Origin: an uncultured Chloroflexia bacterium
GTDB lineage: Bacteria; Chloroflexota; Anaerolineae; CG2-30-64-16
Assembly: GCA_963810095.1 (NCBI GenBank)
Contig: CAWEMM010000009.1
Location: 650,605 to 714,604, forward strand
Reading direction: 5' to 3'
Length of the DNA: 64,000 bases
Shown in pieces: positions 1 through 64,000 of this stretch. The first letter of the stretch is position 1; the number at the start of each line of letters is the position of its first letter. The translations under genes and the position numbers were made by a program. The notes under the pieces were generated by a model, which saw nothing but the letters and a program-made list of their open reading frames with translations, was not told the origin of the DNA and searched no databases.

Positions 1-313
1 TCATGCTCGAAGGCACCGGGACGGCAGGCGGGCTCGCCGCGGTCCTGAAGGTAACCGTCGCGTCCGCTGCCAGGCTGCCGGCCGGCACGGTGGCTTCGGC
101 GCCGTCGCGTAGCGAGATCGTACCGCCTTTGCCCTTGTCCACCTGGACAACGGCCTCGTCGGGCTCGAGCTGCTCCGCGCCAAACGGCGGCACCACGACT
201 GAGACGGGCGTTGGCGTCGCGGTTCGTGCGGCGCCCCGGCACCCCGACAACATCATCAAAGCCGTCGCGGCCAGCGCGACAAGCTTTAGCAGGTTCAGTT
301 TGTGTCCAATCAT
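1..313 (-). CDS. Lipoprotein with probable ZU5-like domain (partial, runs off window edge)
   Basis: Not in ORF track; manual translation from ATG at 313: MIGHKLNLLKLVALAATALMMLSGC (lipobox LSGC)...GKGGTISLRDGAEATVPAGSL. ATGA overlap with upstream gene. Confidence 0.7.
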   Translation of the reverse strand, partial: MIGHKLNLLKLVALAATALMMLSGCRGAARTATPTPVSVVVPPFGAEQLEPDEAVVQVDKGKGGTISLRDGAEATVPAGSLAADATVTFRTAASPPAVPVPSSM

Positions 314-696
314 GCTCGACCCAAAAGAATGCCAATCGTAAGGATTGCTGCGACGGCGCCTGCCGCGGCAGCGTCGGACCAGCGCCTGTGGACCAGGCTG
401 TCCACGAGAATGTATAGCACGTTGACCATCGGCAACAAGGCCAGTGCCAGGAGGCCAACGCTCATTGCGCCGACCGGCGTCAGGACTGTCCGGCTGAAGA
501 GCGAATTGAGCGGAACGACGCTTTGCCCCAGCAGCGACCCGCCGGCGTTGCCGCGTACCACGAAAGCCACGAGCCCGGTTAGCATCAGCGCGGCCGCGGG
601 GATGGCCACAACCCGGGCGATCCGCTGCACGTTCCGCGCGATACGCTGGTTGTGATCTTCGGTCCCTGTCCGGGCTGCGATCACGTCGTCGAGCAC
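310..696 (-). CDS. DUF1634-like membrane protein
   Basis: 128 aa, about 3 TM segments; directly after a TauE/SafE gene, the usual pairing. Confidence 0.65.
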   Translation of the reverse strand: MLDDVIAARTGTEDHNQRIARNVQRIARVVAIPAAALMLTGLVAFVVRGNAGGSLLGQSVVPLNSLFSRTVLTPVGAMSVGLLALALLPMVNVLYILVDSLVHRRWSDAAAAGAVAAILTIGILLGRA

Positions 697-698
697 TA

Positions 699-1493
699 TC
701 AGCCTCCGGTGATGCCCTTCCAGGTCATCTGTACCGCGATCAGGATGAGCAGCACGATCAAGGCCCGGCGGAGCACGTCGACCCGGAGCCGGCCGGCCGT
801 CTGGGCGCCAAGCATCGCGCCCACAAACACGCCCAGGGCGGTGGGCACGGCGACGAGCGGATCGATGTCGCCCCTACTGTAATACAACGTTGCACTGGCT
901 GCTGCAGTAATGCCTACCATGAAGTTGCTCGTCGCCGTCGCAACGCCCAGCGGAACGTCCATCACCGAGTACATGACCGGGACCTTGATGAAGCCCCCGC
1001 CGATCCCGCTCAAGCCGGACAGCGCCCCGGCCAGCGCGGAGAAACTCAGCCCGACCCCCCAACGCTTCGGCTTGTAGTCGGTCCTGAACAGCGCTTCGAT
1101 CTGGGGCTCGTCAGCCGGCCCCGCCTTGCGCCGGGTCTTGATCAGCGTGTAGATAGCGCTGGCCAGGACAACCGCTGCAAATACAAAAGCCAGCGCCTGC
1201 TGCGGCATCCTGCCTGCGGCGAATCCCCCGAGCAGGGCGCCGGTCGTTGTGGCGATTTCGAGCCGGATGGCAAGGCCCGCGTCCGCGCCGCGCCCCGGCC
1301 GCGAAACGCTTGCCACGCCGGCGGAAGTCGCAATCACCCCGATCAGGCTGACGCCGACCGCCGTCCGCACCGGCAGGTCAAAAATGAGGGTGAGCGCCGG
1401 AACGAGGAAGATGCCCCCACCCAGCCCTAGCAACGCGCCGAGCACGCCGGCTGCTAAGCCGACGCCAAACAGGCCCAACCACACCAACTCCAT
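699..1493 (-). CDS. Sulfite exporter TauE/SafE family protein
   Basis: GALLGLGGGIFLVP and SGLSGIGGGFIKVP repeats, ATATSNFM, about 8 TM. Confidence 0.9.
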   Translation of the reverse strand: MELVWLGLFGVGLAAGVLGALLGLGGGIFLVPALTLIFDLPVRTAVGVSLIGVIATSAGVASVSRPGRGADAGLAIRLEIATTTGALLGGFAAGRMPQQALAFVFAAVVLASAIYTLIKTRRKAGPADEPQIEALFRTDYKPKRWGVGLSFSALAGALSGLSGIGGGFIKVPVMYSVMDVPLGVATATSNFMVGITAAASATLYYSRGDIDPLVAVPTALGVFVGAMLGAQTAGRLRVDVLRRALIVLLILIAVQMTWKGITGG

Positions 1494-1500
1494 TGTTGCA

Positions 1501-2571
1501 TCATCCCAGACTCAAGAAACGACGCCACTCCGATACTTCCAGTTTCAATCCTTCGTATCGCGCCTGCAGTGCCTCATAGAGCCGGGCATTCTCGATCGCA
1601 ACGGCAACCAGGCCGGCGACAGACTGCAGGAACTTCACCCCGACCTGCGTAAAGCGACGAGGCTGGCTGGAATAGACCCGCATGACCCCGACCGGCTGGT
1701 CCTTCACCCGCAACGGCACGACGAGCACCGACCGGATGCCCTCCGCCGCAGCCTCGCCTGGGTACTGGAACCCCTCCTCGCCCGCCACATCGTAGAGGGT
1801 GACCGTCTCGCCACCAAGCGCGCGCTGGTCGATGCGGCTGCGTTCCAGGCTGACCGCGCCCTTCGCCAGGTACTCGGCGCTCAAGCCGTGCGACGCCACC
1901 ATCTCGAGCTTTTGGCGCTTCTTGTCCAGCAGGCGGACCGAGGCGGCCTTCAGGTTCATTTCCATCACGGCTGACTCGAGCACCTGTTTGAGCAAGGGCT
2001 GCAGTTCCAACGTCGACGTGAGGGCCGCTGCGATCCGGAATAGCGCCGAATGGAGCTGGGCGTTTTCAATGGCAAGGGCGGCCAGGTCTGCGGCCGCGTG
2101 GAGCACGGTAATTGCGGTATCCGAAAACCCGCAGTCCGCAGTGCAGTAGACATCCAGGGAGCCGAACACTCGCTCACGCACTGCCAGCGGGATGGCCATG
2201 AACCCCCCCAGCTGCTCCATGTGCAGCTGCTCGTCGCTCAACTGGTGGCCCGCCCGGGCAGGCTCGCCCGCGCCTGCCGCAGCCAGGTTCTCGACGTGGA
2301 CGCTCTGCCCACGGAGCACCTGCTCATGCACGCTGCCCTGAACAATCGCCGTGCGGACGTTCTTGAGGAATTCCTCGCTGACGCCGACGCTCGCGGCAAC
2401 CTGCAGCTGGTCCGCGTCCGCGTTGAGCAGCCGGATGACCACCGCGCGTACGTCGAGCGACTGCTGGATCGCACCCAAGACGGCCTGCAGCGTGGTCTCG
2501 AGCTCCAGGCTGCTGTTGACGGCATGTGCAATGCCGTATACGAGTTGCATCAGGCCCAAGTCTTCGGCCAT
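1501..2571 (-). CDS. Tandem GAF-domain protein with no output domain
   Basis: Two GAF repeats ending LAALAIENAQLH and LVAVAIENARLY; short coiled C-terminus. Confidence 0.85.
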   Translation of the reverse strand: MAEDLGLMQLVYGIAHAVNSSLELETTLQAVLGAIQQSLDVRAVVIRLLNADADQLQVAASVGVSEEFLKNVRTAIVQGSVHEQVLRGQSVHVENLAAAGAGEPARAGHQLSDEQLHMEQLGGFMAIPLAVRERVFGSLDVYCTADCGFSDTAITVLHAAADLAALAIENAQLHSALFRIAAALTSTLELQPLLKQVLESAVMEMNLKAASVRLLDKKRQKLEMVASHGLSAEYLAKGAVSLERSRIDQRALGGETVTLYDVAGEEGFQYPGEAAAEGIRSVLVVPLRVKDQPVGVMRVYSSQPRRFTQVGVKFLQSVAGLVAVAIENARLYEALQARYEGLKLEVSEWRRFLSLG

Positions 2572-2834
2572 GCTTCGCTCCTCCGCAAAGTCTAGCGCCG
2601 CACAGAACTGTTGTCAATTATCACTCCAAATCCCCACTTTTCATAATCATAATCCAACGGCTGGTGTACAGGCTTTGTACAAGTTGCGCTAAGGTTAGGA
2701 AGAAAGGCCACTGTCGCCGCACCCCGCCTCTGCTATATTTTAGACATCAGATCATGCGAAAAAGTGCGGGGAGCCCGGCAACCTGTGGGGTGACTCCGGC
2801 GTTAAGTAGAGTAGGATCGACAAGGAGGCCGAGA

Positions 2835-3965
2835 ATGGGTTGGTCTTGGCGGATTGCCAGGGTGCGTGGGATCGACGTGAAGATCCATGCCACCTTCATA
2901 TTCGCGCTCATCTGGGGCGCGGTCATCTGGGGCGGCGGCAGCCCATCCGGTTGGGCGTACGGGGTCTTTCTGACCCTCGTCCTCTTTGCGATCGTGTTGG
3001 CACACGAGTTCGGGCATGCCATCGCCGCGCAGCGTTACGGCATCCAGGTGCAGGACATCGTGCTGCTGCCAATCGGTGGGGTGGCGCGGCTCAATCGCAT
3101 GCCCGACAAGCCCTCGCAGGAGCTCGCCGTGGCGCTGGCGGGTCCGGCGGTCAACCTGGTGATGGCGGTTGCGCTGGCCCCGTTCCTGTTGCTCGGATTG
3201 TGGGCGCAGGCGCGTGCCGGCCTGGGCATCGGTTTGCCCCCGATTGCGGAGCCCGGTCTTCTGAACCTGGCCGCCTTCCTGATCATTATCAACGTCTCGC
3301 TGCTCGTCTTCAATATGATCCCCGCCTTCCCAATGGACGGCGGCCGGGTGCTGCGCGCACTGCTTGCCTTGAAACTGCCGTACAGCCGTGCGACCGCAAT
3401 CGCGGCAAACGTCGGCCGGCTGTTCGCCATCGCCTTCGGTGTGTTCGGCATCCTGACCGGGAACATCGGCCTCGCGCTGGTGGCGGTCTTTGTCTTCTTC
3501 GGGGCCGGGGCCGAGCTGAGCGAAGTCTCGCAACGCGAAAGCCTGCAAGGCTTGACCGTCGGCGAAGTGGTCGACAACCAGGCGCCGGTGTTCTCCGCCA
3601 GCCTCCCGGCTTTCACAGCTTTCGAGCGACTGGTGCGTTCGCCGTACTCGGCGGTGGCCGTGGTCGACGACGCGGGGCACTTCACTGGTGTGGTCACCCG
3701 GCACGGGATGCAAGCCCGCTGGGCTGCCGGGCTGCGCGGCACGGTGGAGTCCTTCGTCGAGATGGCGCGACCCGTACAGGTCGAGTGCGATGCGCCCCTG
3801 GTCGCCGCTCGGGAACGTATGGCGGAGGCACGGACCCCGGTCGCAGCCGTCTACTGCGGCAGCTCGTTCGAAGGTCTGCTCGACTTCGAGACGATCAGCC
3901 GGATCATCGCCCTGCGCCAGACGGGCTGGCGCGGCAGCCGGGGACCCGTGACTTCGCAAGGGTAA
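2835..3965 (+). CDS. Site-2 protease (peptidase M50) with CBS domains
   Basis: HEFGH and NMIPAFPMDGGR motifs; C-terminal CBS pair; AGGAGG RBS before ATG 2835. Confidence 0.92.
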   Translation: MGWSWRIARVRGIDVKIHATFIFALIWGAVIWGGGSPSGWAYGVFLTLVLFAIVLAHEFGHAIAAQRYGIQVQDIVLLPIGGVARLNRMPDKPSQELAVALAGPAVNLVMAVALAPFLLLGLWAQARAGLGIGLPPIAEPGLLNLAAFLIIINVSLLVFNMIPAFPMDGGRVLRALLALKLPYSRATAIAANVGRLFAIAFGVFGILTGNIGLALVAVFVFFGAGAELSEVSQRESLQGLTVGEVVDNQAPVFSASLPAFTAFERLVRSPYSAVAVVDDAGHFTGVVTRHGMQARWAAGLRGTVESFVEMARPVQVECDAPLVAARERMAEARTPVAAVYCGSSFEGLLDFETISRIIALRQTGWRGSRGPVTSQG

Positions 3966-4036
3966 ACAATGAGCGCCGGGGACCGTTTGCCGGTGCCCTT
4001 TCTTCAGACATAGTGCGCCCAACAAAACCCGGTGGC

Positions 4037-4072
4037 GTAAGGGCGAGGCATCCAGGGATGCCTCGCCCTTAC
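4037..4072. repeat. REP-like palindrome (GTA(A)G type) between convergent genes
   Basis: GTAAGGGCGAGGCATCC-AG-GGATGCCTCGCCCTTAC, perfect inverted repeat. Confidence 0.7.
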
Positions 4073-4086
4073 CGTGTGGTCTGCCC

Positions 4087-4875
4087 TTATGGCAGGGTCA
4101 CAAACCCTGACAGAAACTCCCGTGCGGAGCCCGTATCCATGCGATACGCCTTATCGGTCGCCCGGCACCAATAGTCGCCGGTGACGGTGATGGCGGCCAC
4201 GACATTCGTGTTGCCAATGAAGTGTGGACCGCCGGAGTCGCCATAGCATGTGCCGCCGCTCCCCGTCGACGGATTCATCGACAAGTTCAGCCAGTAAGGC
4301 TCGAGCGCCAGGAACGACTGCTCGGTGTAATAGCGGTCGTAGCTGTCCCAGATGATGGCGTGCGGCCCGCTCGTCTTGTCGTCCCGCCGCACGCCGTATC
4401 CGACCGCGACGAAACGGGTGTCCTTCAGCGTTTTATCTGCCTTCATCTGGTCGAGCTGGCCCGCCGTCGGGAGGGCTGCGGGTGTGATGCCTGTCGGGGC
4501 CTGGTCGAGCACGACGACTGCCACGTCGTGCGTGTCTGATGCAGGGCCGGGGTACGCGGGATTGAGGTAGCCCGTGCCGCTGTAGACCGTAGGATGGTCG
4601 CTCCAGACGGAATCAAAGGTGACGGCCACATCCTCAGGAGTCAGGTTAACCTCGGCCAGCCAGTCCATGCAGTGGCTGGCCGTGAGGAACACTTTCGGGG
4701 CGATCAGCGTGCCGGAACACACTTCGGCCCAGCCGCCGTTAATGGGTATCAGCAGCGCGCCCACGTTGGGGTGCAAGTTGCCGTCGGGTTGGCCGAACGT
4801 GATGGCGCCTGCGGGCAGCGCCGCCACCAGCATGACCGCCAGGGCGATCAGCAGAATGTAAGAACGTCGCTTCAT
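4087..4875 (-). CDS. Secreted trypsin-like serine protease (S1)
   Basis: Signal peptide MKRRSYILLIAL...; CSGTLI, TASHC, HDVAVV, GDSGGP catalytic motifs. Confidence 0.92.
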   Translation of the reverse strand: MKRRSYILLIALAVMLVAALPAGAITFGQPDGNLHPNVGALLIPINGGWAEVCSGTLIAPKVFLTASHCMDWLAEVNLTPEDVAVTFDSVWSDHPTVYSGTGYLNPAYPGPASDTHDVAVVVLDQAPTGITPAALPTAGQLDQMKADKTLKDTRFVAVGYGVRRDDKTSGPHAIIWDSYDRYYTEQSFLALEPYWLNLSMNPSTGSGGTCYGDSGGPHFIGNTNVVAAITVTGDYWCRATDKAYRMDTGSAREFLSGFVTLP

Positions 4876-5067
4876 CGTACACCTCGGTGTTCGGGAATTA
4901 GGGCTGAAGAATGGCCCGGGGGCATGATAGGCCGTGGTAAGAAGTTTTGTCAAGCGTCCAGAAATTCCCAAGCCCCGAGTTGTCGGTCGACGCTAAGCAT
5001 GACTTGTCGGCCCGTCGCGCCGTGTGCTACACTTGCGCCGGCCTTCCGCACGATTCGAAAGGATGCC

Positions 5068-6288
5068 ATGTCACCCGTACTGCAGCTTCTGCTCCAACTC
5101 AGCATCCTGATTGCCGTCGCCAAGCTGGCCGGCTTGCTCAGCACAAAGCTCGGCCAGCCTGCGGTGCTGGGCGAGATCCTCGCCGGGCTGCTCCTCGGTC
5201 CGTCATTCATCAATCTGCAAGCGCTCCCCGTATTCACCTCGTCCCACCTCCCCGAGACAATCACCGAACTGGCCGAAATCGGCGTCATCCTGCTGATGTT
5301 TCTGGCCGGGCTGGAAGTAGACCTCGCGCAGATGCGCCGGTCGGGCGGGGTTGTGGTCCTTGCCGGGCTCCTGGGGGTCGCCGTGCCGTGGCTCATGGGC
5401 GTGGGTGTTGCCCTCCCATTCGGCTACCCCACGATCGAGGCGCTGGGTATTGGCCTGCTGCTGACCGCGACCAGTGTCAGCATCTCCGCGCAGACGCTGC
5501 TGGAGCTCGGCGTGCTGCGCAGCCGGGTGGGGATTGCCTTGCTCGGCGCGGCCGTGGTGGATGATGTCGTCGTCATCTTGCTGGTATCGATATTTCTGGC
5601 CTTGGCGGGCGGCGCGGCCGGCGGCATCGAAGACGTCGGTCTGCTCCTGCTTCGCGTCGTCCTCTTCCTCGCGGTTTTCGGCATCCTGGGCTGGTTCCTC
5701 GTGCCGCGCCTGCTCGATCTCGCGGACCGCCTGCCCATCAGCCAGGGGCTCGTCGCGACGGCCGTGGTCCTGGCGCTCTTCTTTGCCTGGTCGGCCGAAG
5801 TGATCGGTGGGGTCGCGATGATCACCGGCAGCTTCCTCGCCGGCGTGTTTGCCGGGCGTTCGCACACGCATCACCGGATCCTCGAAGGCGTGAGCGTTCT
5901 GACGTATGGGTTCTTCGTGCCCATCTTCTTCGTCAATATCGGCCTGCACGCCAACATCTTCGAGCTTTCGGGCGGCTTGATCTGGTTCACCGTCGTGTTA
6001 ACCCTCGTTGCCATCATTTCCAAGGTGTTGGGCAGCGGTCTGGGTGCCCGGTTGGGCGGGTTTAATAACGGCGAATCGCTCCGGATGGGCGTGGGAATGA
6101 TCTCGCGCGGCGAGGTCGGCCTCATCGTCGCCCAACTGCTGGTGGCCCAGCAGGTCGTGCCGCAGGAAACGCTCACGGTCGCCGTCGTTATGGTCCTGGT
6201 CACCACGCTCGTCACACCGCCGCTGTTGCGGGCCGCATTCGCAGGTCGAAACGGGTCAGCGCCCGCCGATGCCGGCGCTACTTCTTGA
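5068..6288 (+). CDS. Cation:proton antiporter (CPA2/Kef family)
   Basis: GQPAVLGEILAG, ATSVSI, AAVVDD, SRGEVGLIVA motifs; about 13 TM. Confidence 0.92.
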   Translation: MSPVLQLLLQLSILIAVAKLAGLLSTKLGQPAVLGEILAGLLLGPSFINLQALPVFTSSHLPETITELAEIGVILLMFLAGLEVDLAQMRRSGGVVVLAGLLGVAVPWLMGVGVALPFGYPTIEALGIGLLLTATSVSISAQTLLELGVLRSRVGIALLGAAVVDDVVVILLVSIFLALAGGAAGGIEDVGLLLLRVVLFLAVFGILGWFLVPRLLDLADRLPISQGLVATAVVLALFFAWSAEVIGGVAMITGSFLAGVFAGRSHTHHRILEGVSVLTYGFFVPIFFVNIGLHANIFELSGGLIWFTVVLTLVAIISKVLGSGLGARLGGFNNGESLRMGVGMISRGEVGLIVAQLLVAQQVVPQETLTVAVVMVLVTTLVTPPLLRAAFAGRNGSAPADAGATS

Positions 6289-6299
6289 GGAGGCACGCC

Positions 6300-6662
6300 A
6301 TGCCCACGATGGTCATTTTGATCCTGGAGAACGTCGACCGCCTGGAAGACGTGCTGACCGCCTGGTGGGAGGCCGGCGCGCCCGGTATTACTATCCTCGA
6401 GAGCAGCGGCGCGGCGCGTTACCTGGCAAAGCAGGGCGTGCGTGACGACCTGCCCATTTTTCCGAGCCTGAGCACCCTGCTGGGACACCAGGAAATCCAT
6501 CATCGCACGCTGTTCGCCGTGGTCCCCGACGGCTTCGCAATCGACAAGCTGTTCGACCTGACCGAAGCCGTGCTGGGCCCGCTGGAGCAGCCGCACACCG
6601 GCATCATGTTCGCCGTGCCGGTCCTCCAGGCCCGCGGGCTCATCCGGCGCAAGGCTGCCTGA
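6300..6662 (+). CDS. P-II-like small regulatory protein
   Basis: GITILESSG and C-terminal TGIMFAVPV..ARG typical of the GlnB-like fold; GAGGAGG RBS. Confidence 0.7.
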   Translation: MPTMVILILENVDRLEDVLTAWWEAGAPGITILESSGAARYLAKQGVRDDLPIFPSLSTLLGHQEIHHRTLFAVVPDGFAIDKLFDLTEAVLGPLEQPHTGIMFAVPVLQARGLIRRKAA

Positions 6663-7525
6663 TGCCCCGGTTGGCGCTGCTGTCCGACGTCCATGCCAAC
6701 TTGCCCGCGCTGGAAGCCGTGGTGCGCGACATTGACGACCAGGCTCCCGACGCCGTGTATGTGCTCGGCGACCTGGTCAACGGCTGCGCCTGGCCGGGCG
6801 AGACACTGGACCTCCTGGCCGGTCGCGGCTGGCCGATGCTGACCGGCAACCACGACGATGCCGTGGTCCAGCTCGACACGTCGCGGATGGAGCCGCGCTA
6901 TGCCGACCGGGAGTACTACGCCACCCTCTGGTGGACGCGCGCACGCCTCGCCGCCCGGCACCTTGCGCTGCTCCGGGGGCTGCCGCAAGCACTGAGCCTT
7001 GCGCCCGATCTCGGGCCGCCGGTGCGCCTGGTGCACGGGGTGCCCGGCAACTTCTTCGCGGGTTTCCGGCCCGATTCGCCGCAGGATTGGGTGCTGCAAC
7101 ACTTGGAAGGCATCGCAGAAACGACGGTCGCCGGCGGCCACACGCACCATCCCATGGTTCGGCACGTCGGGCCGTGGCAGCTTGTCAATTGCGGTTCCGC
7201 CGGCGCGCCCTACGACGGCGATCCCCGGGTGAGCTACGTGCTGATGGACGCGACCCTGCACGGCTGGGACGTCACCCTTCGCCGCCTCGACTACGATCGA
7301 GGCCCCGTGGAACGTGGCTATCACGCGACGGGGCTTGACGTCGACGGCGGCGTACTCGGCCAGATGGTTCACCGGACAGTCATGACGGGGCAGCCGTGGG
7401 TGTCCGACTTCAACTGGTGGGTGCGCCAGCAGCCGCCCGCGGTGCAGGCGGACCCGCAGGCGGCCTTGACCTTCTACGACGCGCACTTCGGGCCGGGGCG
7501 CTGGGCGTTCCCGCTGCCCCGATGA
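6662..7525 (+). CDS. Metallophosphoesterase family protein
   Basis: SDVHAN, LGDLVN, GNHD, VHG, GHTH motifs. Confidence 0.92.
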   Translation: MPRLALLSDVHANLPALEAVVRDIDDQAPDAVYVLGDLVNGCAWPGETLDLLAGRGWPMLTGNHDDAVVQLDTSRMEPRYADREYYATLWWTRARLAARHLALLRGLPQALSLAPDLGPPVRLVHGVPGNFFAGFRPDSPQDWVLQHLEGIAETTVAGGHTHHPMVRHVGPWQLVNCGSAGAPYDGDPRVSYVLMDATLHGWDVTLRRLDYDRGPVERGYHATGLDVDGGVLGQMVHRTVMTGQPWVSDFNWWVRQQPPAVQADPQAALTFYDAHFGPGRWAFPLPR

Positions 7526-7579
7526 GCGCCGGGTCCGTGGCCGTGCAGGGCACAACTCGTGATATGATGGGACGCAGAG

Positions 7580-7996
7580 GTGAGTCGAATGGCGTTCTTT
7601 GAGGGTTTGATCGAAACCGAAGACGGGGCGCCCGTGTCGGTGGCGACGGTGGGCCAAACTGACTACTATGTGATCGACGACGCCGGCTTCAAGCGGCACG
7701 TCGAAGCCGACGAGGTCGATCGAGTCGTGTTGGCTCAATTCCTCGGGCAGATGCAGGAGCACCGCGACGAGGCGTCGCAGGCGATGATGAAGATGATGGG
7801 CAGCGAGGACCTGTTCACGAAGGCCGCAGTCGACTCCACGCTCAAGAATGTGAGCGTCGACCAGATGCTCGGCCAGCGGCTGCCGTCCGAGGCTCGGCAG
7901 TGGCTTGGCATGCTCGGGCTTCGTGTCGTCATCGATTATCACGGCGAGGTTGTGCGGGTCGAAATGCCGGCCGCGCCAGAATCGGAAGATGAGTAA
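7580..7996 (+). CDS. Hypothetical protein
   Basis: 138-aa ORF with coding-like codon usage in operon orientation. Confidence 0.7.
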   Translation: MSRMAFFEGLIETEDGAPVSVATVGQTDYYVIDDAGFKRHVEADEVDRVVLAQFLGQMQEHRDEASQAMMKMMGSEDLFTKAAVDSTLKNVSVDQMLGQRLPSEARQWLGMLGLRVVIDYHGEVVRVEMPAAPESEDE

Positions 7997-8219
7997 GCCC
8001 GACGCCGGCCCGCCCAGGTTCTGGCGCAGTCGGGGTTTCCTGTCGTCGGCCGGGAAGGAGTTGGGCTGCGGGGTGCTGACGGTGCTCGCGTTCACCGCGC
8101 CGCTGTGGGCCTTCACCGTGGCGACCCGTGGCCCGCGCTACGCGTTCGGTGTGCTGGCGGCCGCGGTGCTGGTGCTGGCGTTGGTGACGCTTGCGTCGCG
8201 GGCGCTGCGCAAGCGATGA
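7989..8219 (+). CDS. Small hypothetical membrane protein
   Basis: ATG 7989 overlaps end of upstream gene; MSKPDAG... with 2 hydrophobic segments. Confidence 0.5.
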   Translation: MSKPDAGPPRFWRSRGFLSSAGKELGCGVLTVLAFTAPLWAFTVATRGPRYAFGVLAAAVLVLALVTLASRALRKR

Positions 8220-8333
8220 CGGGCCGGCAGGCTCGGGCGTCTGCCCGCTACGTGGACAGCCTCGCTACCGGGTGTGGGAAACCCAAGATCGAGGCGGCTC
8301 GCGTTCTGGTGTTGGCTGCGTCGCCTCATTTGC

Positions 8334-8361
8334 TTGACACGTTCGATTGCTGTGCTATACT
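8334..8361 (+). promoter_or_regulatory. Sigma70-type promoter for the FMN riboswitch leader
   Basis: TTGACA-16 nt-TATACT with extended -10 TG. Confidence 0.75.
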
Positions 8362-8380
8362 TCACATCGTAAACGCATAA

Positions 8381-8572
8381 CACCTTCGGGGCAGGGTGCG
8401 GGCGTCATTCTAGCCACGGCTCGAATGACGATATCCCAATTCCCGATCGGCGGTAAGGTCAACGCCTGCATGGCAGGCGCCCGAGCCCGCGAGCGGGCGT
8501 CACTACGGTGACGCCTTGGCATGATCCGGTGAGAAGCCGGGGCCGACGGTATAGTCCGGATGGAAGAGGGTG
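8381..8572 (+). ncRNA. FMN riboswitch (RFN element)
   Basis: Conserved blocks CTTCGGGGCAGGGTG...AATTCCCGATCGGCGGT...AGCCCGCGAGC...GATCCGGTGAGAAGCCGGGGCCGACGGTATAGTCCGGATGGAAGAG. Confidence 0.95.
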
Positions 8573-8631
8573 AGCGTGAAGGCGTCTTCGGGATGTATTC
8601 CCGCGGTCGCGTTCCTGCTCGCGCTGTTTCG

Positions 8632-8663
8632 GCCCCGAGGCTCATGCCACGGGGCTTTTTGTT
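8632..8663 (+). terminator. Intrinsic terminator, expression platform of the FMN riboswitch
   Basis: GCCCCG...CGGGGC stem followed by TTTTTGTT. Confidence 0.75.
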
Positions 8664-8699
8664 ATGGCGATTCAGACAACTACTCGACAGGGAGCGCGG

Positions 8700-9518
8700 A
8701 TGACGCTCGACGAATTCCGGCGGCTGCCTTCGCGGGCGCGCAGCGCCGCGGCGAGCAAACGCCTGGCACGGATCGACCTTCTGCTGATACCGGTCGCCCT
8801 GGCCATTTTCCTGGGGGGCTGGCAGCTGCTCGTCACCTGGCGCCAGTATCCGGCCTTCATCCTGCCGCGGCCGGCCCTCGTCTGGAGCCGGTTCCTCACC
8901 TTGATGGCCGACGGTACGCTCGCCATGCACACGGCCACGACCGTGCTCGAGATTTTTGGCGGTCTGGTGCTGGGCGTGAGCGCGGCGTTCGTGATCGGGT
9001 ACTTCCTCGCGAAGTCGCCCGCCCTCGAGCGGATCCTCTCGCCCTACGTCGTTGCATCGCAGGCCGTGCCGATCGTGGCGATCGCGCCGCTGCTGATCAT
9101 CTGGTTCGGGTTCGGCTGGTCGTCCAAGGTCATCGTGTGTGCACTGACCGTCTTCTTCCCCGCGCTCGTGAACACCATCGTCGGCATCCGCTCGGTCGAG
9201 CCGGACTTACGGGCCCTGATGCGTTCGCTGCAGGCCAGCCGCTGGCAGACCTTCGCAAAACTGGAATTTCCCGCCGCGCTGCCGATTCTGTTCGCCGGGC
9301 TGAAGGTTGCGGTCACCCTTGCCGTGATTGGGGCCGTGGTGGGTGAGTTCGTCGGCGCGGACCGCGGGCTCGGCTTCCTGGTCAACCTGGCGCGCGGCAC
9401 GCTCGATACGCCGATGTTGTTTGTCGCGCTATTCACCCTGGTCATCATCGCACTGCTGCTTTACTTTGCCGTCGCCGCGCTCGAGTACTTTGTGCTGGCG
9501 TGGAAGCGGGCGGTCTAG
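8700..9518 (+). CDS. ribX: ABC transporter permease, probable riboflavin transporter RibX
   Basis: SsuC/TauC-type permease downstream of FMN riboswitch; GGAG RBS before ATG 8700 (alternative ATG 8664). Confidence 0.8.
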   Translation: MTLDEFRRLPSRARSAAASKRLARIDLLLIPVALAIFLGGWQLLVTWRQYPAFILPRPALVWSRFLTLMADGTLAMHTATTVLEIFGGLVLGVSAAFVIGYFLAKSPALERILSPYVVASQAVPIVAIAPLLIIWFGFGWSSKVIVCALTVFFPALVNTIVGIRSVEPDLRALMRSLQASRWQTFAKLEFPAALPILFAGLKVAVTLAVIGAVVGEFVGADRGLGFLVNLARGTLDTPMLFVALFTLVIIALLLYFAVAALEYFVLAWKRAV

Positions 9519-9526
9519 GAGTGATC

Positions 9527-10622
9527 ATGAAGAAACGCCGTCATCGTCTTCATCGTCGTGCTGCTCCTCGCGGGGTGCAGCGGCTCAGGCGCCCCCGTGC
9601 CGTCCACCCGGGCCGGCGAAACCGCCGGCGCGGGCGCCGTAACAGGCGAGAGCCCGCTCGCAACCCCCGCCCTCGCCGGCGCTGCCGCTGAGAGCCCGCT
9701 GGCCGCCCCCGTCAAATCGCCGGCGAAAGTCACGCTGGCCATGGGCTACATTCCCAGCGTGCAGTTTGCGCCGTTCTACGTGGCGCAGGAGAAGGGGTAC
9801 TTCAAGGACGTGGGGCTCGAAGTCGAGCCGCGCTACGGCATGGAGAAGCGACCTCCTGAAGCTCGTCGGCACGAACGAACTCCAGTACATGATCGGCAGC
9901 GGCGAGGAGGTCATCCTCGGGCGCAGCCAGGGGCTGCCGGTGCGTTACGTCTTTCGCTGGTATCGCAAGTTCCCTGCCGTCCTCTTCGCCAAGGCCGGCA
10001 GCGGCATCAAGGAGCCCAAGGACCTGGCCGGGAAGAAGGTCGGCGTGCCCGGCCTGTACGGCGCGAACTACGTCGGGTGGGAGGCGCTGGTCTACGCTGC
10101 GAAGCTGGACCCGAAGCAGGTTTCGCTGCAGAGCATCGGCTTCACGCAGGCAACCGCCGTCAGCCAGGGGCTCGTCGATGCGGCGATGGACTACGTCGTG
10201 AACGGCCCGGTCCAGCTGCGCCTGGAGGGACAGGATGTGGTCGAGATCCCGGTTTCAGATTACATCGACCTCCCGTCGAACGGGATCATCACGAACGACC
10301 AGACGATCAAGGACAACCCGGAGCAGGTGCAGGCCCTGGTTCTCGCACTGATGCGTGGTTTGCGGGATACGCTTGCAGGACCCCGACGCGGCGTTCCAGG
10401 CCAGCCTGCGGGCCGTGCCCACGGCCGGGCGGCGACCAGGAGAAGGTGAGCCGCGCGATCTTCGACGAGTCGCTGAAGCTGTGGCAGGCACTGAAGAGCG
10501 AGCTGGGCCTCTCCGACCCGTGCGGCCTGGGCAAGGCCGCGGCCTTCATGAAGGACATGGGTCTGATCCAGACGCCGGTCGAGCCGGCGGATCTGTACAC
10601 GAACGACTTCGTGGCGCGCTGA
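9527..10622 (+). CDS. ribY: ABC substrate-binding lipoprotein (NMT1/THI5-like), probable RibY; several apparent frameshifts
   Basis: Lipobox [18 protein letters not shown]...YTNDFV; pieces in different frames (indels near 9533, 9846, 10375, 10425). Confidence 0.78.
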
Positions 10623-10627
10623 TCCGA

Positions 10628-11386
10628 ATGCCTCCCATTCTGCAGGCGCTTAACCTGCGCATGACCTTCTACGACGCCAACCGGGCCGACATGCTGGCGC
10701 TGGACGACCTGTCGCTGGCGGTGGAGGAGGGCGAATTCCTCGCCATCGTCGGACCGTCGGGCTGCGGCAAGAGCACGCTGCTGCGCCTGCTGGCCGGGCT
10801 GCTGCGGCCTATCTCAGGCCAAGTGCGGTTCCGCGGCGCCCGATGACCGAGCCGAGCCGCGACATCGGCTACGTGTTTCAGCGCGCCAACCTGATGCCCT
10901 GGCGAACCGTGGCAGCCAATATCGCGCTCCCTCTCGAAGTCGCGCGACACCCCGCAGGTGCAGGCAGCCCAGCAGACCGAGGAGCTGATCGCGCTGGTTG
11001 GCCTGGACGGCTTTGCCAACGCCTATCCAGCGCAGCTTTCCGGGGGCATGCAGCAGCGGGTCGCGCTGGCCCGCGCGCTGATCCACGAGCCGACGGTCCT
11101 GCTGCTCGACGAGCCGTTTGGCTCGCTCGACGCGCTGACGCGCGACCGGATGAACGCCGAACTGCTGCGCCTCTGGAACCTGCACCGGCGGACCGTGGTC
11201 ATGGTCACCCACAGCATCAGCGAGGCCGTCCTCCTGTCGGACCGCATCCTCGTGCTGACGCCCCGGCCGGGCCGGCTGCGCGCCGAGTTCGGCGTGCCGC
11301 TGCCGCGCCCGCGCAGTTCCGTGCTCACGGGCGATCCGGCCTTTGTCGAGCTGACGCGGGCCGTCCGGGCAGAAATCGTCGACTGA
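10628..11386 (+). CDS. ABC transporter ATP-binding subunit (frameshifted)
   Basis: Walker [25 protein letters not shown] spread over 3 frames. Confidence 0.88.
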
Positions 11387-11524
11387 AGGCGGCCGGGCAC
11401 CCGGCACGCCGGGCTCCCTCTGCCGCCAGGGCGTTCCGCAAAAGCCTGTTGCAAATCTCCCTTGCCCGTGCTAACATGGCCGCGGCTGAAGGCCACATCT
11501 CCCTGCAAGGCGGCGCCAATCGTC

Positions 11525-13024
11525 ATGGATGATCCCCGTTCCCTGAAGGTCCTCTACCTGGCTGCCGAGTGCGTGCCGTTTGCCAAAACCGGCGGCCTGG
11601 CCGATGTGGCCGGAGCGCTGCCAAAGGCGGTGCGCGGGCTGGGGCACGACATCCGCATCATGATGCCGCGCTATGGCCGGGTGGAGGTCGACAAATTCGG
11701 GCTCAAGCCGCGCCTCGACCGCGTCAGCGTGCCGATGGACGAGCGCACGGAGCCGGCCAAGGTGTACGAGGCTTCGATCGGGACGGGGCCGGGTGAGACG
11801 CCCGTGCTGTTCGTCGACAGTGAGCGCTACTTTGACCGCCAGGGCATTTACATGTACCCCGACGACGCCGAGCGCTTTATCTTCTTCTCCCGGGCCGCGC
11901 TGGAAACCTGCCGGGCGCTGGATTGGCAGCCCGACGTCATTCATTGTAACGAGTGGCACACCGCGCTCATTCCGAACTGGCTCAAGACCGTCTACCAGGC
12001 CGACCCGTTCTACCGGGACATCGCCACGCTCTACACGGCGCACAACCTGGAGTATCAAGGCATCTTCGGCTATCGCATCCTCGAGATTGCGGGCCTTGCC
12101 GAGACGGGCTTCATCGCCCATCCCGACGTCGCCCCGGATCTCAACTACGTGGTCGACCTGATGGCGCGAGGGATCCTCTTCGCCGACATTATAAACACGG
12201 TCAGCGAGACGTACGCGCACGAAATCCTGACGCCCGAGTACGGCCACCGGCTCGATCCGGTGCTGCGCGACCGCCGGGACCGGCTTTACGGCATCCTCAA
12301 CGGGATCGACACGGAGTTGTATGATCCTGCGACAGACGCGAACATCGCGGCGCGCTTCGACGCGGGCAACCTGGAGCCGCGGGCGCAGAACAAGGCGGCG
12401 CTCCAGGCGGAGCTGAAACTGCCCGTACGGCCCGACATTCCGCTCATCGGCATCGTCTCGCGGCTCATCGACCAGAAGGGCTTCGACCTCATCGCGGCCG
12501 TCGCCGACCCGCTGTTGCAGAACGTGCCCTGTCAGCTCGTCGTCATGGGCACCGGCGAGATGCGCCACCACGACATGCTCAACGCCCTCGCGGCCCGCTA
12601 CCCGAGCCAGGTCGCCGTCCAACTGACGTTCAACCGTCCGCTCGAGCAGCGCATCTACGCGGGCAGCGACATCTTCCTGATGCCCTCCCGCTTCGAGCCG
12701 TGCGGGCTCAATCAGATGGTGGCGATGCGGTACGGCGCGGTGCCGGTCGTCCATGCGACGGGCGGGCTGGCAGACACGGTGCACGATTTCGACGCCCTTA
12801 CGGAAGATGGCAACGGGTTCAGCTTCGAGCGCTACGACGCGATGGCCCTTTTCGCGGCCCTGGTGCGGGCGACCGAGACGTTCCGGCATGACGACGTCTG
12901 GCGGCAGCTCATGCGCCGCTGCATGGCCGCCGATTTCTCGTGGCGTCGCTCGGCGCAGAAGTATGTGGACCTGTATTATCGCGGCCTGGCAACCCGCCGC
13001 CGCGCCAACCAGTCGCTCGTCTAG
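11525..13024 (+). CDS. glgA: Glycogen synthase
   Basis: FAKTGGLADV, HCNEWH, PSRFEPCGLNQM. Confidence 0.95.
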   Translation: MDDPRSLKVLYLAAECVPFAKTGGLADVAGALPKAVRGLGHDIRIMMPRYGRVEVDKFGLKPRLDRVSVPMDERTEPAKVYEASIGTGPGETPVLFVDSERYFDRQGIYMYPDDAERFIFFSRAALETCRALDWQPDVIHCNEWHTALIPNWLKTVYQADPFYRDIATLYTAHNLEYQGIFGYRILEIAGLAETGFIAHPDVAPDLNYVVDLMARGILFADIINTVSETYAHEILTPEYGHRLDPVLRDRRDRLYGILNGIDTELYDPATDANIAARFDAGNLEPRAQNKAALQAELKLPVRPDIPLIGIVSRLIDQKGFDLIAAVADPLLQNVPCQLVVMGTGEMRHHDMLNALAARYPSQVAVQLTFNRPLEQRIYAGSDIFLMPSRFEPCGLNQMVAMRYGAVPVVHATGGLADTVHDFDALTEDGNGFSFERYDAMALFAALVRATETFRHDDVWRQLMRRCMAADFSWRRSAQKYVDLYYRGLATRRRANQSLV

Positions 13025-13083
13025 CGGCTGCGAGCCCTGCCAGGCTCCTACAACCTGCCAGGGGCGATTTGAACAGAGGCGCT

Positions 13084-14357
13084 TTGCGTACAGAACTGCT
13101 CTATTACCGCGATGCATACCGCCGCACGTTCGACGCGGCCGTCACAGCTCGTCAAATCATCGCTGGCAAGCCCGCGGTGGCGCTCGACCGCACCGCGTTC
13201 TACCCCACGGGCGGCGGGCAGCCGAACGACCTGGGCGTGCTCCGGCTTGCCCGGCGGCGAGGCAATCAAGGTGCTTGATGTGCTGGCGGACGGCGACCAG
13301 GTGTGGCACTGCCTGGCCGCCGACCTCGCGGGCGACCTGGTTCATGGCGAAATCGACTGGGACCGGCGCTTCGACCACATGCAGCAGCACACCGGGCAGC
13401 ATGTGCTTTCGCAGGCATTCGTCCAGGAGTGTGACGCGGAGACCGTTGCCTTTCACCTCGGCGAGAAGGCCAGCACGATCGACCTCAACCGGGCAGATCT
13501 GGATGCGCCGGGAAGCGGGGGTGCGCTGGCGCGGGCCGAAGCGGCTGCCAACGCGGTTGTCGACGCCGCGCTGCCGGTGACTGCCTCGTTCGTCTCGCCC
13601 GGCGAGCTGGCCGCGCTGCCGCTTCGCAAGCCGCCGAAAGTGACCGAGAACATCCGCATTGTCCAGGTCGCCGGCTTTGACTGGTCTGCCTGCGGCGGCA
13701 CCCATGTGGCTTACACCAGCCACATCCAGACGATCAAGATCGTCGGGACGGAGCGGCGGGGATCTGAGCTGCGGGTCTCGTTCCTCTGCGGCCGGCGGGC
13801 CCGGGCAGACTATGCCCGGCTCAAAGCGCTGGCGCAGGGACTCGTCGCCCGCTACACCGCCGCCGAAGACGATATGCTGGACCTGCTCGACCGGCGGGCG
13901 GCCGAGGCCGACGCGCTTCGCAAGGACCTGGCCGATCTCGAGAAGCAGTGGTCCGAGTCGACCGCCGCCGCGCTCTACGGCGAAGCGGAACTCATGCGCC
14001 TCGAGCCGCGCCCGGCCTTGGGCGATGTGGCCAGGCCACCGGACCTGCATTTCGTTGGCGCGGTCCTCGACGTGCACCGTGGAGCGCGCCAAGAAGGTGG
14101 CGCAGGCGTTGCGCGCACGTCCGCACGTCGTGGCCTGCATCGCCGTGCGGGGCGAGCGTCCGCAGATCCTGGCCACACGTTCCGACGACGTCTCCGTCGA
14201 CGCAGGCGCTCTGCTGCGGGCCGCGGTGGCGGCCGGCGGCGGACGGGGCGGCGGCCGCCCCGACTGGGCGCAAGGGGGCGTGCCGTCAGAAGAAGCACTG
14301 AACGCGGCGCTCGAGGCCGCACGGGCGGCGCTTGTCGCCGCAATTGAGGGGGGCTGA
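13084..14357 (+). CDS. Alanyl-tRNA editing protein AlaX with DHHA1 domain (frameshifted)
   Basis: LDRTAFYPTGGGQP, HMQQHTGQH, ACGGTH, GGRGGGRPDWAQGG; 2 indels. Confidence 0.85.
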
Positions 14358-14380
14358 GGTTCAGCCCAGAGGTTCACCTT

Positions 14381-15289
14381 ATGCGAGAGATCTCTCCCGG
14401 CATCTTCGTCGAGACCGACCAGCGCGGAGCGAACTACAGCGCCATCCTTACGGACGATGGGTTTATCGTGATTGACACCCCGATCGTGCCCAAGCAAGCC
14501 GTCGCGTTCCACGACGAGCTTAAGCGCATTGCGGGGGGCAAGCCCTTCCTGTATATCATCAACACCGATCACCATCGCGGGCACATTGTCGGGAATCAGT
14601 ACTTCGCACCCACGCCCGTAGTCAGCCACGATATTGCGTGGAAGCACATGAAGGGCTACGGCGAAAACTTCAAGCAGCGGGTTATTGACTCGTTCAAGAA
14701 GGAGCCCGAGATCCAAGCCCAGTTTGGCGGGTTGAACGATATTCACATCGTCGTCCCAAAGATCACTTTCTCGCACCGGCTCGACATCGTGAGGGGCGGC
14801 CGAGACCTGCGCGTGATCCGCATCGGCGGGCACACGGCTGCCACGTCTGCCATCTGGATGCCTAACGAGAAGATTCTCTTCGTGGGCGACGCCGTATGGG
14901 TGGGGCAGCACCCGTATATGGCGCAGGGCAACTCAAAGGAGTGGCTCGACGGTCTGACCTATATCCGCAAGCTCAGGTCAGATCAGATCGTACCCGGCCG
15001 CGGTCCCGTCACGGGGCGCGAGGGCACCGAGCGCATGTCAGAGTACATCCGTTACATGCGCGCTCGCATCCGGACGTTTCACCGGCAGGGCCGGACGAAG
15101 CAAGAGACGGTGCAGACGGTGCTGCGCGAGGTGGTGGGGTGGTTCCCGATCGCACCCGCGCTGAAGTCGAAGACGGAATCGCAGATCAAGCAAGGCATTG
15201 GCCGGATCTGGAACGAGATGGAGAAGGCCGCCAAGGCGAAGGACAAGCCCGAGCCCGAGCCGGAGCCGGAAGAAATCGGAGACGAGTAA
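14381..15289 (+). CDS. MBL-fold metallo-hydrolase (cyclase-like)
   Basis: INTDHHRGHIVGN, GGHT, FVGD. Confidence 0.85.
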   Translation: MREISPGIFVETDQRGANYSAILTDDGFIVIDTPIVPKQAVAFHDELKRIAGGKPFLYIINTDHHRGHIVGNQYFAPTPVVSHDIAWKHMKGYGENFKQRVIDSFKKEPEIQAQFGGLNDIHIVVPKITFSHRLDIVRGGRDLRVIRIGGHTAATSAIWMPNEKILFVGDAVWVGQHPYMAQGNSKEWLDGLTYIRKLRSDQIVPGRGPVTGREGTERMSEYIRYMRARIRTFHRQGRTKQETVQTVLREVVGWFPIAPALKSKTESQIKQGIGRIWNEMEKAAKAKDKPEPEPEPEEIGDE

Positions 15290-15295
15290 CCTCCC

Positions 15296-16284
15296 ATGGC
15301 TCAAATGGTGCAGCGCGGCCAGGTCACCCCGGCCGACGAACTCCGCGGCCTGTTGGATTCGGCCGAGATACGCGTCGCGAACGTGCGGTGGAGCGGCGAG
15401 GGCGCCCTGGCTCTGCTAGGCGAACTGGACCGCATCGCCGAACTGTGGCCGGACGCTTGAGGAGCAGGGCATGGACCTGCGGCCCGAGGCGGGCCGGTGG
15501 AACACGCTCCAGGCCTCAGTCTTGCAAAAAGCAAGCGGCCTCCTCGGCGAGTTGCAGAAGTGCGGCGGCATCGAGCGCGCTGCGCCGGCGGGAGCACCCC
15601 GAAGGCACGGACGCGCCGTGGTGGCATCTGGACCGGTACGTGGCAGAGGCGCGCAAAAGGCAGCTCAGGCGAACCCTCACCATTGCGGGCGGGGTGATCG
15701 CCGTAGGCCTGGTGGTATGGTTTCTGTACCTGAAACTCTTCCCGGTCGATCCGAAGGTGGCGGAATCGTACCGCCGGATCAACAAGGGCGAGCAGCTCGT
15801 CCAGCAGAGCAGCGACTGGGGTGGGGCCCTTGCCGAGTTCCGGGCTGCCAGCGCTCTGACACCGGAGGACTACGACGTGTGGCTCCGGGTGGGCGTGGCA
15901 GAGGAGCAGGTTGGCAACGCCGAGGCCGCGCAGGACGCGTGGCAGCGAGCGCGCGGCCTGCTGCCCTCCGAGCTCGAGTTCCTTAAGGGCCGCGCGGCTG
16001 CCTACCTTCTCTTCAGCCTGGTCGACGCGGCGGACCGCGACGTTCAAGCCGCGTTGAAGATCAAGAACGACGACGCGCAGACGTGGTACCAGGCCGCATC
16101 CGTGTTCGAGGCAAGAAACCAGGTGAACGAAGCCGTCGACGCGCTGGACAAGGCCAGCACCTACGCCCAGGAGACCCATCAGGACGAACTGACGGCCCTG
16201 GCCCGCTACCGCATGGGCATGCTGATGCAGCGGGCCGCAATTCCGCAGATGACCGCGACCCCCGGGGCGACTCCCACCCCATAA
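15296..16284 (+). CDS. Membrane-anchored TPR protein (frameshifted 5' part)
   Basis: WWHLD, TM helix, then TPR-like helices; N-terminus MAQMVQRG... in other frames. Confidence 0.7.
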
Positions 16285-16370
16285 TAGCCACACCGGTTCG
16301 CACCGCCGGTCCGCGTCGCGCTCATGGCGCGGGCTGCGCCGCGTCAGGCGCGCACCTTTGGCAGGGCCGG

Positions 16371-17300
16371 TCAGGCGGCCGAGGACGGAGCGAGTGCCCG
16401 CATGAGTGCGGGCGCGACGTCGGCCAGGGTGCGGAGCGATTCGGCGACGCGCTGCCGGGCGGCCGGTTCGCCCACGATCAGCGCCGGCACCGGGTTCATG
16501 GTGTGCCCGCGGGTGCTCAGGTCCTCCATGTTGCCGTGATCTGACGTCAGCAGGATGAGCCCCTCCTTGTCGTCCCACTCGGCCAGCAAGCCCCCCAGCA
16601 TCTCGTCGACGCTCTTCAGCAGCCCGACCGCGGCCTCCATGTCCTGCCCGTGCCCCGCGTAGTCGCTCAGCCAGTATTCGAAGAACGAGAAGTCGTACTG
16701 GAATGCGAGCTGCGCCATCCGCTGGCCCGCCTGCCGCTCCGTCAGAAGCGGCGTGTCGGTGAGTCCAAGCCGCTCGTGCCAGCCCTGTCCGGTGAAGTCG
16801 GCGGCCAGCGCCTGGCCGGCCACCAGGTCGTCAACCGTTGGCAGCGCAAGTCCCGCGCTCACAACCCCCTGCGGAATTGACGAATAGACGCGCCGCCGTG
16901 ACGCGATGGCCGCGAAGTAGGACGGCGGGTACGCGTTGAGAAACGCCGCCGTCTTCCCCTGCCGTCGCACGGCGCGAAAGATGTTGCCGTTGTTGAGAAA
17001 GTTGACGATCGGCTGGCTGGGCCAGGGGCCGTAGTGGCCGCCGATCAACGCGGGCACATTCAGCCCCGTCAGCAGCGCGGCCTGCCCGCTGCCCGACTGA
17101 GGCATGCCGGGGACGCCCATGCAGGCATCCAGGCCAACCACCGTCGCCCGTTGCGTGACGAGCGGGGTCACCCCGGCCAGTAGCCGGTGGCCTTCGAGCA
17201 GCCGTGCCAGGTTGGGCAGGGTGGCTCGTGCAAACGGGTTGGTGGCAGGATCGTCCGGACCGAGGCCGACGCCGTCGAGAAACAAGAAGAGGATGTGCAT
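16371..17300 (-). CDS. Metalloenzyme of the alkaline phosphatase / iPGM / phosphopentomutase superfamily
   Basis: FLDGVGLG, PQSGSGQ, SDYAGH, TSDHGN.ED, HTMNPVP. Confidence 0.85.
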   Translation of the reverse strand: MHILFLFLDGVGLGPDDPATNPFARATLPNLARLLEGHRLLAGVTPLVTQRATVVGLDACMGVPGMPQSGSGQAALLTGLNVPALIGGHYGPWPSQPIVNFLNNGNIFRAVRRQGKTAAFLNAYPPSYFAAIASRRRVYSSIPQGVVSAGLALPTVDDLVAGQALAADFTGQGWHERLGLTDTPLLTERQAGQRMAQLAFQYDFSFFEYWLSDYAGHGQDMEAAVGLLKSVDEMLGGLLAEWDDKEGLILLTSDHGNMEDLSTRGHTMNPVPALIVGEPAARQRVAESLRTLADVAPALMRALAPSSAA

Positions 17301-17444
17301 CAAAACACTCTGGTGTGAAGGGTCCGCGGCTGGCGCGACCGCCGCAGTCTACTCCTCGAACGCCCGGCGCACAAGAAGAGGGGTTACTTTTGCCGCGGGC
17401 GTGCGGGGGTAACATGGGGTGAGATGTGGACGGGAGACGGTGAT

Positions 17445-17528
17445 TCACCACAAAGACACCAAGGCACAAAGACGCACGAACGATTCTGAAGTTGAGTGAA
17501 GCTGCGTGTCTTCGTGTCTTTGTGGTGA
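17445..17528. repeat. 8-nt-periodic palindrome, family A copy 1
   Basis: TCACC-ACAAAGAC-ACCAAGGC-ACAAAGAC...GTGTCTTCGTGTCTTTGTGGTGA. Confidence 0.85.
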
Positions 17529-17564
17529 GTGCCTGGGTCTGCGGTCAATGTACCGGGGGGAGAG

Positions 17565-18980
17565 ATGACGGAAGCGTATCGTATTGAGAAGGACTCGATG
17601 GGGGAGATCAAAGTCCCCGCGAATGCGCTGTGGGGCGCACAGACGCAGCGGGCGGTCGACAATTTCAAGATCAGCGGGCGGCCGCCCTATCCCGCCTTCG
17701 TGTGGGCCTTCGCGCTCGTCAAGCGCGCGGCTGCCGAAGTGAACCGGGACCTGGGCTTGCTGGACGCGAGGGTGGCGGGCGCCATCGTGCAGGCGGCGCA
17801 GGAGGTGCTCGACGGGCAGCACGCGGACCAGTTCGTGGTCGACCCGTTCCAAGCCGGCGCGGGCACCAGCCACCACATGAACGTCAACGAGGTCCTCGCG
17901 AACCGGGCGAGCCAGATCCTCGGCTTTGCCCTGGACGACCCGAACAAGCCGGTAAAGGCGAACGATCACGTCAACATGGCGCAAAGCACCAACGACACCG
18001 TCCCGGCGGTCATTCGCCTCGGCGCGCTGTGGCGGCTCGACGAACTACTCGCGGCGGTCGACAACCTGGCGGACGCGCTTTCGGAAAAGGGGCACGCATT
18101 CGACGACGTGGTCAAGTCGGGCCGCACGCACCTCCAGGATGCCGTGCCCGTGCGGCTGGGGCAGGAGTTTGGGGCATACGCCCAGGCCGTGCGCTACGAC
18201 CGCGAGCGCATCGCAGCCGCGGGCGACCGCCTGCGCCGGGTCGGCATCGGCGGCACTGCCGCCGGCACGGGGCTCAACGCGCACCCCGAGTACCACGCCC
18301 GGATGGTGAAGCGGCTGAGCGAGCTGACCGGCTGGCCGCTGAGGTCAAGCGGCAATCTCTTCGAGCCCGTTCAGAACATGGCCGATGCGGCCGACTTCTC
18401 CGGCACGCTGCGGACGCTGGCAATCACGCTGACGCGCGTCGCGAACGACTTGCGCCTGTTGGCATCTGGCCCAAGCTCGGGCTTTGACGAAATCCGCTTC
18501 GCGCCCGCACAGCCCGGCAGCAGCATCATGCCGGGGAAAGTCAACCCGGTGTTCGCCGAGATGCTCAACATGACCTGCTTCCACGTCATGGGCTGCGACC
18601 TGACCGTGATGCTGGCCGCCCAGGCCGGGCAGCTCGAGGTGAACGTGATGATGCCCATCCTGGCCCACAACCTGTTCGAGGCGATGCACGTGTTCATTCC
18701 GGCCATCCGTCTTTTCACGGATCAGGGGGTGAAGCGGATCGAGGCGAACCGGCAGAAGGCGGCAGGTACGGTAGCGAGGAATGCCATCCTGGCGACCGCA
18801 CTCAACCCGGTGATCGGCTACATGAAGGCGGCAGAGATTGCCAAGAAGGCCGCCGAGAGCGACCGCTCCATTCGCGACGTGGTGGTTGAGGAGGGTATAC
18901 TGACACCGGAAAAGGCCGACGCACTGCTGGACGCTCGGGCGATGACCGAGGGCGGCATTATGGCGCAAAGCGAAGGGTGA
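17565..18980 (+). CDS. aspA: Aspartate ammonia-lyase (fumarase/aspartase family)
   Basis: RIEKDSMG, QAGAGTSHHMNVNEV, GRTHLQDA, GSSIMPGKVN; class II fumarase not excluded. Confidence 0.8.
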   Translation: MTEAYRIEKDSMGEIKVPANALWGAQTQRAVDNFKISGRPPYPAFVWAFALVKRAAAEVNRDLGLLDARVAGAIVQAAQEVLDGQHADQFVVDPFQAGAGTSHHMNVNEVLANRASQILGFALDDPNKPVKANDHVNMAQSTNDTVPAVIRLGALWRLDELLAAVDNLADALSEKGHAFDDVVKSGRTHLQDAVPVRLGQEFGAYAQAVRYDRERIAAAGDRLRRVGIGGTAAGTGLNAHPEYHARMVKRLSELTGWPLRSSGNLFEPVQNMADAADFSGTLRTLAITLTRVANDLRLLASGPSSGFDEIRFAPAQPGSSIMPGKVNPVFAEMLNMTCFHVMGCDLTVMLAAQAGQLEVNVMMPILAHNLFEAMHVFIPAIRLFTDQGVKRIEANRQKAAGTVARNAILATALNPVIGYMKAAEIAKKAAESDRSIRDVVVEEGILTPEKADALLDARAMTEGGIMAQSEG

Positions 18981-18981
18981 T

Positions 18982-19488
18982 ATGGATTCGCAGCTCCTGT
19001 TTCTGTTGGCGCTGATCGCCATGCTCGTGGGGCTCGCCGGCACCGTGCTGCCTGCGCTCCCCGGCATCGCGCTCGTCTGGATCGCGGCCTTGGTGTACGG
19101 CCTCCTGGACCGGTTCACCACCCTGCCGGTGGCCGCGTTTGTCGTGATCACGGTCCTGGCTGCCATCGGGCTGGCCGCCGACTTCTTCCTCACGCAGGCC
19201 GCGACGAAGGTCACCGGCGCCTCGTGGCAGGCGACCGCGGCCGGCGTGGTCGGTGGGATTGTCGGCATGATCGTCGGCTTCTTCGCCGGCGGCATTGGGA
19301 TCGGTCCGGGCGGCATCATCGGCGCGCTGATCGGCGTGGTCGGCGTGGAATACCTGCATCGCAAAGACCTGCGCGCGGCGATGAAGGCGGGCGGTGGCTG
19401 GCTGGCCGGCTGCCTGGCCTCACGCGCCATGCAGTTCATCATTGCCCTGCTCATGGTGGTCATCTTCGTCTGGCAAACCAGCACGTAA
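18982..19488 (+). CDS. DUF456 membrane protein
   Basis: GTVLPALPG, hydrophobic 168 aa. Confidence 0.85.
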   Translation: MDSQLLFLLALIAMLVGLAGTVLPALPGIALVWIAALVYGLLDRFTTLPVAAFVVITVLAAIGLAADFFLTQAATKVTGASWQATAAGVVGGIVGMIVGFFAGGIGIGPGGIIGALIGVVGVEYLHRKDLRAAMKAGGGWLAGCLASRAMQFIIALLMVVIFVWQTST

Positions 19489-19495
19489 GGGGCGT

Positions 19496-19569
19496 TCACC
19501 ACGAAGGTGCCCAGACACAAAGCTGGGAGCAGGCTTCGCGAGCCTTGGTGTCCTCGTGTCTTTGTGGTT
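19496..19569. repeat. Family A palindrome copy 2
   Basis: TCACCACGAAGGTGCCCAGACACAAAG...CCTTGGTGTCCTCGTGTCTTTGTGGTT. Confidence 0.75.
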
Positions 19570-19595
19570 CGCGTCTTGTCTCACCTGGAGGACCG

Positions 19596-20150
19596 TTGAA
19601 GGTATTGGTGGGTTCGCGTAACCCGGTAAAAGCCGGGGCGGTGCAGGATGTGTTTGGCCAGTACTTCCCCGGCGTCGAGGTGGACGCGATGGAGGTGGCT
19701 TCGGGCGTGCCCGCCCAGCCGGTTGGCGACGACACCTTCGCCGGCGCGCAGAACCGGGCGCTCGCGCTGGTGGCGCTGAACCGGGCGCAAGGGCTGGGGG
19801 CCAGCTACTGCGCGGGGCTGGAGGGCGGCATTGCCCGCCTGGCTGGACGCTGGTACACGTTCGGCGTCGTCTGCATTGCCGACGCCGGGGGTCAGTGCGG
19901 CATGGGCGTCTCGCCCATGTTCGAGCTTGCACCGGCCCTTTACGAACCATTGCTCGCAGGCGAAGAACTCGGCCATGTGGTCGACCGCCTGAGCGGCGAC
20001 CACAACTCCAAGCAGAAGGGCGGCGCCATCGCCTATCTCACCCAGGGGCGCGTTGGCCGGCGAGAACTGTACGCGCAAGGGGTCATCATGGCACTCGTGC
20101 CGTTCCTTAACCCGCCGATGTATTTCCCGGTGCCTTCGACGTCTGCGTAA
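19596..20150 (+). CDS. yjjX: Inosine/xanthosine triphosphatase
   Basis: VGSRNPVK, SGVPAQP, GLEGG, KQKGGAI; GGAGG RBS before TTG. Confidence 0.9.
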   Translation: MKVLVGSRNPVKAGAVQDVFGQYFPGVEVDAMEVASGVPAQPVGDDTFAGAQNRALALVALNRAQGLGASYCAGLEGGIARLAGRWYTFGVVCIADAGGQCGMGVSPMFELAPALYEPLLAGEELGHVVDRLSGDHNSKQKGGAIAYLTQGRVGRRELYAQGVIMALVPFLNPPMYFPVPSTSA

Positions 20151-20156
20151 TCCAGG

Positions 20157-21017
20157 TCAGCCGGCCAGCGTGCGGAGCGCCAGCCAGTCGTCCCCGTGCT
20201 CGGGCACACTCACGTCGTTTGTGATCAGGCCGGCGCCGACCAATTCCTCCACGGCTTTCCCCGTCTCCACCTTTCCCCACCCGAACAGCGTGACGACTTG
20301 CTTTGCCGGCGCTGCACCCACCGATCTCAAATACAGCTCCACGAGCCTCTCGCGCGCCTGTGACTGCCGGATGGGCCGGGCCTGGTCTGCGAGCCCGGGG
20401 TTCCACCGGTGGACGCATTCGTAGACGAACGCATACTTCCACCGCCCCACCTCGGCGACGCCCACGGGCTGCACCTTGAAGTCGGCCTGCAGGAACTCGA
20501 TCGCCCTGTTGAAGGGTGAATCGCTGGCCTTCGTCGTCATACGCGCCTGCCGGCGCAGCTCCTGCGTGTCGAGCGGGCCCTTCTCCAGCAGCACTTCGAA
20601 CACGGTCTTGGCGTCGAAGGTCATCTGCCCGGCTTTGTACTGGTCGAGATAGTCCTGCTCGGGTTCGCCATAGTTCTCGCTCAGCGCGTAGAAGTACGGC
20701 AGCACTCCGAGCGCGATCATCGTCGCTTTCTTGCGCAGCACCTTGGCGTAGTGCCACTTCCGCGCGGGCAGCAGTTCGTCCTTCCACCCCCACGTCACGT
20801 GGCCGGGATCGTCGTGCGCGTCGGGCACGGGGCGGTCGCCTGCCACCGCGCCCCAAAGCGAGGGCATGGTGACGTCCTTGATCGGCCAGAAGTAGACGAA
20901 ACCGCGCTCCTCGATGTAAGCTACTGCTTGTTCCTTGTTCCGCACCTTGAGCCCGGATTTGAGGCGGAAGGTGTCTTGCCGGTATTCGAGGATGCGCTCA
21001 AAGGCGATGTTGGTCAT
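20157..21017 (-). CDS. Winged-helix / AlkZ-YcaQ-like DNA-binding protein
   Basis: PSLWGAV, WGWKDEL, YAKVLRKKAT pattern. Confidence 0.65.
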   Translation of the reverse strand: MTNIAFERILEYRQDTFRLKSGLKVRNKEQAVAYIEERGFVYFWPIKDVTMPSLWGAVAGDRPVPDAHDDPGHVTWGWKDELLPARKWHYAKVLRKKATMIALGVLPYFYALSENYGEPEQDYLDQYKAGQMTFDAKTVFEVLLEKGPLDTQELRRQARMTTKASDSPFNRAIEFLQADFKVQPVGVAEVGRWKYAFVYECVHRWNPGLADQARPIRQSQARERLVELYLRSVGAAPAKQVVTLFGWGKVETGKAVEELVGAGLITNDVSVPEHGDDWLALRTLAG

Positions 21018-21138
21018 GGCGACGATTATAACGAGGTAAGCCTGGTTTCCGCCAGAAACGCGCTTTGTGGTTGGAACAAAAGCTGCTGTGGGCCTGTCTT
21101 TGTGTTTCAGTTCACGTTCGGGGCAAAGGAGCTCTCTG

Positions 21139-24100
21139 ATGATCACGCAGCAAAAACGCGCGCTCCGCGGCTTGCTGAACGGCGCCGGCGGATGGCTGCG
21201 CGACTGGTCTCTGCCGCGCCAGATGGCCGGCCAGGACGCCTTCAGCACGGCCGCCGAGAGCGCATGGTCGCGAACGTTCCGCCCCCGCATCGAGGACGCG
21301 GACCGGGTGGGCACCAGCATTTGCCCGTACTGTGCGGTCGGCTGCGCTCAGCTGGCGTACGTCAAGGGGAACGACATCATCCATATCGAGGGTGATCCGC
21401 GCAGCCCCATCAACCAGGGCACGCTGTGTCCCAAGGGCGCGGCCACCATCGGTTGGATCCACAGTCCGAACCGCCTCACGACCGTCAAGCACCGCATGCC
21501 GGGCAGCGACCACTGGGACGAGGTGCCGCTTGAGTGGGCCATGGAGCGCATCGCGCAGCTGATCAAGCAGACACGGGATGCCACCTTCGAGGAGAAGGCC
21601 CCGGACGGCAAGCGGACCAACCGGACGATGGCGATCGCGTCGCTGGGCGGGGCAACGCTCGACAACGAAGAGAACTACCTGATCAAGAAGCTGTTCGGCG
21701 GCGCGCTCGGGGTGGTGTGGATCGAAAACCAGGCCCGAGTCTGACACAGCGCCTCCGTGCCCAGTTTGGGCGCCAGCTTCGGCCGGGGGGCCGCCACCAC
21801 CGCGCAGTGGGACGTTGCCAACAGCGACTGCATCCTCATTATGGGCTCGAACATGGCCGAGTGCCACCCGATCGCCTTTCGCTTCGCCATGGAAGCCCGG
21901 CGGCGGGGTGCCACCCTCATTCACGTCGACCCGCGTTTCACCCGCACCTCGGCGCTGTGCGACATTTACGCCCCGATCCGCGCGGGCACCGACATCGCGT
22001 TTCTGGGCGGCATCATCCGCTATATCCTCGAAAATGACCTTTGGTTTCGCGAGTACGCGCTGGCATACACGAACATTGCGACCATCATCGACCCGGGCTT
22101 CAAGGACACGAGCGAGCTCGACGGCCTGTTCAGTGGGTGGGATTCGGAGAAGGCTCAGTACGATCTGGAAACCTGGCAGTACAAGAAAAAGGACGAGCCG
22201 GCCGCCCAGCGCGATCAAGCCGAGCAGACCGGCGAGGCTTACAGCGACCGTCTCGCCCGTGCCTACGGCCCGCCGCCCACCGATCCGACCCTCCAGGACC
22301 CGTACTGCATCTACCAGATTCTGAAGCGCCACTACGATGCTTACACTCCGGAAATGGTCGAGCGCATCACCGGCTGCCCGAAGGACGTCTTCCTCAAGGT
22401 GGCGGAGACTTTCGCGGCGGCCTCGGGACGCGAAAAGACCGCCAGCATCTGCTACGCGGTGGGCTGGACGCAACATACGGTGGGCGTGCAGAACATCCGG
22501 GCCGCTTCCATCATCCAGGCGCTGCTCGGCAACATCGGCCGGCCCGGTGGCGGCATCCTGGCGCTGCGCGGGCACTCCAGCATCCAGGGCAGCACCGACA
22601 TCCCGACGCTGTTCAACTTGCTCCCCGGCTACCTGCCGCAGCCGAGCGCGGCGGAGCCGGGCCACGACACGCTCGAAGAGTATCTCAAGACCGAACGGCT
22701 CGAGATGGGCTGGTGGCACAACTTCCCCAAGTACATGATCAGCCTGATGCGCGCGTGGTATGGCGACAACGTGGGCCCGCAGAATGAATGGGGCTTCCAG
22801 TGGCTGCCCAAGATCACAGGCGACCATTCGCAGCTGCCCATGATGTTCGCAATCAAAGACCGGGAGATCAAGGGGCTGCTCGTGCCGGGGCAGAACCCCG
22901 CGGTTGGCGGCCAGAACGCCCATCTCGTGCGGATGGGGCTGGCCAATCTCGAGTGGCTGGTCGTGCGCGACACGTTCGAAACCGAGACCGCGTCTTTCTG
23001 GTATGCGTCGCCGGAGATTGAGCGGGGGGAACTGCGCACGGCGGAGATTCAGACCGAGATCTTCCTGATGCCCGCGGCCCTGCCCGTCGAGAAAGACGGG
23101 ACGTTCACGAACACGCACCGGCTGATCCAGTGGCACGACAAGCTGGTCGAGCCGCCCGGCGACTGCCGTTCGGAAACCTGGTTTTACTACCACCTGGGCA
23201 GGCGCCTGAAGGAACTATACGCGGACAGCGCCAACTCGCGGGACGACCCGATCCGGGCCCTGCAATGGGATTACCCGGTCGAGGGTCCGAGCCGCGAGCC
23301 CAGCGTGGACGCGATCTTCCGCGAGGTAAACGGTTACACCTGGCCCAACCGGCAGCAAATCCCGGACTTCAAGCACCTCGAAGATGACGGCTCGACCGCG
23401 TGCGGCTGCTGGATCTACACGGGGGTCTATCCCGAGAACGACCGCAACCGGGCGCGTATGCGCCAGCCCGACGGGCCGGACGGGCCCGGCACTCATCTCA
23501 ACTGGGCGTTCGCCTGGCCGAGCAACCGGCGTATCATGTACAACCGGGCCTCGGCAGACCCGGAGGGCCGCCCCTGGTCCCCGCGGAAGCAGTACGTTTG
23601 GTGGGACGTGGCAGCGGGGAAGTGGCAGGGCTATGACGAGGTCGAGTTCATCATCGACAAGCCGCCCGACTACCAGCCTGACTGGGCCAAGCACCCCGTG
23701 GGCATGGATGCACAGGATGGCAAGTCGCCGTTTATGATGATCGAGGACGGGCGTGGCTCCCTGTTCGCCACGTCCGGCATCAAGGACGGCCCACTCCCGG
23801 CGCACTTCGAACCCGTCGAGAGCCCGGTCCGCAACGTGCTGTACGGGCAACAGGCAAACCCCGCGGCGAAGTATTGGGACCGGCCCGACAACCCCTATCA
23901 CGCGGTGGGCGACAAGCGCTATCCTTACGTCATCACCACATACCGCCTGACCGAACACCATGCCGGCGGCTCACCCACCCGCAACGTGCCCACCCTGGCC
24001 GAGCTCCAGCCCGAGGGCTTTTGCGAAATCCCGGAGGAACTTGCGGCGGAGCTGAGCATCAGCAACGGAGACTGGGTCGTGCTGGAGACCGCCCGCTACG

Positions 24101-24357
24101 AGATCGAGACCAAGGCGCTGGTGACGGCCCGCCTCCGGCCGCTCACCATTGACGGACGGACAGTCTACCAGGTCGGGATGCCGTGGCACTACGGTTGGCA
24201 GGGGTTTGCGACCGGCGCGCCGGCAAACGACCTCGCCGCGATGGCCGGCGACGCCAATACGAGCATCCATGAAGGCAAGGCGTTTACGTGCAACGTGCGC
24301 CCCGGCCGGCTGACCTTCCGCACGATGCGGATCGCCGGGCTCGAGCCAAAGCCCTGA
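21139..24357 (+). CDS. fdnG: Selenocysteine-containing formate dehydrogenase alpha subunit (Mo/W-bisPGD), Sec at codon 202
   Basis: CPYCAVGC Fe-S motif; ENQARV-TGA(21742-21744)-HSASVPSLG in frame with the downstream 866-aa ORF; TTYRLTEHH. Confidence 0.93.
21757..21773 (+). promoter_or_regulatory. Bacterial SECIS hairpin
   Basis: GTGCCCA-GTT-TGGGCGC stem with G first in the loop, about 20 nt after the UGA. Confidence 0.7.
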
Positions 24358-24528
24358 CCACCAAGGCACGCAGACACGAAGCTGCACCAAGAGTATCTGT
24401 CCCAGAATTAGCTGGGGCCGGTCTCTGACCGTGCCCCAGCTGGCGTACGAGACCGGCCAGAGCATTTTGGGCTAGGTTTATGAGCATAACCGGCTTTGTG
24501 AATCTTAGTGTCCTGGTGCCTTCGTGGT
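24357..24528. repeat. Family A palindrome copy 3, with about 100-nt structured insert
   Basis: ACCACCAAGGCACGCAGACACGAAG...CTTAGTGTCCTGGTGCCTTCGTGGT; inner GGCCGGTCTC...GAGACCGGCC hairpin. Confidence 0.75.
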
Positions 24529-24570
24529 GGTAAGACGCCGGCGCTACGGACGGAACTCAAGGAGCTAAGC

Positions 24571-25473
24571 GTGCATCAGCGCATTCGCAACCATACAGAC
24601 TCCATCCTGCCGGGGCTCATCCACGACGAGTCGGAGATCACCGCGGGCGTGAAGATCCGGCCGGGCCGCCGCTACGGCTTCTTTACCGACACGAGCGTCT
24701 GCATCGGCTGCAAGGCGTGTGAAGTCGCATGTAAAGAGTGGAACCAGCTTCCCGTCGACAACTACGGGCTGACGGCCATGAGTTACGACAACACACGCGG
24801 ACTCGGCGCGTCCACCTGGCGGCACGTCGCCTTTGCCGAACGCCTTGGCGCCGACGGCGATCCCGCCCCGACCCTGATGCCGCCCTTCCAGAGCGGCTGG
24901 CGTATGATGAGCGACGTCTGCAAGCACTGCTACCGCGCCGGCTGCCTGGAAGCCTGCCCGACAGGCAGCCTGTTCCGTACCGAGTTCGACACGGTCGTGG
25001 TCCAGCAGGACATCTGCAACGGCTGTGGGTACTGCGTCGTCTCCTGTCCTTTTGGCGTCATCGATATCAGCCACCACGACGGCAAGGCGCACAAATGCAC
25101 GCTGTGTTACGACCGGCTGAAGAGCGGCCTCGAACCCGCGTGCGCTAAGGCCTGCCCGACCGATTCGATCAACTTCGGGGAAGTGGACGCGCTGCTGGAC
25201 CGCGCCGAACGCCGGCTTGCCGAACTGCACGCGCTGGGCGTGCACAGCGCCTACCTTTACGGCGCGCCCGGCACCCCCGGCGCGACGGGCGAAATCGGCG
25301 GGCTCAACTGTTTCTTCCTGCTGCTCGACCGGCCCGAGATCTACAACCTCCCCGTCGCGCCCCTGCTCCCGCCTGCCCGCACCGGCGCGGGCTTGCTGCG
25401 GGGCATCCTGACCATGGCCGGGATTGGGCTCGCGGCCGCCGGGGTCTATCTCGCGGGGCGAAGGGACGACTGA
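24571..25473 (+). CDS. fdnH: Formate dehydrogenase beta (4Fe-4S) subunit
   Basis: CIGCKACEVAC, CKHC..AGC..ACP, CNGCGYC..SCP, KCTLC..ACAKACP; C-terminal TM; AAGGAG RBS before GTG. Confidence 0.9.
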   Translation: MHQRIRNHTDSILPGLIHDESEITAGVKIRPGRRYGFFTDTSVCIGCKACEVACKEWNQLPVDNYGLTAMSYDNTRGLGASTWRHVAFAERLGADGDPAPTLMPPFQSGWRMMSDVCKHCYRAGCLEACPTGSLFRTEFDTVVVQQDICNGCGYCVVSCPFGVIDISHHDGKAHKCTLCYDRLKSGLEPACAKACPTDSINFGEVDALLDRAERRLAELHALGVHSAYLYGAPGTPGATGEIGGLNCFFLLLDRPEIYNLPVAPLLPPARTGAGLLRGILTMAGIGLAAAGVYLAGRRDD

Positions 25474-25538
25474 CCCCAAGGGCGCCGGCGAGCTCAAGAT
25501 TTCTCGTGTATCAACGTGCCTTTGTGTCTTGGTGGTGA
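25473..25538. repeat. Family A palindrome copy 4 (degenerate)
   Basis: ACCCCAAGGGC...GTGCCTTTGTGTCTTGGTGGTGA. Confidence 0.6.
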
Positions 25539-25578
25539 GTCAGGTCGGCAGTGCCGGCACGCTCACAAGGAGTTGGCG

Positions 25579-26568
25579 ATGCGCGAAACAAAGCCGGTCG
25601 ATCTGCAGCGACCGTATGAAGGTGAGACTTATTACCGTGTGCCGCCCATCAAGGCCGGCCCGTACCGCTGGGCAATCATCTTCTACTTCTTCATCGGCGG
25701 AATCGCGAGTGCGGCCCAGTTTATCGCGACGATCGCCGACCTGTTCGGCGGCAAGGGTGACGGGAAGATCGTCCGGGCTGGCCGTTACCTGGCCTTGATC
25801 GGCGCGCTGATCAGCCCGGTGCTGCTGATTGCTGATCTGCACAAGCGGGAACGCTGGTACAACATGCTGCGCATCTACCGCAGCACCTCGGCCATGTCCG
25901 TCGGCGCATGGGCGCTGTCCCTGTTCGGCGCGTTCACCGGGCTTACCGCTGCGGGACAGTTCCTCGCCGACCTCGGCCCCGGCAGAACAAGCGGCCTGGG
26001 CCGGACCGCGGCGCGCCTCGCACAAATCCCTGCCGCGATGGCCGGCGGGGTGGTGGCGCTGTACACCGGCACGCTCATGGCGGCAACCGCCTCGCCCGTG
26101 AACGCGGCGGCCTTTCCGTTCCTGTCGTCGCTCTTCGCCAGCTCGGCAGCGTCGACCGCGGCGGCCGCCCTGACGGTCGCCGCCGAGGCCACGGGCGCGG
26201 GCGAGAGCAGCAAGCGCAAGCTGAACCTGGTCGCGCTGATCGCAGGTACTGCGGAGTTGGTCTTTGCGATCCTCGTCGAGCGTGAGTGGCGGCGGGAGGG
26301 CGCAAACGCGCCGCTGAAGGAGACGCCGCTCGGGCCCGCCTTCCGGGCCGGCGTGCTCGGGTTGGGCATCGGAGAGCCGCTTGTCGCACATGCGGTCCAG
26401 GCCGCGCTCCCGCACGAGTCGCGATGGGTGGCCCTGGTGAGCGCCGCGTCGGCCCTGGCCGGCGGCTTCATCCTACGGGCGGTCTTTGTTCTGGGAGGCG
26501 TCGAGTCGGCACAGCGTGCGGAAGAGTACTTCAAGTTCACGCAGGGAAACGGTCGGGGCGCGCGCTGA
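25579..26568 (+). CDS. NrfD/PsrC family membrane anchor subunit
   Basis: YFFIGGIA, LIADL..ERW.NML, SAMSVGAW, YTGTL. Confidence 0.88.
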   Translation: MRETKPVDLQRPYEGETYYRVPPIKAGPYRWAIIFYFFIGGIASAAQFIATIADLFGGKGDGKIVRAGRYLALIGALISPVLLIADLHKRERWYNMLRIYRSTSAMSVGAWALSLFGAFTGLTAAGQFLADLGPGRTSGLGRTAARLAQIPAAMAGGVVALYTGTLMAATASPVNAAAFPFLSSLFASSAASTAAAALTVAAEATGAGESSKRKLNLVALIAGTAELVFAILVEREWRREGANAPLKETPLGPAFRAGVLGLGIGEPLVAHAVQAALPHESRWVALVSAASALAGGFILRAVFVLGGVESAQRAEEYFKFTQGNGRGAR

Positions 26569-26687
26569 CGCCCCATCCGGGTGCATTTCCCCTGCCATAG
26601 GGCAGGCGAAGTTTCCGACTCCAGCGTGAGTGCGAGTATACTGAGGTTCGCGCCATTATCCGCATCCCTACGCTCGAGGAGCTACCC

Positions 26688-27545
26688 ATGCCGTCATTTC
26701 GCAGAAACACGCTCATCGTTACGGGCCTGGCTGTCGCCGGCGCTGCTGCCGCCCTCGCCTACGCTGCCCGCAAGATCACCGCTCCCGCCAATGGGAACCC
26801 GGACGATTTCCTGATCCAGCCGCGCAAGCTCGACCAATACGTGACCGTCTGCCTCGGGGCCAGCCACATGCACGGACGGGTCGGGGTGAATATCGTCGAC
26901 CTGCTGCGCCAGCGCCTGCCCGAGCCCGAGTACGCCTTCGTTAACGCGGGCGTCAACGGCGACCTGGCCTGGAACGCACTCCAGCGCCTCCCATCCGTCA
27001 TTGCCTGCGACCCGGACGCGGTCGTGGTGTTGGTGGGAACGAACGACGTGCTGGCGTCCTTGAGCGAGCGGGTGGCGAAGATGGCTATCAAGGGCAAGAA
27101 GCTGCCCACCGTGCCCACCTTGAGCGGGTACGCCGAGGACCTCAGCCGGATCGTTCTGGACCTCCAGAAGTCGACCCATGCGCGCGTGGGGCTGTGTTCA
27201 CTGCCGGTGCTGGGCGAAAACCTGGCGTCTGAGGCGGGCCAGCGGTTGGAGGCGTATAATGCGGTGATCCGCGACGTGGCGCAAGCGAACGGCGCGGCGT
27301 ACCTGCCCGTCTACGAGCGGCAGGTCGAATACCTGGCCGCCCTGGGCCGCACAGACGGCGTCCCGTATGTCGATAACCCCCGGCTGCTCATGGCCGCCGC
27401 GCTCGAGCACTACCTGCTCGGCCGCTCCTTCGACGAGATTTCCGCCCGCCACAACCTGGCGCTCACGACGGATACGATCCATCTCAATAGCGTAGGCGCG
27501 CAGTTCGTGGTCGAGGAAGTGGAGAGGTTTCTGACGCAAGGGTAA
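26688..27545 (+). CDS. SGNH/GDSL hydrolase
   Basis: CLGASH, NAGVNGD, GTND, DTIHLN. Confidence 0.88.
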   Translation: MPSFRRNTLIVTGLAVAGAAAALAYAARKITAPANGNPDDFLIQPRKLDQYVTVCLGASHMHGRVGVNIVDLLRQRLPEPEYAFVNAGVNGDLAWNALQRLPSVIACDPDAVVVLVGTNDVLASLSERVAKMAIKGKKLPTVPTLSGYAEDLSRIVLDLQKSTHARVGLCSLPVLGENLASEAGQRLEAYNAVIRDVAQANGAAYLPVYERQVEYLAALGRTDGVPYVDNPRLLMAAALEHYLLGRSFDEISARHNLALTTDTIHLNSVGAQFVVEEVERFLTQG

Positions 27546-27547
27546 CA

Positions 27548-27601
27548 GGCACAAGGGCACGAAGCAACGGCTCGCCGAGCCTGCCCTCGTGCCCTTGTGT
27601 C
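27548..27601. repeat. Family A palindrome copy 5
   Basis: GGCACAAGGGCACGAAG...CCTCGTGCCCTTGTGTC between convergent stops. Confidence 0.7.
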
Positions 27602-27607
27602 AGACGG

Positions 27608-28573
27608 TCACTGCGGCTTGTTCGCCAGGATGTCTTCGATCCGGTCCATCACCTCGTCCGTCAGCTGCGGCGCGATCTCGAGCGCCTTCATGTTCTCATG
27701 CACCTGCTCGGCCCGGCTCGCGCCGGTGATCACCGTGCTCACGTCCGGGTTCTTCAAGCACCACGCCAGCGCCAGCTGCGCCTGGCTGCAGCCCAATTCG
27801 TCGGCCACCGGCTTCAGTTCGCGCACCTTGGCGATGCGCTCCGGCTTCAGCAGGTGCTCCTTCAGCCATTCGTACCCTTTCAGGTTGGCCCGGCTGCTCT
27901 CCGGAACGCCGTCATTGTACTTGCCGCTCAGCAGGCCCGACGCCAGCGGGCTCCAGATGGTCGTGCCGTAGCCCAGGTCGCGGTACAGGGGCGCGTACTC
28001 CTTCTCGAACCGGTCGCGCACGAGCATGTTGTACTGCGGCTGCTCCATGCTGGGCGGGGTCAGGTTGTACTGCCGGGCGATGGCATCCGCATGCATGATC
28101 TCCGCCGCGCTCCACTCGGAGGTGCCCCAGTAGAAGATCTTGCCCTGCTTGACGAGGATATCCATCGCCCGCACGGTCTCTTCGATGGGCGTGTCCGGGT
28201 CGGGCCGGTGGCAGAAGCACAAGTCGACGTACTCGAGCTGGAAGCGCTTCAGCGCGTTATTGACCCCTTCGATCACGTGCTTGTGCGACAGGCCCGTCTG
28301 ATTCGGCTTGTTGCCGCCCCAGAAGACCTTCGTCGACACCACGTATTCCTCGCGCTTCCACCCCAGCTTCTTGAGCACGTTCCCCATGACGATCTCGGCG
28401 TTGCCTTCGGCGTACCCTTCGGCGTTGTCGAAGAAGTTCACCCCGTGCTCCCAGGCCGCGATCATGCACTCTTCGGCAATCTCCTGCCCCACCTGGCCGC
28501 CGTAGGTCACCCACGCGCCCAACGACAGCTCGCTCAGCTGCAAGCCCGACTTACCCAGTCTCCGATAATTCAT
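27608..28573 (-). CDS. Aldo/keto reductase (Kv-beta-like)
   Basis: [28 protein letters not shown]. Confidence 0.93.
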
Positions 28574-28649
28574 GAATTCCCTCCGCGAGTGGTGCCAAAT
28601 CCAATAGTTACGCCGGCCAAGGCCGGCAGCGCAACCGCAATAGTATACA

Positions 28650-30813
<2,164 letters not shown>

Positions 30814-31034
30814 CAAGCCTTCCTGACCGGTCGCAGGGTAAGCGCGTCGCGCAACCCTCCACCGTCTCCGGCCCGTGAGGCGTCCGCGCGCGTATGCAAG
30901 GCTGCTGCCGGGACAGTTCGCTTCATTTGACGCCTCCTTTTGCGCCGCAACTGTTTGATTTCGTACAAACTGTGCTAAACTCAGCCGAAAGCCGGTTCAG
31001 GATCGGCCAAATCACGTAGGAGGAGAGGGGTCGG

Positions 31035-31417
31035 TTGATCGAGCAACTGCGCATGTTGGAGGAGTTTCACCGCGTCTTCGGCGCGCACCTGGAGCCGGCC
31101 CCGACCGCGGACCTGGACGGGCCGACCATTGCGCTGCGGGTGAGCCTGATCCAGGAGGAGTTGAACGAGTACCGGGAAGCCGCCGAAGCACACGACCTGG
31201 TCGCCGTCGCCGACGCGCTCAGCGACCTGATGTACGTCGTTCTCGGCACCTATGTCTCGCACGGGCTGCAGGATGCGGCCGAGGCCCTCTTTGCCGAGGT
31301 GCATGCCAGCAACATGAGCAAGCGCGACGCAGACGGCCGCGTCCTCTACCGCAGCGACGGCAAGGTGCTCAAGTCGAACCTCTGGCGCCCACCGATCTCA
31401 AGGCGATACTGGAATAG
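31035..31417 (+). CDS. MazG-like / PRA-PH NTP pyrophosphohydrolase (likely indel near 3' end)
   Basis: LIQEELNEY, ADALSDL.YV, EVHASNMSK, DGKVLK; natural end PPDLKAILE* (TAG 31415-17) needs a 1-nt correction. Confidence 0.8.
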
Positions 31418-31418
31418 C

Positions 31419-31502
31419 ACGCAGATCGGACTGACCGGACTGATTGCCTTGATCCAGCTAAAGCGAGATCAGGCGGATCAGTCCAATCAGTTCAATCCGC
31501 GT
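31419..31502. repeat. 9-nt-periodic palindrome, family B copy 1
   Basis: AC-GCAGATCGG-ACTGACCGG-ACTGATTGC-CTTGATC...GATCAGTCCAATCAGTTCAATCCGCGT. Confidence 0.8.
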
Positions 31503-31519
31503 TCCATTGAGCTTGTCAC

Positions 31520-32553
31520 ATGAAGCGACTCTACATCGCCTACACTGGTGGGACCATCGGGATGCGGCGAACGGCCGAGGGATATGCGCCCGCACCGGGA
31601 TTTCTCGCGGCGCAGATGGCCGTGATGCCCGAGCTCGTCGACCCCGCGATGCCCGCGTACGACCTTCACGAATACGAGCCGCTGCTCGACTCGTCCAACA
31701 TGCGGCCCGCCGATTGGGTGCGCATCGGTCGCGATATCGTGAAGCACTACGACGACTACGACGGGTTTGTGGTGCTGCACGGCACCGATACGATGGCCTA
31801 CACCGCGTCGGCGCTGCCCTTCTTCATCGGCGGCCTGGGCAAGCCCGTCATCATCACCGGGTCGCAGATCCCGCTCTCCGAAGTCCGCAACGACGCCCGC
31901 AGCAGCCTCGTCACCTCGATGCTTATCGCCAGCAGCGCTGCCGTTTCGGAGGTGTGCCTGTACTTTGGCAACAAGCTGCTGCGCGGGTGTCGGGCCACAA
32001 AAGTGCATGCCGACGGGCTGGACGCGTTCGATTCCCCGAACTATCCCCCTCTCGGGCGGGTGGGCGTCGATGTGGACATTGACACAACCCACATTCGGCC
32101 CGCGCAGCCGCGGACCCGTGCGCCTTGCCGAGCCCCGGCGTGAGGCGACGGTCGGCGCGTTCCGCCTGTTTCCGGGCATCTCGCCCCAGTTCCTGGCGAA
32201 CGTCCTCCAGCCACCGCTCGAGGGGCTGGTGCTGCAGGCGTACGGTGTGGGCAACGGCCCGGACCGCGACGCCGCGCTGCTCCAGGTGCTGCGTGAGGCG
32301 AGCGACCGGGGGGTCGTCGTCGTGGCTTGCACCCAGTGCCTGCGCGGTGCAGTGCATCTGGGCGAATACGCGACGGGCGCAGCGTTGGCCCGTGCCGGCG
32401 TCATCAGCGGCTACGACCTGACGACCGAGGCCGCGCTGTGCAAGCTCTACTACCTGTTCAGCACGGGCCACAAGCCGCGACGAGGTGCGCCGCTTGATGC
32501 GGCAGGATTTGTGCGGCGAGCTCACCGTGCCGCCCCGCCGGATGGTCTCGTAA
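31520..32553 (+). CDS. ansA: L-asparaginase type I (frameshifted)
   Basis: YTGGTIGM, LDSSNM, HGTDTMAY, TGSQIP, YGVGN; ends LCGELT. Confidence 0.9.
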
Positions 32554-32579
32554 GTGCAGGCGGAACGGTAACAGGAAGA

Positions 32580-32638
32580 ACCGAAGACACAAAGGCCCAT
32601 AAAGCTTGCGGAGCTTTGTGAAACTTAGCTTCTTTGGT
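32580..32638. repeat. Family A palindrome copy 6 (degenerate)
   Basis: ACCGAAGACACAAAGGC...CTTTGTGAAACTTAGCTTCTTTGGT. Confidence 0.45.
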
Positions 32639-32684
32639 ACTATTCTGTGAGTTCACCTTTTCGTGCGATTTCACCGGAGGAATG

Positions 32685-33376
32685 ATGCTGTTCGATCAGA
32701 TGAACTGGATGGGGATCGAGGAGTACCTGAAACGCGACAACCGCGTCGTCGTGATCGTCGGCGCGTGCGAGCAGCATGCCTATTCGAGCGTTACCGCCGA
32801 CGTGCTCGAGCCGCTGGAGATCGCCCGGGCTGCGACCGCCGCCGACTCCGTCCTGATCGCGCCCCCCATGCCCTACGGCATTTCGCCGTACTTCACGACC
32901 TATCCCGGGACGATCAGCTTGCGGGTGGAGACGTTCGCCGCGGTCGTGCGCGAGGTCGTCGACGGGCTTGTGCGCCAGGGGTTCTCTCGGGTGCTGGTGA
33001 GCAACGGGCACGGCGGCAACACGGGCGTGCTCTCGCCAGTGCTCGTCGAGCTGGCGAACGCGCACCCCGCGGCCCGGTTTGAGCTGTTTCAGTGGTGGAC
33101 CCATCCTGACGTGGTCAAAGCGGGCGAGGCGCTGGGGTTGCGGCAGAACCACGCCAACTGGTCCGAGAACTTTCCCTTCACGTGGTGGGCCCGACTCCCG
33201 CGGGCGAAAAGACGCCTCCCGTCATCTCCCGCTGGGCCAGCGCCGAGATGACGCGTGCGAAGCTGGGCGATGGGTCGTACGGCGGTCCCTACCAGGCCAG
33301 CGACGAGGCGATGCAGCAGTTCTTCGCGGCCGCGGTCAGCGCGATGGTCGCCGCGCTGGCCGACTTGAAGAATTGA
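32685..33376 (+). CDS. Creatininase family protein (frameshifted)
   Basis: GACEQH, PGTISL, NGHGGN, HANWSE. Confidence 0.85.
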
Positions 33377-33472
33377 CCCTCGCGGCGGGCAAGCCCCAGC
33401 CCATGCCATAGGCATCCCGAGCGGAGCCGGACGGCTTTTTGTCCGGCGTAGTCGAAGGATGCGGCCCTGCGC

Positions 33473-34664
33473 ATGTTGAAACGCCGCCTGACGCGCTTCG
33501 TTCTCGTCCTGCTGCTCATCGAGTTTCTCGACGAGCTCGTGTTCGGCGCGCGCGAGGCCGCCTGGCCGCTGGTGCGCAGCGACCTCGCACTTACCTATGC
33601 TCAGGTCGGCGTGCTGCTCAGTCTCCCCAGCCTCCTCGGCAACGCGATCGAGCCGTTTCTTGCGATCTTGGGCGACGTCTGGCGGCGTCGGGTGATCGTT
33701 CTGGGCGGCGGCGCCGTCTTCACGGCAGCCATCGCACTCACTGCCGTCAGCCAGTCTTTCGCCGGTCTGCTCTTTTCGTTCATCCTCATGTATCCTGCGT
33801 CCGGTGCGTTCGTCAGCCTGTCACAGGCCACACTGATGGACCTGGACGAGACCCGGCGCGAGCACAATATGGCGCGTTCGGACCTTCGCCGGCTCGCTGG
33901 GCGTGGTGCTGGGTCCGCTGGCGCTCGGCCTGGGCGCGGCGGCGCCTGCCCTGGGCTGGCGCGGCGTCCTCGGCGCGATGGCGGCACTGTCGCTGGTCCT
34001 GGTGCTCCTCAGCACCCGCATGCCCTATCCCGACGGCCGGGGGCCCGCCCACCGGCTCGACTTTTCCTCCGTGCTGGCGGGGCTGCGCGACGCGGTTGCA
34101 TCGTTAGGCCGGCCGGGCGTCCTGCGCTGGCTCGTGCTGCTCGAGTTCTCGGACCTCATGCTCGACGTGCTGCTGGGCTTCCTCGCGCTCTACCTGGTCG
34201 ACGTCGGGGGCGTAAGTGCCGGCCAGGCCAGCCTCGGGGTTGCCGTCTGGACCGGGGCCGGTCTGCTGGGCGACTTCGCGCTGATCCCGCTGCTCGAGCG
34301 CGTGCGCGGGTTGGCCTACCTGCGGGTCAGCGCGCTGCTGGAGTTGGTGCTATTCCCCCTCATGCTGCTGGTGCCGGGGTTCGTGCCGAAGGTAATCCTG
34401 CTCGGGCTTCTTGGCTTCTTTAACGCCGGGTGGTATTCGGTCCTGCAGGCGCAGCTCTACGCTTCATTGCCCGGCAAGAGCGGGACCGCACTGGCCGTGA
34501 AGAACGTGTCGGGCCTGATTGCGTCCGTAATCCCGCTCGTGCTCGGGCTTGCCGCCCAGCGTTGGGGCCTCGACGTCGCGATGTGGCTGCTGCTGGCCGG
34601 GCCGGTGGCGCTGGTGGTGGGGCTGCGGGGTGCAGGGTCTGGAGCGAAGGCGGAGGGTTCATAG
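33473..34664 (+). CDS. MFS transporter (one frameshift near 33880)
   Basis: Two hydrophobic halves in adjacent frames, 12-TM MFS pattern. Confidence 0.82.
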
Positions 34665-34670
34665 GCGTGA

Positions 34671-34714
34671 GGCAGGCCGGGCGAAGCTGGTCATCCGGCT
34701 TCGCCCGGCCTGCC
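34671..34714. terminator. GC-rich hairpin between convergent genes
   Basis: GGCAGGCCGGGCGAAGC...GCTTCGCCCGGCCTGCC. Confidence 0.55.
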
Positions 34715-34730
34715 CTTAACGGTTCGACTT

Positions 34731-36209
34731 CTATGGCCCCTTGAACCAAATCGCCTGATCGTAAACGATCTCGGTGTACGCCGGGCCAACCTTCGTGGAT
34801 GGCTCCAGGTACGCGCGCCAGCCGATCCACAGGTTATTCTGGAGCGAGAGGTCGACGCGGTCGCAGGTGGGGGCGGCCACGGTTGTGCAGTGGGTGTCGC
34901 TCCCGCAGTCGCGGGCGAACTTCCAGACGTACAGCTTGTCGGCCTGGTCCGCCGAATCAGAGCCCTTCAGCCAGTCGTTCGCCGTGCCCTTGAGCTGACC
35001 GCTCTGCTGCGAGACGATCCCAAGCAGCAGGTCCACGCCAGCGGCATCTCTGTTGACGTAGACGCCCGCATTCGAGTAAGTGGCCTTGCCAGTTGCCTCG
35101 TGGTTGGCGCCGTACACCATCACGAAGTCGTCCGGCCCCAGCGTAAACTTCTGCTCCGTCCATAGGTACACCGTATCCCGGGCCGGCCCGTACTCGGGAA
35201 CCTCGCGCTGCATGCCGTCAGAGCCGTCCGTCAGCCACACTTCGGTCGTGAGCTCCTGGTGCTCCCGCCCCGGGTTCTTGTCCAGGATCGCCTTCCGCAG
35301 CTCGTCGACGGCAGGCAGCAGGTCCAGCTCCGTCTGCCCGGTGCCCCGAACTCGCAGCTTCGGCACCGGGTACGGGTCGGCTTGCACGTCTGGGAGCGCC
35401 ACCCGCAGCACGACCTGCGCCTTGCTCATGTAGTCTTCCATCGCCTGCTCATAGCCAGGCACAGCACGGTACAGCCGCTGAATCAGGATCAACTGGTCCG
35501 CGCGCTGGCCAAAGCCGAGATGGGTCAGTGCGCTTGGCATTACCAGCGTGTTAAGGATGCTGGCCGGGTAGCCGGCCCGGCGCGCCGCCGCGGCCACACG
35601 GGCATCGACCTTGCGATCGCTCGTGATCACGACGATCGCATCCTTGTCGAACGGGTCGTCCGGCGGCCCACTCGTGTGGATCGTCAGGTTGTTGATCGTA
35701 TCGCCTATTGTCCCGAACGGCGAGATCAGCTCATCTTTTTTGTCGGACCAGCGATCCAGCACGAACGGCTGGTAGCTGAAGTAAGACACCGGCGGCGGCG
35801 TCTGGCCCACGATGATAAGTGCCTCGTTGGGGGCCAGGAAGAACTCGAAGTTGGTGAAAGTCTGGTACGGCTGCTCAGGTGACGGGGGCACGATGGCAAC
35901 CTTATAGGGCGCGCCGGCATTGTTGTCAAAACAGGACCATTGCCAGCCCAGCCCGCAGCAGGTGCGGGTTACGTCGAGGCGCACCATTCCCTCGCCCGAC
36001 TGCTCCTGGCTCTGCTGCACCCTGAAGCCCTGCGCCCGCAGTGCGTCGACGAAGCGGGCAACGTCCTCCTCGCCGCCAATCGGAGGCGCACCGGAGCCCG
36101 GCCCGGCGTCGGGTAAAGCCAGCGCCGCCAGGGCCGGCCCACTGCTTGCGGCGATCAGTAGGGCCACAAGTACGAATGCTGCCAGCCGCCACAACCCTCG
36201 CGTTTGCAT
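34731..36209 (-). CDS. Secreted hypothetical protein
   Basis: Signal peptide MQTRGLWRLAAFVLVALLIA; GAGGAGG RBS; about 490 aa with several Cys. Confidence 0.8.
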   Translation of the reverse strand: MQTRGLWRLAAFVLVALLIAASSGPALAALALPDAGPGSGAPPIGGEEDVARFVDALRAQGFRVQQSQEQSGEGMVRLDVTRTCCGLGWQWSCFDNNAGAPYKVAIVPPSPEQPYQTFTNFEFFLAPNEALIIVGQTPPPVSYFSYQPFVLDRWSDKKDELISPFGTIGDTINNLTIHTSGPPDDPFDKDAIVVITSDRKVDARVAAAARRAGYPASILNTLVMPSALTHLGFGQRADQLILIQRLYRAVPGYEQAMEDYMSKAQVVLRVALPDVQADPYPVPKLRVRGTGQTELDLLPAVDELRKAILDKNPGREHQELTTEVWLTDGSDGMQREVPEYGPARDTVYLWTEQKFTLGPDDFVMVYGANHEATGKATYSNAGVYVNRDAAGVDLLLGIVSQQSGQLKGTANDWLKGSDSADQADKLYVWKFARDCGSDTHCTTVAAPTCDRVDLSLQNNLWIGWRAYLEPSTKVGPAYTEIVYDQAIWFKGP

Positions 36210-36569
36210 GGAATCCTCCTCTTTGAGCTGCATGCCGCGCTCGATGTCATTTCTGTGTGCGCGGGACTTCACCGTCGTCGGAGAGCACCTGAGGGGCGCC
36301 TGAGCCAGGTGAATTGTAGCACGAATCCGCGGCCGTGATGCAGAGAGTTACGAGGAGATTTGTCGCCGAATCAGGCGTGGCTGCAGCGGGCGCGGCGTGG
36401 GCGTTCGGAAGCCGCTGGGCGCGGACCCCGCAAGGCGAGTGGTTCGCGTTCGAGAAGCGCGCGACGAAAGCCTCGGGCGGGCAGGGCTGGGCCGACGTGT
36501 GGGAGGGAGACGCAACGGAAGGTCGAAGGGGAATGACCCAAAACCAATGGCGAGGTGGGATCGCGGGTT

Positions 36570-36628
36570 CGTAGTGCCGACTTCAGTCGTTCGGCCCGCC
36601 GCCAGAACGACCAAAGTCGTCATCACGC
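36570..36628. repeat. GTAG-family REP doublet (degenerate)
   Basis: GTAGTGCCGACTTCAGTCGTTC plus inverted copy GAACGACCAAAGTCGTCATCACG. Confidence 0.55.
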
Positions 36629-36673
36629 ACGAAATCACCGTGCGTCTCGTCGATGCCTGGCGTCCGCCGGCCC

Positions 36674-37516
36674 CTACACCACCGCCTTCTCGTGCGCCTT
36701 CTCGAGTTCCTCGTTCACGGCTTCCTGCCGCTCGGTGGGCTCCTTGATGCCCAGCTGCAGCGCCTCCATCAGCTTCGGCAGCTCGGCGTCTGCGGCCCGG
36801 CGGCCCTGGTCGATCATGTACTGGCCCTTTGCAAAGGACTGGTACGCCACGTCTGAGATGTCCGGCTCGATCAGCAGGTCGGCCAGCAGCAGGCCGCCGC
36901 CCGCCCAACGGATCGCATTCTCGACCGCGGCAATGCCGCGCGTCAGCGGGTTGCGCGCCTTCGCCCAGTAGCGGCCCAGGATATTCACGCCAATGACATA
37001 ATCCGCGCCCAGTGCCCGCGTCTCACGGATGGGCAGGTTGTCCGACACGCCGCCGTCCGACAGGATCTTGCCGTCGATCTCGACCGGCACGACGATACCC
37101 GGCACCGACGAGCTGGCATGGCAGGCGCGGGCCACGGAGCCCTCCATCAGGACCACCGGGTTGCCGGTCAGCAGGTCGGTGGCGACCGCGGCGAACGGCA
37201 GCTTGAGGTCGGAGAAGAGCGGGTCGTTGAGCTGCTGGCGCAGGAACTGCTCGAGCTTGTAGAAGGAGATGAGGCCGCCCCGGCCCGGCCACGACAGGCG
37301 CGCCATGCCCCGCCAACTCAGATGCTTCGTCACCTCGCGCATCTCTTCGACCGAGTAGCCGGCGGCCACGAACGCGCCTACAATCGAGCCGACGCTGGTC
37401 CCCGTGACAACCTCGACCGTGACCCCCGCCTCTTCAAGCGCCATCAGCACCCCGATGTGCGCAAACCCGCGGGCCACCCCGCCCCCCAGCGCCAGCCCAA
37501 CCTTCATGAGATGCAC
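36674..37516 (-). CDS. Patatin-like phospholipase (RssA-like)
   Basis: GGGVARG, GTSVG, SDGG. Confidence 0.92.
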   Translation of the reverse strand: MHLMKVGLALGGGVARGFAHIGVLMALEEAGVTVEVVTGTSVGSIVGAFVAAGYSVEEMREVTKHLSWRGMARLSWPGRGGLISFYKLEQFLRQQLNDPLFSDLKLPFAAVATDLLTGNPVVLMEGSVARACHASSSVPGIVVPVEIDGKILSDGGVSDNLPIRETRALGADYVIGVNILGRYWAKARNPLTRGIAAVENAIRWAGGGLLLADLLIEPDISDVAYQSFAKGQYMIDQGRRAADAELPKLMEALQLGIKEPTERQEAVNEELEKAHEKAVV

Positions 37517-37527
37517 TCCCTGATAGC

Positions 37528-37610
37528 ACGCAGATTGAACCGATCAGGCCGGTCTTCATGATCCGCCGGAAGGAGATCATGGAGATCAGCCCAATCAGTT
37601 CGATCTGCGT
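37528..37610. repeat. Family B palindrome copy 2
   Basis: ACGCAGATTGAACCGATCAGG...GATCAGCCCAATCAGTTCGATCTGCGT. Confidence 0.8.
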
Positions 37611-37617
37611 CCCATCT

Positions 37618-39234
37618 CTAGTCCAAATACTCGTACGCGGGCAGGGTCAGAAAGTCTGAGAACTTGCCCTCGCATTCGATGTCGTTGCACGTGATGCGAT
37701 CGAGGATTTCCGCAGCCAGCGGGTACTTGCTGTTGGCGTAGACCTCCGGGTCCGCGTCCTGCTGCATCTTGCCCAGCTCTTCGCCCAGCACCTGGCGGAA
37801 CATGCCCAGCGTGATCTTGCGGCCATCCTCCAGCACGCCCAGCGGGCTCTTGATCCACTGCCACACCTGGCCCCGGCTGATTTCGGCGGTCGCGGCGTCT
37901 TCCATCAGGTTGAAGATGGGCACCGCCCCCGCGCCCCCCAGCCACGCCCCGAGATACTGCACCGCCACGTTGATGTTCCAGCGGAAGCCCTTTTCGGTGA
38001 TGGGTTCCTTCGGCCGGAAGTCGAGCAGATCGGCTGCGGTGACCTGGACGTCCTCACGCGCGCAGTGGATCTGGTTCGGGGTCGGCATGCCCCGGTTGAA
38101 CTCTTCGAGCGCAATCGGCACCAGCGCCGGGTGCGCCACCCAGGTGCCGTCGTGCCCGTCCGTCACCTCGCGCAGCTTGTCCTGGCGCACCTTCTCCATC
38201 GCCGCATCGTTCGCCGCCGGGTCGTTCTTCACCGGGATCTGCGCGGCCATGCCGCCCATCGCGTGCGCATTGCGCCGGTGGCACGTCTTGATCGTGTTCA
38301 ACGAGTAGTTGCGCATGAACGGCGAGGTCATCGTGACCAGGCTGCGGTCGGCGAGCACGAAGTCGTCGCGGTTGCGGAACTTCTTGATCGCGCTGAAGAT
38401 ATAATCCCAGCGTCCGCAGTTCAACCCCGCCGAGTGCTCGCGCAGCTCGTACAGGATCTCGTCCTCTTCGAATGCCGCCAGGATCGTCTCGATGAGGACG
38501 GTCGCCTTGATGCTGCCCCGCGGGATGCCGAGCGTGTCCTGCGCCATCTGGAAGATGTCGTTCCACAGCCGCGCTTCGAGGTGGCTTTCCATCTTCGGCA
38601 GGTAGAAGTACGGGCCCGAGCCTCGTTCGAGCAGTTCCCTGGCATTGTGGTAGAAGTAGAGGCCAAAGTCAAAGATGCCGCCCGGCATGTGCTCGCCGTC
38701 GATTGTAACGTGCTTCTCGACCAGGTGCCAGCCGCGGGGCCGCGCCATCAGGACGGCCACCTTGTCCTTGAGCGCATAGCGCTTGCCCTCCGGGCTGGTG
38801 TAGTCGATCTGCCGGCGAATCGCATCGCGCAGGTTGAGCTGGCCGAGCACGAGGTTGCTCCAGGTCGGTGCGTTCGCATCCTCAAAGTCGGCCATGAACA
38901 CATGCGCGCCCGAGTTGAGCGCGTTGATGATCATTTTGCGGTCGGTAGGTCCGGTGATTTCCACCCGGCGGTCTTGCAGGTCCGCGGGAATGGGCGCGAT
39001 CGTCCAGTCCGCGTCGCGCACCTGGCGCGTCTCGGGCAGGAAGTCCGGCTGCTCGCCCATGTCGAGCCGTGATTGCCGCTCCGCCCGGCGGTGCAGCAGC
39101 TCCTTGCGGCGCCCATTGAACTCGCGGCCGAGCTTCGCTACGAACGCGACCGCCTCGGGCGTCAGGATCTCCCCGTACGGGCCATCGGTTCGACCGGTAA
39201 TCTCGACGCCACTTGGCGCACCTTCAGAGTACAT
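37618..39234 (-). CDS. aceB: Malate synthase A
   Basis: [43 protein letters not shown]. Confidence 0.97.
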
Positions 39235-39261
39235 GGCAACCTCCGGCGAAATGACGGACCT

Positions 39262-39355
39262 GCCACGAATTGCACGAATCGAACGAATTCGCCGAATTGG
39301 AAAAGCTTCCGTTTTCGATGGCAAATCGTCGAAATCAGTCTGATAATTCGTCGGC
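39262..39355. repeat. 9-nt-periodic element, ACGAAT variant (family C)
   Basis: GCC-ACGAATTGC-ACGAATCGA-ACGAATTCG-CCGAATTGG with degenerate inverted arm (...AATTCGTCGGC). Confidence 0.65.
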
Positions 39356-39367
39356 GGCTTACAATCA

Positions 39368-40645
39368 TTAATGGAACTGCGCCTCTTCGGTCGAGCCCTT
39401 GAGCGCCGTGGTCGAGGCATGCTCGCCCGAGACGACGAGCGTGACCTCGTCAAAGTAGCCCGCGCCCACCTCGCGCTGGTGCTTCGTCGCAGTGTAGCCC
39501 TCGGCTTCCTTGGCGAACTCTTTAGCCTGGAACTCGGCGTAGGCGGCCATACCGCGCTTGCCGTAGTCCAGCGCCAGGTCGTACATGCTGTAGTTCAGCG
39601 TGTGGAAGCCTGCCAGGGTGATGAACTGGAACTTGTAGCCCATCGCACCGAGCTCGCGTTGGAACTTGGCGATGTCGGCATCGTCCAGTTTCTTCTTCCA
39701 GTTGAACGAGGGCGAGCAGTTGTATGCCAACACCTTGCCCGGGAATTGTTTGTGAATGCCCTCGGCGAACTCGCGCGCATCGTCCATGTCGGGCGTGGCC
39801 GTCTCGCACCAGATCATGTCGGCATACGGTGCGTAGGCGAGACCGCGGGAGATCGCGGCCTTGACACCCGCCTTGGCGCGCACGAACCCGTCGGGGGTGC
39901 GCTCGCCCGTGGAGAAAGCCCGGTCGTAGGGGTCGGCGTCGCTCATCATCAGGGTCGCGCCTTCGGCATCCGTGCGCGCCACCAGGATGGTGGGCACGTC
40001 CATGACGTCCATCGCCAGCCGGGCCGAGACCAGGTTGCGGACCGCGGTCTGCGAAGGGATCAGCACTTTGCCGCCCATGTGGCCGCACTTCTTCTCAGAC
40101 GAGAGCTGGTCTTCCAGGTGCACCCCGGACGCGCCCGCCTCGATAAAGGCCTTGACGATCTCGAAGACGTTCAGCGCGCCGCCAAAGCCAGCCTCGGCGT
40201 CGGCGACGATGGGGGCAAACCAGTACGTGTTGCCTTTACCTTCCTGCGTCTGGATTTGATCGGCCCGGCGCAGGGTATTGTTGATGTTGCGGACCAGTGC
40301 CGGCGCGCTGTTGGCCGGGTAGAGGCTTTGGTCGGGATACATCTGGCCGGCCAGGTTTGCGTCGCCCGCAACCTGCCAGCCGCTGAGGTAAATCGCCTGC
40401 AGCCCGGCGCGCACCATCTGCATGGCCTGGTTGCCGGTTACTGCTCCGAGGGCAGGGATGTAGGGTTCGGTGTGGAGCAGGCGCCAAAGGCGTTCTGCGC
40501 CCAGTTGGGCGAGCGTGTAGTCGATCTTGATCGAGCCGCGCAGCCGCACGACCTCGTCCGGCGAGTATGGGCGCTTGATTCCCTGCCACCGGGGATTCGT
40601 CTCCCAGTCATGCGCTAGTTCAGCCGCGCTCTTCAGTTGGGCCAT
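39368..40645 (-). CDS. aceA: Isocitrate lyase
   Basis: [22 protein letters not shown]. Confidence 0.98.
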
Positions 40646-40780
40646 GATCCACTCCTTTCCTAACGCGACAAATGGTCTCTCCAAACAAAGCCTACAGCGC
40701 CTCAATTATAACGCGCTGCGTCATGGAGCGTCAAGGGGTTAATGTTCCATTAGGGTCCAGTTCCAACATCAAACGGCGGC

Positions 40781-40864
40781 TAACCACAAAGACACCAAGG
40801 CTCAAAGCTACACGAAGTTTCACGGGACTTCGTGAACCTTTGTGTCTTCGTGTCTTTGTGGTTA
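40781..40864. repeat. Family A palindrome copy 7
   Basis: TAACCACAAAGACACCAAGGCTCAAAG...CTTTGTGTCTTCGTGTCTTTGTGGTTA. Confidence 0.85.
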
Positions 40865-40865
40865 G

Positions 40866-42587
40866 TTATCCCTCGCGAGCGAGACGTTTCGATGGGGGGT
40901 AGGGGAAGATGTCGAGCACTTCGCCGGCCCGGTGCCGGATCTGCATGTTGCGCCACCAACTCGCCTCAAAGAGGTCGCTATGCGCCGCGCGGAAGGCATC
41001 GGCAAGCCGCGGCTCCAGGCCGAGAAACGCCCGGAACTCCTCGGGGAACACGTCGTTCTCTGCGACGGAGAACCAGGGCTGCGCATCGCCGAAGTCGTCA
41101 TAGGCGTCGCGTGACTCGGGGATCACACGGAAGTTGCACTGGTTCAGCAGGCACAACTCGTCATAATCGTAGAACACGACGCGTCCGTGCCGGGTTACGC
41201 CGAAGTTCTTGAGGAACAGGTCGCCGGGGAAGATGTTGGTGGCGGCCATGTCCTTGATCGCCTGCCCATAGTCAAGCACCGCGTCGACCGCGTGCTCGGG
41301 CTGCTCGCGCAGGTACAGGTTCAGCGGCGTCAGGCGGCGCTCGGTATAAAGGTGCTTGATGTCGACCGTGTCGCCGAGCACCGAAACGGTGTTGCCGCTC
41401 GTGTGCAGCAGCTCGGCGAGCGCCTCATCCGTGAAGCGGCTGCGGTGAAACGCAAGGTGCTCGAATTCCTGCGCGTCGATCAGGCGGCCCGCCCGGTCCC
41501 GGTTGAACACGAGCTGGTAGCGGGCCTGTACGTCTGCCCGGGTCGTTCGCTTGGGGTGGGGAAACGCGTCCTTGATCACCTTGAAGACCACGTCGAACGA
41601 GGGCATGGTGAAGACCGCCATGACCATGCCTTTGTCGCCCCGCGCCAGCTCGAACCGGTCGTCCGAGTCCTGCAGGTGACAGTACAGGTCGCGGTAGAGC
41701 TCCGTCTTGCCGTGCTTGTTGTAACCGATCGAGGTATACAACTCGGCTCGACGCTTCAGCGGCATGATCGATTTGAGGAAGGCGACGACCAGGTAGGGGC
41801 AGTCGACGTCGACATGGAAATAGGAATGCGTAAACGAGAAGACGATGCTCGCGTCGTCTTCGGTCAGCAGCACCGCGTCCACGAAGATACCGTCCTCGCC
41901 GTTCAGCAGGGCAATGACGAGGGGGCTGGTCCCTGCCGCGGTGCAGATACGGCCGACCAGGTAGGCGGCCTTGTTGCGGTAGAACGGGCTGGCGATCAGT
42001 TCGATCGTCTCGAAGCCCGTTGCACCCCAGCGGGCGGCAAGATGCGCTTCGATCTGCGCCGCGGCCAGCTTGGCGTCGCCGTGCAGGTCCCGATAGGGAA
42101 CTTTGTACCGCAGGTCGAGCAGCGCGCGGGCGAGCAGCGCGGGCAGCGGCTCGTGCCGGTAAGCGTGGGTCACCGGGCACACGCTGTCGTGGGGCAGCGC
42201 AAAATCGGAATCCACGAACTCGATGCCCGGGTCGACGCCGACAGTCGCGAAGATGCGGCGGGTGATGGAGTTGAAGAAGGTTTCGGCCAGCTCGATGTCG
42301 ACGCGTCCGGCGATCAAGCCGGAAAAGGCCGCGCGCATCTCGGCCCACATGCCCTTGGTGCGAACGTTGTGCGACAGAAGATTCCGGGTGTCATAGACTG
42401 CCCGGTCTACGACGCGCTTGTACAGGTCGAGCCGCGCGATGGAATCCCGCTCGTGCCCATGCCAGTCGCGCTGCTCGAAGCGCCCCTTGGCGCACGCCGT
42501 AATCCGACGGAACGAGCGCTGGTACAGCGTGAACGAGTCATAGACTTCGGCTGCGGCCGCTTGGGCCAGGTTGAGCATGGACGCCAT
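40866..42587 (-). CDS. aceK: Isocitrate dehydrogenase kinase/phosphatase
   Basis: AETFFNS, FYRNKAAY, GKTELYR, GMVMAVF, NIFPGD..LKNFGVTRHGRVVFYDYDE. Confidence 0.95.
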   Translation of the reverse strand: MASMLNLAQAAAAEVYDSFTLYQRSFRRITACAKGRFEQRDWHGHERDSIARLDLYKRVVDRAVYDTRNLLSHNVRTKGMWAEMRAAFSGLIAGRVDIELAETFFNSITRRIFATVGVDPGIEFVDSDFALPHDSVCPVTHAYRHEPLPALLARALLDLRYKVPYRDLHGDAKLAAAQIEAHLAARWGATGFETIELIASPFYRNKAAYLVGRICTAAGTSPLVIALLNGEDGIFVDAVLLTEDDASIVFSFTHSYFHVDVDCPYLVVAFLKSIMPLKRRAELYTSIGYNKHGKTELYRDLYCHLQDSDDRFELARGDKGMVMAVFTMPSFDVVFKVIKDAFPHPKRTTRADVQARYQLVFNRDRAGRLIDAQEFEHLAFHRSRFTDEALAELLHTSGNTVSVLGDTVDIKHLYTERRLTPLNLYLREQPEHAVDAVLDYGQAIKDMAATNIFPGDLFLKNFGVTRHGRVVFYDYDELCLLNQCNFRVIPESRDAYDDFGDAQPWFSVAENDVFPEEFRAFLGLEPRLADAFRAAHSDLFEASWWRNMQIRHRAGEVLDIFPYPPSKRLAREG

Positions 42588-43056
42588 CGCGATCCTCCTC
42601 TTTCGGCGGGCGCGGCTTCGCCGTGTCTTTCAGGCATCATCCGGTCCCAAGGAGCGTGCGGAATCGATCCAGGAATAGTGTAGAAGAGGTTCGTGCCCCC
42701 GTCAACGTCTAAATGTCTGGAACCGGGAGGGGCCCACGCAGCGTTCTCCTGTTTGTGCTCTCATTGCGCAAGAAAAACGGCAGGGTGCTGTCGCAGGGGG
42801 AACGAGATCATTTGCACTTGGAATCGTTTCTATTCCGAATCGTCTCGATTCCGAATGACTTGCACCTTGGATCACTTACGCTCTGAATCACTTGACGAGC
42901 AGGCGGGCGCCTGTTAGAATCCGCGCGAGCGTGAAGGCTCAAGGTCTACGTCCGCACGACGAGTCGCCGTCGCCTCGCGTTGTTGTCGTCGTGCACCAGC
43001 GCCTGCCATTGGTCTTGCCTCGAATGGACGGACTCTGATCTGTGGGAAGTGGTGGT

Positions 43057-44331
43057 ATGAGCCGGAACGGACGGCAACAAGAAGACAAAATCGCGCTGGT
43101 CCTTGCGGGCGGCGGGATGACGGGCGCCGTGTACGAGATCGGTGCGCTGCGCGCCATTGACGACCTCCTCGTGGACCGCTCGGTCAACGATTTTGACATC
43201 TACGTGGGCACCAGCGCGGGCGCGATCGTCGCCTCCTTCATCGCCAACGGCGTGACGCCGGCCGACATGTACCGCGCGATCGCCGGCGAACACCCGGACC
43301 TTCCCGCCTTGCGCCGCGAGCACGTCTTCAGCTTCAACTACCGGGAGTTTGCCCGCCGTGGCATTGCGCTGCCCGCCAAACTGGCGGCCGCCGTCGGCGA
43401 CTACGTGCTCGACCGCCGCAACAGCACCTTGGTCGACACCCTGTGGAGCCTGACCGACGTCCTGCCTTCCGGCCTGTACGACGGCCGGGCGCTCGAGCGC
43501 TACATGCGCGAGGCGCTGCGCGACACCGGCAAGTCGAACAACTTCGACACGCTGACCAAAGAGCTCTTTATCGTGGCGACAGACCTGGCCTCGGGATCAC
43601 GTGCGGTGTTCGGCCCTGACGACGACCGGCAGTGCCCGATCTCGCTCGCCGTCGCCGCATCCACCGCGCTGCCGATCGTTTACAAACCCGTCATGATCGA
43701 GGGCCGTGAGTATGTGGACGGCGGGCTGGGCGGGACGGCCAGCCTCGACATTGCCATCGAACACGGGGCGACGCTGGTGGTGTGCGTGAACCCGCTGGTG
43801 CCGTACGATGACCGCACGGCCCAACCGGCCCGCTCGGGCGGCGAGACGCAGACCTTCACGCGCCGCGGTCTTTCGGCAATTGCCTCGCAAGTCTCCCGCA
43901 TCACGGTCTATGCGGGGCTGCGCTACCATATCAAGCAGCTCCGCCGGCAGCACCCCGAGGTGGATATCATCCTGATCGAACCGCGGGCCGACGACCAGCT
44001 GCTGGCATTTGGCAACATCATGCGCTACGGCGAGCGCCTGGCGATTGCCCGGCACGGATTTGAGGCGGTGACGCTGGACCTGGCAGAGGATTACCAGAAT
44101 TACAAAGAGACGCTGGCGCGCCATGGGGTGCCGCTGTCTCGCCGGCTGGTGATCGACGAGTTGCAGCAGATCGAGCGCTCGGGCAACAACCCCGAGGTGA
44201 TCGAGCGCATCCTCGAGGCGAGCAAGCCGCGCTGCAACGAGGGCAACCGCAACTCCATCTTCTGCCGTCTCTCGGACGCGTTGTCGAGGCTGGAGTACGA
44301 AATCGAAGCACGGGAGCCGCTGGCGGCGTAA
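43057..44331 (+). CDS. Patatin-like phospholipase
   Basis: AGGGMTG, GTSAG, YVDGG. Confidence 0.9.
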   Translation: MSRNGRQQEDKIALVLAGGGMTGAVYEIGALRAIDDLLVDRSVNDFDIYVGTSAGAIVASFIANGVTPADMYRAIAGEHPDLPALRREHVFSFNYREFARRGIALPAKLAAAVGDYVLDRRNSTLVDTLWSLTDVLPSGLYDGRALERYMREALRDTGKSNNFDTLTKELFIVATDLASGSRAVFGPDDDRQCPISLAVAASTALPIVYKPVMIEGREYVDGGLGGTASLDIAIEHGATLVVCVNPLVPYDDRTAQPARSGGETQTFTRRGLSAIASQVSRITVYAGLRYHIKQLRRQHPEVDIILIEPRADDQLLAFGNIMRYGERLAIARHGFEAVTLDLAEDYQNYKETLARHGVPLSRRLVIDELQQIERSGNNPEVIERILEASKPRCNEGNRNSIFCRLSDALSRLEYEIEAREPLAA

Positions 44332-44343
44332 GGAGCGAGCCCT

Positions 44344-44439
44344 AATAGGACGCAGATTCTACTGATCGAATTGATCTGGCTGATCCCCGAATTTAGAGAT
44401 CAGGCAAATCAGTCAGATCAGTACAATCTGCGTCCTATT
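44344..44439. repeat. Family B palindrome copy 3
   Basis: AATAGGACGCAGATTCT-ACTGATCGA-ATTGATCTG-GCTGATC...GATCAGTACAATCTGCGTCCTATT. Confidence 0.85.
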
Positions 44440-44830
44440 CATTTCCGCGGACGATATCCGGATAGCATCTGCGGCTGACCGTGAACAGGTCGCCGAGCGA
44501 GAGCGCTTTCCAGATCGGGCCCTTGACCCGCATCTGCCCGTTGCCCAGCGCGGTTTTCAGACTCAGCTCGCCCAGCAGGATCTTGTGGAACGTGTCGGCC
44601 GACATTTCGATTTCGAGGTCGGGTTTCACGCCGTTTTCGCCGAACGTCGTGCGCACAGGTGTCTCGCGGCCATGGATCACGATGTCTGCCGCGGGCCCAC
44701 TCGTGCGCATCAGGATGTTTATCTTGGACTTCCTGATCGCCTCTGTGGCGAGCGGGTAATTCTGCCGAACACACTCGAATAGCGCGCGCATGTTGGCATA
44801 ATACGACTCAGAATCACTGTAGAACGGCAT
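44435..44830 (-). CDS. SCP2 sterol/lipid-binding domain protein
   Basis: PDLEIEMSADTFHKILLGEL..KTAL..GQMRVKG. Confidence 0.82.
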   Translation of the reverse strand: MPFYSDSESYYANMRALFECVRQNYPLATEAIRKSKINILMRTSGPAADIVIHGRETPVRTTFGENGVKPDLEIEMSADTFHKILLGELSLKTALGNGQMRVKGPIWKALSLGDLFTVSRRCYPDIVRGNE

Positions 44831-44848
44831 CAACCCCCCCGACTTTGC

Positions 44849-46066
44849 CTACCCCAGGAACACCGACCGGCGCTGGGCCAAGCGTTGGTAAATCATATCC
44901 TGCACGACGTTCCGGACCTGGTCCGTTAGCTGCGATACAAGAACGAGGTTGTTCGCAGCGTCCGGCCCGTACGGCGCCATCGGAATTGGCTGTCCGAAGT
45001 CGATGTACCACTTCGTCGGCAGCGGCACGAAGCCCAGCAAGCCAAGCCAGGGGAACGTAAGCGAGATCGGGAAGTACGGGAAACCGATGAGGCGCGCCAT
45101 CGTCTGCGACTTGTACAGCGAGATGTACGTCTCCTCCGCGCCTACCACCGAGACCGGGATGATGGGTGCACCCGTGCGCAAGGCCATCTTCACAAACCCG
45201 CCCCGGCCGAAGCGCGCCAGGCGGTACCTGTCACGGAAGAGCTTGCCGACACCCTTGTACCCCTCGGGGAACACCGCGACGAGGTTGCCTTCCTGCAGCA
45301 GCCGGGTGCCGTTGTCCACCGTAGCAAGCGCCTGTCCCATCTTTGTGAGCGTGGGCGAGATGAACGGCAGGGTAGGGAACCAGGTGGCGTAGAGCCCCCG
45401 CACGATGCGTTGCGAGGGGTGGTCCAGGTAGACGGACGTACCCAGCATCGCGCCGTCCCACGGCAGCTGTCCCGAGTGGTTCGACGTCAGCAGCGCCGCG
45501 CCTTCGTCTGGGATGTTGTCCAGGCCCGACGTCTCCACCCGCCAATAAGTACGGTAGAGGAAGCTGAGGAATGGCTGCAGCGCCCCCACGAACTCGGGGT
45601 CGAGCCCCCAGTCGTCGGTCTCATATTCGCCGCGTGCCCGCCGCTTCACCGTGTCGGCCTGTGACTGCAGCGAGTAGTTCACGACATACCAGATGCCCTT
45701 CCACGTATCCAGGTCGAGGAGGTCCGAGCTGACGGTGGAGCGGAGCTTCTCCAGGATGCCGCGCATGACGTCGGGCTGGAAGCGGGTGGCGTTCTCTTCC
45801 AGTAGGCGCAGGAGCGCTTGCGGCGAGAAGGGCGGCGCCTTATAGTCGGTTGTCGCTTCGACCCGGGCGATCAGGCGGTCAATCTCGCTCTGCAGCTCGG
45901 CTTGCGACGGCTCCCGGGCTGCCCGCGCAGGCGGTTCGGGCGCGGGTGCGCTTGCCGCGGTCACCTCGCCGGGGGCCATCTCTTCGGCCCCGAGCTCGTC
46001 CGATGTTTCGATCTTGTTCTCCTCGGGAAAGTCAGTCGCCTGGGGCGAAACCACCTCGTTGTTCAT
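44849..46066 (-). CDS. Lysophospholipid/glycerol acyltransferase (PlsC family)
   Basis: NHSGQLPWD, VFPEG, FGRGGFV. Confidence 0.9.
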   Translation of the reverse strand: MNNEVVSPQATDFPEENKIETSDELGAEEMAPGEVTAASAPAPEPPARAAREPSQAELQSEIDRLIARVEATTDYKAPPFSPQALLRLLEENATRFQPDVMRGILEKLRSTVSSDLLDLDTWKGIWYVVNYSLQSQADTVKRRARGEYETDDWGLDPEFVGALQPFLSFLYRTYWRVETSGLDNIPDEGAALLTSNHSGQLPWDGAMLGTSVYLDHPSQRIVRGLYATWFPTLPFISPTLTKMGQALATVDNGTRLLQEGNLVAVFPEGYKGVGKLFRDRYRLARFGRGGFVKMALRTGAPIIPVSVVGAEETYISLYKSQTMARLIGFPYFPISLTFPWLGLLGFVPLPTKWYIDFGQPIPMAPYGPDAANNLVLVSQLTDQVRNVVQDMIYQRLAQRRSVFLG

Positions 46067-47164
46067 GCAACCTCCTCCCCGATGTCGTCAGTCATCATTT
46101 CGGGCTCCTGCCCGTTTGACGGTATCTCGGGCGCACGCGCGCGCCGCCGCCGTTCGAGCGTGTCGCGCAGCCGCTCCTCGTCGTACTCCAGGCCCGGCGA
46201 CGCCGGCCCGAGTTGTTCGAGCCGCTTGCGGCCCGCAAATTCGCGCAGCGCCTCGGCCGCCGTGTAGCGCGGGGCGAAACCCATCACGTAACGCATCTTG
46301 GTCAGGTCGCCCACCCAGGGATAGCGCAGATAGTCGAGGTGCACCGGCCAGATGAGCTCGACCGGGAACTTGAGCGCAGACAGGATCGGATTGCCCCAGT
46401 ACGCGGCGAGGTGAAAGACGGGCGGCGCGTGTTTGCCGGCCAGCCGGCGCAGCTTGCTGAAGGGCATGACGCCCTCGGCTGCCACGTTGAACACGCCCGG
46501 CACGTCCTGCTCGACCGCGCACACCAGCGCCTCGACGACGTCCTCCTCGTGAATCACCTGCATCAGCGGATCAAAACCCATCAGGACCGGCGCGAGCGGC
46601 GATGACAGAAAGCGCGGTCATGATCGTGTTCGCCGTCGGCCCTACGACGCCGGGGAAGCGCAGTACGGTCAGCGTGATCTCGGGGTATTGGGCGCGGAAG
46701 CCATTGCAGAATGCCTCGATCTCCACAAGGTCACGCAGCGAGCCGAGCTCGGGCTTAGCCGCCAGCCCCCGTTCTTCGGGCAGAAACGCGGAGTTATCCG
46801 GCTTGGCGCCGTAAACCATCATGGTGCTCTTGACCACGATCTTCGTCACGCCCGCGGACGCGGCAGCGCCAAACACCTTCATGGTGCCCATGACGTTCAC
46901 GTCGAACGCGGCCTCGCTCGGATGCTGGGTGTCGAGGAAGGCCAGGTGAACGATCGTGTTCACCCCTTCCTCGGCCAGCAGGTCGGCCAGCAGCGGATTG
47001 CGGACATCGGCCTGGATGAAGTCGAGACCTTCGAGCGCCTCTTTTGGCGGTGCGGTGTCGACGCCGATCACGCGGATGCCGGGGATGGTCAGCAGGCGCG
47101 CGGCGACGTGGCTGCCCCAATACTCGCCCACCCCCGTGATGAGCACAGTCTGCTCGTTTGGCAT
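46063..47164 (-). CDS. NAD-dependent epimerase/dehydratase (SDR), frameshift near 46600
   Basis: VLITGVGEYWG, VNVMGT, VYGAKPDN; C-terminal half GFDPLMQVIHEED in next frame. Confidence 0.82.
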
Positions 47165-47186
47165 GGCGATCTCCTTCCTTCCCGCC

Positions 47187-47618
47187 CTATTTCATAACCA
47201 GGTCGGCGTACCCCTTTTCGCGGAGCAGGTTCGGGTAGACCTTGTAGAGCGGTTCGACCGCGGGAAGCAGCTTCAGGATCTTCGGCAGCGGCCCCTGGAG
47301 GACGATGTCCTTCTTTGCCAGCGCGGCAAGCAGGTTGACCTTGCCATGCCAGAAGGCGTGCGCCACGTCGGCTCTCATCGACAGCACCGCATCCGGCTTC
47401 AGGCTGGTGGGACCGTTAAAGACGTCCGCAAACGCGCCGGGCTGCGTCGGCTTGTCCTTCGCATTGACGGTGGTGGTCGCATCCGGATCGGTATAGCGGA
47501 ACTGGATGACAATCCCGGACGCGGCGATTTTCGGGCCAATGTGTGGGTCAACCTTCGCTCGGTTCATGAGTTCGCCCACCGTATCGTAGAACTGCGCGGT
47601 ATCGCGAAAAACGGGCAT
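47187..47618 (-). CDS. SCP2-like lipid-binding protein
   Basis: MRADVAHAFWHGKVNL..AL.K..I.LQG. Confidence 0.78.
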   Translation of the reverse strand: MPVFRDTAQFYDTVGELMNRAKVDPHIGPKIAASGIVIQFRYTDPDATTTVNAKDKPTQPGAFADVFNGPTSLKPDAVLSMRADVAHAFWHGKVNLLAALAKKDIVLQGPLPKILKLLPAVEPLYKVYPNLLREKGYADLVMK

Positions 47619-47732
47619 GCTCTGCTCCTTACTCTGCTGAAACGGCCGAGGATCGCCTGATTATAGCAACGGACACACAAGCGCGTCAAGTGAATTTTGC
47701 GGCGGCCAGGTTGGCGAGGCCGCGACGGAGTA

Positions 47733-47761
47733 TTGACACGGTCTCACCCGTGTGCTATATT
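47733..47761 (+). promoter_or_regulatory. Sigma70 promoter for phasin-phaR genes
   Basis: TTGACA-17 nt-TATATT with extended TG. Confidence 0.7.
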
Positions 47762-47824
47762 AGGCATGACGCAGTGCGTCATCAGTTTTTCGCGGAGTAC
47801 GCCTGGACCACGAAGGAGGTCTCG

Positions 47825-48661
47825 ATGGCGGAAGAAATGCTGAAGCCAAGCAATGGCGCCGGCGCTACCCACGAGCCCGTCAAGAAGGCCGCGCGGAAGC
47901 CACACAAAAAAGTGGAGGAAAACAAGATGAGTGAAGTTCAGGCCCCGGAGGCGGTCGCAGCAGAGGTCGAGAAGACGACTGAAGCGGCGGTGACGGCGGT
48001 GCAAGAGACGGAAGCGGCGGCCACCGAGGCAGTCGCAGCAGTTGAGGAAGCAAAGGTCCCGACGAACGGCCAGACCGCGGGAATCAACAAGATCGTCAAG
48101 GGCGCGACGGCGCAGGTCGAAAAACTACCGGGATCCAAGCAGGTGCGAGAGGCGGTGGGCAAAGTGGCGGATCAGGTTGGCAACAACGAGACGACGCAGA
48201 AGGCTGTGAAAGTCGTACGGGACGGCGTGCAGCAGGCCACTGACCAGGTGAAGCAGGGCGCACAGGACCTGGAGAAGAACCCGCTCGTCGTTGCCGCGCA
48301 CAAGGTGCTGCTGGCCGGCATCGGCGCGGCTGCGCTGGCGCAAGAGGAGATCGAGGACTTCATCAACCGGCTGGTCGAGCGCGGCAGCATTGCCGAGTCC
48401 GACGGCCGCCGGATGGCGAAAGATGTGCTCGATCAGCGGCGCAAGCAGATGGAGCGGGCCGGCGAGAAGGCGCAGGAAGTGGCGACGGGCATGCGCTCGA
48501 GCGTGACCGAGGGCCCGAAGAAGATTGCCGACGACCTGGAGCAGCGGATCGAAGGCGTGCTCGCCCGCATGAACATCCCGACCAAGGAAGAGGTCGAGAC
48601 GCTGACGTCGAAGATCACGGCGCTGACGCACAAGGTCGACGAACTCAAAAAGACCGAGTAA
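47825..48661 (+). CDS. Phasin (PHA granule-associated) family protein with Ala/Glu-rich N-terminal extension
   Basis: KVLLAGIGA...LVERG...RMNIPTKEEV..L..KI..L; AAGGAGG RBS. Confidence 0.85.
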   Translation: MAEEMLKPSNGAGATHEPVKKAARKPHKKVEENKMSEVQAPEAVAAEVEKTTEAAVTAVQETEAAATEAVAAVEEAKVPTNGQTAGINKIVKGATAQVEKLPGSKQVREAVGKVADQVGNNETTQKAVKVVRDGVQQATDQVKQGAQDLEKNPLVVAAHKVLLAGIGAAALAQEEIEDFINRLVERGSIAESDGRRMAKDVLDQRRKQMERAGEKAQEVATGMRSSVTEGPKKIADDLEQRIEGVLARMNIPTKEEVETLTSKITALTHKVDELKKTE

Positions 48662-48663
48662 CG

Positions 48664-49215
48664 ATGCCCGTCATCAAGCGCTACCCAAATCGCAAGCTAT
48701 ACGACACCGCGGCGAAGCAGTACGTCTCGCTCGAGGGCGTGGCGGACATGATTCGCCGCGGCGAGCCGGTGCAGGTCATCGACCACACCACCGGCGACGA
48801 CCACACCACGCTCATCCTGACGCAGATCATCGTCGAACAGGAGAAGCGTGGGTCGGGCTTCTTGCCCCTGGATGTGCTGACCGGGCTCGTGGAGGCGGGG
48901 GGCAATACCCTTGCCACCCTGCGACAGCGCTTGAGCGCGCCGCTGGATTTGCTGCACCAGGTCGACGACGAGATACAGGCGCGGGTCGACAAGCTGGTCA
49001 GCCTCGGCGATCTGGCGGAGGACGAGGGGCGGCGCCTGGCGCAGAAACTCCTTGCCCTCGGCGCCGCCGTGCGTGCCGACCGCGCCAAGCAGGATGAGGC
49101 GCTGGAGCGGGTGCTGCTGGCCCGCGGCGTGCCCACCCGCGACGACCTCGCCCACTTGTCGCAGGTGATCGACCAACTCACTGCGGAAGTGGACAGCCTG
49201 CGCCGCGAGCAGTAA
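48664..49215 (+). CDS. phaR: PhaR-like PHA accumulation regulator (DNA-binding N-terminus, phasin-like C-terminus)
   Basis: IKRYPNRKLYDT..KQYVSL, TGDD.T..ILTQII. Confidence 0.85.
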   Translation: MPVIKRYPNRKLYDTAAKQYVSLEGVADMIRRGEPVQVIDHTTGDDHTTLILTQIIVEQEKRGSGFLPLDVLTGLVEAGGNTLATLRQRLSAPLDLLHQVDDEIQARVDKLVSLGDLAEDEGRRLAQKLLALGAAVRADRAKQDEALERVLLARGVPTRDDLAHLSQVIDQLTAEVDSLRREQ

Positions 49216-49221
49216 AGAATC

Positions 49222-49281
49222 GGACGCAGATAACACGGATTCCCGCGCGTAGCGACGGGGCCGTCTGTGTTACCTGCGTCC
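49222..49281. repeat. Family B palindrome copy 4
   Basis: GGACGCAGATAACACGGAT...GTCTGTGTTACCTGCGTCC. Confidence 0.75.
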
Positions 49282-49329
49282 TCGTTCGAAACAGACACTC
49301 ACCCCGCGCGATAGACGGCGAGGGATAAG

Positions 49330-49424
49330 ATGGGACACTGATGCAACTGATTGAACTGATCAGCAGCGTTTCTCGTGAAAGAAGATCGTGACAATCAGTC
49401 GGATCAGTTGAATCAGCGTCCCAT
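49330..49424. repeat. Family B palindrome copy 5
   Basis: ATGGGAC-ACTGATGCA-ACTGATTGA-ACTGATC...ATCAGTCGGATCAGTTGAATCAGCGTCCCAT. Confidence 0.85.
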
Positions 49425-49460
49425 TCCACCCGTCGCTGTCTGAGAGCGTGGGGTGCAGGA

Positions 49461-50567
49461 TTATTCTGCCGCCATCCCCGCTGCGGCCACCGCCACGCAC
49501 TCGTCGTTGCGCAGCGTCATGCAGTTCACGCCCTGCACGACGCCTTCCTTTGCCGGCACCTCGTCGACCGCAAAACGGATGATCTTGCCGAGCCCGGAGA
49601 TGGCGAACACATCGTCGCCGGGCCGGGCGAACGCCGCACCGACGAGACGGTCCGCCTTCATCGCCTGCTTCCCGCCGCTGCCCGGCGTCTTGTTGAGCGC
49701 AAACCCCGCCATTTGGCGCACCGTGCCCTTGCCATCGCCGGATAGGAGGAAGACGCCGTCCTCGGGCCGCACGCTGGCCACACCCACGACGGCATCGTCC
49801 GGATCGACGCGGATGCCGAGGCTCCCACGTACCGCCACCTGTCCCTCAGCGAAACGGATCCCCACGCCTTTCGCCGTCACGATGAACAGCTCGGCAGCCG
49901 CGTCTGACCAACATGCGGCCGCCGGCGCGCCACCCTCCCGAATATCGTAGAGGATCGTTCCCGGCTGGAGGTTGCGCCCGAAGACGTTGTAGCGCCACCG
50001 GCGCACCTGCCCGCGTCGTGTCACGAGCGTCAGGTTCCCCGCGCCCGCATCAGGGGTGATCAGCGCGATCCGCTCGTCGCCGTTAAGCGGCACGCTCTTG
50101 CGGACGGACTCGCCCCGCCCGCGCACGGCTGACTCGGCCAGCTGGCCGACCGCCAGTGGAAATGCACGGCCGGCCGTCGTCACCACGATCAGCGACTGGG
50201 CGGCGTCGGCCACGGCCAGAAATGCCGGCGGGTCACCGTCCGGCGCGTCGAGGTCGAAGACGCCCATGCCGCCCCGGCGCTGCCGGTCGTACAGGTGGCG
50301 CGGCGTGCGCTTTACAATGCCCGCCGCGGTCGCGGTGATGAGGTTCATGGTCGTCGGCGGTTCGCTGACCACCGACGTATCTTCCTCCGGCTCGGCCGGC
50401 GTTGCGGCAGACGCGCGCGCCGCCGGGGAGATGCGCGTGACCGGCTCGGCACGGGCTGCACGCGCTGCCTCGGCCTCGCGCAGGGTTTCCAGTTCCGTCT
50501 CCAGGTACTGGATATAGCTCAGGACCTCCAGGGGGAGGTTGGTCAGGTCAGGTCGTTCGGTCGGCAT
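49461..50567 (-). CDS. Stand-alone DNA gyrase A C-terminal beta-pinwheel domain protein
   Basis: GyrA-box-like QRRGGMG; repeated blades (TAAGIVKRT, TRRGQVRR, TAKGVGIRF, SGDGKG, SGLGKIIRF); no catalytic core. Confidence 0.82.
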   Translation of the reverse strand: MPTERPDLTNLPLEVLSYIQYLETELETLREAEAARAARAEPVTRISPAARASAATPAEPEEDTSVVSEPPTTMNLITATAAGIVKRTPRHLYDRQRRGGMGVFDLDAPDGDPPAFLAVADAAQSLIVVTTAGRAFPLAVGQLAESAVRGRGESVRKSVPLNGDERIALITPDAGAGNLTLVTRRGQVRRWRYNVFGRNLQPGTILYDIREGGAPAAACWSDAAAELFIVTAKGVGIRFAEGQVAVRGSLGIRVDPDDAVVGVASVRPEDGVFLLSGDGKGTVRQMAGFALNKTPGSGGKQAMKADRLVGAAFARPGDDVFAISGLGKIIRFAVDEVPAKEGVVQGVNCMTLRNDECVAVAAAGMAAE

Positions 50568-50600
50568 CGGTGGGCGTGCCTTTCAAAGATCGTCACGGCC

Positions 50601-51711
50601 TCAGGTCGCCGTGATCGTGCGGAGGCCCTCGGCGGTGGCAGGTGCGAAGCCGACCCCGAGTGCAGTACCAAGGGCGATGACCGCGGCCTGCGGCTCGCCT
50701 GCAAGTGTGGCGGCTGCCGCGGTCCCGTCATGGATCAGCCGGATGCGATATCGCATACCGGTGCGCTGCGCGACGGCCTCCGCCAGGTAGGGACGAACGT
50801 CGGGCGCCAGCCGGCTCATCGTCGCATACGTGCCGTTGCCCAGCAGGCGTCCGCCGTCCACATAGGCCGCCATGCATAACATCATATCGTGCCCCAGGAC
50901 CACGCCGGAGGCACTTGCGCGGCCGTGGGCGTCGCAGAGCGCATCGACGACAAAGGCTGCGTACTGCCTGCCCGCGGCCACGAGGTCCGGGTCGGGATGC
51001 AGGTGCCAGTCGCCTATGACGGGGACGGGCGGCAGGTCCTCGTGCGCCACGATCGCATCGCCGCGGACGGTCAGCAGCGCCCGCTTGACGGAGGTATGGC
51101 CGAAGTCGCAGCAGAGGACACGGCCGGCATCCGGGGGCAGGTAGCGGGCGGCGCCGAGAAGGGGCGCGTCCGAGCCGTAGGGGCTCAGGTCGACGGTGAT
51201 TGCGCCGCCGTATCCGGCTGACTCAAGCCACCCGCGGGCTGCATCGAGGATGGTCGCACCGAGTTGTCCCGAGGTCAGTCCGCCGGCCAGCACGACATGG
51301 CGGATCGCCGCCCAGCGCTCCCAGTCCGCGGCGGTCCAGTCTGCGCGGGCGTCCCGGTTAACCTGGTCCCCGCGGTGCAGGGCCAGGAGGACGTGTCCGA
51401 GGTTGCGCCCCATCCGGACTGCGATCGCTTCGGCCGCAGCCCGCACCTGGGGCTCTGTGCTGCGCAAGGCTGGCGTCGACGAAGCGCGGCAGCCCGCTGC
51501 GCGTCGCCGGCCCGTCTTCAAGGAATGCTGCCGGCAGGTGGAGTGGTTCGGCGTGCTCACGGGCGTACCCCGTCAGGGCCAGCACCGACGCAAGATGATA
51601 GGCGAGTTGGCCGCGGACCCCGTCGTCCATCGCGATACCGGGCAGGTCGACCACACGCACGCGGTTGACCGAAACATGCGAAGGGGTGAAGGGGATCGGC
51701 GCGGCCGGCAT
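50601..51711 (-). CDS. ROK/sugar-kinase-like (ASKHA) protein (frameshift near 51460)
   Basis: VVLAGG, DFGHTSVK, IHDGTAAA, IALGTALGVG. Confidence 0.65.
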
Positions 51712-52433
51712 CACGTGACCATGTCGCCCGGCAGGTGGTCCACCCGGTTCTGATAGCGGATGCTGACGCGGCCGTCGGGACGAAAACGAACCCGCGTGAC
51801 GCCTGTGTTGTCGTGATGGAAGAAAACGTTCGCATCGACCGGCACGCCGACGAGCGCGCGCAGCAAGAAGGCGCCGAAGCCGCCGTGCGTGACGATCGCG
51901 ATGCGCTCGCTGCCCGTGCCCTGCTGGCGCAGCTGCGCCGCCACCCGAGCGGCTCGCTCCAGGAACGGGTTCCATTCCTCCCGCGTATGGCGCCACCACC
52001 CTTGCTCGGCCACTTCGTCGGGGAGGACAGACTCGGGGAACTGCTCCGCAATTTCGGACCGGGTGAGGCCGGGGTAACCACGGATGCCTCCCTCAGCCTC
52101 CCCGTGGTCGAGCCACATCCCGCCTTCTTCGTGAACGTCGACCCAGACGTGCGGCTTGAGCTTGAGCGCCGCGCCGACGATCTGCGCCGTCTGGAGCGCA
52201 CGGAGCATCGCGCTGCAATAGAGGCGGCCAATCCGCATGCCGTTGACCGGGGCATCCGACGGCTGGCCCTCGATCGCCTTAGTCTCGTGGTCGATGCCGT
52301 TCGCCAGGTGTCTCGCGACGAGTTCCGCCTGCCGGAAACCTAACTCGGTCAGCGGCGGATCGACGACACGGTCGTTTTGATCTGCAAGTGCGTTATTCCA
52401 TGATTGCGCATGGCGAATGATGAAGAGTTCCAT
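51711..52433 (-). CDS. Histidine phosphatase family protein
   Basis: IRHAQS, SAMLRALQTA, VTHGG. Confidence 0.9.
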   Translation of the reverse strand: MELFIIRHAQSWNNALADQNDRVVDPPLTELGFRQAELVARHLANGIDHETKAIEGQPSDAPVNGMRIGRLYCSAMLRALQTAQIVGAALKLKPHVWVDVHEEGGMWLDHGEAEGGIRGYPGLTRSEIAEQFPESVLPDEVAEQGWWRHTREEWNPFLERAARVAAQLRQQGTGSERIAIVTHGGFGAFLLRALVGVPVDANVFFHHDNTGVTRVRFRPDGRVSIRYQNRVDHLPGDMVT

Positions 52434-52488
52434 GAGGGGCGATTGTAGCACGAAACACAGGCTCGCCCGAAAAGCAGGCTCCCGTTTT

Positions 52489-52560
52489 CACCACGAAGAC
52501 ACCAAGACACGAAGCGGCCCTGGGGCTTTGTGAGCTTCGTGTCTTGGTGTCTTCGTGGTG
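52489..52560. repeat. Family A palindrome copy 8 (perfect 27-bp arms)
   Basis: CACCACGAAGACACCAAGACACGAAGC...GCTTCGTGTCTTGGTGTCTTCGTGGTG. Confidence 0.92.
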
Positions 52561-52564
52561 CATG

Positions 52565-53836
52565 CTACTCCAGCTCTTCGCGGATCTTCCAGTAGCTCTC
52601 GAGCCGCATCCGAGACAGCCGGCCCGCTCGCATGGCCGACTTCACGCCGCACCACGGCTCGCGGGTGTGCGTGCAGTTGGCATACTCGCAGCGCTCGGCG
52701 TGCTCGGCAAACTCTGGATAGTACTGCGGCAGATCGACCTGCTGCAGCCCGGCCAGCCCGTACTCGCGCATCCCGGGTGTGTCGACGACGAAGCCGCCCG
52801 CTGCGAGCGGATGAAGGCTGGCCTGAGTCGTGGTGTGCCGTCCCTCGTGCCTGCGGTCGCTCACCTCGCCCACTCGCAGGTTCAGGCCCGGCTCGACCGC
52901 GCTAAGCAGCGACGACTTGCCGACGCCCGAGAGCCCGGCGAGGGCCGTCGTGCGCCCGGCCAGCACGGCCCGCAGCTCGTCAAGGCCCCGGCCTTGCACC
53001 GCACTTGTCAGGATCACCTGGCAGCCCGCCAGCCGGTACGCCTGGGCAACCCCGTCGAGCTCCCACGGGTCTTCGGCCAGGTCCACCTTGTTGATGGCGA
53101 TGATCGGCGCCAGGTTGTGCCGCAGCGCGCCGATCAGGTAGCGGTCGACTAGTTCGGGCCAGAACGCCGGATTGCGCCAGGCCGCTACGATCAGCAGTTG
53201 GTCGACATTGGCGGCGATCACCTGCTGCTTGTATACGTTGATCGGATCGGGCCGGGCGAGTGCGCTGCGCCTGGGCAGGATCTCATCCACGATGCCCTGC
53301 TTGTGGCCGTTGTGCGAGACGATCACCTCGTCGCCCACGGCCAGCATGTTGCTGTAGCCGCTGTGTTCGATCCGCAGCGCCTTACGCAGCGTGCATACGT
53401 ACCGTCCCGCTGGCGTTTCAACCGTGTAGAGGCCGGTCGCGACCTCCACGACCGTGCCCGTCGACCTCTCGCGGCCTGCCTCCCGCGCCCCGTCAGATGC
53501 GGGGGCAGCGTCCGGCCCCTGTTGAGCCGGGTCCGAGGCAGTGGGAGGACGGGCAGTGACGCCCACGCCGTCGTGCAGCGGCGACCGGATCACCTTCGCC
53601 TGCCGCCATTCGGTCTCGCCTTCCGGCATGACGCGTTCCTGCGCGGCAATGTCGAGATCGTCGTACCCGTCCGGGTCGGCCAGGTAAGCCTCGGCCCAAC
53701 GCCGCGGCCGCACCTTGGAGGTCTTGTCGTTCTTCTTCGGAGCTTGTTTCACGCCCGACTCGCGGCGGGCCCGCTCTTCCATCCAAATCTGGATCGCCTT
53801 TTCCTGCCGGTTAGTAGCCAACTCTGGTTTCTCCAT
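52565..53836 (-). CDS. rsgA: Ribosome small subunit-dependent GTPase A with N-terminal extension
   Basis: AANVD, NKVD, GLSGVGKSS, GRHTT, DTPG, C-terminal CEYANCTH..EPWC Zn finger; start uncertain (ATG 53836 or TTG 53821). Confidence 0.93.
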   Translation of the reverse strand: MEKPELATNRQEKAIQIWMEERARRESGVKQAPKKNDKTSKVRPRRWAEAYLADPDGYDDLDIAAQERVMPEGETEWRQAKVIRSPLHDGVGVTARPPTASDPAQQGPDAAPASDGAREAGRERSTGTVVEVATGLYTVETPAGRYVCTLRKALRIEHSGYSNMLAVGDEVIVSHNGHKQGIVDEILPRRSALARPDPINVYKQQVIAANVDQLLIVAAWRNPAFWPELVDRYLIGALRHNLAPIIAINKVDLAEDPWELDGVAQAYRLAGCQVILTSAVQGRGLDELRAVLAGRTTALAGLSGVGKSSLLSAVEPGLNLRVGEVSDRRHEGRHTTTQASLHPLAAGGFVVDTPGMREYGLAGLQQVDLPQYYPEFAEHAERCEYANCTHTREPWCGVKSAMRAGRLSRMRLESYWKIREELE

Positions 53837-53851
53837 TGAGTTAAATGTAAA

Positions 53852-53974
53852 GGCCATGATGCGGCAAAGGCGGTTGTCAGAACCGCTTTGCGCCTCATGG
53901 CCCATTCCGTGCCCCGCTTCAGATGGGGGCAACAAAAAGGCCATGAGCACATGCAAGCACGCGCTCATGGCCTT
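53852..53974 (-). terminator. Twin hairpins (attenuator) in the rsgA 5' leader
   Basis: Minus strand AAGGCCATGAGC...GCTCATGGCCTTTTTGTT, then GGCCATGA...TCATGGCCTTTACATTT. Confidence 0.7.
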
Positions 53975-54001
53975 GACTCTACTCGGAAACCCTGATCTGG
54001 C

Positions 54002-54091
54002 TCAGGCTCCTGCAAGGTGGCGAGCGCTAGCGCCGCAAGTGTGCTTGCCGGAGCAAGCCAGGACTTGCGCGAGAACAGTCATATTAGACAT
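54002..54091 (-). CDS. Putative 29-aa leader peptide MSNMTVLAQVLACSGKHTCGASARHLAGA
   Basis: AAAGGAGG RBS 8 nt before ATG; lies between promoter and terminator upstream of rsgA. Confidence 0.6.
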   Translation of the reverse strand: MSNMTVLAQVLACSGKHTCGASARHLAGA

Positions 54092-54127
54092 ATCACTCGC
54101 CTCCTTTCGGAATCTTTGATTAGCCGT

Positions 54128-54155
54128 ACTATACGCCAATACGCAGGATTGTCAA
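54128..54155 (-). promoter_or_regulatory. Sigma70 promoter for leader-rsgA
   Basis: Minus strand TTGACA-16 nt-TATAGT. Confidence 0.7.
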
Positions 54156-54185
54156 GACGGTTGCACAGTCAAATGGCTCGTGAAC

Positions 54186-54917
54186 TTATTCCTGCAGGTA
54201 TACCGGCTCGCGGCGGTGGCTGCCATCGCACAACGGCTTGCAACTGGACTTCCCACAGTTACACAGCGTCACCCGGTTGCGCGTCTCGAGCGGCTTGCCG
54301 TCAGAGCGCACGATGGGGATGTTCCCGGTCACCCACAAGGGGCCGCGGATCGCGCCTTCCGAGGTGACCTCGACGGTCACCGCGATCTGCTGCGGCAGAT
54401 CGGGCTCAATGTCAGGTTCCCCGTGACGCATGGCATACATGAATGAGCCCGACGGGCAGCGCTCGATCATGGCGATTACCTGGCTGCGGATGGTGCTGTC
54501 GTCGGTCGAACCGGTCATTTCCTCCACGTTCGCCAGGCGGTTGCCGCAAAAACCCGCCTCGGTGCAGAGCGAATAGTCCCGGAAGACGACGATCCCCGTG
54601 CCCCCGGGCACCTCCTGGCGCCGCTCGGCCACCGTGTTCGTCTCCGCCGCCTCGGTGCCGTCGAAGGCGTTTTCGCGATGGGTCATGTCACAAAACGGCC
54701 ACGTAGCGGACTCGCCGCAGCGACACAACTCGTAGCTGTCGCCGGTTGCGATGGTGGCGTCCTTCCGCCAGGTCAGCGGCTCGCCGTGCTCCGACACAAC
54801 CTGCACCTTCCGCACAAACGGAATGGGCCCGTGAATGAGATACGAGCCGTCTGCTTCAACCTCAATCCACATCTTCGGTTCTTCCGGCGCTTCGCCTGTC
54901 ATGCCTTCTCGTGTCAT
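54186..54917 (-). CDS. CDGSH iron-sulfur domain protein (two CDGSH domains around a ferredoxin-like domain)
   Basis: LCRCGES..WPFCDMTH, LCTEAGFC...RCPSG, LCNCGKS..KPLCDGSH. Confidence 0.9.
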   Translation of the reverse strand: MTREGMTGEAPEEPKMWIEVEADGSYLIHGPIPFVRKVQVVSEHGEPLTWRKDATIATGDSYELCRCGESATWPFCDMTHRENAFDGTEAAETNTVAERRQEVPGGTGIVVFRDYSLCTEAGFCGNRLANVEEMTGSTDDSTIRSQVIAMIERCPSGSFMYAMRHGEPDIEPDLPQQIAVTVEVTSEGAIRGPLWVTGNIPIVRSDGKPLETRNRVTLCNCGKSSCKPLCDGSHRREPVYLQE

Positions 54918-55296
54918 GCCCTTTCTCGCTCCTTCCATCCCGCACGGGACCCGGGGCCCTGCCGGTCGACGGCCGTCGAGCTGCCGCCCCGCCTCCGCAT
55001 CGTACCCCAATCGACCTAAGTTTAGGGGAGAGGAGAAAGGTTGTCAATCCGCCTGGCCGGCCAGCCGGCCTCACCCTTGCCGCCGGGGCCTCAGGAAAAA
55101 TGGCCGCAATTGTGGCGGAACCAGGCGTTACAGATGAGACGTTACATACGTTAGAAACATTGGATGCCAGAATAATCACGATCGTGTCTTTCTTTGTGTG
55201 CAGGCAATGGGCATCCGGCAGCAGCGTACGCCACAAGGATCAGGCGAGGTCGTACGGTTTGAGCAGTGTAGTGGCAGTGTATTGGTGGAGGCTTCG

Positions 55297-56002
55297 ATGG
55301 GTTGGCTTTTTCGGCTGATCGGCGGATTACTCCGGACGGTCATCGTGGTCGTCCTCGTCGCAGTGGTCCTGCTGGTGGGCCTCTCGTATCTCGACAGCGC
55401 CGGCATCACCCAGGGCAGGGTCGATCGCGTCCTGGCGGATACCGTCGGTCCGCGGGTTGCCACGGCGGTCGAGCAGGGCGGCGGGACGGTGCTCGACCAG
55501 GCCGCAGGCATTCTGCGCAGCCTGCTCAGTCGCGCCGACCAGGCGCTTGGGCAGGGGGTGCTGGCGGTCAGCACGCCCGAGGGCCAGCCCGCAGCCAGCG
55601 AGTCTTACGAGGCAGACAGCCGCGCCCTGCTCGATAGCATCAATCAGTACCGGGCGTCGAAGGGCTTGGAGCCCTGGCAGTGGGACGCCCGGCTCGCGAC
55701 GTTCGCCCAGACGCGCGCGGACGACATGATCGCCGCGAAACTACTTCAGCCACCACGACCCGGCGACGGGCGACATTCTGCTCGGCCGGCTGCCCACCCT
55801 GGTCTCGGTCGGGGAGAACCTCTTCCAGGTCTCCGGCCCGGCCGTGCGGTTCATGCGCAACATCAACGGCGAGGTGCTCAAGGGGTGGCAGAACAGCCCG
55901 AGCCACAACGAACTGCTGCTGGCGGGCAACATGACCCGGGGCGGCCTGGCGTTTGCGCGCACCGAGACGCGCATCATCGCGGTGCTGATCGCCGCGGAGT
56001 AG
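55297..56002 (+). CDS. Membrane-anchored CAP (SCP/YkwD) domain protein (frameshift near 55738)
   Basis: INQYR..KGL.P, then in shifted frame YFSH, GENL, W.NSPSH..LLL. Confidence 0.82.
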
Positions 56003-56004
56003 AA

Positions 56005-56093
56005 CTAAACCAGTCGCACAATGAGCTTACGCATGTAGGGTGAGCTTTAAGCTCACCCTACAATGAGTTCTTTCCACTTTGCGATTAGTTTAG
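56005..56093. mobile_element. MITE-like element carrying an internal GTAG REP palindrome
   Basis: Imperfect terminal inverted repeats CTAAACCAGTCGCA / TGCGATTAGTTTAG; internal TGTAGGGTGAGCTT-T-AAGCTCACCCTACA. Confidence 0.5.
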
Positions 56094-56129
56094 CAGTTCA
56101 CCTCGCGCTGCTGGACGGCTAGGGATGGA

Positions 56130-56231
56130 ATGGGACACAAATTGAACCGATCTGCCCTGGCTCTCTGAAAGTAATCACGTGAATCGGGCGGCGTCAAAGG
56201 CGCGGGCGATCAGTTCAATCCGACGTCCTAT
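56130..56231. repeat. Family B palindrome copy 6 (degenerate)
   Basis: ATGGGACACAAATTGAACCGATC...GATCAGTTCAATCCGACGTCCTAT. Confidence 0.65.
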
Positions 56232-56669
56232 CTATTTCAGCTTGTAGCGATAGATGTTGGTCTCGCGGCGCTCGAAGCCAACGCGCTGGTAGAGCCGGTT
56301 TGCGGCCTCGCGCGACGGGCGTGACGTGAGGTCTACGGTCGTCGCACCCGCGTCCTGAGCCACCCGGAGCGCGTGCCGGGTGAGCGCTTCGCCCAGCCCT
56401 TGCCCCCGCTGGCTGCCGTCCACGATCACGTCCTCGATCCATGCGCGCAGCCCCGTCGGAATCCTGAACAGTGCCAACGTCAGGCTGCCCACGATCTCCC
56501 CCACCTCGTTCCAGGCAATCAAAAGCGTGATCGCGGGTGAGTCGACCATCTCTTGCAGTTGATCGCGGGTGGGGGCCGGATTTGACGACGACAGTTGCGG
56601 AACGAGCCGCGCCATCGCGGCGAGCAGTTCGTCGGTGACTTCGGTGGCCTTCTCAATTCGGTGCGCCAT
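56232..56669 (-). CDS. GNAT N-acetyltransferase
   Basis: WIEDVIVD..QRGQGLG, ANRLYQRVGF. Confidence 0.92.
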   Translation of the reverse strand: MAHRIEKATEVTDELLAAMARLVPQLSSSNPAPTRDQLQEMVDSPAITLLIAWNEVGEIVGSLTLALFRIPTGLRAWIEDVIVDGSQRGQGLGEALTRHALRVAQDAGATTVDLTSRPSREAANRLYQRVGFERRETNIYRYKLK

Positions 56670-56744
56670 GCTTACCCTCCGTTGGTTGCGGATGCGAGAG
56701 GGAGTATAGCGGGGTCACCCCAGGCGGTCAAAGCAACGGACGTT

Positions 56745-56817
56745 AACCACAAAGGCACGAAGACTCGAGGGTTCACGACGACTTTGTGATACTTCGTGCC
56801 TTCGTGTCTTTGTGGTT
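56745..56817. repeat. Family A palindrome copy 9
   Basis: AACCACAAAGGCACGAAGAC...CTTCGTGCCTTCGTGTCTTTGTGGTT. Confidence 0.85.
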
Positions 56818-56825
56818 CGGTCTCC

Positions 56826-59800
56826 TCACGCCGGCAGCAGATCAGCCAGTGCGGCCAGCCCTTCCCGGGTCGAGAAGTAGGAGCAGTGGTCGAGCGGCAG
56901 CTCGGTAAACGTGGGCGCCGGGTCGCGGTCGGGCGGCAGCGCCAACATGCTGCTCACGCTCACCGCTGTGTCGTTGGGCTGGCCGAAAAAGACGACCGAC
57001 GCGAGCGCCTTGCGCGTTTCGGTCGATGTGAGCCGCTGGCTGAGCTTCTCCAGCAGGCCGCCTTCGGCCAAGGCAGCGGGGATCTTTGACGTGTTGCCGA
57101 CGATGACGGCATACGGAATGCACGGATCCTCGCTTGCGTTGAGCTGCTTGTAGAACTGCGAGCCCGGTTTGAGCTCGTCCATGGTCGTGTCGAACTTCTC
57201 CACCGCGCCGACCGCAGACGCCAGCACGCCGACAAGTGCGGGGATCGCGGCCGGCGGCCAGATCAGCGACGCCAGCCCGTTGATCGCCGCGCCGAGCGCG
57301 ACCAGGGCGAGGTCTTCCACCTTGGCCCACGGGCTGCCCGCGTTCGGCGGTGCGGCCAGCACGGCCTTTTGCACCATCCGGTTGCCCGCCTCGCGCTCGA
57401 TGAACCAGCGGGTGACCTGGGTGCCCAGCGAGTGGGAAACGATGTGCAGCGTTTTCTTGTGCCCCGGCCCCAGCCCGACCGCCTTCAGCTGCTCCTTCAG
57501 CTTGAGCGCCGTTTCTTCGACCGGCGTGTTCAGGCTTTCGTAGTCAAACGTGAGGATGAGGTCGTAGCGGGGCTTGAGCGGTGCGGGCGGGTTTTCCACC
57601 TCCACGCCCCCGGGCAAGCCCGCCGCGCTCGCGGCCATGCCGCGGGTGTCGCCCGTGATCCCGTGGATGTACAGCAGGATGCGCTCGGCCGCGGCCACTT
57701 TCTCCCTGACCGATAGCGGGCTCGCATCGTACTCGACGGGCTTGCCGCGCTCGACCGTGGCCGCCGCCAACCGGCACACCTCGCCGTCGCCGATGCTCAG
57801 CTTCTCGGCCAGCATCTTCTGGAAGAAGAGCTTCATCGATCCCTTCAGATCGCGCGGTGCCCAGCGGGTCGGGCAGCCGCTCGATGACGATCTTCGTCGT
57901 TCCGTCGCGGCTTTCGCTCCTGCCCAGCGGCAGGAATAGCCCGGTGCCCGGGTCGTACGCAATCGGCAGCACCGTCTCGTCGGGCCGCAATGGAATCGCT
58001 GCGTTGACGACGAACGGCTGCGCAGGGGTCACCAGCTTGTACGAGTCGTCTGCGACTTCGAGCTCCAGCACGCTGGGGCCCGGCTCGCCGCTGCGGCTCG
58101 AGGCGAACTCGAACGGCCGGCCGAGCTCGGGGTGGTCGCCGAAGATGCGCGGAATCGCCAGGTTGCCCACGTCGCGCGCCCCTTCGGCGAGGGTGGTCAG
58201 CCGGACCGTCGCGTTCAGCCCGGGGTGTCCTTCGACGGCGACCAGGTCGGACAGCGGGGCCGATTCCCCCGGTCCGGGCACCGTGGCCGCGTCCTGCGGC
58301 TGGACGGTGGTGAAGGCAATCTGCGTGGTCGTCCAATCCGCGATCTCTTCCTGCGGCATGACCCTGGGCTTAAGCCCGCGCGACTGGAGGTGGCCGAACA
58401 ACTGGGCCAGCGACGACTCGGGGATTTCGGGCTCCATCAGCAGCGACTTCGTCGTCACGTCGAGGGGCGGTTGTTCGAGGAGCGTGCCGGGCGCCTCGGT
58501 GGTGCTGACGACGAGCTTGAGCACGTCCCGGAACGTCACGACGCCCTGCTGGCGCAGCGACTCGGGGATCTCGGGCTGGATTTCGCCGCCGTCGGAGGCC
58601 CAGACCACGTCGCCCGTCTTGCCTTGCGGCTCCAGCCACTGCCCCCCGCCCGGCAGCAGGTTGTACGTCTGGATGCCGAAGTCCTCGGTCAGATCGAGCA
58701 GGGCCGCGTAGAGCCGGCGGCTCGTGGTGTTGGTGAGCTTGATCTTGAACGACGGGGCGACCCATTCCTCACCTACGGCCAGGGCGTCGCCCTTGCGGCG
58801 GTATTCGAAGCGGATCACGCCCTCTCGTGCCTCGAGCTTTTCGCCGAGGGAGCCGTCCGGCTTCACGTCGAACAACTCCATCTTCACGGCGTCGCGGGGC
58901 AGCGCCGTCGTCTTGTTGTCCAGCCGGTCGAACTGGAGCCAGCGGGCGACCCGCTCCAACCGGTCCACCGCCAGCGCGGCTGCGGCCTCGGTATAGCCTT
59001 CCTCGACGGCCGCCATCAGCGGATACGCGTCGTCGGCCCGGCGGATCAGCAGGCGCGCATCCTGGGCCTTGAGAACGAGGTCGGCCGCCTTGCGCTCGTC
59101 GTCAGTGCTCGCTTCACGGACGATGTTCGACGGTCCGCCCGTCGATCCGGCCGTCCCGAGCGCATTCCGCACCAGCGCCAACCCCGGCTCGTCGCCCTCT
59201 AGCCGGAGAAGGACCGGCGGCAGTGGGACGCTGATCACGAAGGCTCGATAGCCTTCCTTGGGGTCCGGTTGGGTACCCCCGCCGGCTCCAGCGTCACGTA
59301 CGACCGGCCGGCTTCGACTTGCGTCACGCGCGCCAGGCCCAGCGTGTCGCTCTGCCGCCGGACATCCTTCAAGTCGACATCGTCTTCGACGTAGGCGAGG
59401 ACGGTCGTTTCGCCGTCACGCGGCCCGGCAACACCATGGACCGCGCCCCCGTCGATCGTCCAGCCGCGCTTGTCGTCTCGGGTCAGCGAGAAGTAGGGCG
59501 GCTGCGGCTTGATCGCGCCGCCGAGGAAAGGCCGGTCGAGTTCCTGGACGTCGGCGGTTTCAAGCGTTGGGTTCTGGCCCGCAGCCCGGTTTCGCACGAG
59601 CGCGGCCAGCCGCGCGTACAGGTCGCGATAGGTCAGCGCGCCCGACGTCCGCTGCAGTGCGTCGAGCAGGTAGTAGGAGAGGACGCCGTGCACGTCGTCG
59701 TCGATGAAGCGCTCCTGTGCCAGTTCTTCGGGACGGCAGGCGGAGAAGAGCACATGCCGGCCGCGAGGCACCTCGAACCAGACCCGGGTCGCGGCTTCTT

Positions 59801-60392
59801 CCGGCGAAACGTCGGGCGAAGTGATAATGGACTCATAGCCGAGGTAGCTCTGCACTGGCCGCATCCGGTCGTCGGCGGGCGTCATGCGGGCGACGGTGTC
59901 CAGGTCCCGGCTGATGGAACCGGAGTGACAGGAGTCGAAGACGGTGATGACCTGTGCGCCCTTCTCTGCCACCTCGGACAGGAGAACGGCGATCTCCTTG
60001 TCGGCCAGGTCGCAGCCACCCTCCGCCCGGCTGTCGTAGCAGACGATCGTCTCGTTGAGCCGGTCGGGCTCGAGCCGCCAGAACTCGGGCGGCGCCGGTT
60101 CCTGCGAGCCGTGGCCGCTGTAATAGAAGAAGACGATATCCTCGGGGCCGGCCTGGCGCAGGTGCTGTCGGAACCCGTCGATGACCGCCTGGCGTGTGGG
60201 TCTCTGCTCCGCAGGATTGGCGCGGTCGCCAGACGTCAGGACCAGTTCATGCAATTCGTACTCGTCGCTTTGGGTGCGCCGCCGCAGGAACTCAAGTACG
60301 TTCTTCACGTCGTTGACGCAGCCGTTCAGCCCGCGCACGCCCCCCTGGTATTCGTTGATGCCCACCAACAGCGCGTAAATCTTGCCGGTCAT
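56826..60392 (-). CDS. About 1190-aa multidomain protein: N-terminal caspase (C14), central beta domains, C-terminal alpha/beta-hydrolase (lipase); split by 2 indels
   Basis: YALLVGINEY, YSGHG, DSCHSG; IHGITGDT, SHSLG, PNAGS, D and H near the end; indels at C5 run 59276-59280 and near 57856. Confidence 0.85.
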
Positions 60393-60462
60393 CCCGTCCC
60401 TCCCTCTGGCTCCCCGTCCCATCGGGTGCCCTTTCCGCCGTCTCTGTTGCGCAGGCTTTGGC

Positions 60463-61284
60463 TCAGATGGCGAACGGCCGTCCGCGCTCGAAGTCCGTGT
60501 TGGCCGCGCCCACCTTAAACAGATTGGGGCTCTGATAGCGCGGCATTCGCTTCACGACGTCGCGGTGGAAGCGCAAGATGCTGTTGTGGAAGCTGCCCCC
60601 GTTCCATGCCTGCAGCACCTTCTCGGTGAACAGCCCGTTGACTTTGCCGTCGTACGAGACTTGGTTGTCCTGGCAGCCTGAGATAAGGATGACCGAGGCT
60701 GCGACCGCGCCAGTTTCCGCGGCTGGATTAGCGGTCTGAACAGCGTCATAGGCGGCGCGGTTTCGTTTGTAGGTTGCGGCCTGCACGTCTTGCGGCAGCA
60801 CCCGGATCGCCGGGCCGGGCTCCTTCGTCTCCTCCTCGACCGCCTTGGCCACCGAACCGCTGTGGCAGCTGTCTGACAGCATGAGGACGCGCACACCGGG
60901 CTGGAACCCCTGCCACAGCGCGTACAGCTCGTCGTCGACCAGCTCGCGGTCATACAGGCACCAGGTTTCGTCCATGTCGTCCGGCTCGTCGCCGTTGCGG
61001 TCGGGCACCTGGCCGCCGTGGCCCGCATAGCTCAGAAAGAGGATGTCGCCGCGCTGGAGTTTTGCTGCAGCGGCCCGGATCGCCGCGATGACCGCATCAG
61101 AAGTCGCCTGCTGCGTGAGCAGGATCTGCGAGGTGAACCCCTGAGTGTCCGCGATGGCCTTCATCGCGCGTGCGTCTGATTCGCAAGCCACGAGATAGCC
61201 AGGCCAGGGGTTGCCGTTCTGGTCCGTGTAGTGATTGGGGTCGACGCTGTTCAAGCCGATGTGGATCGAGAGACCTGTTGCCAT
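60463..61284 (-). CDS. Stand-alone caspase-family (C14B metacaspase) protease
   Basis: HIGLN, YAGHGGQ, DETWC, SDSCHSG, SGCQDNQ.S.D, QSP. Confidence 0.93.
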   Translation of the reverse strand: MATGLSIHIGLNSVDPNHYTDQNGNPWPGYLVACESDARAMKAIADTQGFTSQILLTQQATSDAVIAAIRAAAAKLQRGDILFLSYAGHGGQVPDRNGDEPDDMDETWCLYDRELVDDELYALWQGFQPGVRVLMLSDSCHSGSVAKAVEEETKEPGPAIRVLPQDVQAATYKRNRAAYDAVQTANPAAETGAVAASVILISGCQDNQVSYDGKVNGLFTEKVLQAWNGGSFHNSILRFHRDVVKRMPRYQSPNLFKVGAANTDFERGRPFAI

Positions 61285-61491
61285 GCTTGCCTCCTGCATC
61301 CTACTAGCTCACCCTTTGGGCGAGTACTAACGACAAGATAAGGGCAAGTATAACACGGAAATGTTTCTAGTGTCGCACAAGAATCGCCCGGTAGCGAACC
61401 GCAATGGAGCGCCCCTGACGCGGGCCGGCGTCCAGGATCCGTGCGTCGCGAAGAAAGACTGCCGCCGGCCCACCGCAGCCCAAGGCCGCCG

Positions 61492-62700
61492 CTACTTGAC
61501 GGAGACGGCCCGGTACGGACCCTTCAGGGCAGGATATTTCGCTGCAGGATCGGCCGCATCCAGGTCGATTTCCAGAACTTGCTGATCGGCGGGCAGGTCA
61601 TAAGGCAACTGGACGAGCCGGTAACGATACTTGTCGGACGCGGGCCGGTCCGTGCGAAACTTGACCGTCGAGTCGGTCTCGTTCGTGATCCAGATGTAGT
61701 AGGGTTCTCCGTCGGCCGCTCGGACGTCGGTCAGGACCTTGAGCGTTTCCAGGTCGGGGTTGCCGTTCTCGCCATCGGCCGAGATCACGTAGTGGCGGGC
61801 GACGATGGCCTGGAAGAACTCGGGCGTCGCGTTGCGGATGCTCCCGTGGTGCGGCAGCTTGAGGATGTCGACGGCCAGTCTCGGGGGTTTGGGGTCGGTC
61901 TTGCTGGTCTTGAGCAGTGCGGCGGTGACCTCGTCGGGCCGTCCGTCGCCGGTGAGCAAGATCTTCTTGCCATCGGTCGACTGCACGAGGAACATGATGC
62001 TGCTGAGGTTTGCGTACGAGGTATCAAGACCGCGCGCACCCAGCGCTGCCTGCTTGGCCAGCCAGGCATCCCATTCCTTCCTGAGCCGCTTGAGGTTCTT
62101 CTGGTTGGGTCCCGCAATGCGCACGGTCAGCCCATCGCACGTGATTGGTTTCCGGGCGGTCTCCGTGCACACAAACCCCTGGGGCCCGGCGGCCGGGTCG
62201 AGCGCGGGGAAGCCGGGGTTCACCGGCACGCCGAGCGTTGCGGCCGCCCGCGTGAGCTTGTCGCCCTGGTCGATGCTTTTGGCGCCGAGGTCCATGAGGA
62301 AGGTCTCGGGCTCGCCCGCCCATTCCAGGTCCCGGCTCTGGGCGGTTGCGCCGGCAATCACGTCGAGGACCCGGCCGGCGCGCTCCGCGTCGACCATCTG
62401 GCTGAACGTGTTGTGCCAGAGTTCGCCGATGGGAAGCGTCCACACGTCGTCGCGGTTGGGGCCGGCCAGCCCGTCGAAGAAGTCAAGCAGCCCGTGCGCG
62501 TGGTCGTCGTCAATGTGGCTGAGCACCACCTGGTCCAGTTGGCCGCCGGCAGCGCGGATGCGCTGGAGTTCGGGGGCCAGGTGGTTGTCGAAGACGCCTC
62601 CGGGGCCGCCATCGATCAGCATGTAGTGGGGCTGGCTGGTGCCGTAGACAAGGACGAGGCAGTCGCCTTTTTCGGCTTGCACGATCCTAAGCTTGAGCAT
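61492..62700 (-). CDS. MBL-fold metallo-hydrolase (ComEC/Rec2-like nuclease clade)
   Basis: GDCL, LIDGG, SHIDDDH, D.S.AN.SSI, LLTGD, KLPHHGS. Confidence 0.88.
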   Translation of the reverse strand: MLKLRIVQAEKGDCLVLVYGTSQPHYMLIDGGPGGVFDNHLAPELQRIRAAGGQLDQVVLSHIDDDHAHGLLDFFDGLAGPNRDDVWTLPIGELWHNTFSQMVDAERAGRVLDVIAGATAQSRDLEWAGEPETFLMDLGAKSIDQGDKLTRAAATLGVPVNPGFPALDPAAGPQGFVCTETARKPITCDGLTVRIAGPNQKNLKRLRKEWDAWLAKQAALGARGLDTSYANLSSIMFLVQSTDGKKILLTGDGRPDEVTAALLKTSKTDPKPPRLAVDILKLPHHGSIRNATPEFFQAIVARHYVISADGENGNPDLETLKVLTDVRAADGEPYYIWITNETDSTVKFRTDRPASDKYRYRLVQLPYDLPADQQVLEIDLDAADPAAKYPALKGPYRAVSVK

Positions 62701-63006
62701 CGCATGACTCCTCTCGCGGCGAAGGTCTGGTCGGCAGGCGACCCAGAAAACGACACGACGAGGCGGGCTGGCTCCCGCTTTCGCGCGGCGGTGCAGCGGC
62801 CCGGTCAGCGCGCTGCGCCGCCGAACGCGCCCCGGTGACTGCACGAATTATACTGCCAACTTGCGCAGTTTGCGACAGGGAGTTTTACACGGGGAGCGGT
62901 AGAGCGCCGTAAGCGGGGGGTATCGGACGGAGTGGCGGAGGCGGACGGGGGCAGTCCGGCAGCGGAGGAACTCTCCGCTGCCGGGATAATGGTCAGCGAG
63001 TGGCGA

Positions 63007-63438
63007 CTAGCGCGCGACTCCGAAAGCCCGCTTCGTGCCGGGCAGCATGCAGTACAGCAAGATGAGGCCGTTGACCAGGAAAGACACGCTGTAGTCCGAG
63101 AAGGTCGATGCCGAGCCGGCGATGGCAAAGAAATCGAGGATCAGGTTGAAGGTCGCGATGACTGCCAGGAACATCCATGCCTGCGGGTCGACCTTCCAAA
63201 GCATCTGGACCAGCCACACCCATACCCACACCATCAAGAGCCACATGAGGGTGTTCCACAGGTTAAAGGCGCGGAACGTAACGCCGCCGATCACGTACGG
63301 GAGGATCCCGAGCGCTTGGAGCGTATGGATGCCGGCCATCACGGCGGCGATGCCGGCCAGGATGGCAAGCACGGTGACCGGGAACGGTCGCTTGACGGGC
63401 TGGGGTGGCGCGACCACCTTGGCGGATTTTGAGGCCAT
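63007..63438 (-). CDS. Small integral membrane protein
   Basis: KRPFPVTVLAIL start, 4 TM, AAGGAG RBS. Confidence 0.8.
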   Translation of the reverse strand: MASKSAKVVAPPQPVKRPFPVTVLAILAGIAAVMAGIHTLQALGILPYVIGGVTFRAFNLWNTLMWLLMVWVWVWLVQMLWKVDPQAWMFLAVIATFNLILDFFAIAGSASTFSDYSVSFLVNGLILLYCMLPGTKRAFGVAR

Positions 63439-63618
63439 GATAATACTCCTTCGACGAGATGAATAGGCTGAGCCTGGTTCTGATTGTAATTAACTCTACC
63501 AATTCTGCCAAGTTCCGCGAGGGTTGCCCGTCTGCCTCGAGGTGGACGAAGGTAGAAGGAAAGCGCGCCGCAGGGGACGAACTTGAACCCCGCGCCGAGC
63601 GGCCGGGGCCCAAATAGA

Positions 63619-63650
63619 ACGACCGGTAGCGGGGAACCACTACCGGTCGT
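63619..63650 (-). terminator. Hairpin downstream of the tRNA remnant
   Basis: ACGACCGGTAG...CTACCGGTCGT followed on minus strand by TCTATTT. Confidence 0.55.
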
Positions 63651-63654
63651 AGGA

Positions 63655-63718
63655 GGAGCGGGTAACCGGATTCGAACCGGTGACATCCAGCTTGGTAAGA
63701 TGGATGTCTTTTTCCCGC
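63655..63718 (-). pseudogene. Degenerate tRNA-Gly-like sequence (D-arm missing)
   Basis: GCGGGAA..CCATC-TTACCAA-GCTGG-ATGTC-ACCGG-TTCGAAT-CCGGT-TACCCGC-TCC: intact T-arm and acceptor 3' strand, no D-arm, no terminal CCA. Confidence 0.7.
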
Positions 63719-64000
63719 TGTCGATAAGAGCGTCCTCGCAGCGGACGTCCTACATGCCCTATAAGGGATTCCTTGCGTCCGGTGCCGCGCGATGACCAAA
63801 ACTCCAGCGAAGCTGAATGTCATCGGTTTGATTCGATCACGGGTTGCGCAGGGGGCCAATGTTCGCGACGGAGGGGTATAGCGCCCTTTCTCATCATCCA
63901 ATCGGTGCCACCCCTTCGCCCGCTCCAGATTCGACGCCAATCTTCGCGACACGCCCGCGGCCCCCCCATTCCGTGACGCCTCTCGAACCTCAGGCGGGCT

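Follow-up and report, generated by a model that had tools for sequence, protein, structure and literature searches.

Family A palindromes in the window

The window, meaning the whole 64-kb stretch of DNA analyzed, contained nine copies of a palindromic repeat, referred to as family A. All nine were located at the coordinates given in the initial annotation when the positions were rechecked. The copies are listed below without strand.

Copy 1, 17445..17528: intact and empty; between the divergent genes for a metalloenzyme and fumC, 36 nt before the fumC start, not at a stop codon
Copy 2, 19496..19570: decayed; DUF456 stop codon 7 nt upstream
Copy 3, 24355..24530: left arm overlaps the TGA of a molybdopterin oxidoreductase gene (fdnG-like); unrelated palindrome at ~24411-24462 in the loop
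Copy 4, 25471..25540: left arm decayed and overlapping the TGA of an Fe-S subunit gene (fdnH-like)
Copy 5, 27548..27601: short; between convergent stop codons of GDSL (2 nt) and aldo-keto reductase (~6 nt) genes
Copy 6, 32579..32640: decayed; 25 nt past the probable stop codon (32551-32553) of a probable asparaginase gene, which is frameshifted in this assembly
Copy 7, 40781..40864: intact; 1 nt past the aceK stop codon and followed by a promoter-like site for aceA
Copy 8, 52488..52561: perfect 27-bp arms; rsgA stop codon 3 nt upstream
Copy 9, 56744..56818: intact; 7 nt past the stop codon of a DUF7379-domain gene and followed by a promoter-like site for a GNAT gene

The palindromes are real and non-random. 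Tandem octamer pairs with up to one mismatch numbered 16 in the window, compared with a mean of 0.08 and a maximum of 1 in 100 dinucleotide shuffles, and inverted octamer-pair arms no more than 250 nt apart numbered six, compared with none in 100 shuffles (this strict inverted-pair rule misses the degenerate copies 4, 5, and 6). Each arm was an array of two to four degenerate 8-bp sites (ACVAAGRC) terminating in ACC, and the end profile was T-T-A/C-ACC. The perfect 27-bp arms previously described for copy 8 were confirmed (52489-52560). The window copies had a lineage-specific fourth unit in common and were mostly alike in length, and their loop sequences were unlike one another; copy 3 reached 175 nt because of the second palindrome nested in its loop. 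Copies 2, 4, 5, and 6 were decayed. Intact copies folded with z-scores of -6 to -10 (copy 1, -6.5; copy 7, -9.6; copy 8, -9.9; copy 9, -6.4), and copies 2 and 4 folded no better than shuffles (-0.8 and -0.65). In addition to family A, with its density of nine copies per 64 kb, the same window harbored two sister families (B and C). The family B profile gave no significant copy beyond the window.

Placement relative to stop codons

Seven of the nine window copies lay within 10 nt of a stop codon, as had been claimed, and such DNA accounted for 8.2% of the intergenic DNA of the window (P = 7e-7, using curated gene ends). This placement did not extend to copy 1, which lies between divergent genes, or to copy 6, 25 nt after a probable stop. 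In other genomes, 21 of 44 elements were found within 20 nt of a stop codon (null 0.10); 34 placements were co-directional, 8 convergent, and 2 divergent (2/44 against a null of 0.23). Genes in these fetched loci were called by a simple purpose-made finder, the called starts of which tend to be late.

No U-tract followed any of the eight copies with known direction of transcription, in agreement with the initial view that these are not ordinary terminators; an intrinsic terminator, consisting of a short GC stem and then a U-tract, was ruled out on this basis. The proposed location inside operons applied to only part of the copies, as promoter-like sites directly follow copies 7 and 9.

Distribution of the arms in other genomes

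Species genomes were scanned with one family A arm. The same arms were detected across archaea and numerous bacterial phyla, in most instances as short, empty palindromes. Among 130 arms, 63 paired within 200 nt (short shells), and filled pairs numbered three. Three of six long arm pairs enclosed ordinary genes. The strict rule left 28 arms unpaired in spite of ample flanking sequence. Near-identical shells occurred at separate loci within one genome (the L064 pair; L016, L036, and L056). All-against-all blastn of the loci revealed no orthologous filled/empty pair and no match to the window. Blastn with the arm yielded six matches at chance level in plasmids and none in phages.

Association of the arms with GxxExxY genes

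The arms are linked to the gene for a putative nuclease of the GxxExxY family. The same arms flanked GxxExxY genes in L004, L027, and L077, a single arm preceded the gene in L059, and an arm followed a C-terminal GxxExxY fragment in L083 (E 3e-11). The GxxExxY matches in 124 loci comprised five genes or fragments, all of which touched an arm, and only 6.9% of the locus DNA lay 150 nt or less from an arm end. Further, an N-terminal peptide encoded by the arm was found in 62 of 120 close homologues, with counts of 0 of 120 for AceK controls and 3 of 5974 for background windows. The family A peptide pattern was present in 6 of 150 distant representatives, convincingly in five. In a second GxxExxY subfamily, the A-type peptide was found in 0 of 120 proteins and a peptide of the 9-nt arm type in 5 of 120. 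All seven GxxExxY records from a plasmid collection had periodic repeats beside the gene, with inverted arms in four, as read by eye. Where a neighbor had been called, the gene pointed the same way as the upstream gene in 9 of 10 cases. Composite layouts (palindrome-gene-palindrome in L125; shell, gene, and arm in L027) and deletion intermediates (the fragment in L083; weak matches in L016 and L036, E 0.2-0.4) were also identified.

The 64-kb window itself contained no GxxExxY gene or remnant, and a tblastn search of phages gave no GxxExxY match. No four-helix-bundle gene was found among 113 locus proteins scanned with Pfam. Likewise, neither a recurring integrase or transposase nor a Y1 transposase was present among these 113 neighbor proteins, a subset of the genes in the loci. 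Of the two kinds of flanked gene named in the initial annotation, GxxExxY was thus borne out by arms around the gene in other genomes, and the four-helix bundle was not. Arm pairs enclosing an open reading frame, which it had suggested looking for, occur in those genomes as GxxExxY cassettes, and these cassettes support its idea of a mobile or periodic protein-binding scaffold whose cognate protein lies elsewhere. In a protein tree built by a quick method, 106 of 174 branches were open and the A-arm label needed eight changes; co-evolution of arm and protein is therefore not supported by the tree.

The GxxExxY protein

The cargo, of ~130 aa, belongs to the GxxExxY family (TIGR04256/PF13366, PDDEXK_3), as four of four proteins scored 134-150 bits against TIGR04256 (cut-off 35). 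The GxxExxY motif was present in 118 of 120 homologues. Among the putative catalytic residues, E41, D81, and E91 were invariant and K93 was conserved in at least 90%. A confident structure model (pLDDT 92) had PD-(D/E)XK nucleases as its best matches, with fold Z up to 7.7; nothing matched in Foldseek at an E cut-off of 0.001, and no relative with a solved structure was found by sequence. With this fold, an E...D...ExK pattern, and the agreement of Pfam, the cargo is predicted to be a PD-(D/E)XK nuclease, the fold match alone being middling. A lone PD-(D/E)XK domain cuts DNA but is not known to join it. The family comprised 15,290 clusters at 50% identity (E up to 1e-10), and is listed as of unknown function with multiple transfers in PMC3424549.

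Filled and empty junctions

Operon junctions of relatives either carry or lack a cassette; the comparisons concern variant-arm cassettes, in relatives at 67-75% identity, and not the copies of the window. The fabD-fabG junction measured 33 nt in Sphingomonas paeninsulae, compared with 464 nt when filled with a related arm-gene-arm cassette. The junction between radA and an FAD gene measured 13 nt in Parabacteroides, compared with 478 nt with a related cassette. The sufB-sufC spans were 500-650 nt shorter in 14 of 15 records among those listed. The radA junction of Phocaeicola, which was rejected, held an unrelated gene and no arms.

The initial annotation had called for a search for empty sites and target duplications. 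Empty junctions were found for these variant-arm cassettes, and no target duplication was detected: flanking direct repeats of 3-8 nt were no commoner than in permuted flanks (79 elements). Repeats of 4 nt numbered 21 versus 15.8 (p = 0.075), and old copies could have lost their duplications.

RNA structure or DNA-binding sites

An apparent covariation between arms (199/376, compared with 44% in permutations) was rejected, because it disappeared under a within-element control, in which arm-to-arm concordance was no higher in register (191/359) than off register (320/575). Only 1 of 69 deviations at invariant positions was compensated. On the transcribed strand, G·U was not favored over A·C (56 versus 54; 39 elements of known direction). 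The RNA-structural reading of the initial annotation was not supported by these counts. No copy reached the gathering score of any Rfam family, and the FMN riboswitch was the only family to reach it in the window; copy 7 gave sub-threshold matches to miRNA hairpins only. A structured cis-regulatory RNA was rejected on covariation, strand-specific wobble, and Rfam match.

Over their first 17 nt, partner arms retained the invariant positions at 0.86-1.0, figures for which detection favors good arms, and the two degenerate positions varied freely. What was shared across phyla was the arm sequence, not a structure. As arm covariation, G·U preference, and target duplication were all lacking, the arms appear to behave as arrays of predicted DNA-binding sites rather than as RNA structure.

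Proposed element and alternative explanations

The reading we favor, with some reserve, is that the window palindromes are non-autonomous and derive from a minimal GxxExxY mobile element, itself promoterless, that settles just after stop codons. The full form, of ~0.45-0.65 kb, would consist of a left arm, a promoterless gene for the ~130-aa GxxExxY PD-(D/E)XK protein, and an inverted right arm. The nuclease may bind and move the arms: several molecules would occupy the periodic sites, the element ends would be brought together, either as duplex ends or in a DNA hairpin/cruciform, and then cut, and host repair would finish the insertion without target duplication. Copies would build up behind stop codons because read-through there could express the promoterless gene and because the promoter and ribosome site of the next gene would be spared. 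Loss of the gene would leave arm-loop-arm shells that could still be copied in trans. A broader version is tentative, and we lean against it: an undescribed minimal transposable class of ~0.45 kb in bacteria and archaea, with a sole ~130-aa PD-(D/E)XK protein acting on 8-/9-bp periodic arms, in which subfamilies would read different units as orthogonal protein-arm pairs (families A, B, and C of the window being three of them) and insertion would be actively steered past stop codons, with no duplication.

It is less likely that the palindromes were spread by something else, whether a recombinase of the host, a different transposase, or gene conversion driven by hairpins, and that GxxExxY is a trapped passenger or homes into palindromes by cutting. 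Homing-type endonucleases occur among PD-(D/E)XK proteins, and the composite layouts of L125 and L027, the single arm in L059, the excess of shells over filled pairs, and the occurrence of A-type arms with proteins on several tree branches would suit such a passenger. However, the N-terminus of the protein itself is arm-encoded in the 62 homologues, the empty junctions lack the whole cassette, arms included, and no integrase or transposase recurs in the sampled neighbors.

An improbable alternative is that the shells are immobile scars, left when a full element was inserted and its gene later deleted between the arms, with the stop-codon position reflecting host tolerance only. The differing loops, the decay of four copies, and the deletion intermediate in L083 are compatible with scars, as are the promoter-like sites after copies 7 and 9, which would make the slot behind a stop codon the harmless one. 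This is opposed by the conserved partner arms (subject to the detection bias above), by shells that recur nearly unchanged at separate loci within a genome, and by the common fourth unit and mostly similar lengths of the window copies.

Least probable is that the palindromes are mainly RNA hairpins stabilizing, processing, or uncoupling polycistronic mRNA, as PMC3733652 reports for REPs and MITEs: the stable folds of intact copies and the placement behind stop codons within and beyond the window fit this role, but the arm and wobble counts, the two shuffle-like copies, and the sharing of sequence rather than structure do not, and any mRNA effect would be secondary to the favored mobile element.

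Comparison with known systems

The family A shells are probably copies, lacking the gene, of a so far undescribed type of jumping element. CRISPR was excluded, as initially stated, by the inverted arms and the spacing of 1.0-11.7 kb between copies. In a comparison with integron attC sites, no more than about half the ends carried AAC, and the neighbors were housekeeping operon genes. Insertion sequences and MITEs resemble the present elements in terminal inverted repeats, gene-less forms of 50-230 nt, a longer one-gene form, and filled and empty sites (PMC3184786), and the 63 of 130 arms that paired within 200 nt agree with the MITE layout of terminal inverted repeats around a non-coding core below ~300 nt. 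In contrast, no target duplication was detected here, the cargo is PF13366 rather than a DDE transposase, the arms of a given copy resembled each other no more than did the units inside, and most loops were unshared. Membership was rejected on target-site duplication and on an autonomous partner with a known transposase.

In the open-access literature searched, no paper tying the GxxExxY family to repeats was found; the descriptions found of the family, to which the cargo proteins belong with scores well over the cut-off, mentioned neither flanking repeats nor a mobile role. The hupL MITE of Ca. Thiomargarita, proposed to derive from PD-(D/E)XK_2 (YhgA/Rpn) genes, is likewise a small repeat for which a link to a PD-(D/E)XK nuclease gene has been tentatively drawn; it differs in its own 10-bp direct and 19-bp inverted repeats and in an enzyme of another family, PF12784 (PMC4853749). 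The TAACTGA heptamers of Beggiatoaceae and Cyanobacteria are also short repeats that recur periodically between genes and are distributed patchily across phyla, for which the author suspected a mobile binding protein, but they are 7-nt direct repeats before start codons with no cognate gene identified (PMC4679880).

The proposed element would account for an abundant repeat in the window and its two sister families, and would give an orphan nuclease family a testable function and a substrate, the arms. Should the GxxExxY nuclease turn out to move the arms, it would stand outside the DDE, HUH, serine, and tyrosine classes of mobile-element enzymes and would be a very small one.

Among the closest known systems are REP/REPIN-RAYT and TIR/TIRYT ("TIRtrons"; PMC3733652, PMC3337134). 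In these, extragenic palindromes are abundant, lie mostly downstream of genes, and are scarce where genes diverge; the gene for the cognate enzyme is rare and has the same inverted repeats on both sides. Family A was similarly extragenic, downstream of genes, and rare between divergent genes (44 elements). It differs in a PD-(D/E)XK enzyme instead of an HUH tyrosine transposase, in periodic arrays of degenerate sites instead of small hairpins, and in an arm shared across many phyla and archaea. As initially proposed, these are not GTAG REPs, since the ends carry no unpaired GTAG/CGTC tag and the genes between arms are TIGR04256 and not HUH transposases; in the tests made, family A matched neither REP/RAYT nor MITE. 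The two-part layout of shells and enzyme gene nevertheless parallels RAYT/REPIN, with mobility inferred.

Family A palindromes and their genomic position

All nine family A palindromes (arms of tandem ACVAAGRC octamers ending in ACC) reported in the initial annotation were present in the window, where the tandem-octamer motif occurred 16 times (shuffles: 0.08) and strict inverted pairs six times (shuffles: 0). The perfect 27-bp arms of copy 8 and the absence of a U-tract were likewise borne out, and no Rfam family was found at these palindromes in a search of the window. The proposed adjacency to stop codons stood for seven of nine copies, located ≤10 nt from a stop (P 7e-7), but not for copy 6, 25 nt away, or copy 1, which lay between divergent genes. 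The loop of copy 3 contained a nested, unrelated REP-like palindrome (24411-24462); similar small palindromes interrupted arms or gene in three species-genome loci (L027, 5840-5900; L020; L083). The nearest named homologues of the window AceK were from Anaerolineae and Ardenticatenaceae.

The stop-codon bias was valid outside the window, too. Gene calls were available for 55 elements outside the window; 11 were removed for a missing neighbour, a gap >600 nt, or a position inside a called gene. Of the remaining 44, 21 were ≤20 nt from a stop (null 0.10) and only two were between divergent genes (null 0.23). Stops were nearer than starts for 27 of 34 elements in co-directional gaps, with genes called by a simple finder whose starts tend to be late.

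A search of species genomes for exact matches to one 25-nt arm pattern, which yields a sample of loci and not a census, detected it in at least 124 loci, of which 80 had long flanks. Hosts among the matches listed included Chloroflexota, Planctomycetota, Acidobacteriota, Bacteroidota, Cyanobacteriota, several proteobacterial classes, and two archaea. Among 130 distinct arms from the listed matches, 63 were paired at ≤200 nt, two at 201-350 nt, and six at >350 nt; the remaining 59 were unpaired under a strict rule, in 31 cases through a short flank. Acetobacteraceae loci (L008, L061, L077, L124) showed a lineage-specific lengthening of the arms by ~14 complementary bases beyond the terminal ACC. 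One Planctomycetota genome (L016, L036, L046, L056) harbored multi-copy hybrid elements of ~220 nt that combined family A arms with weak remnants of the GxxExxY N-terminus, some with an outer second terminal palindrome.

Two further periodic families were identified in the window:

31413-31508, 37522-37616, 44343-44440, 49329-49426, 56128-56231: family B palindromes, period about 9 nt
49222-49268: short copy of family B
39250-39350: decayed family C palindrome, a third periodic unit, directly past the aceA stop

Family B copies were mostly at stop codons (folding z -5 to -11), and a profile search found no significant copy beyond the window. By eye, their right arm resembled the flanks of GxxExxY genes in two other loci (L129, L130). 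With family C past the aceA stop, aceK, aceA, and aceB each precede a different family (A, C, and B, respectively).

Other features of the window

An FMN riboswitch (8378-8575, 81 bits, Rfam) preceded an ABC transporter that has an NMT1/THI5-like binding protein and probably functions in riboflavin uptake. Several genes were split by frameshifts, most likely long-read sequencing errors:

21139-24357, 9533-11386, 28650-30816, 31035-32553, 33473-34664, 56826-59238: split genes (fdnG-like, ABC transporter, glgX, pyrophosphohydrolase, asparaginase, MFS, and DUF7379 genes)

The stop terminating the fdnG-like frame at 21744 could be a candidate selenocysteine codon. Two caspase-domain genes, a DUF7379-domain gene, and a metallo-beta-lactamase-fold gene (56826-62700) may resemble protease-based conflict or signalling systems.

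GxxExxY genes between the arms

Three of six long arm pairs (L004, L027, L077) surrounded a single ORF for GxxExxY (TIGR04256/PF13366), with the 3' arm beginning no more than a few bases from its stop; the other three enclosed ordinary or uncharacterised genes. The link of periodic palindromes to GxxExxY, mentioned in the initial annotation, was verified: a profile search of 124 loci and the window gave five hits (these three, L059 with a 5' arm only, and a fragment in L083), all in contact with an arm. Only 6.9% of locus DNA lies ≤150 nt from an arm end. All four cargo proteins tested exceeded the TIGR04256 cut-off, and cassette arms aligned position for position with window arms.

Of the 120 homologues closest to the L027 protein, 62 began with a peptide translated from the left arm, versus 0/120 AceK controls and 3/5974 background windows; such a peptide occurred in 6/150 distant representatives. 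No 9-nt-type peptide was found in those 120 closest homologues. A distant subfamily had 9-nt-type peptides in 5/120 and A-type in 0/120, the latter partly expected because its N-termini are short. Arm-protein co-evolution was not established by the protein tree. In a plasmid collection, periodic repeats judged by eye adjoined the gene in 7/7 GxxExxY records: four had inverted arms, two had same-direction repeats, and one had an empty palindrome on each side. The nuclease gene was co-directional with its upstream gene in nine of ten cases with a called neighbour.

The structure model, from a 79-sequence alignment (pLDDT 92), had mostly PD-(D/E)XK nucleases as neighbours (BpuSI and Cas4 SSO0001, Z 7.7; Hjc, Z 6.5), none at Z 8 or above and, in Foldseek, none with E < 0.001. 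E41, D81, and E91 were invariant and K93 nearly so; by the superfamily motif, these are putative catalytic residues. Many top representatives (P0241-P0256 and others) contained two tandem domains in 260-295 aa, which hints at an enzyme acting as a dimer. The family is large, comprising 15,290 clusters with E ≤ 1e-10, and is given in a passage of PMC3424549 as of unknown function with multiple transfers.

We consider it fairly probable that the palindromes belong to a two-part selfish system, in which a promoterless nuclease cassette would lodge behind stop codons; the second part would be many gene-less shells, including the nine in the window. The nuclease may bind, cut, and move the arms. 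The chief weak point of this reading is that lone PD-(D/E)XK domains are not known to join DNA, a step that would require host repair or a further factor. A passenger or homing gene inside repeats spread by something else is a lesser possibility.

Filled and empty junctions

Cassettes were present at some junctions and absent from the same junctions elsewhere, in relatives too distant to fix element ends or the direction of gain or loss. A variant 8-nt-arm cassette began ~5 nt past the fabD stop in Sphingomonas parapaucimobilis, where Sphingomonas paeninsulae had a 33-nt gap and no arm. In Bacteroides finegoldii, a 9-nt-arm cassette began 1-2 nt past the radA stop; the gap was 13 nt in Parabacteroides distasonis. 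The L027 cassette began ~5 nt past the sufB stop, and among the matches listed the sufB-sufC junction was 500-650 nt shorter in 14 of 15 records. Azospirillum lipoferum (NC_016623.1, H58) carried a GIY-YIG nuclease gene at this junction.

Remnants were also found: L083 retained the 3' arm, an incomplete 5' arm at the edge of the locus, and a gene recognisable only over its C-terminal ~30 codons (E 3e-11), and L016 and L036 contained weak N-terminal GxxExxY remnants. That the palindromes are immobile scars is improbable. No excess of 3-8 nt target duplications over permuted flanks was found in 79 elements (88 paired elements from a profile search less nine mis-paired or duplicate).

DNA sites or RNA structure

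In the 79 elements, arms matched at 199/376 variable positions, above permutation. Off-register matches within the same element (320/575) were as frequent as in-register ones (191/359), and the inter-arm match thus reflects genome base preference. Where invariant positions deviated, the change was compensated in 1/69 cases, and G·U (56) equalled A·C (54) in 39 elements of known transcription direction. Weak extra complementarity reached ~10 nt beyond the terminal ACC. Judged by these substitution patterns, the palindromes behave as DNA sites rather than as RNA structures, one of the options initially suggested, and a primary RNA role is very unlikely.

Comparison with known systems

GxxExxY and palindromes are unmentioned in the main text of PMC5704561, and no description of the arm-GxxExxY link was found in the literature, subscription journals and supplements being outside the scope. 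Parts of PMC4853749 (hupL MITE) and PMC4679880 (TAACTGA heptamer repeats) were also compared. The repeat family is real, widespread, apparently undescribed, and tied to an orphan nuclease family. The proposed cassette-and-shell system would work as RAYT/REPIN pairs do (sections of PMC3733652 and PMC3337134), but family A has neither a GTAG/CGTC tag nor an HUH enzyme. It would likewise resemble IS/MITE pairs (PMC3184786, in part), from which it differs in having no DDE enzyme and no target duplication.
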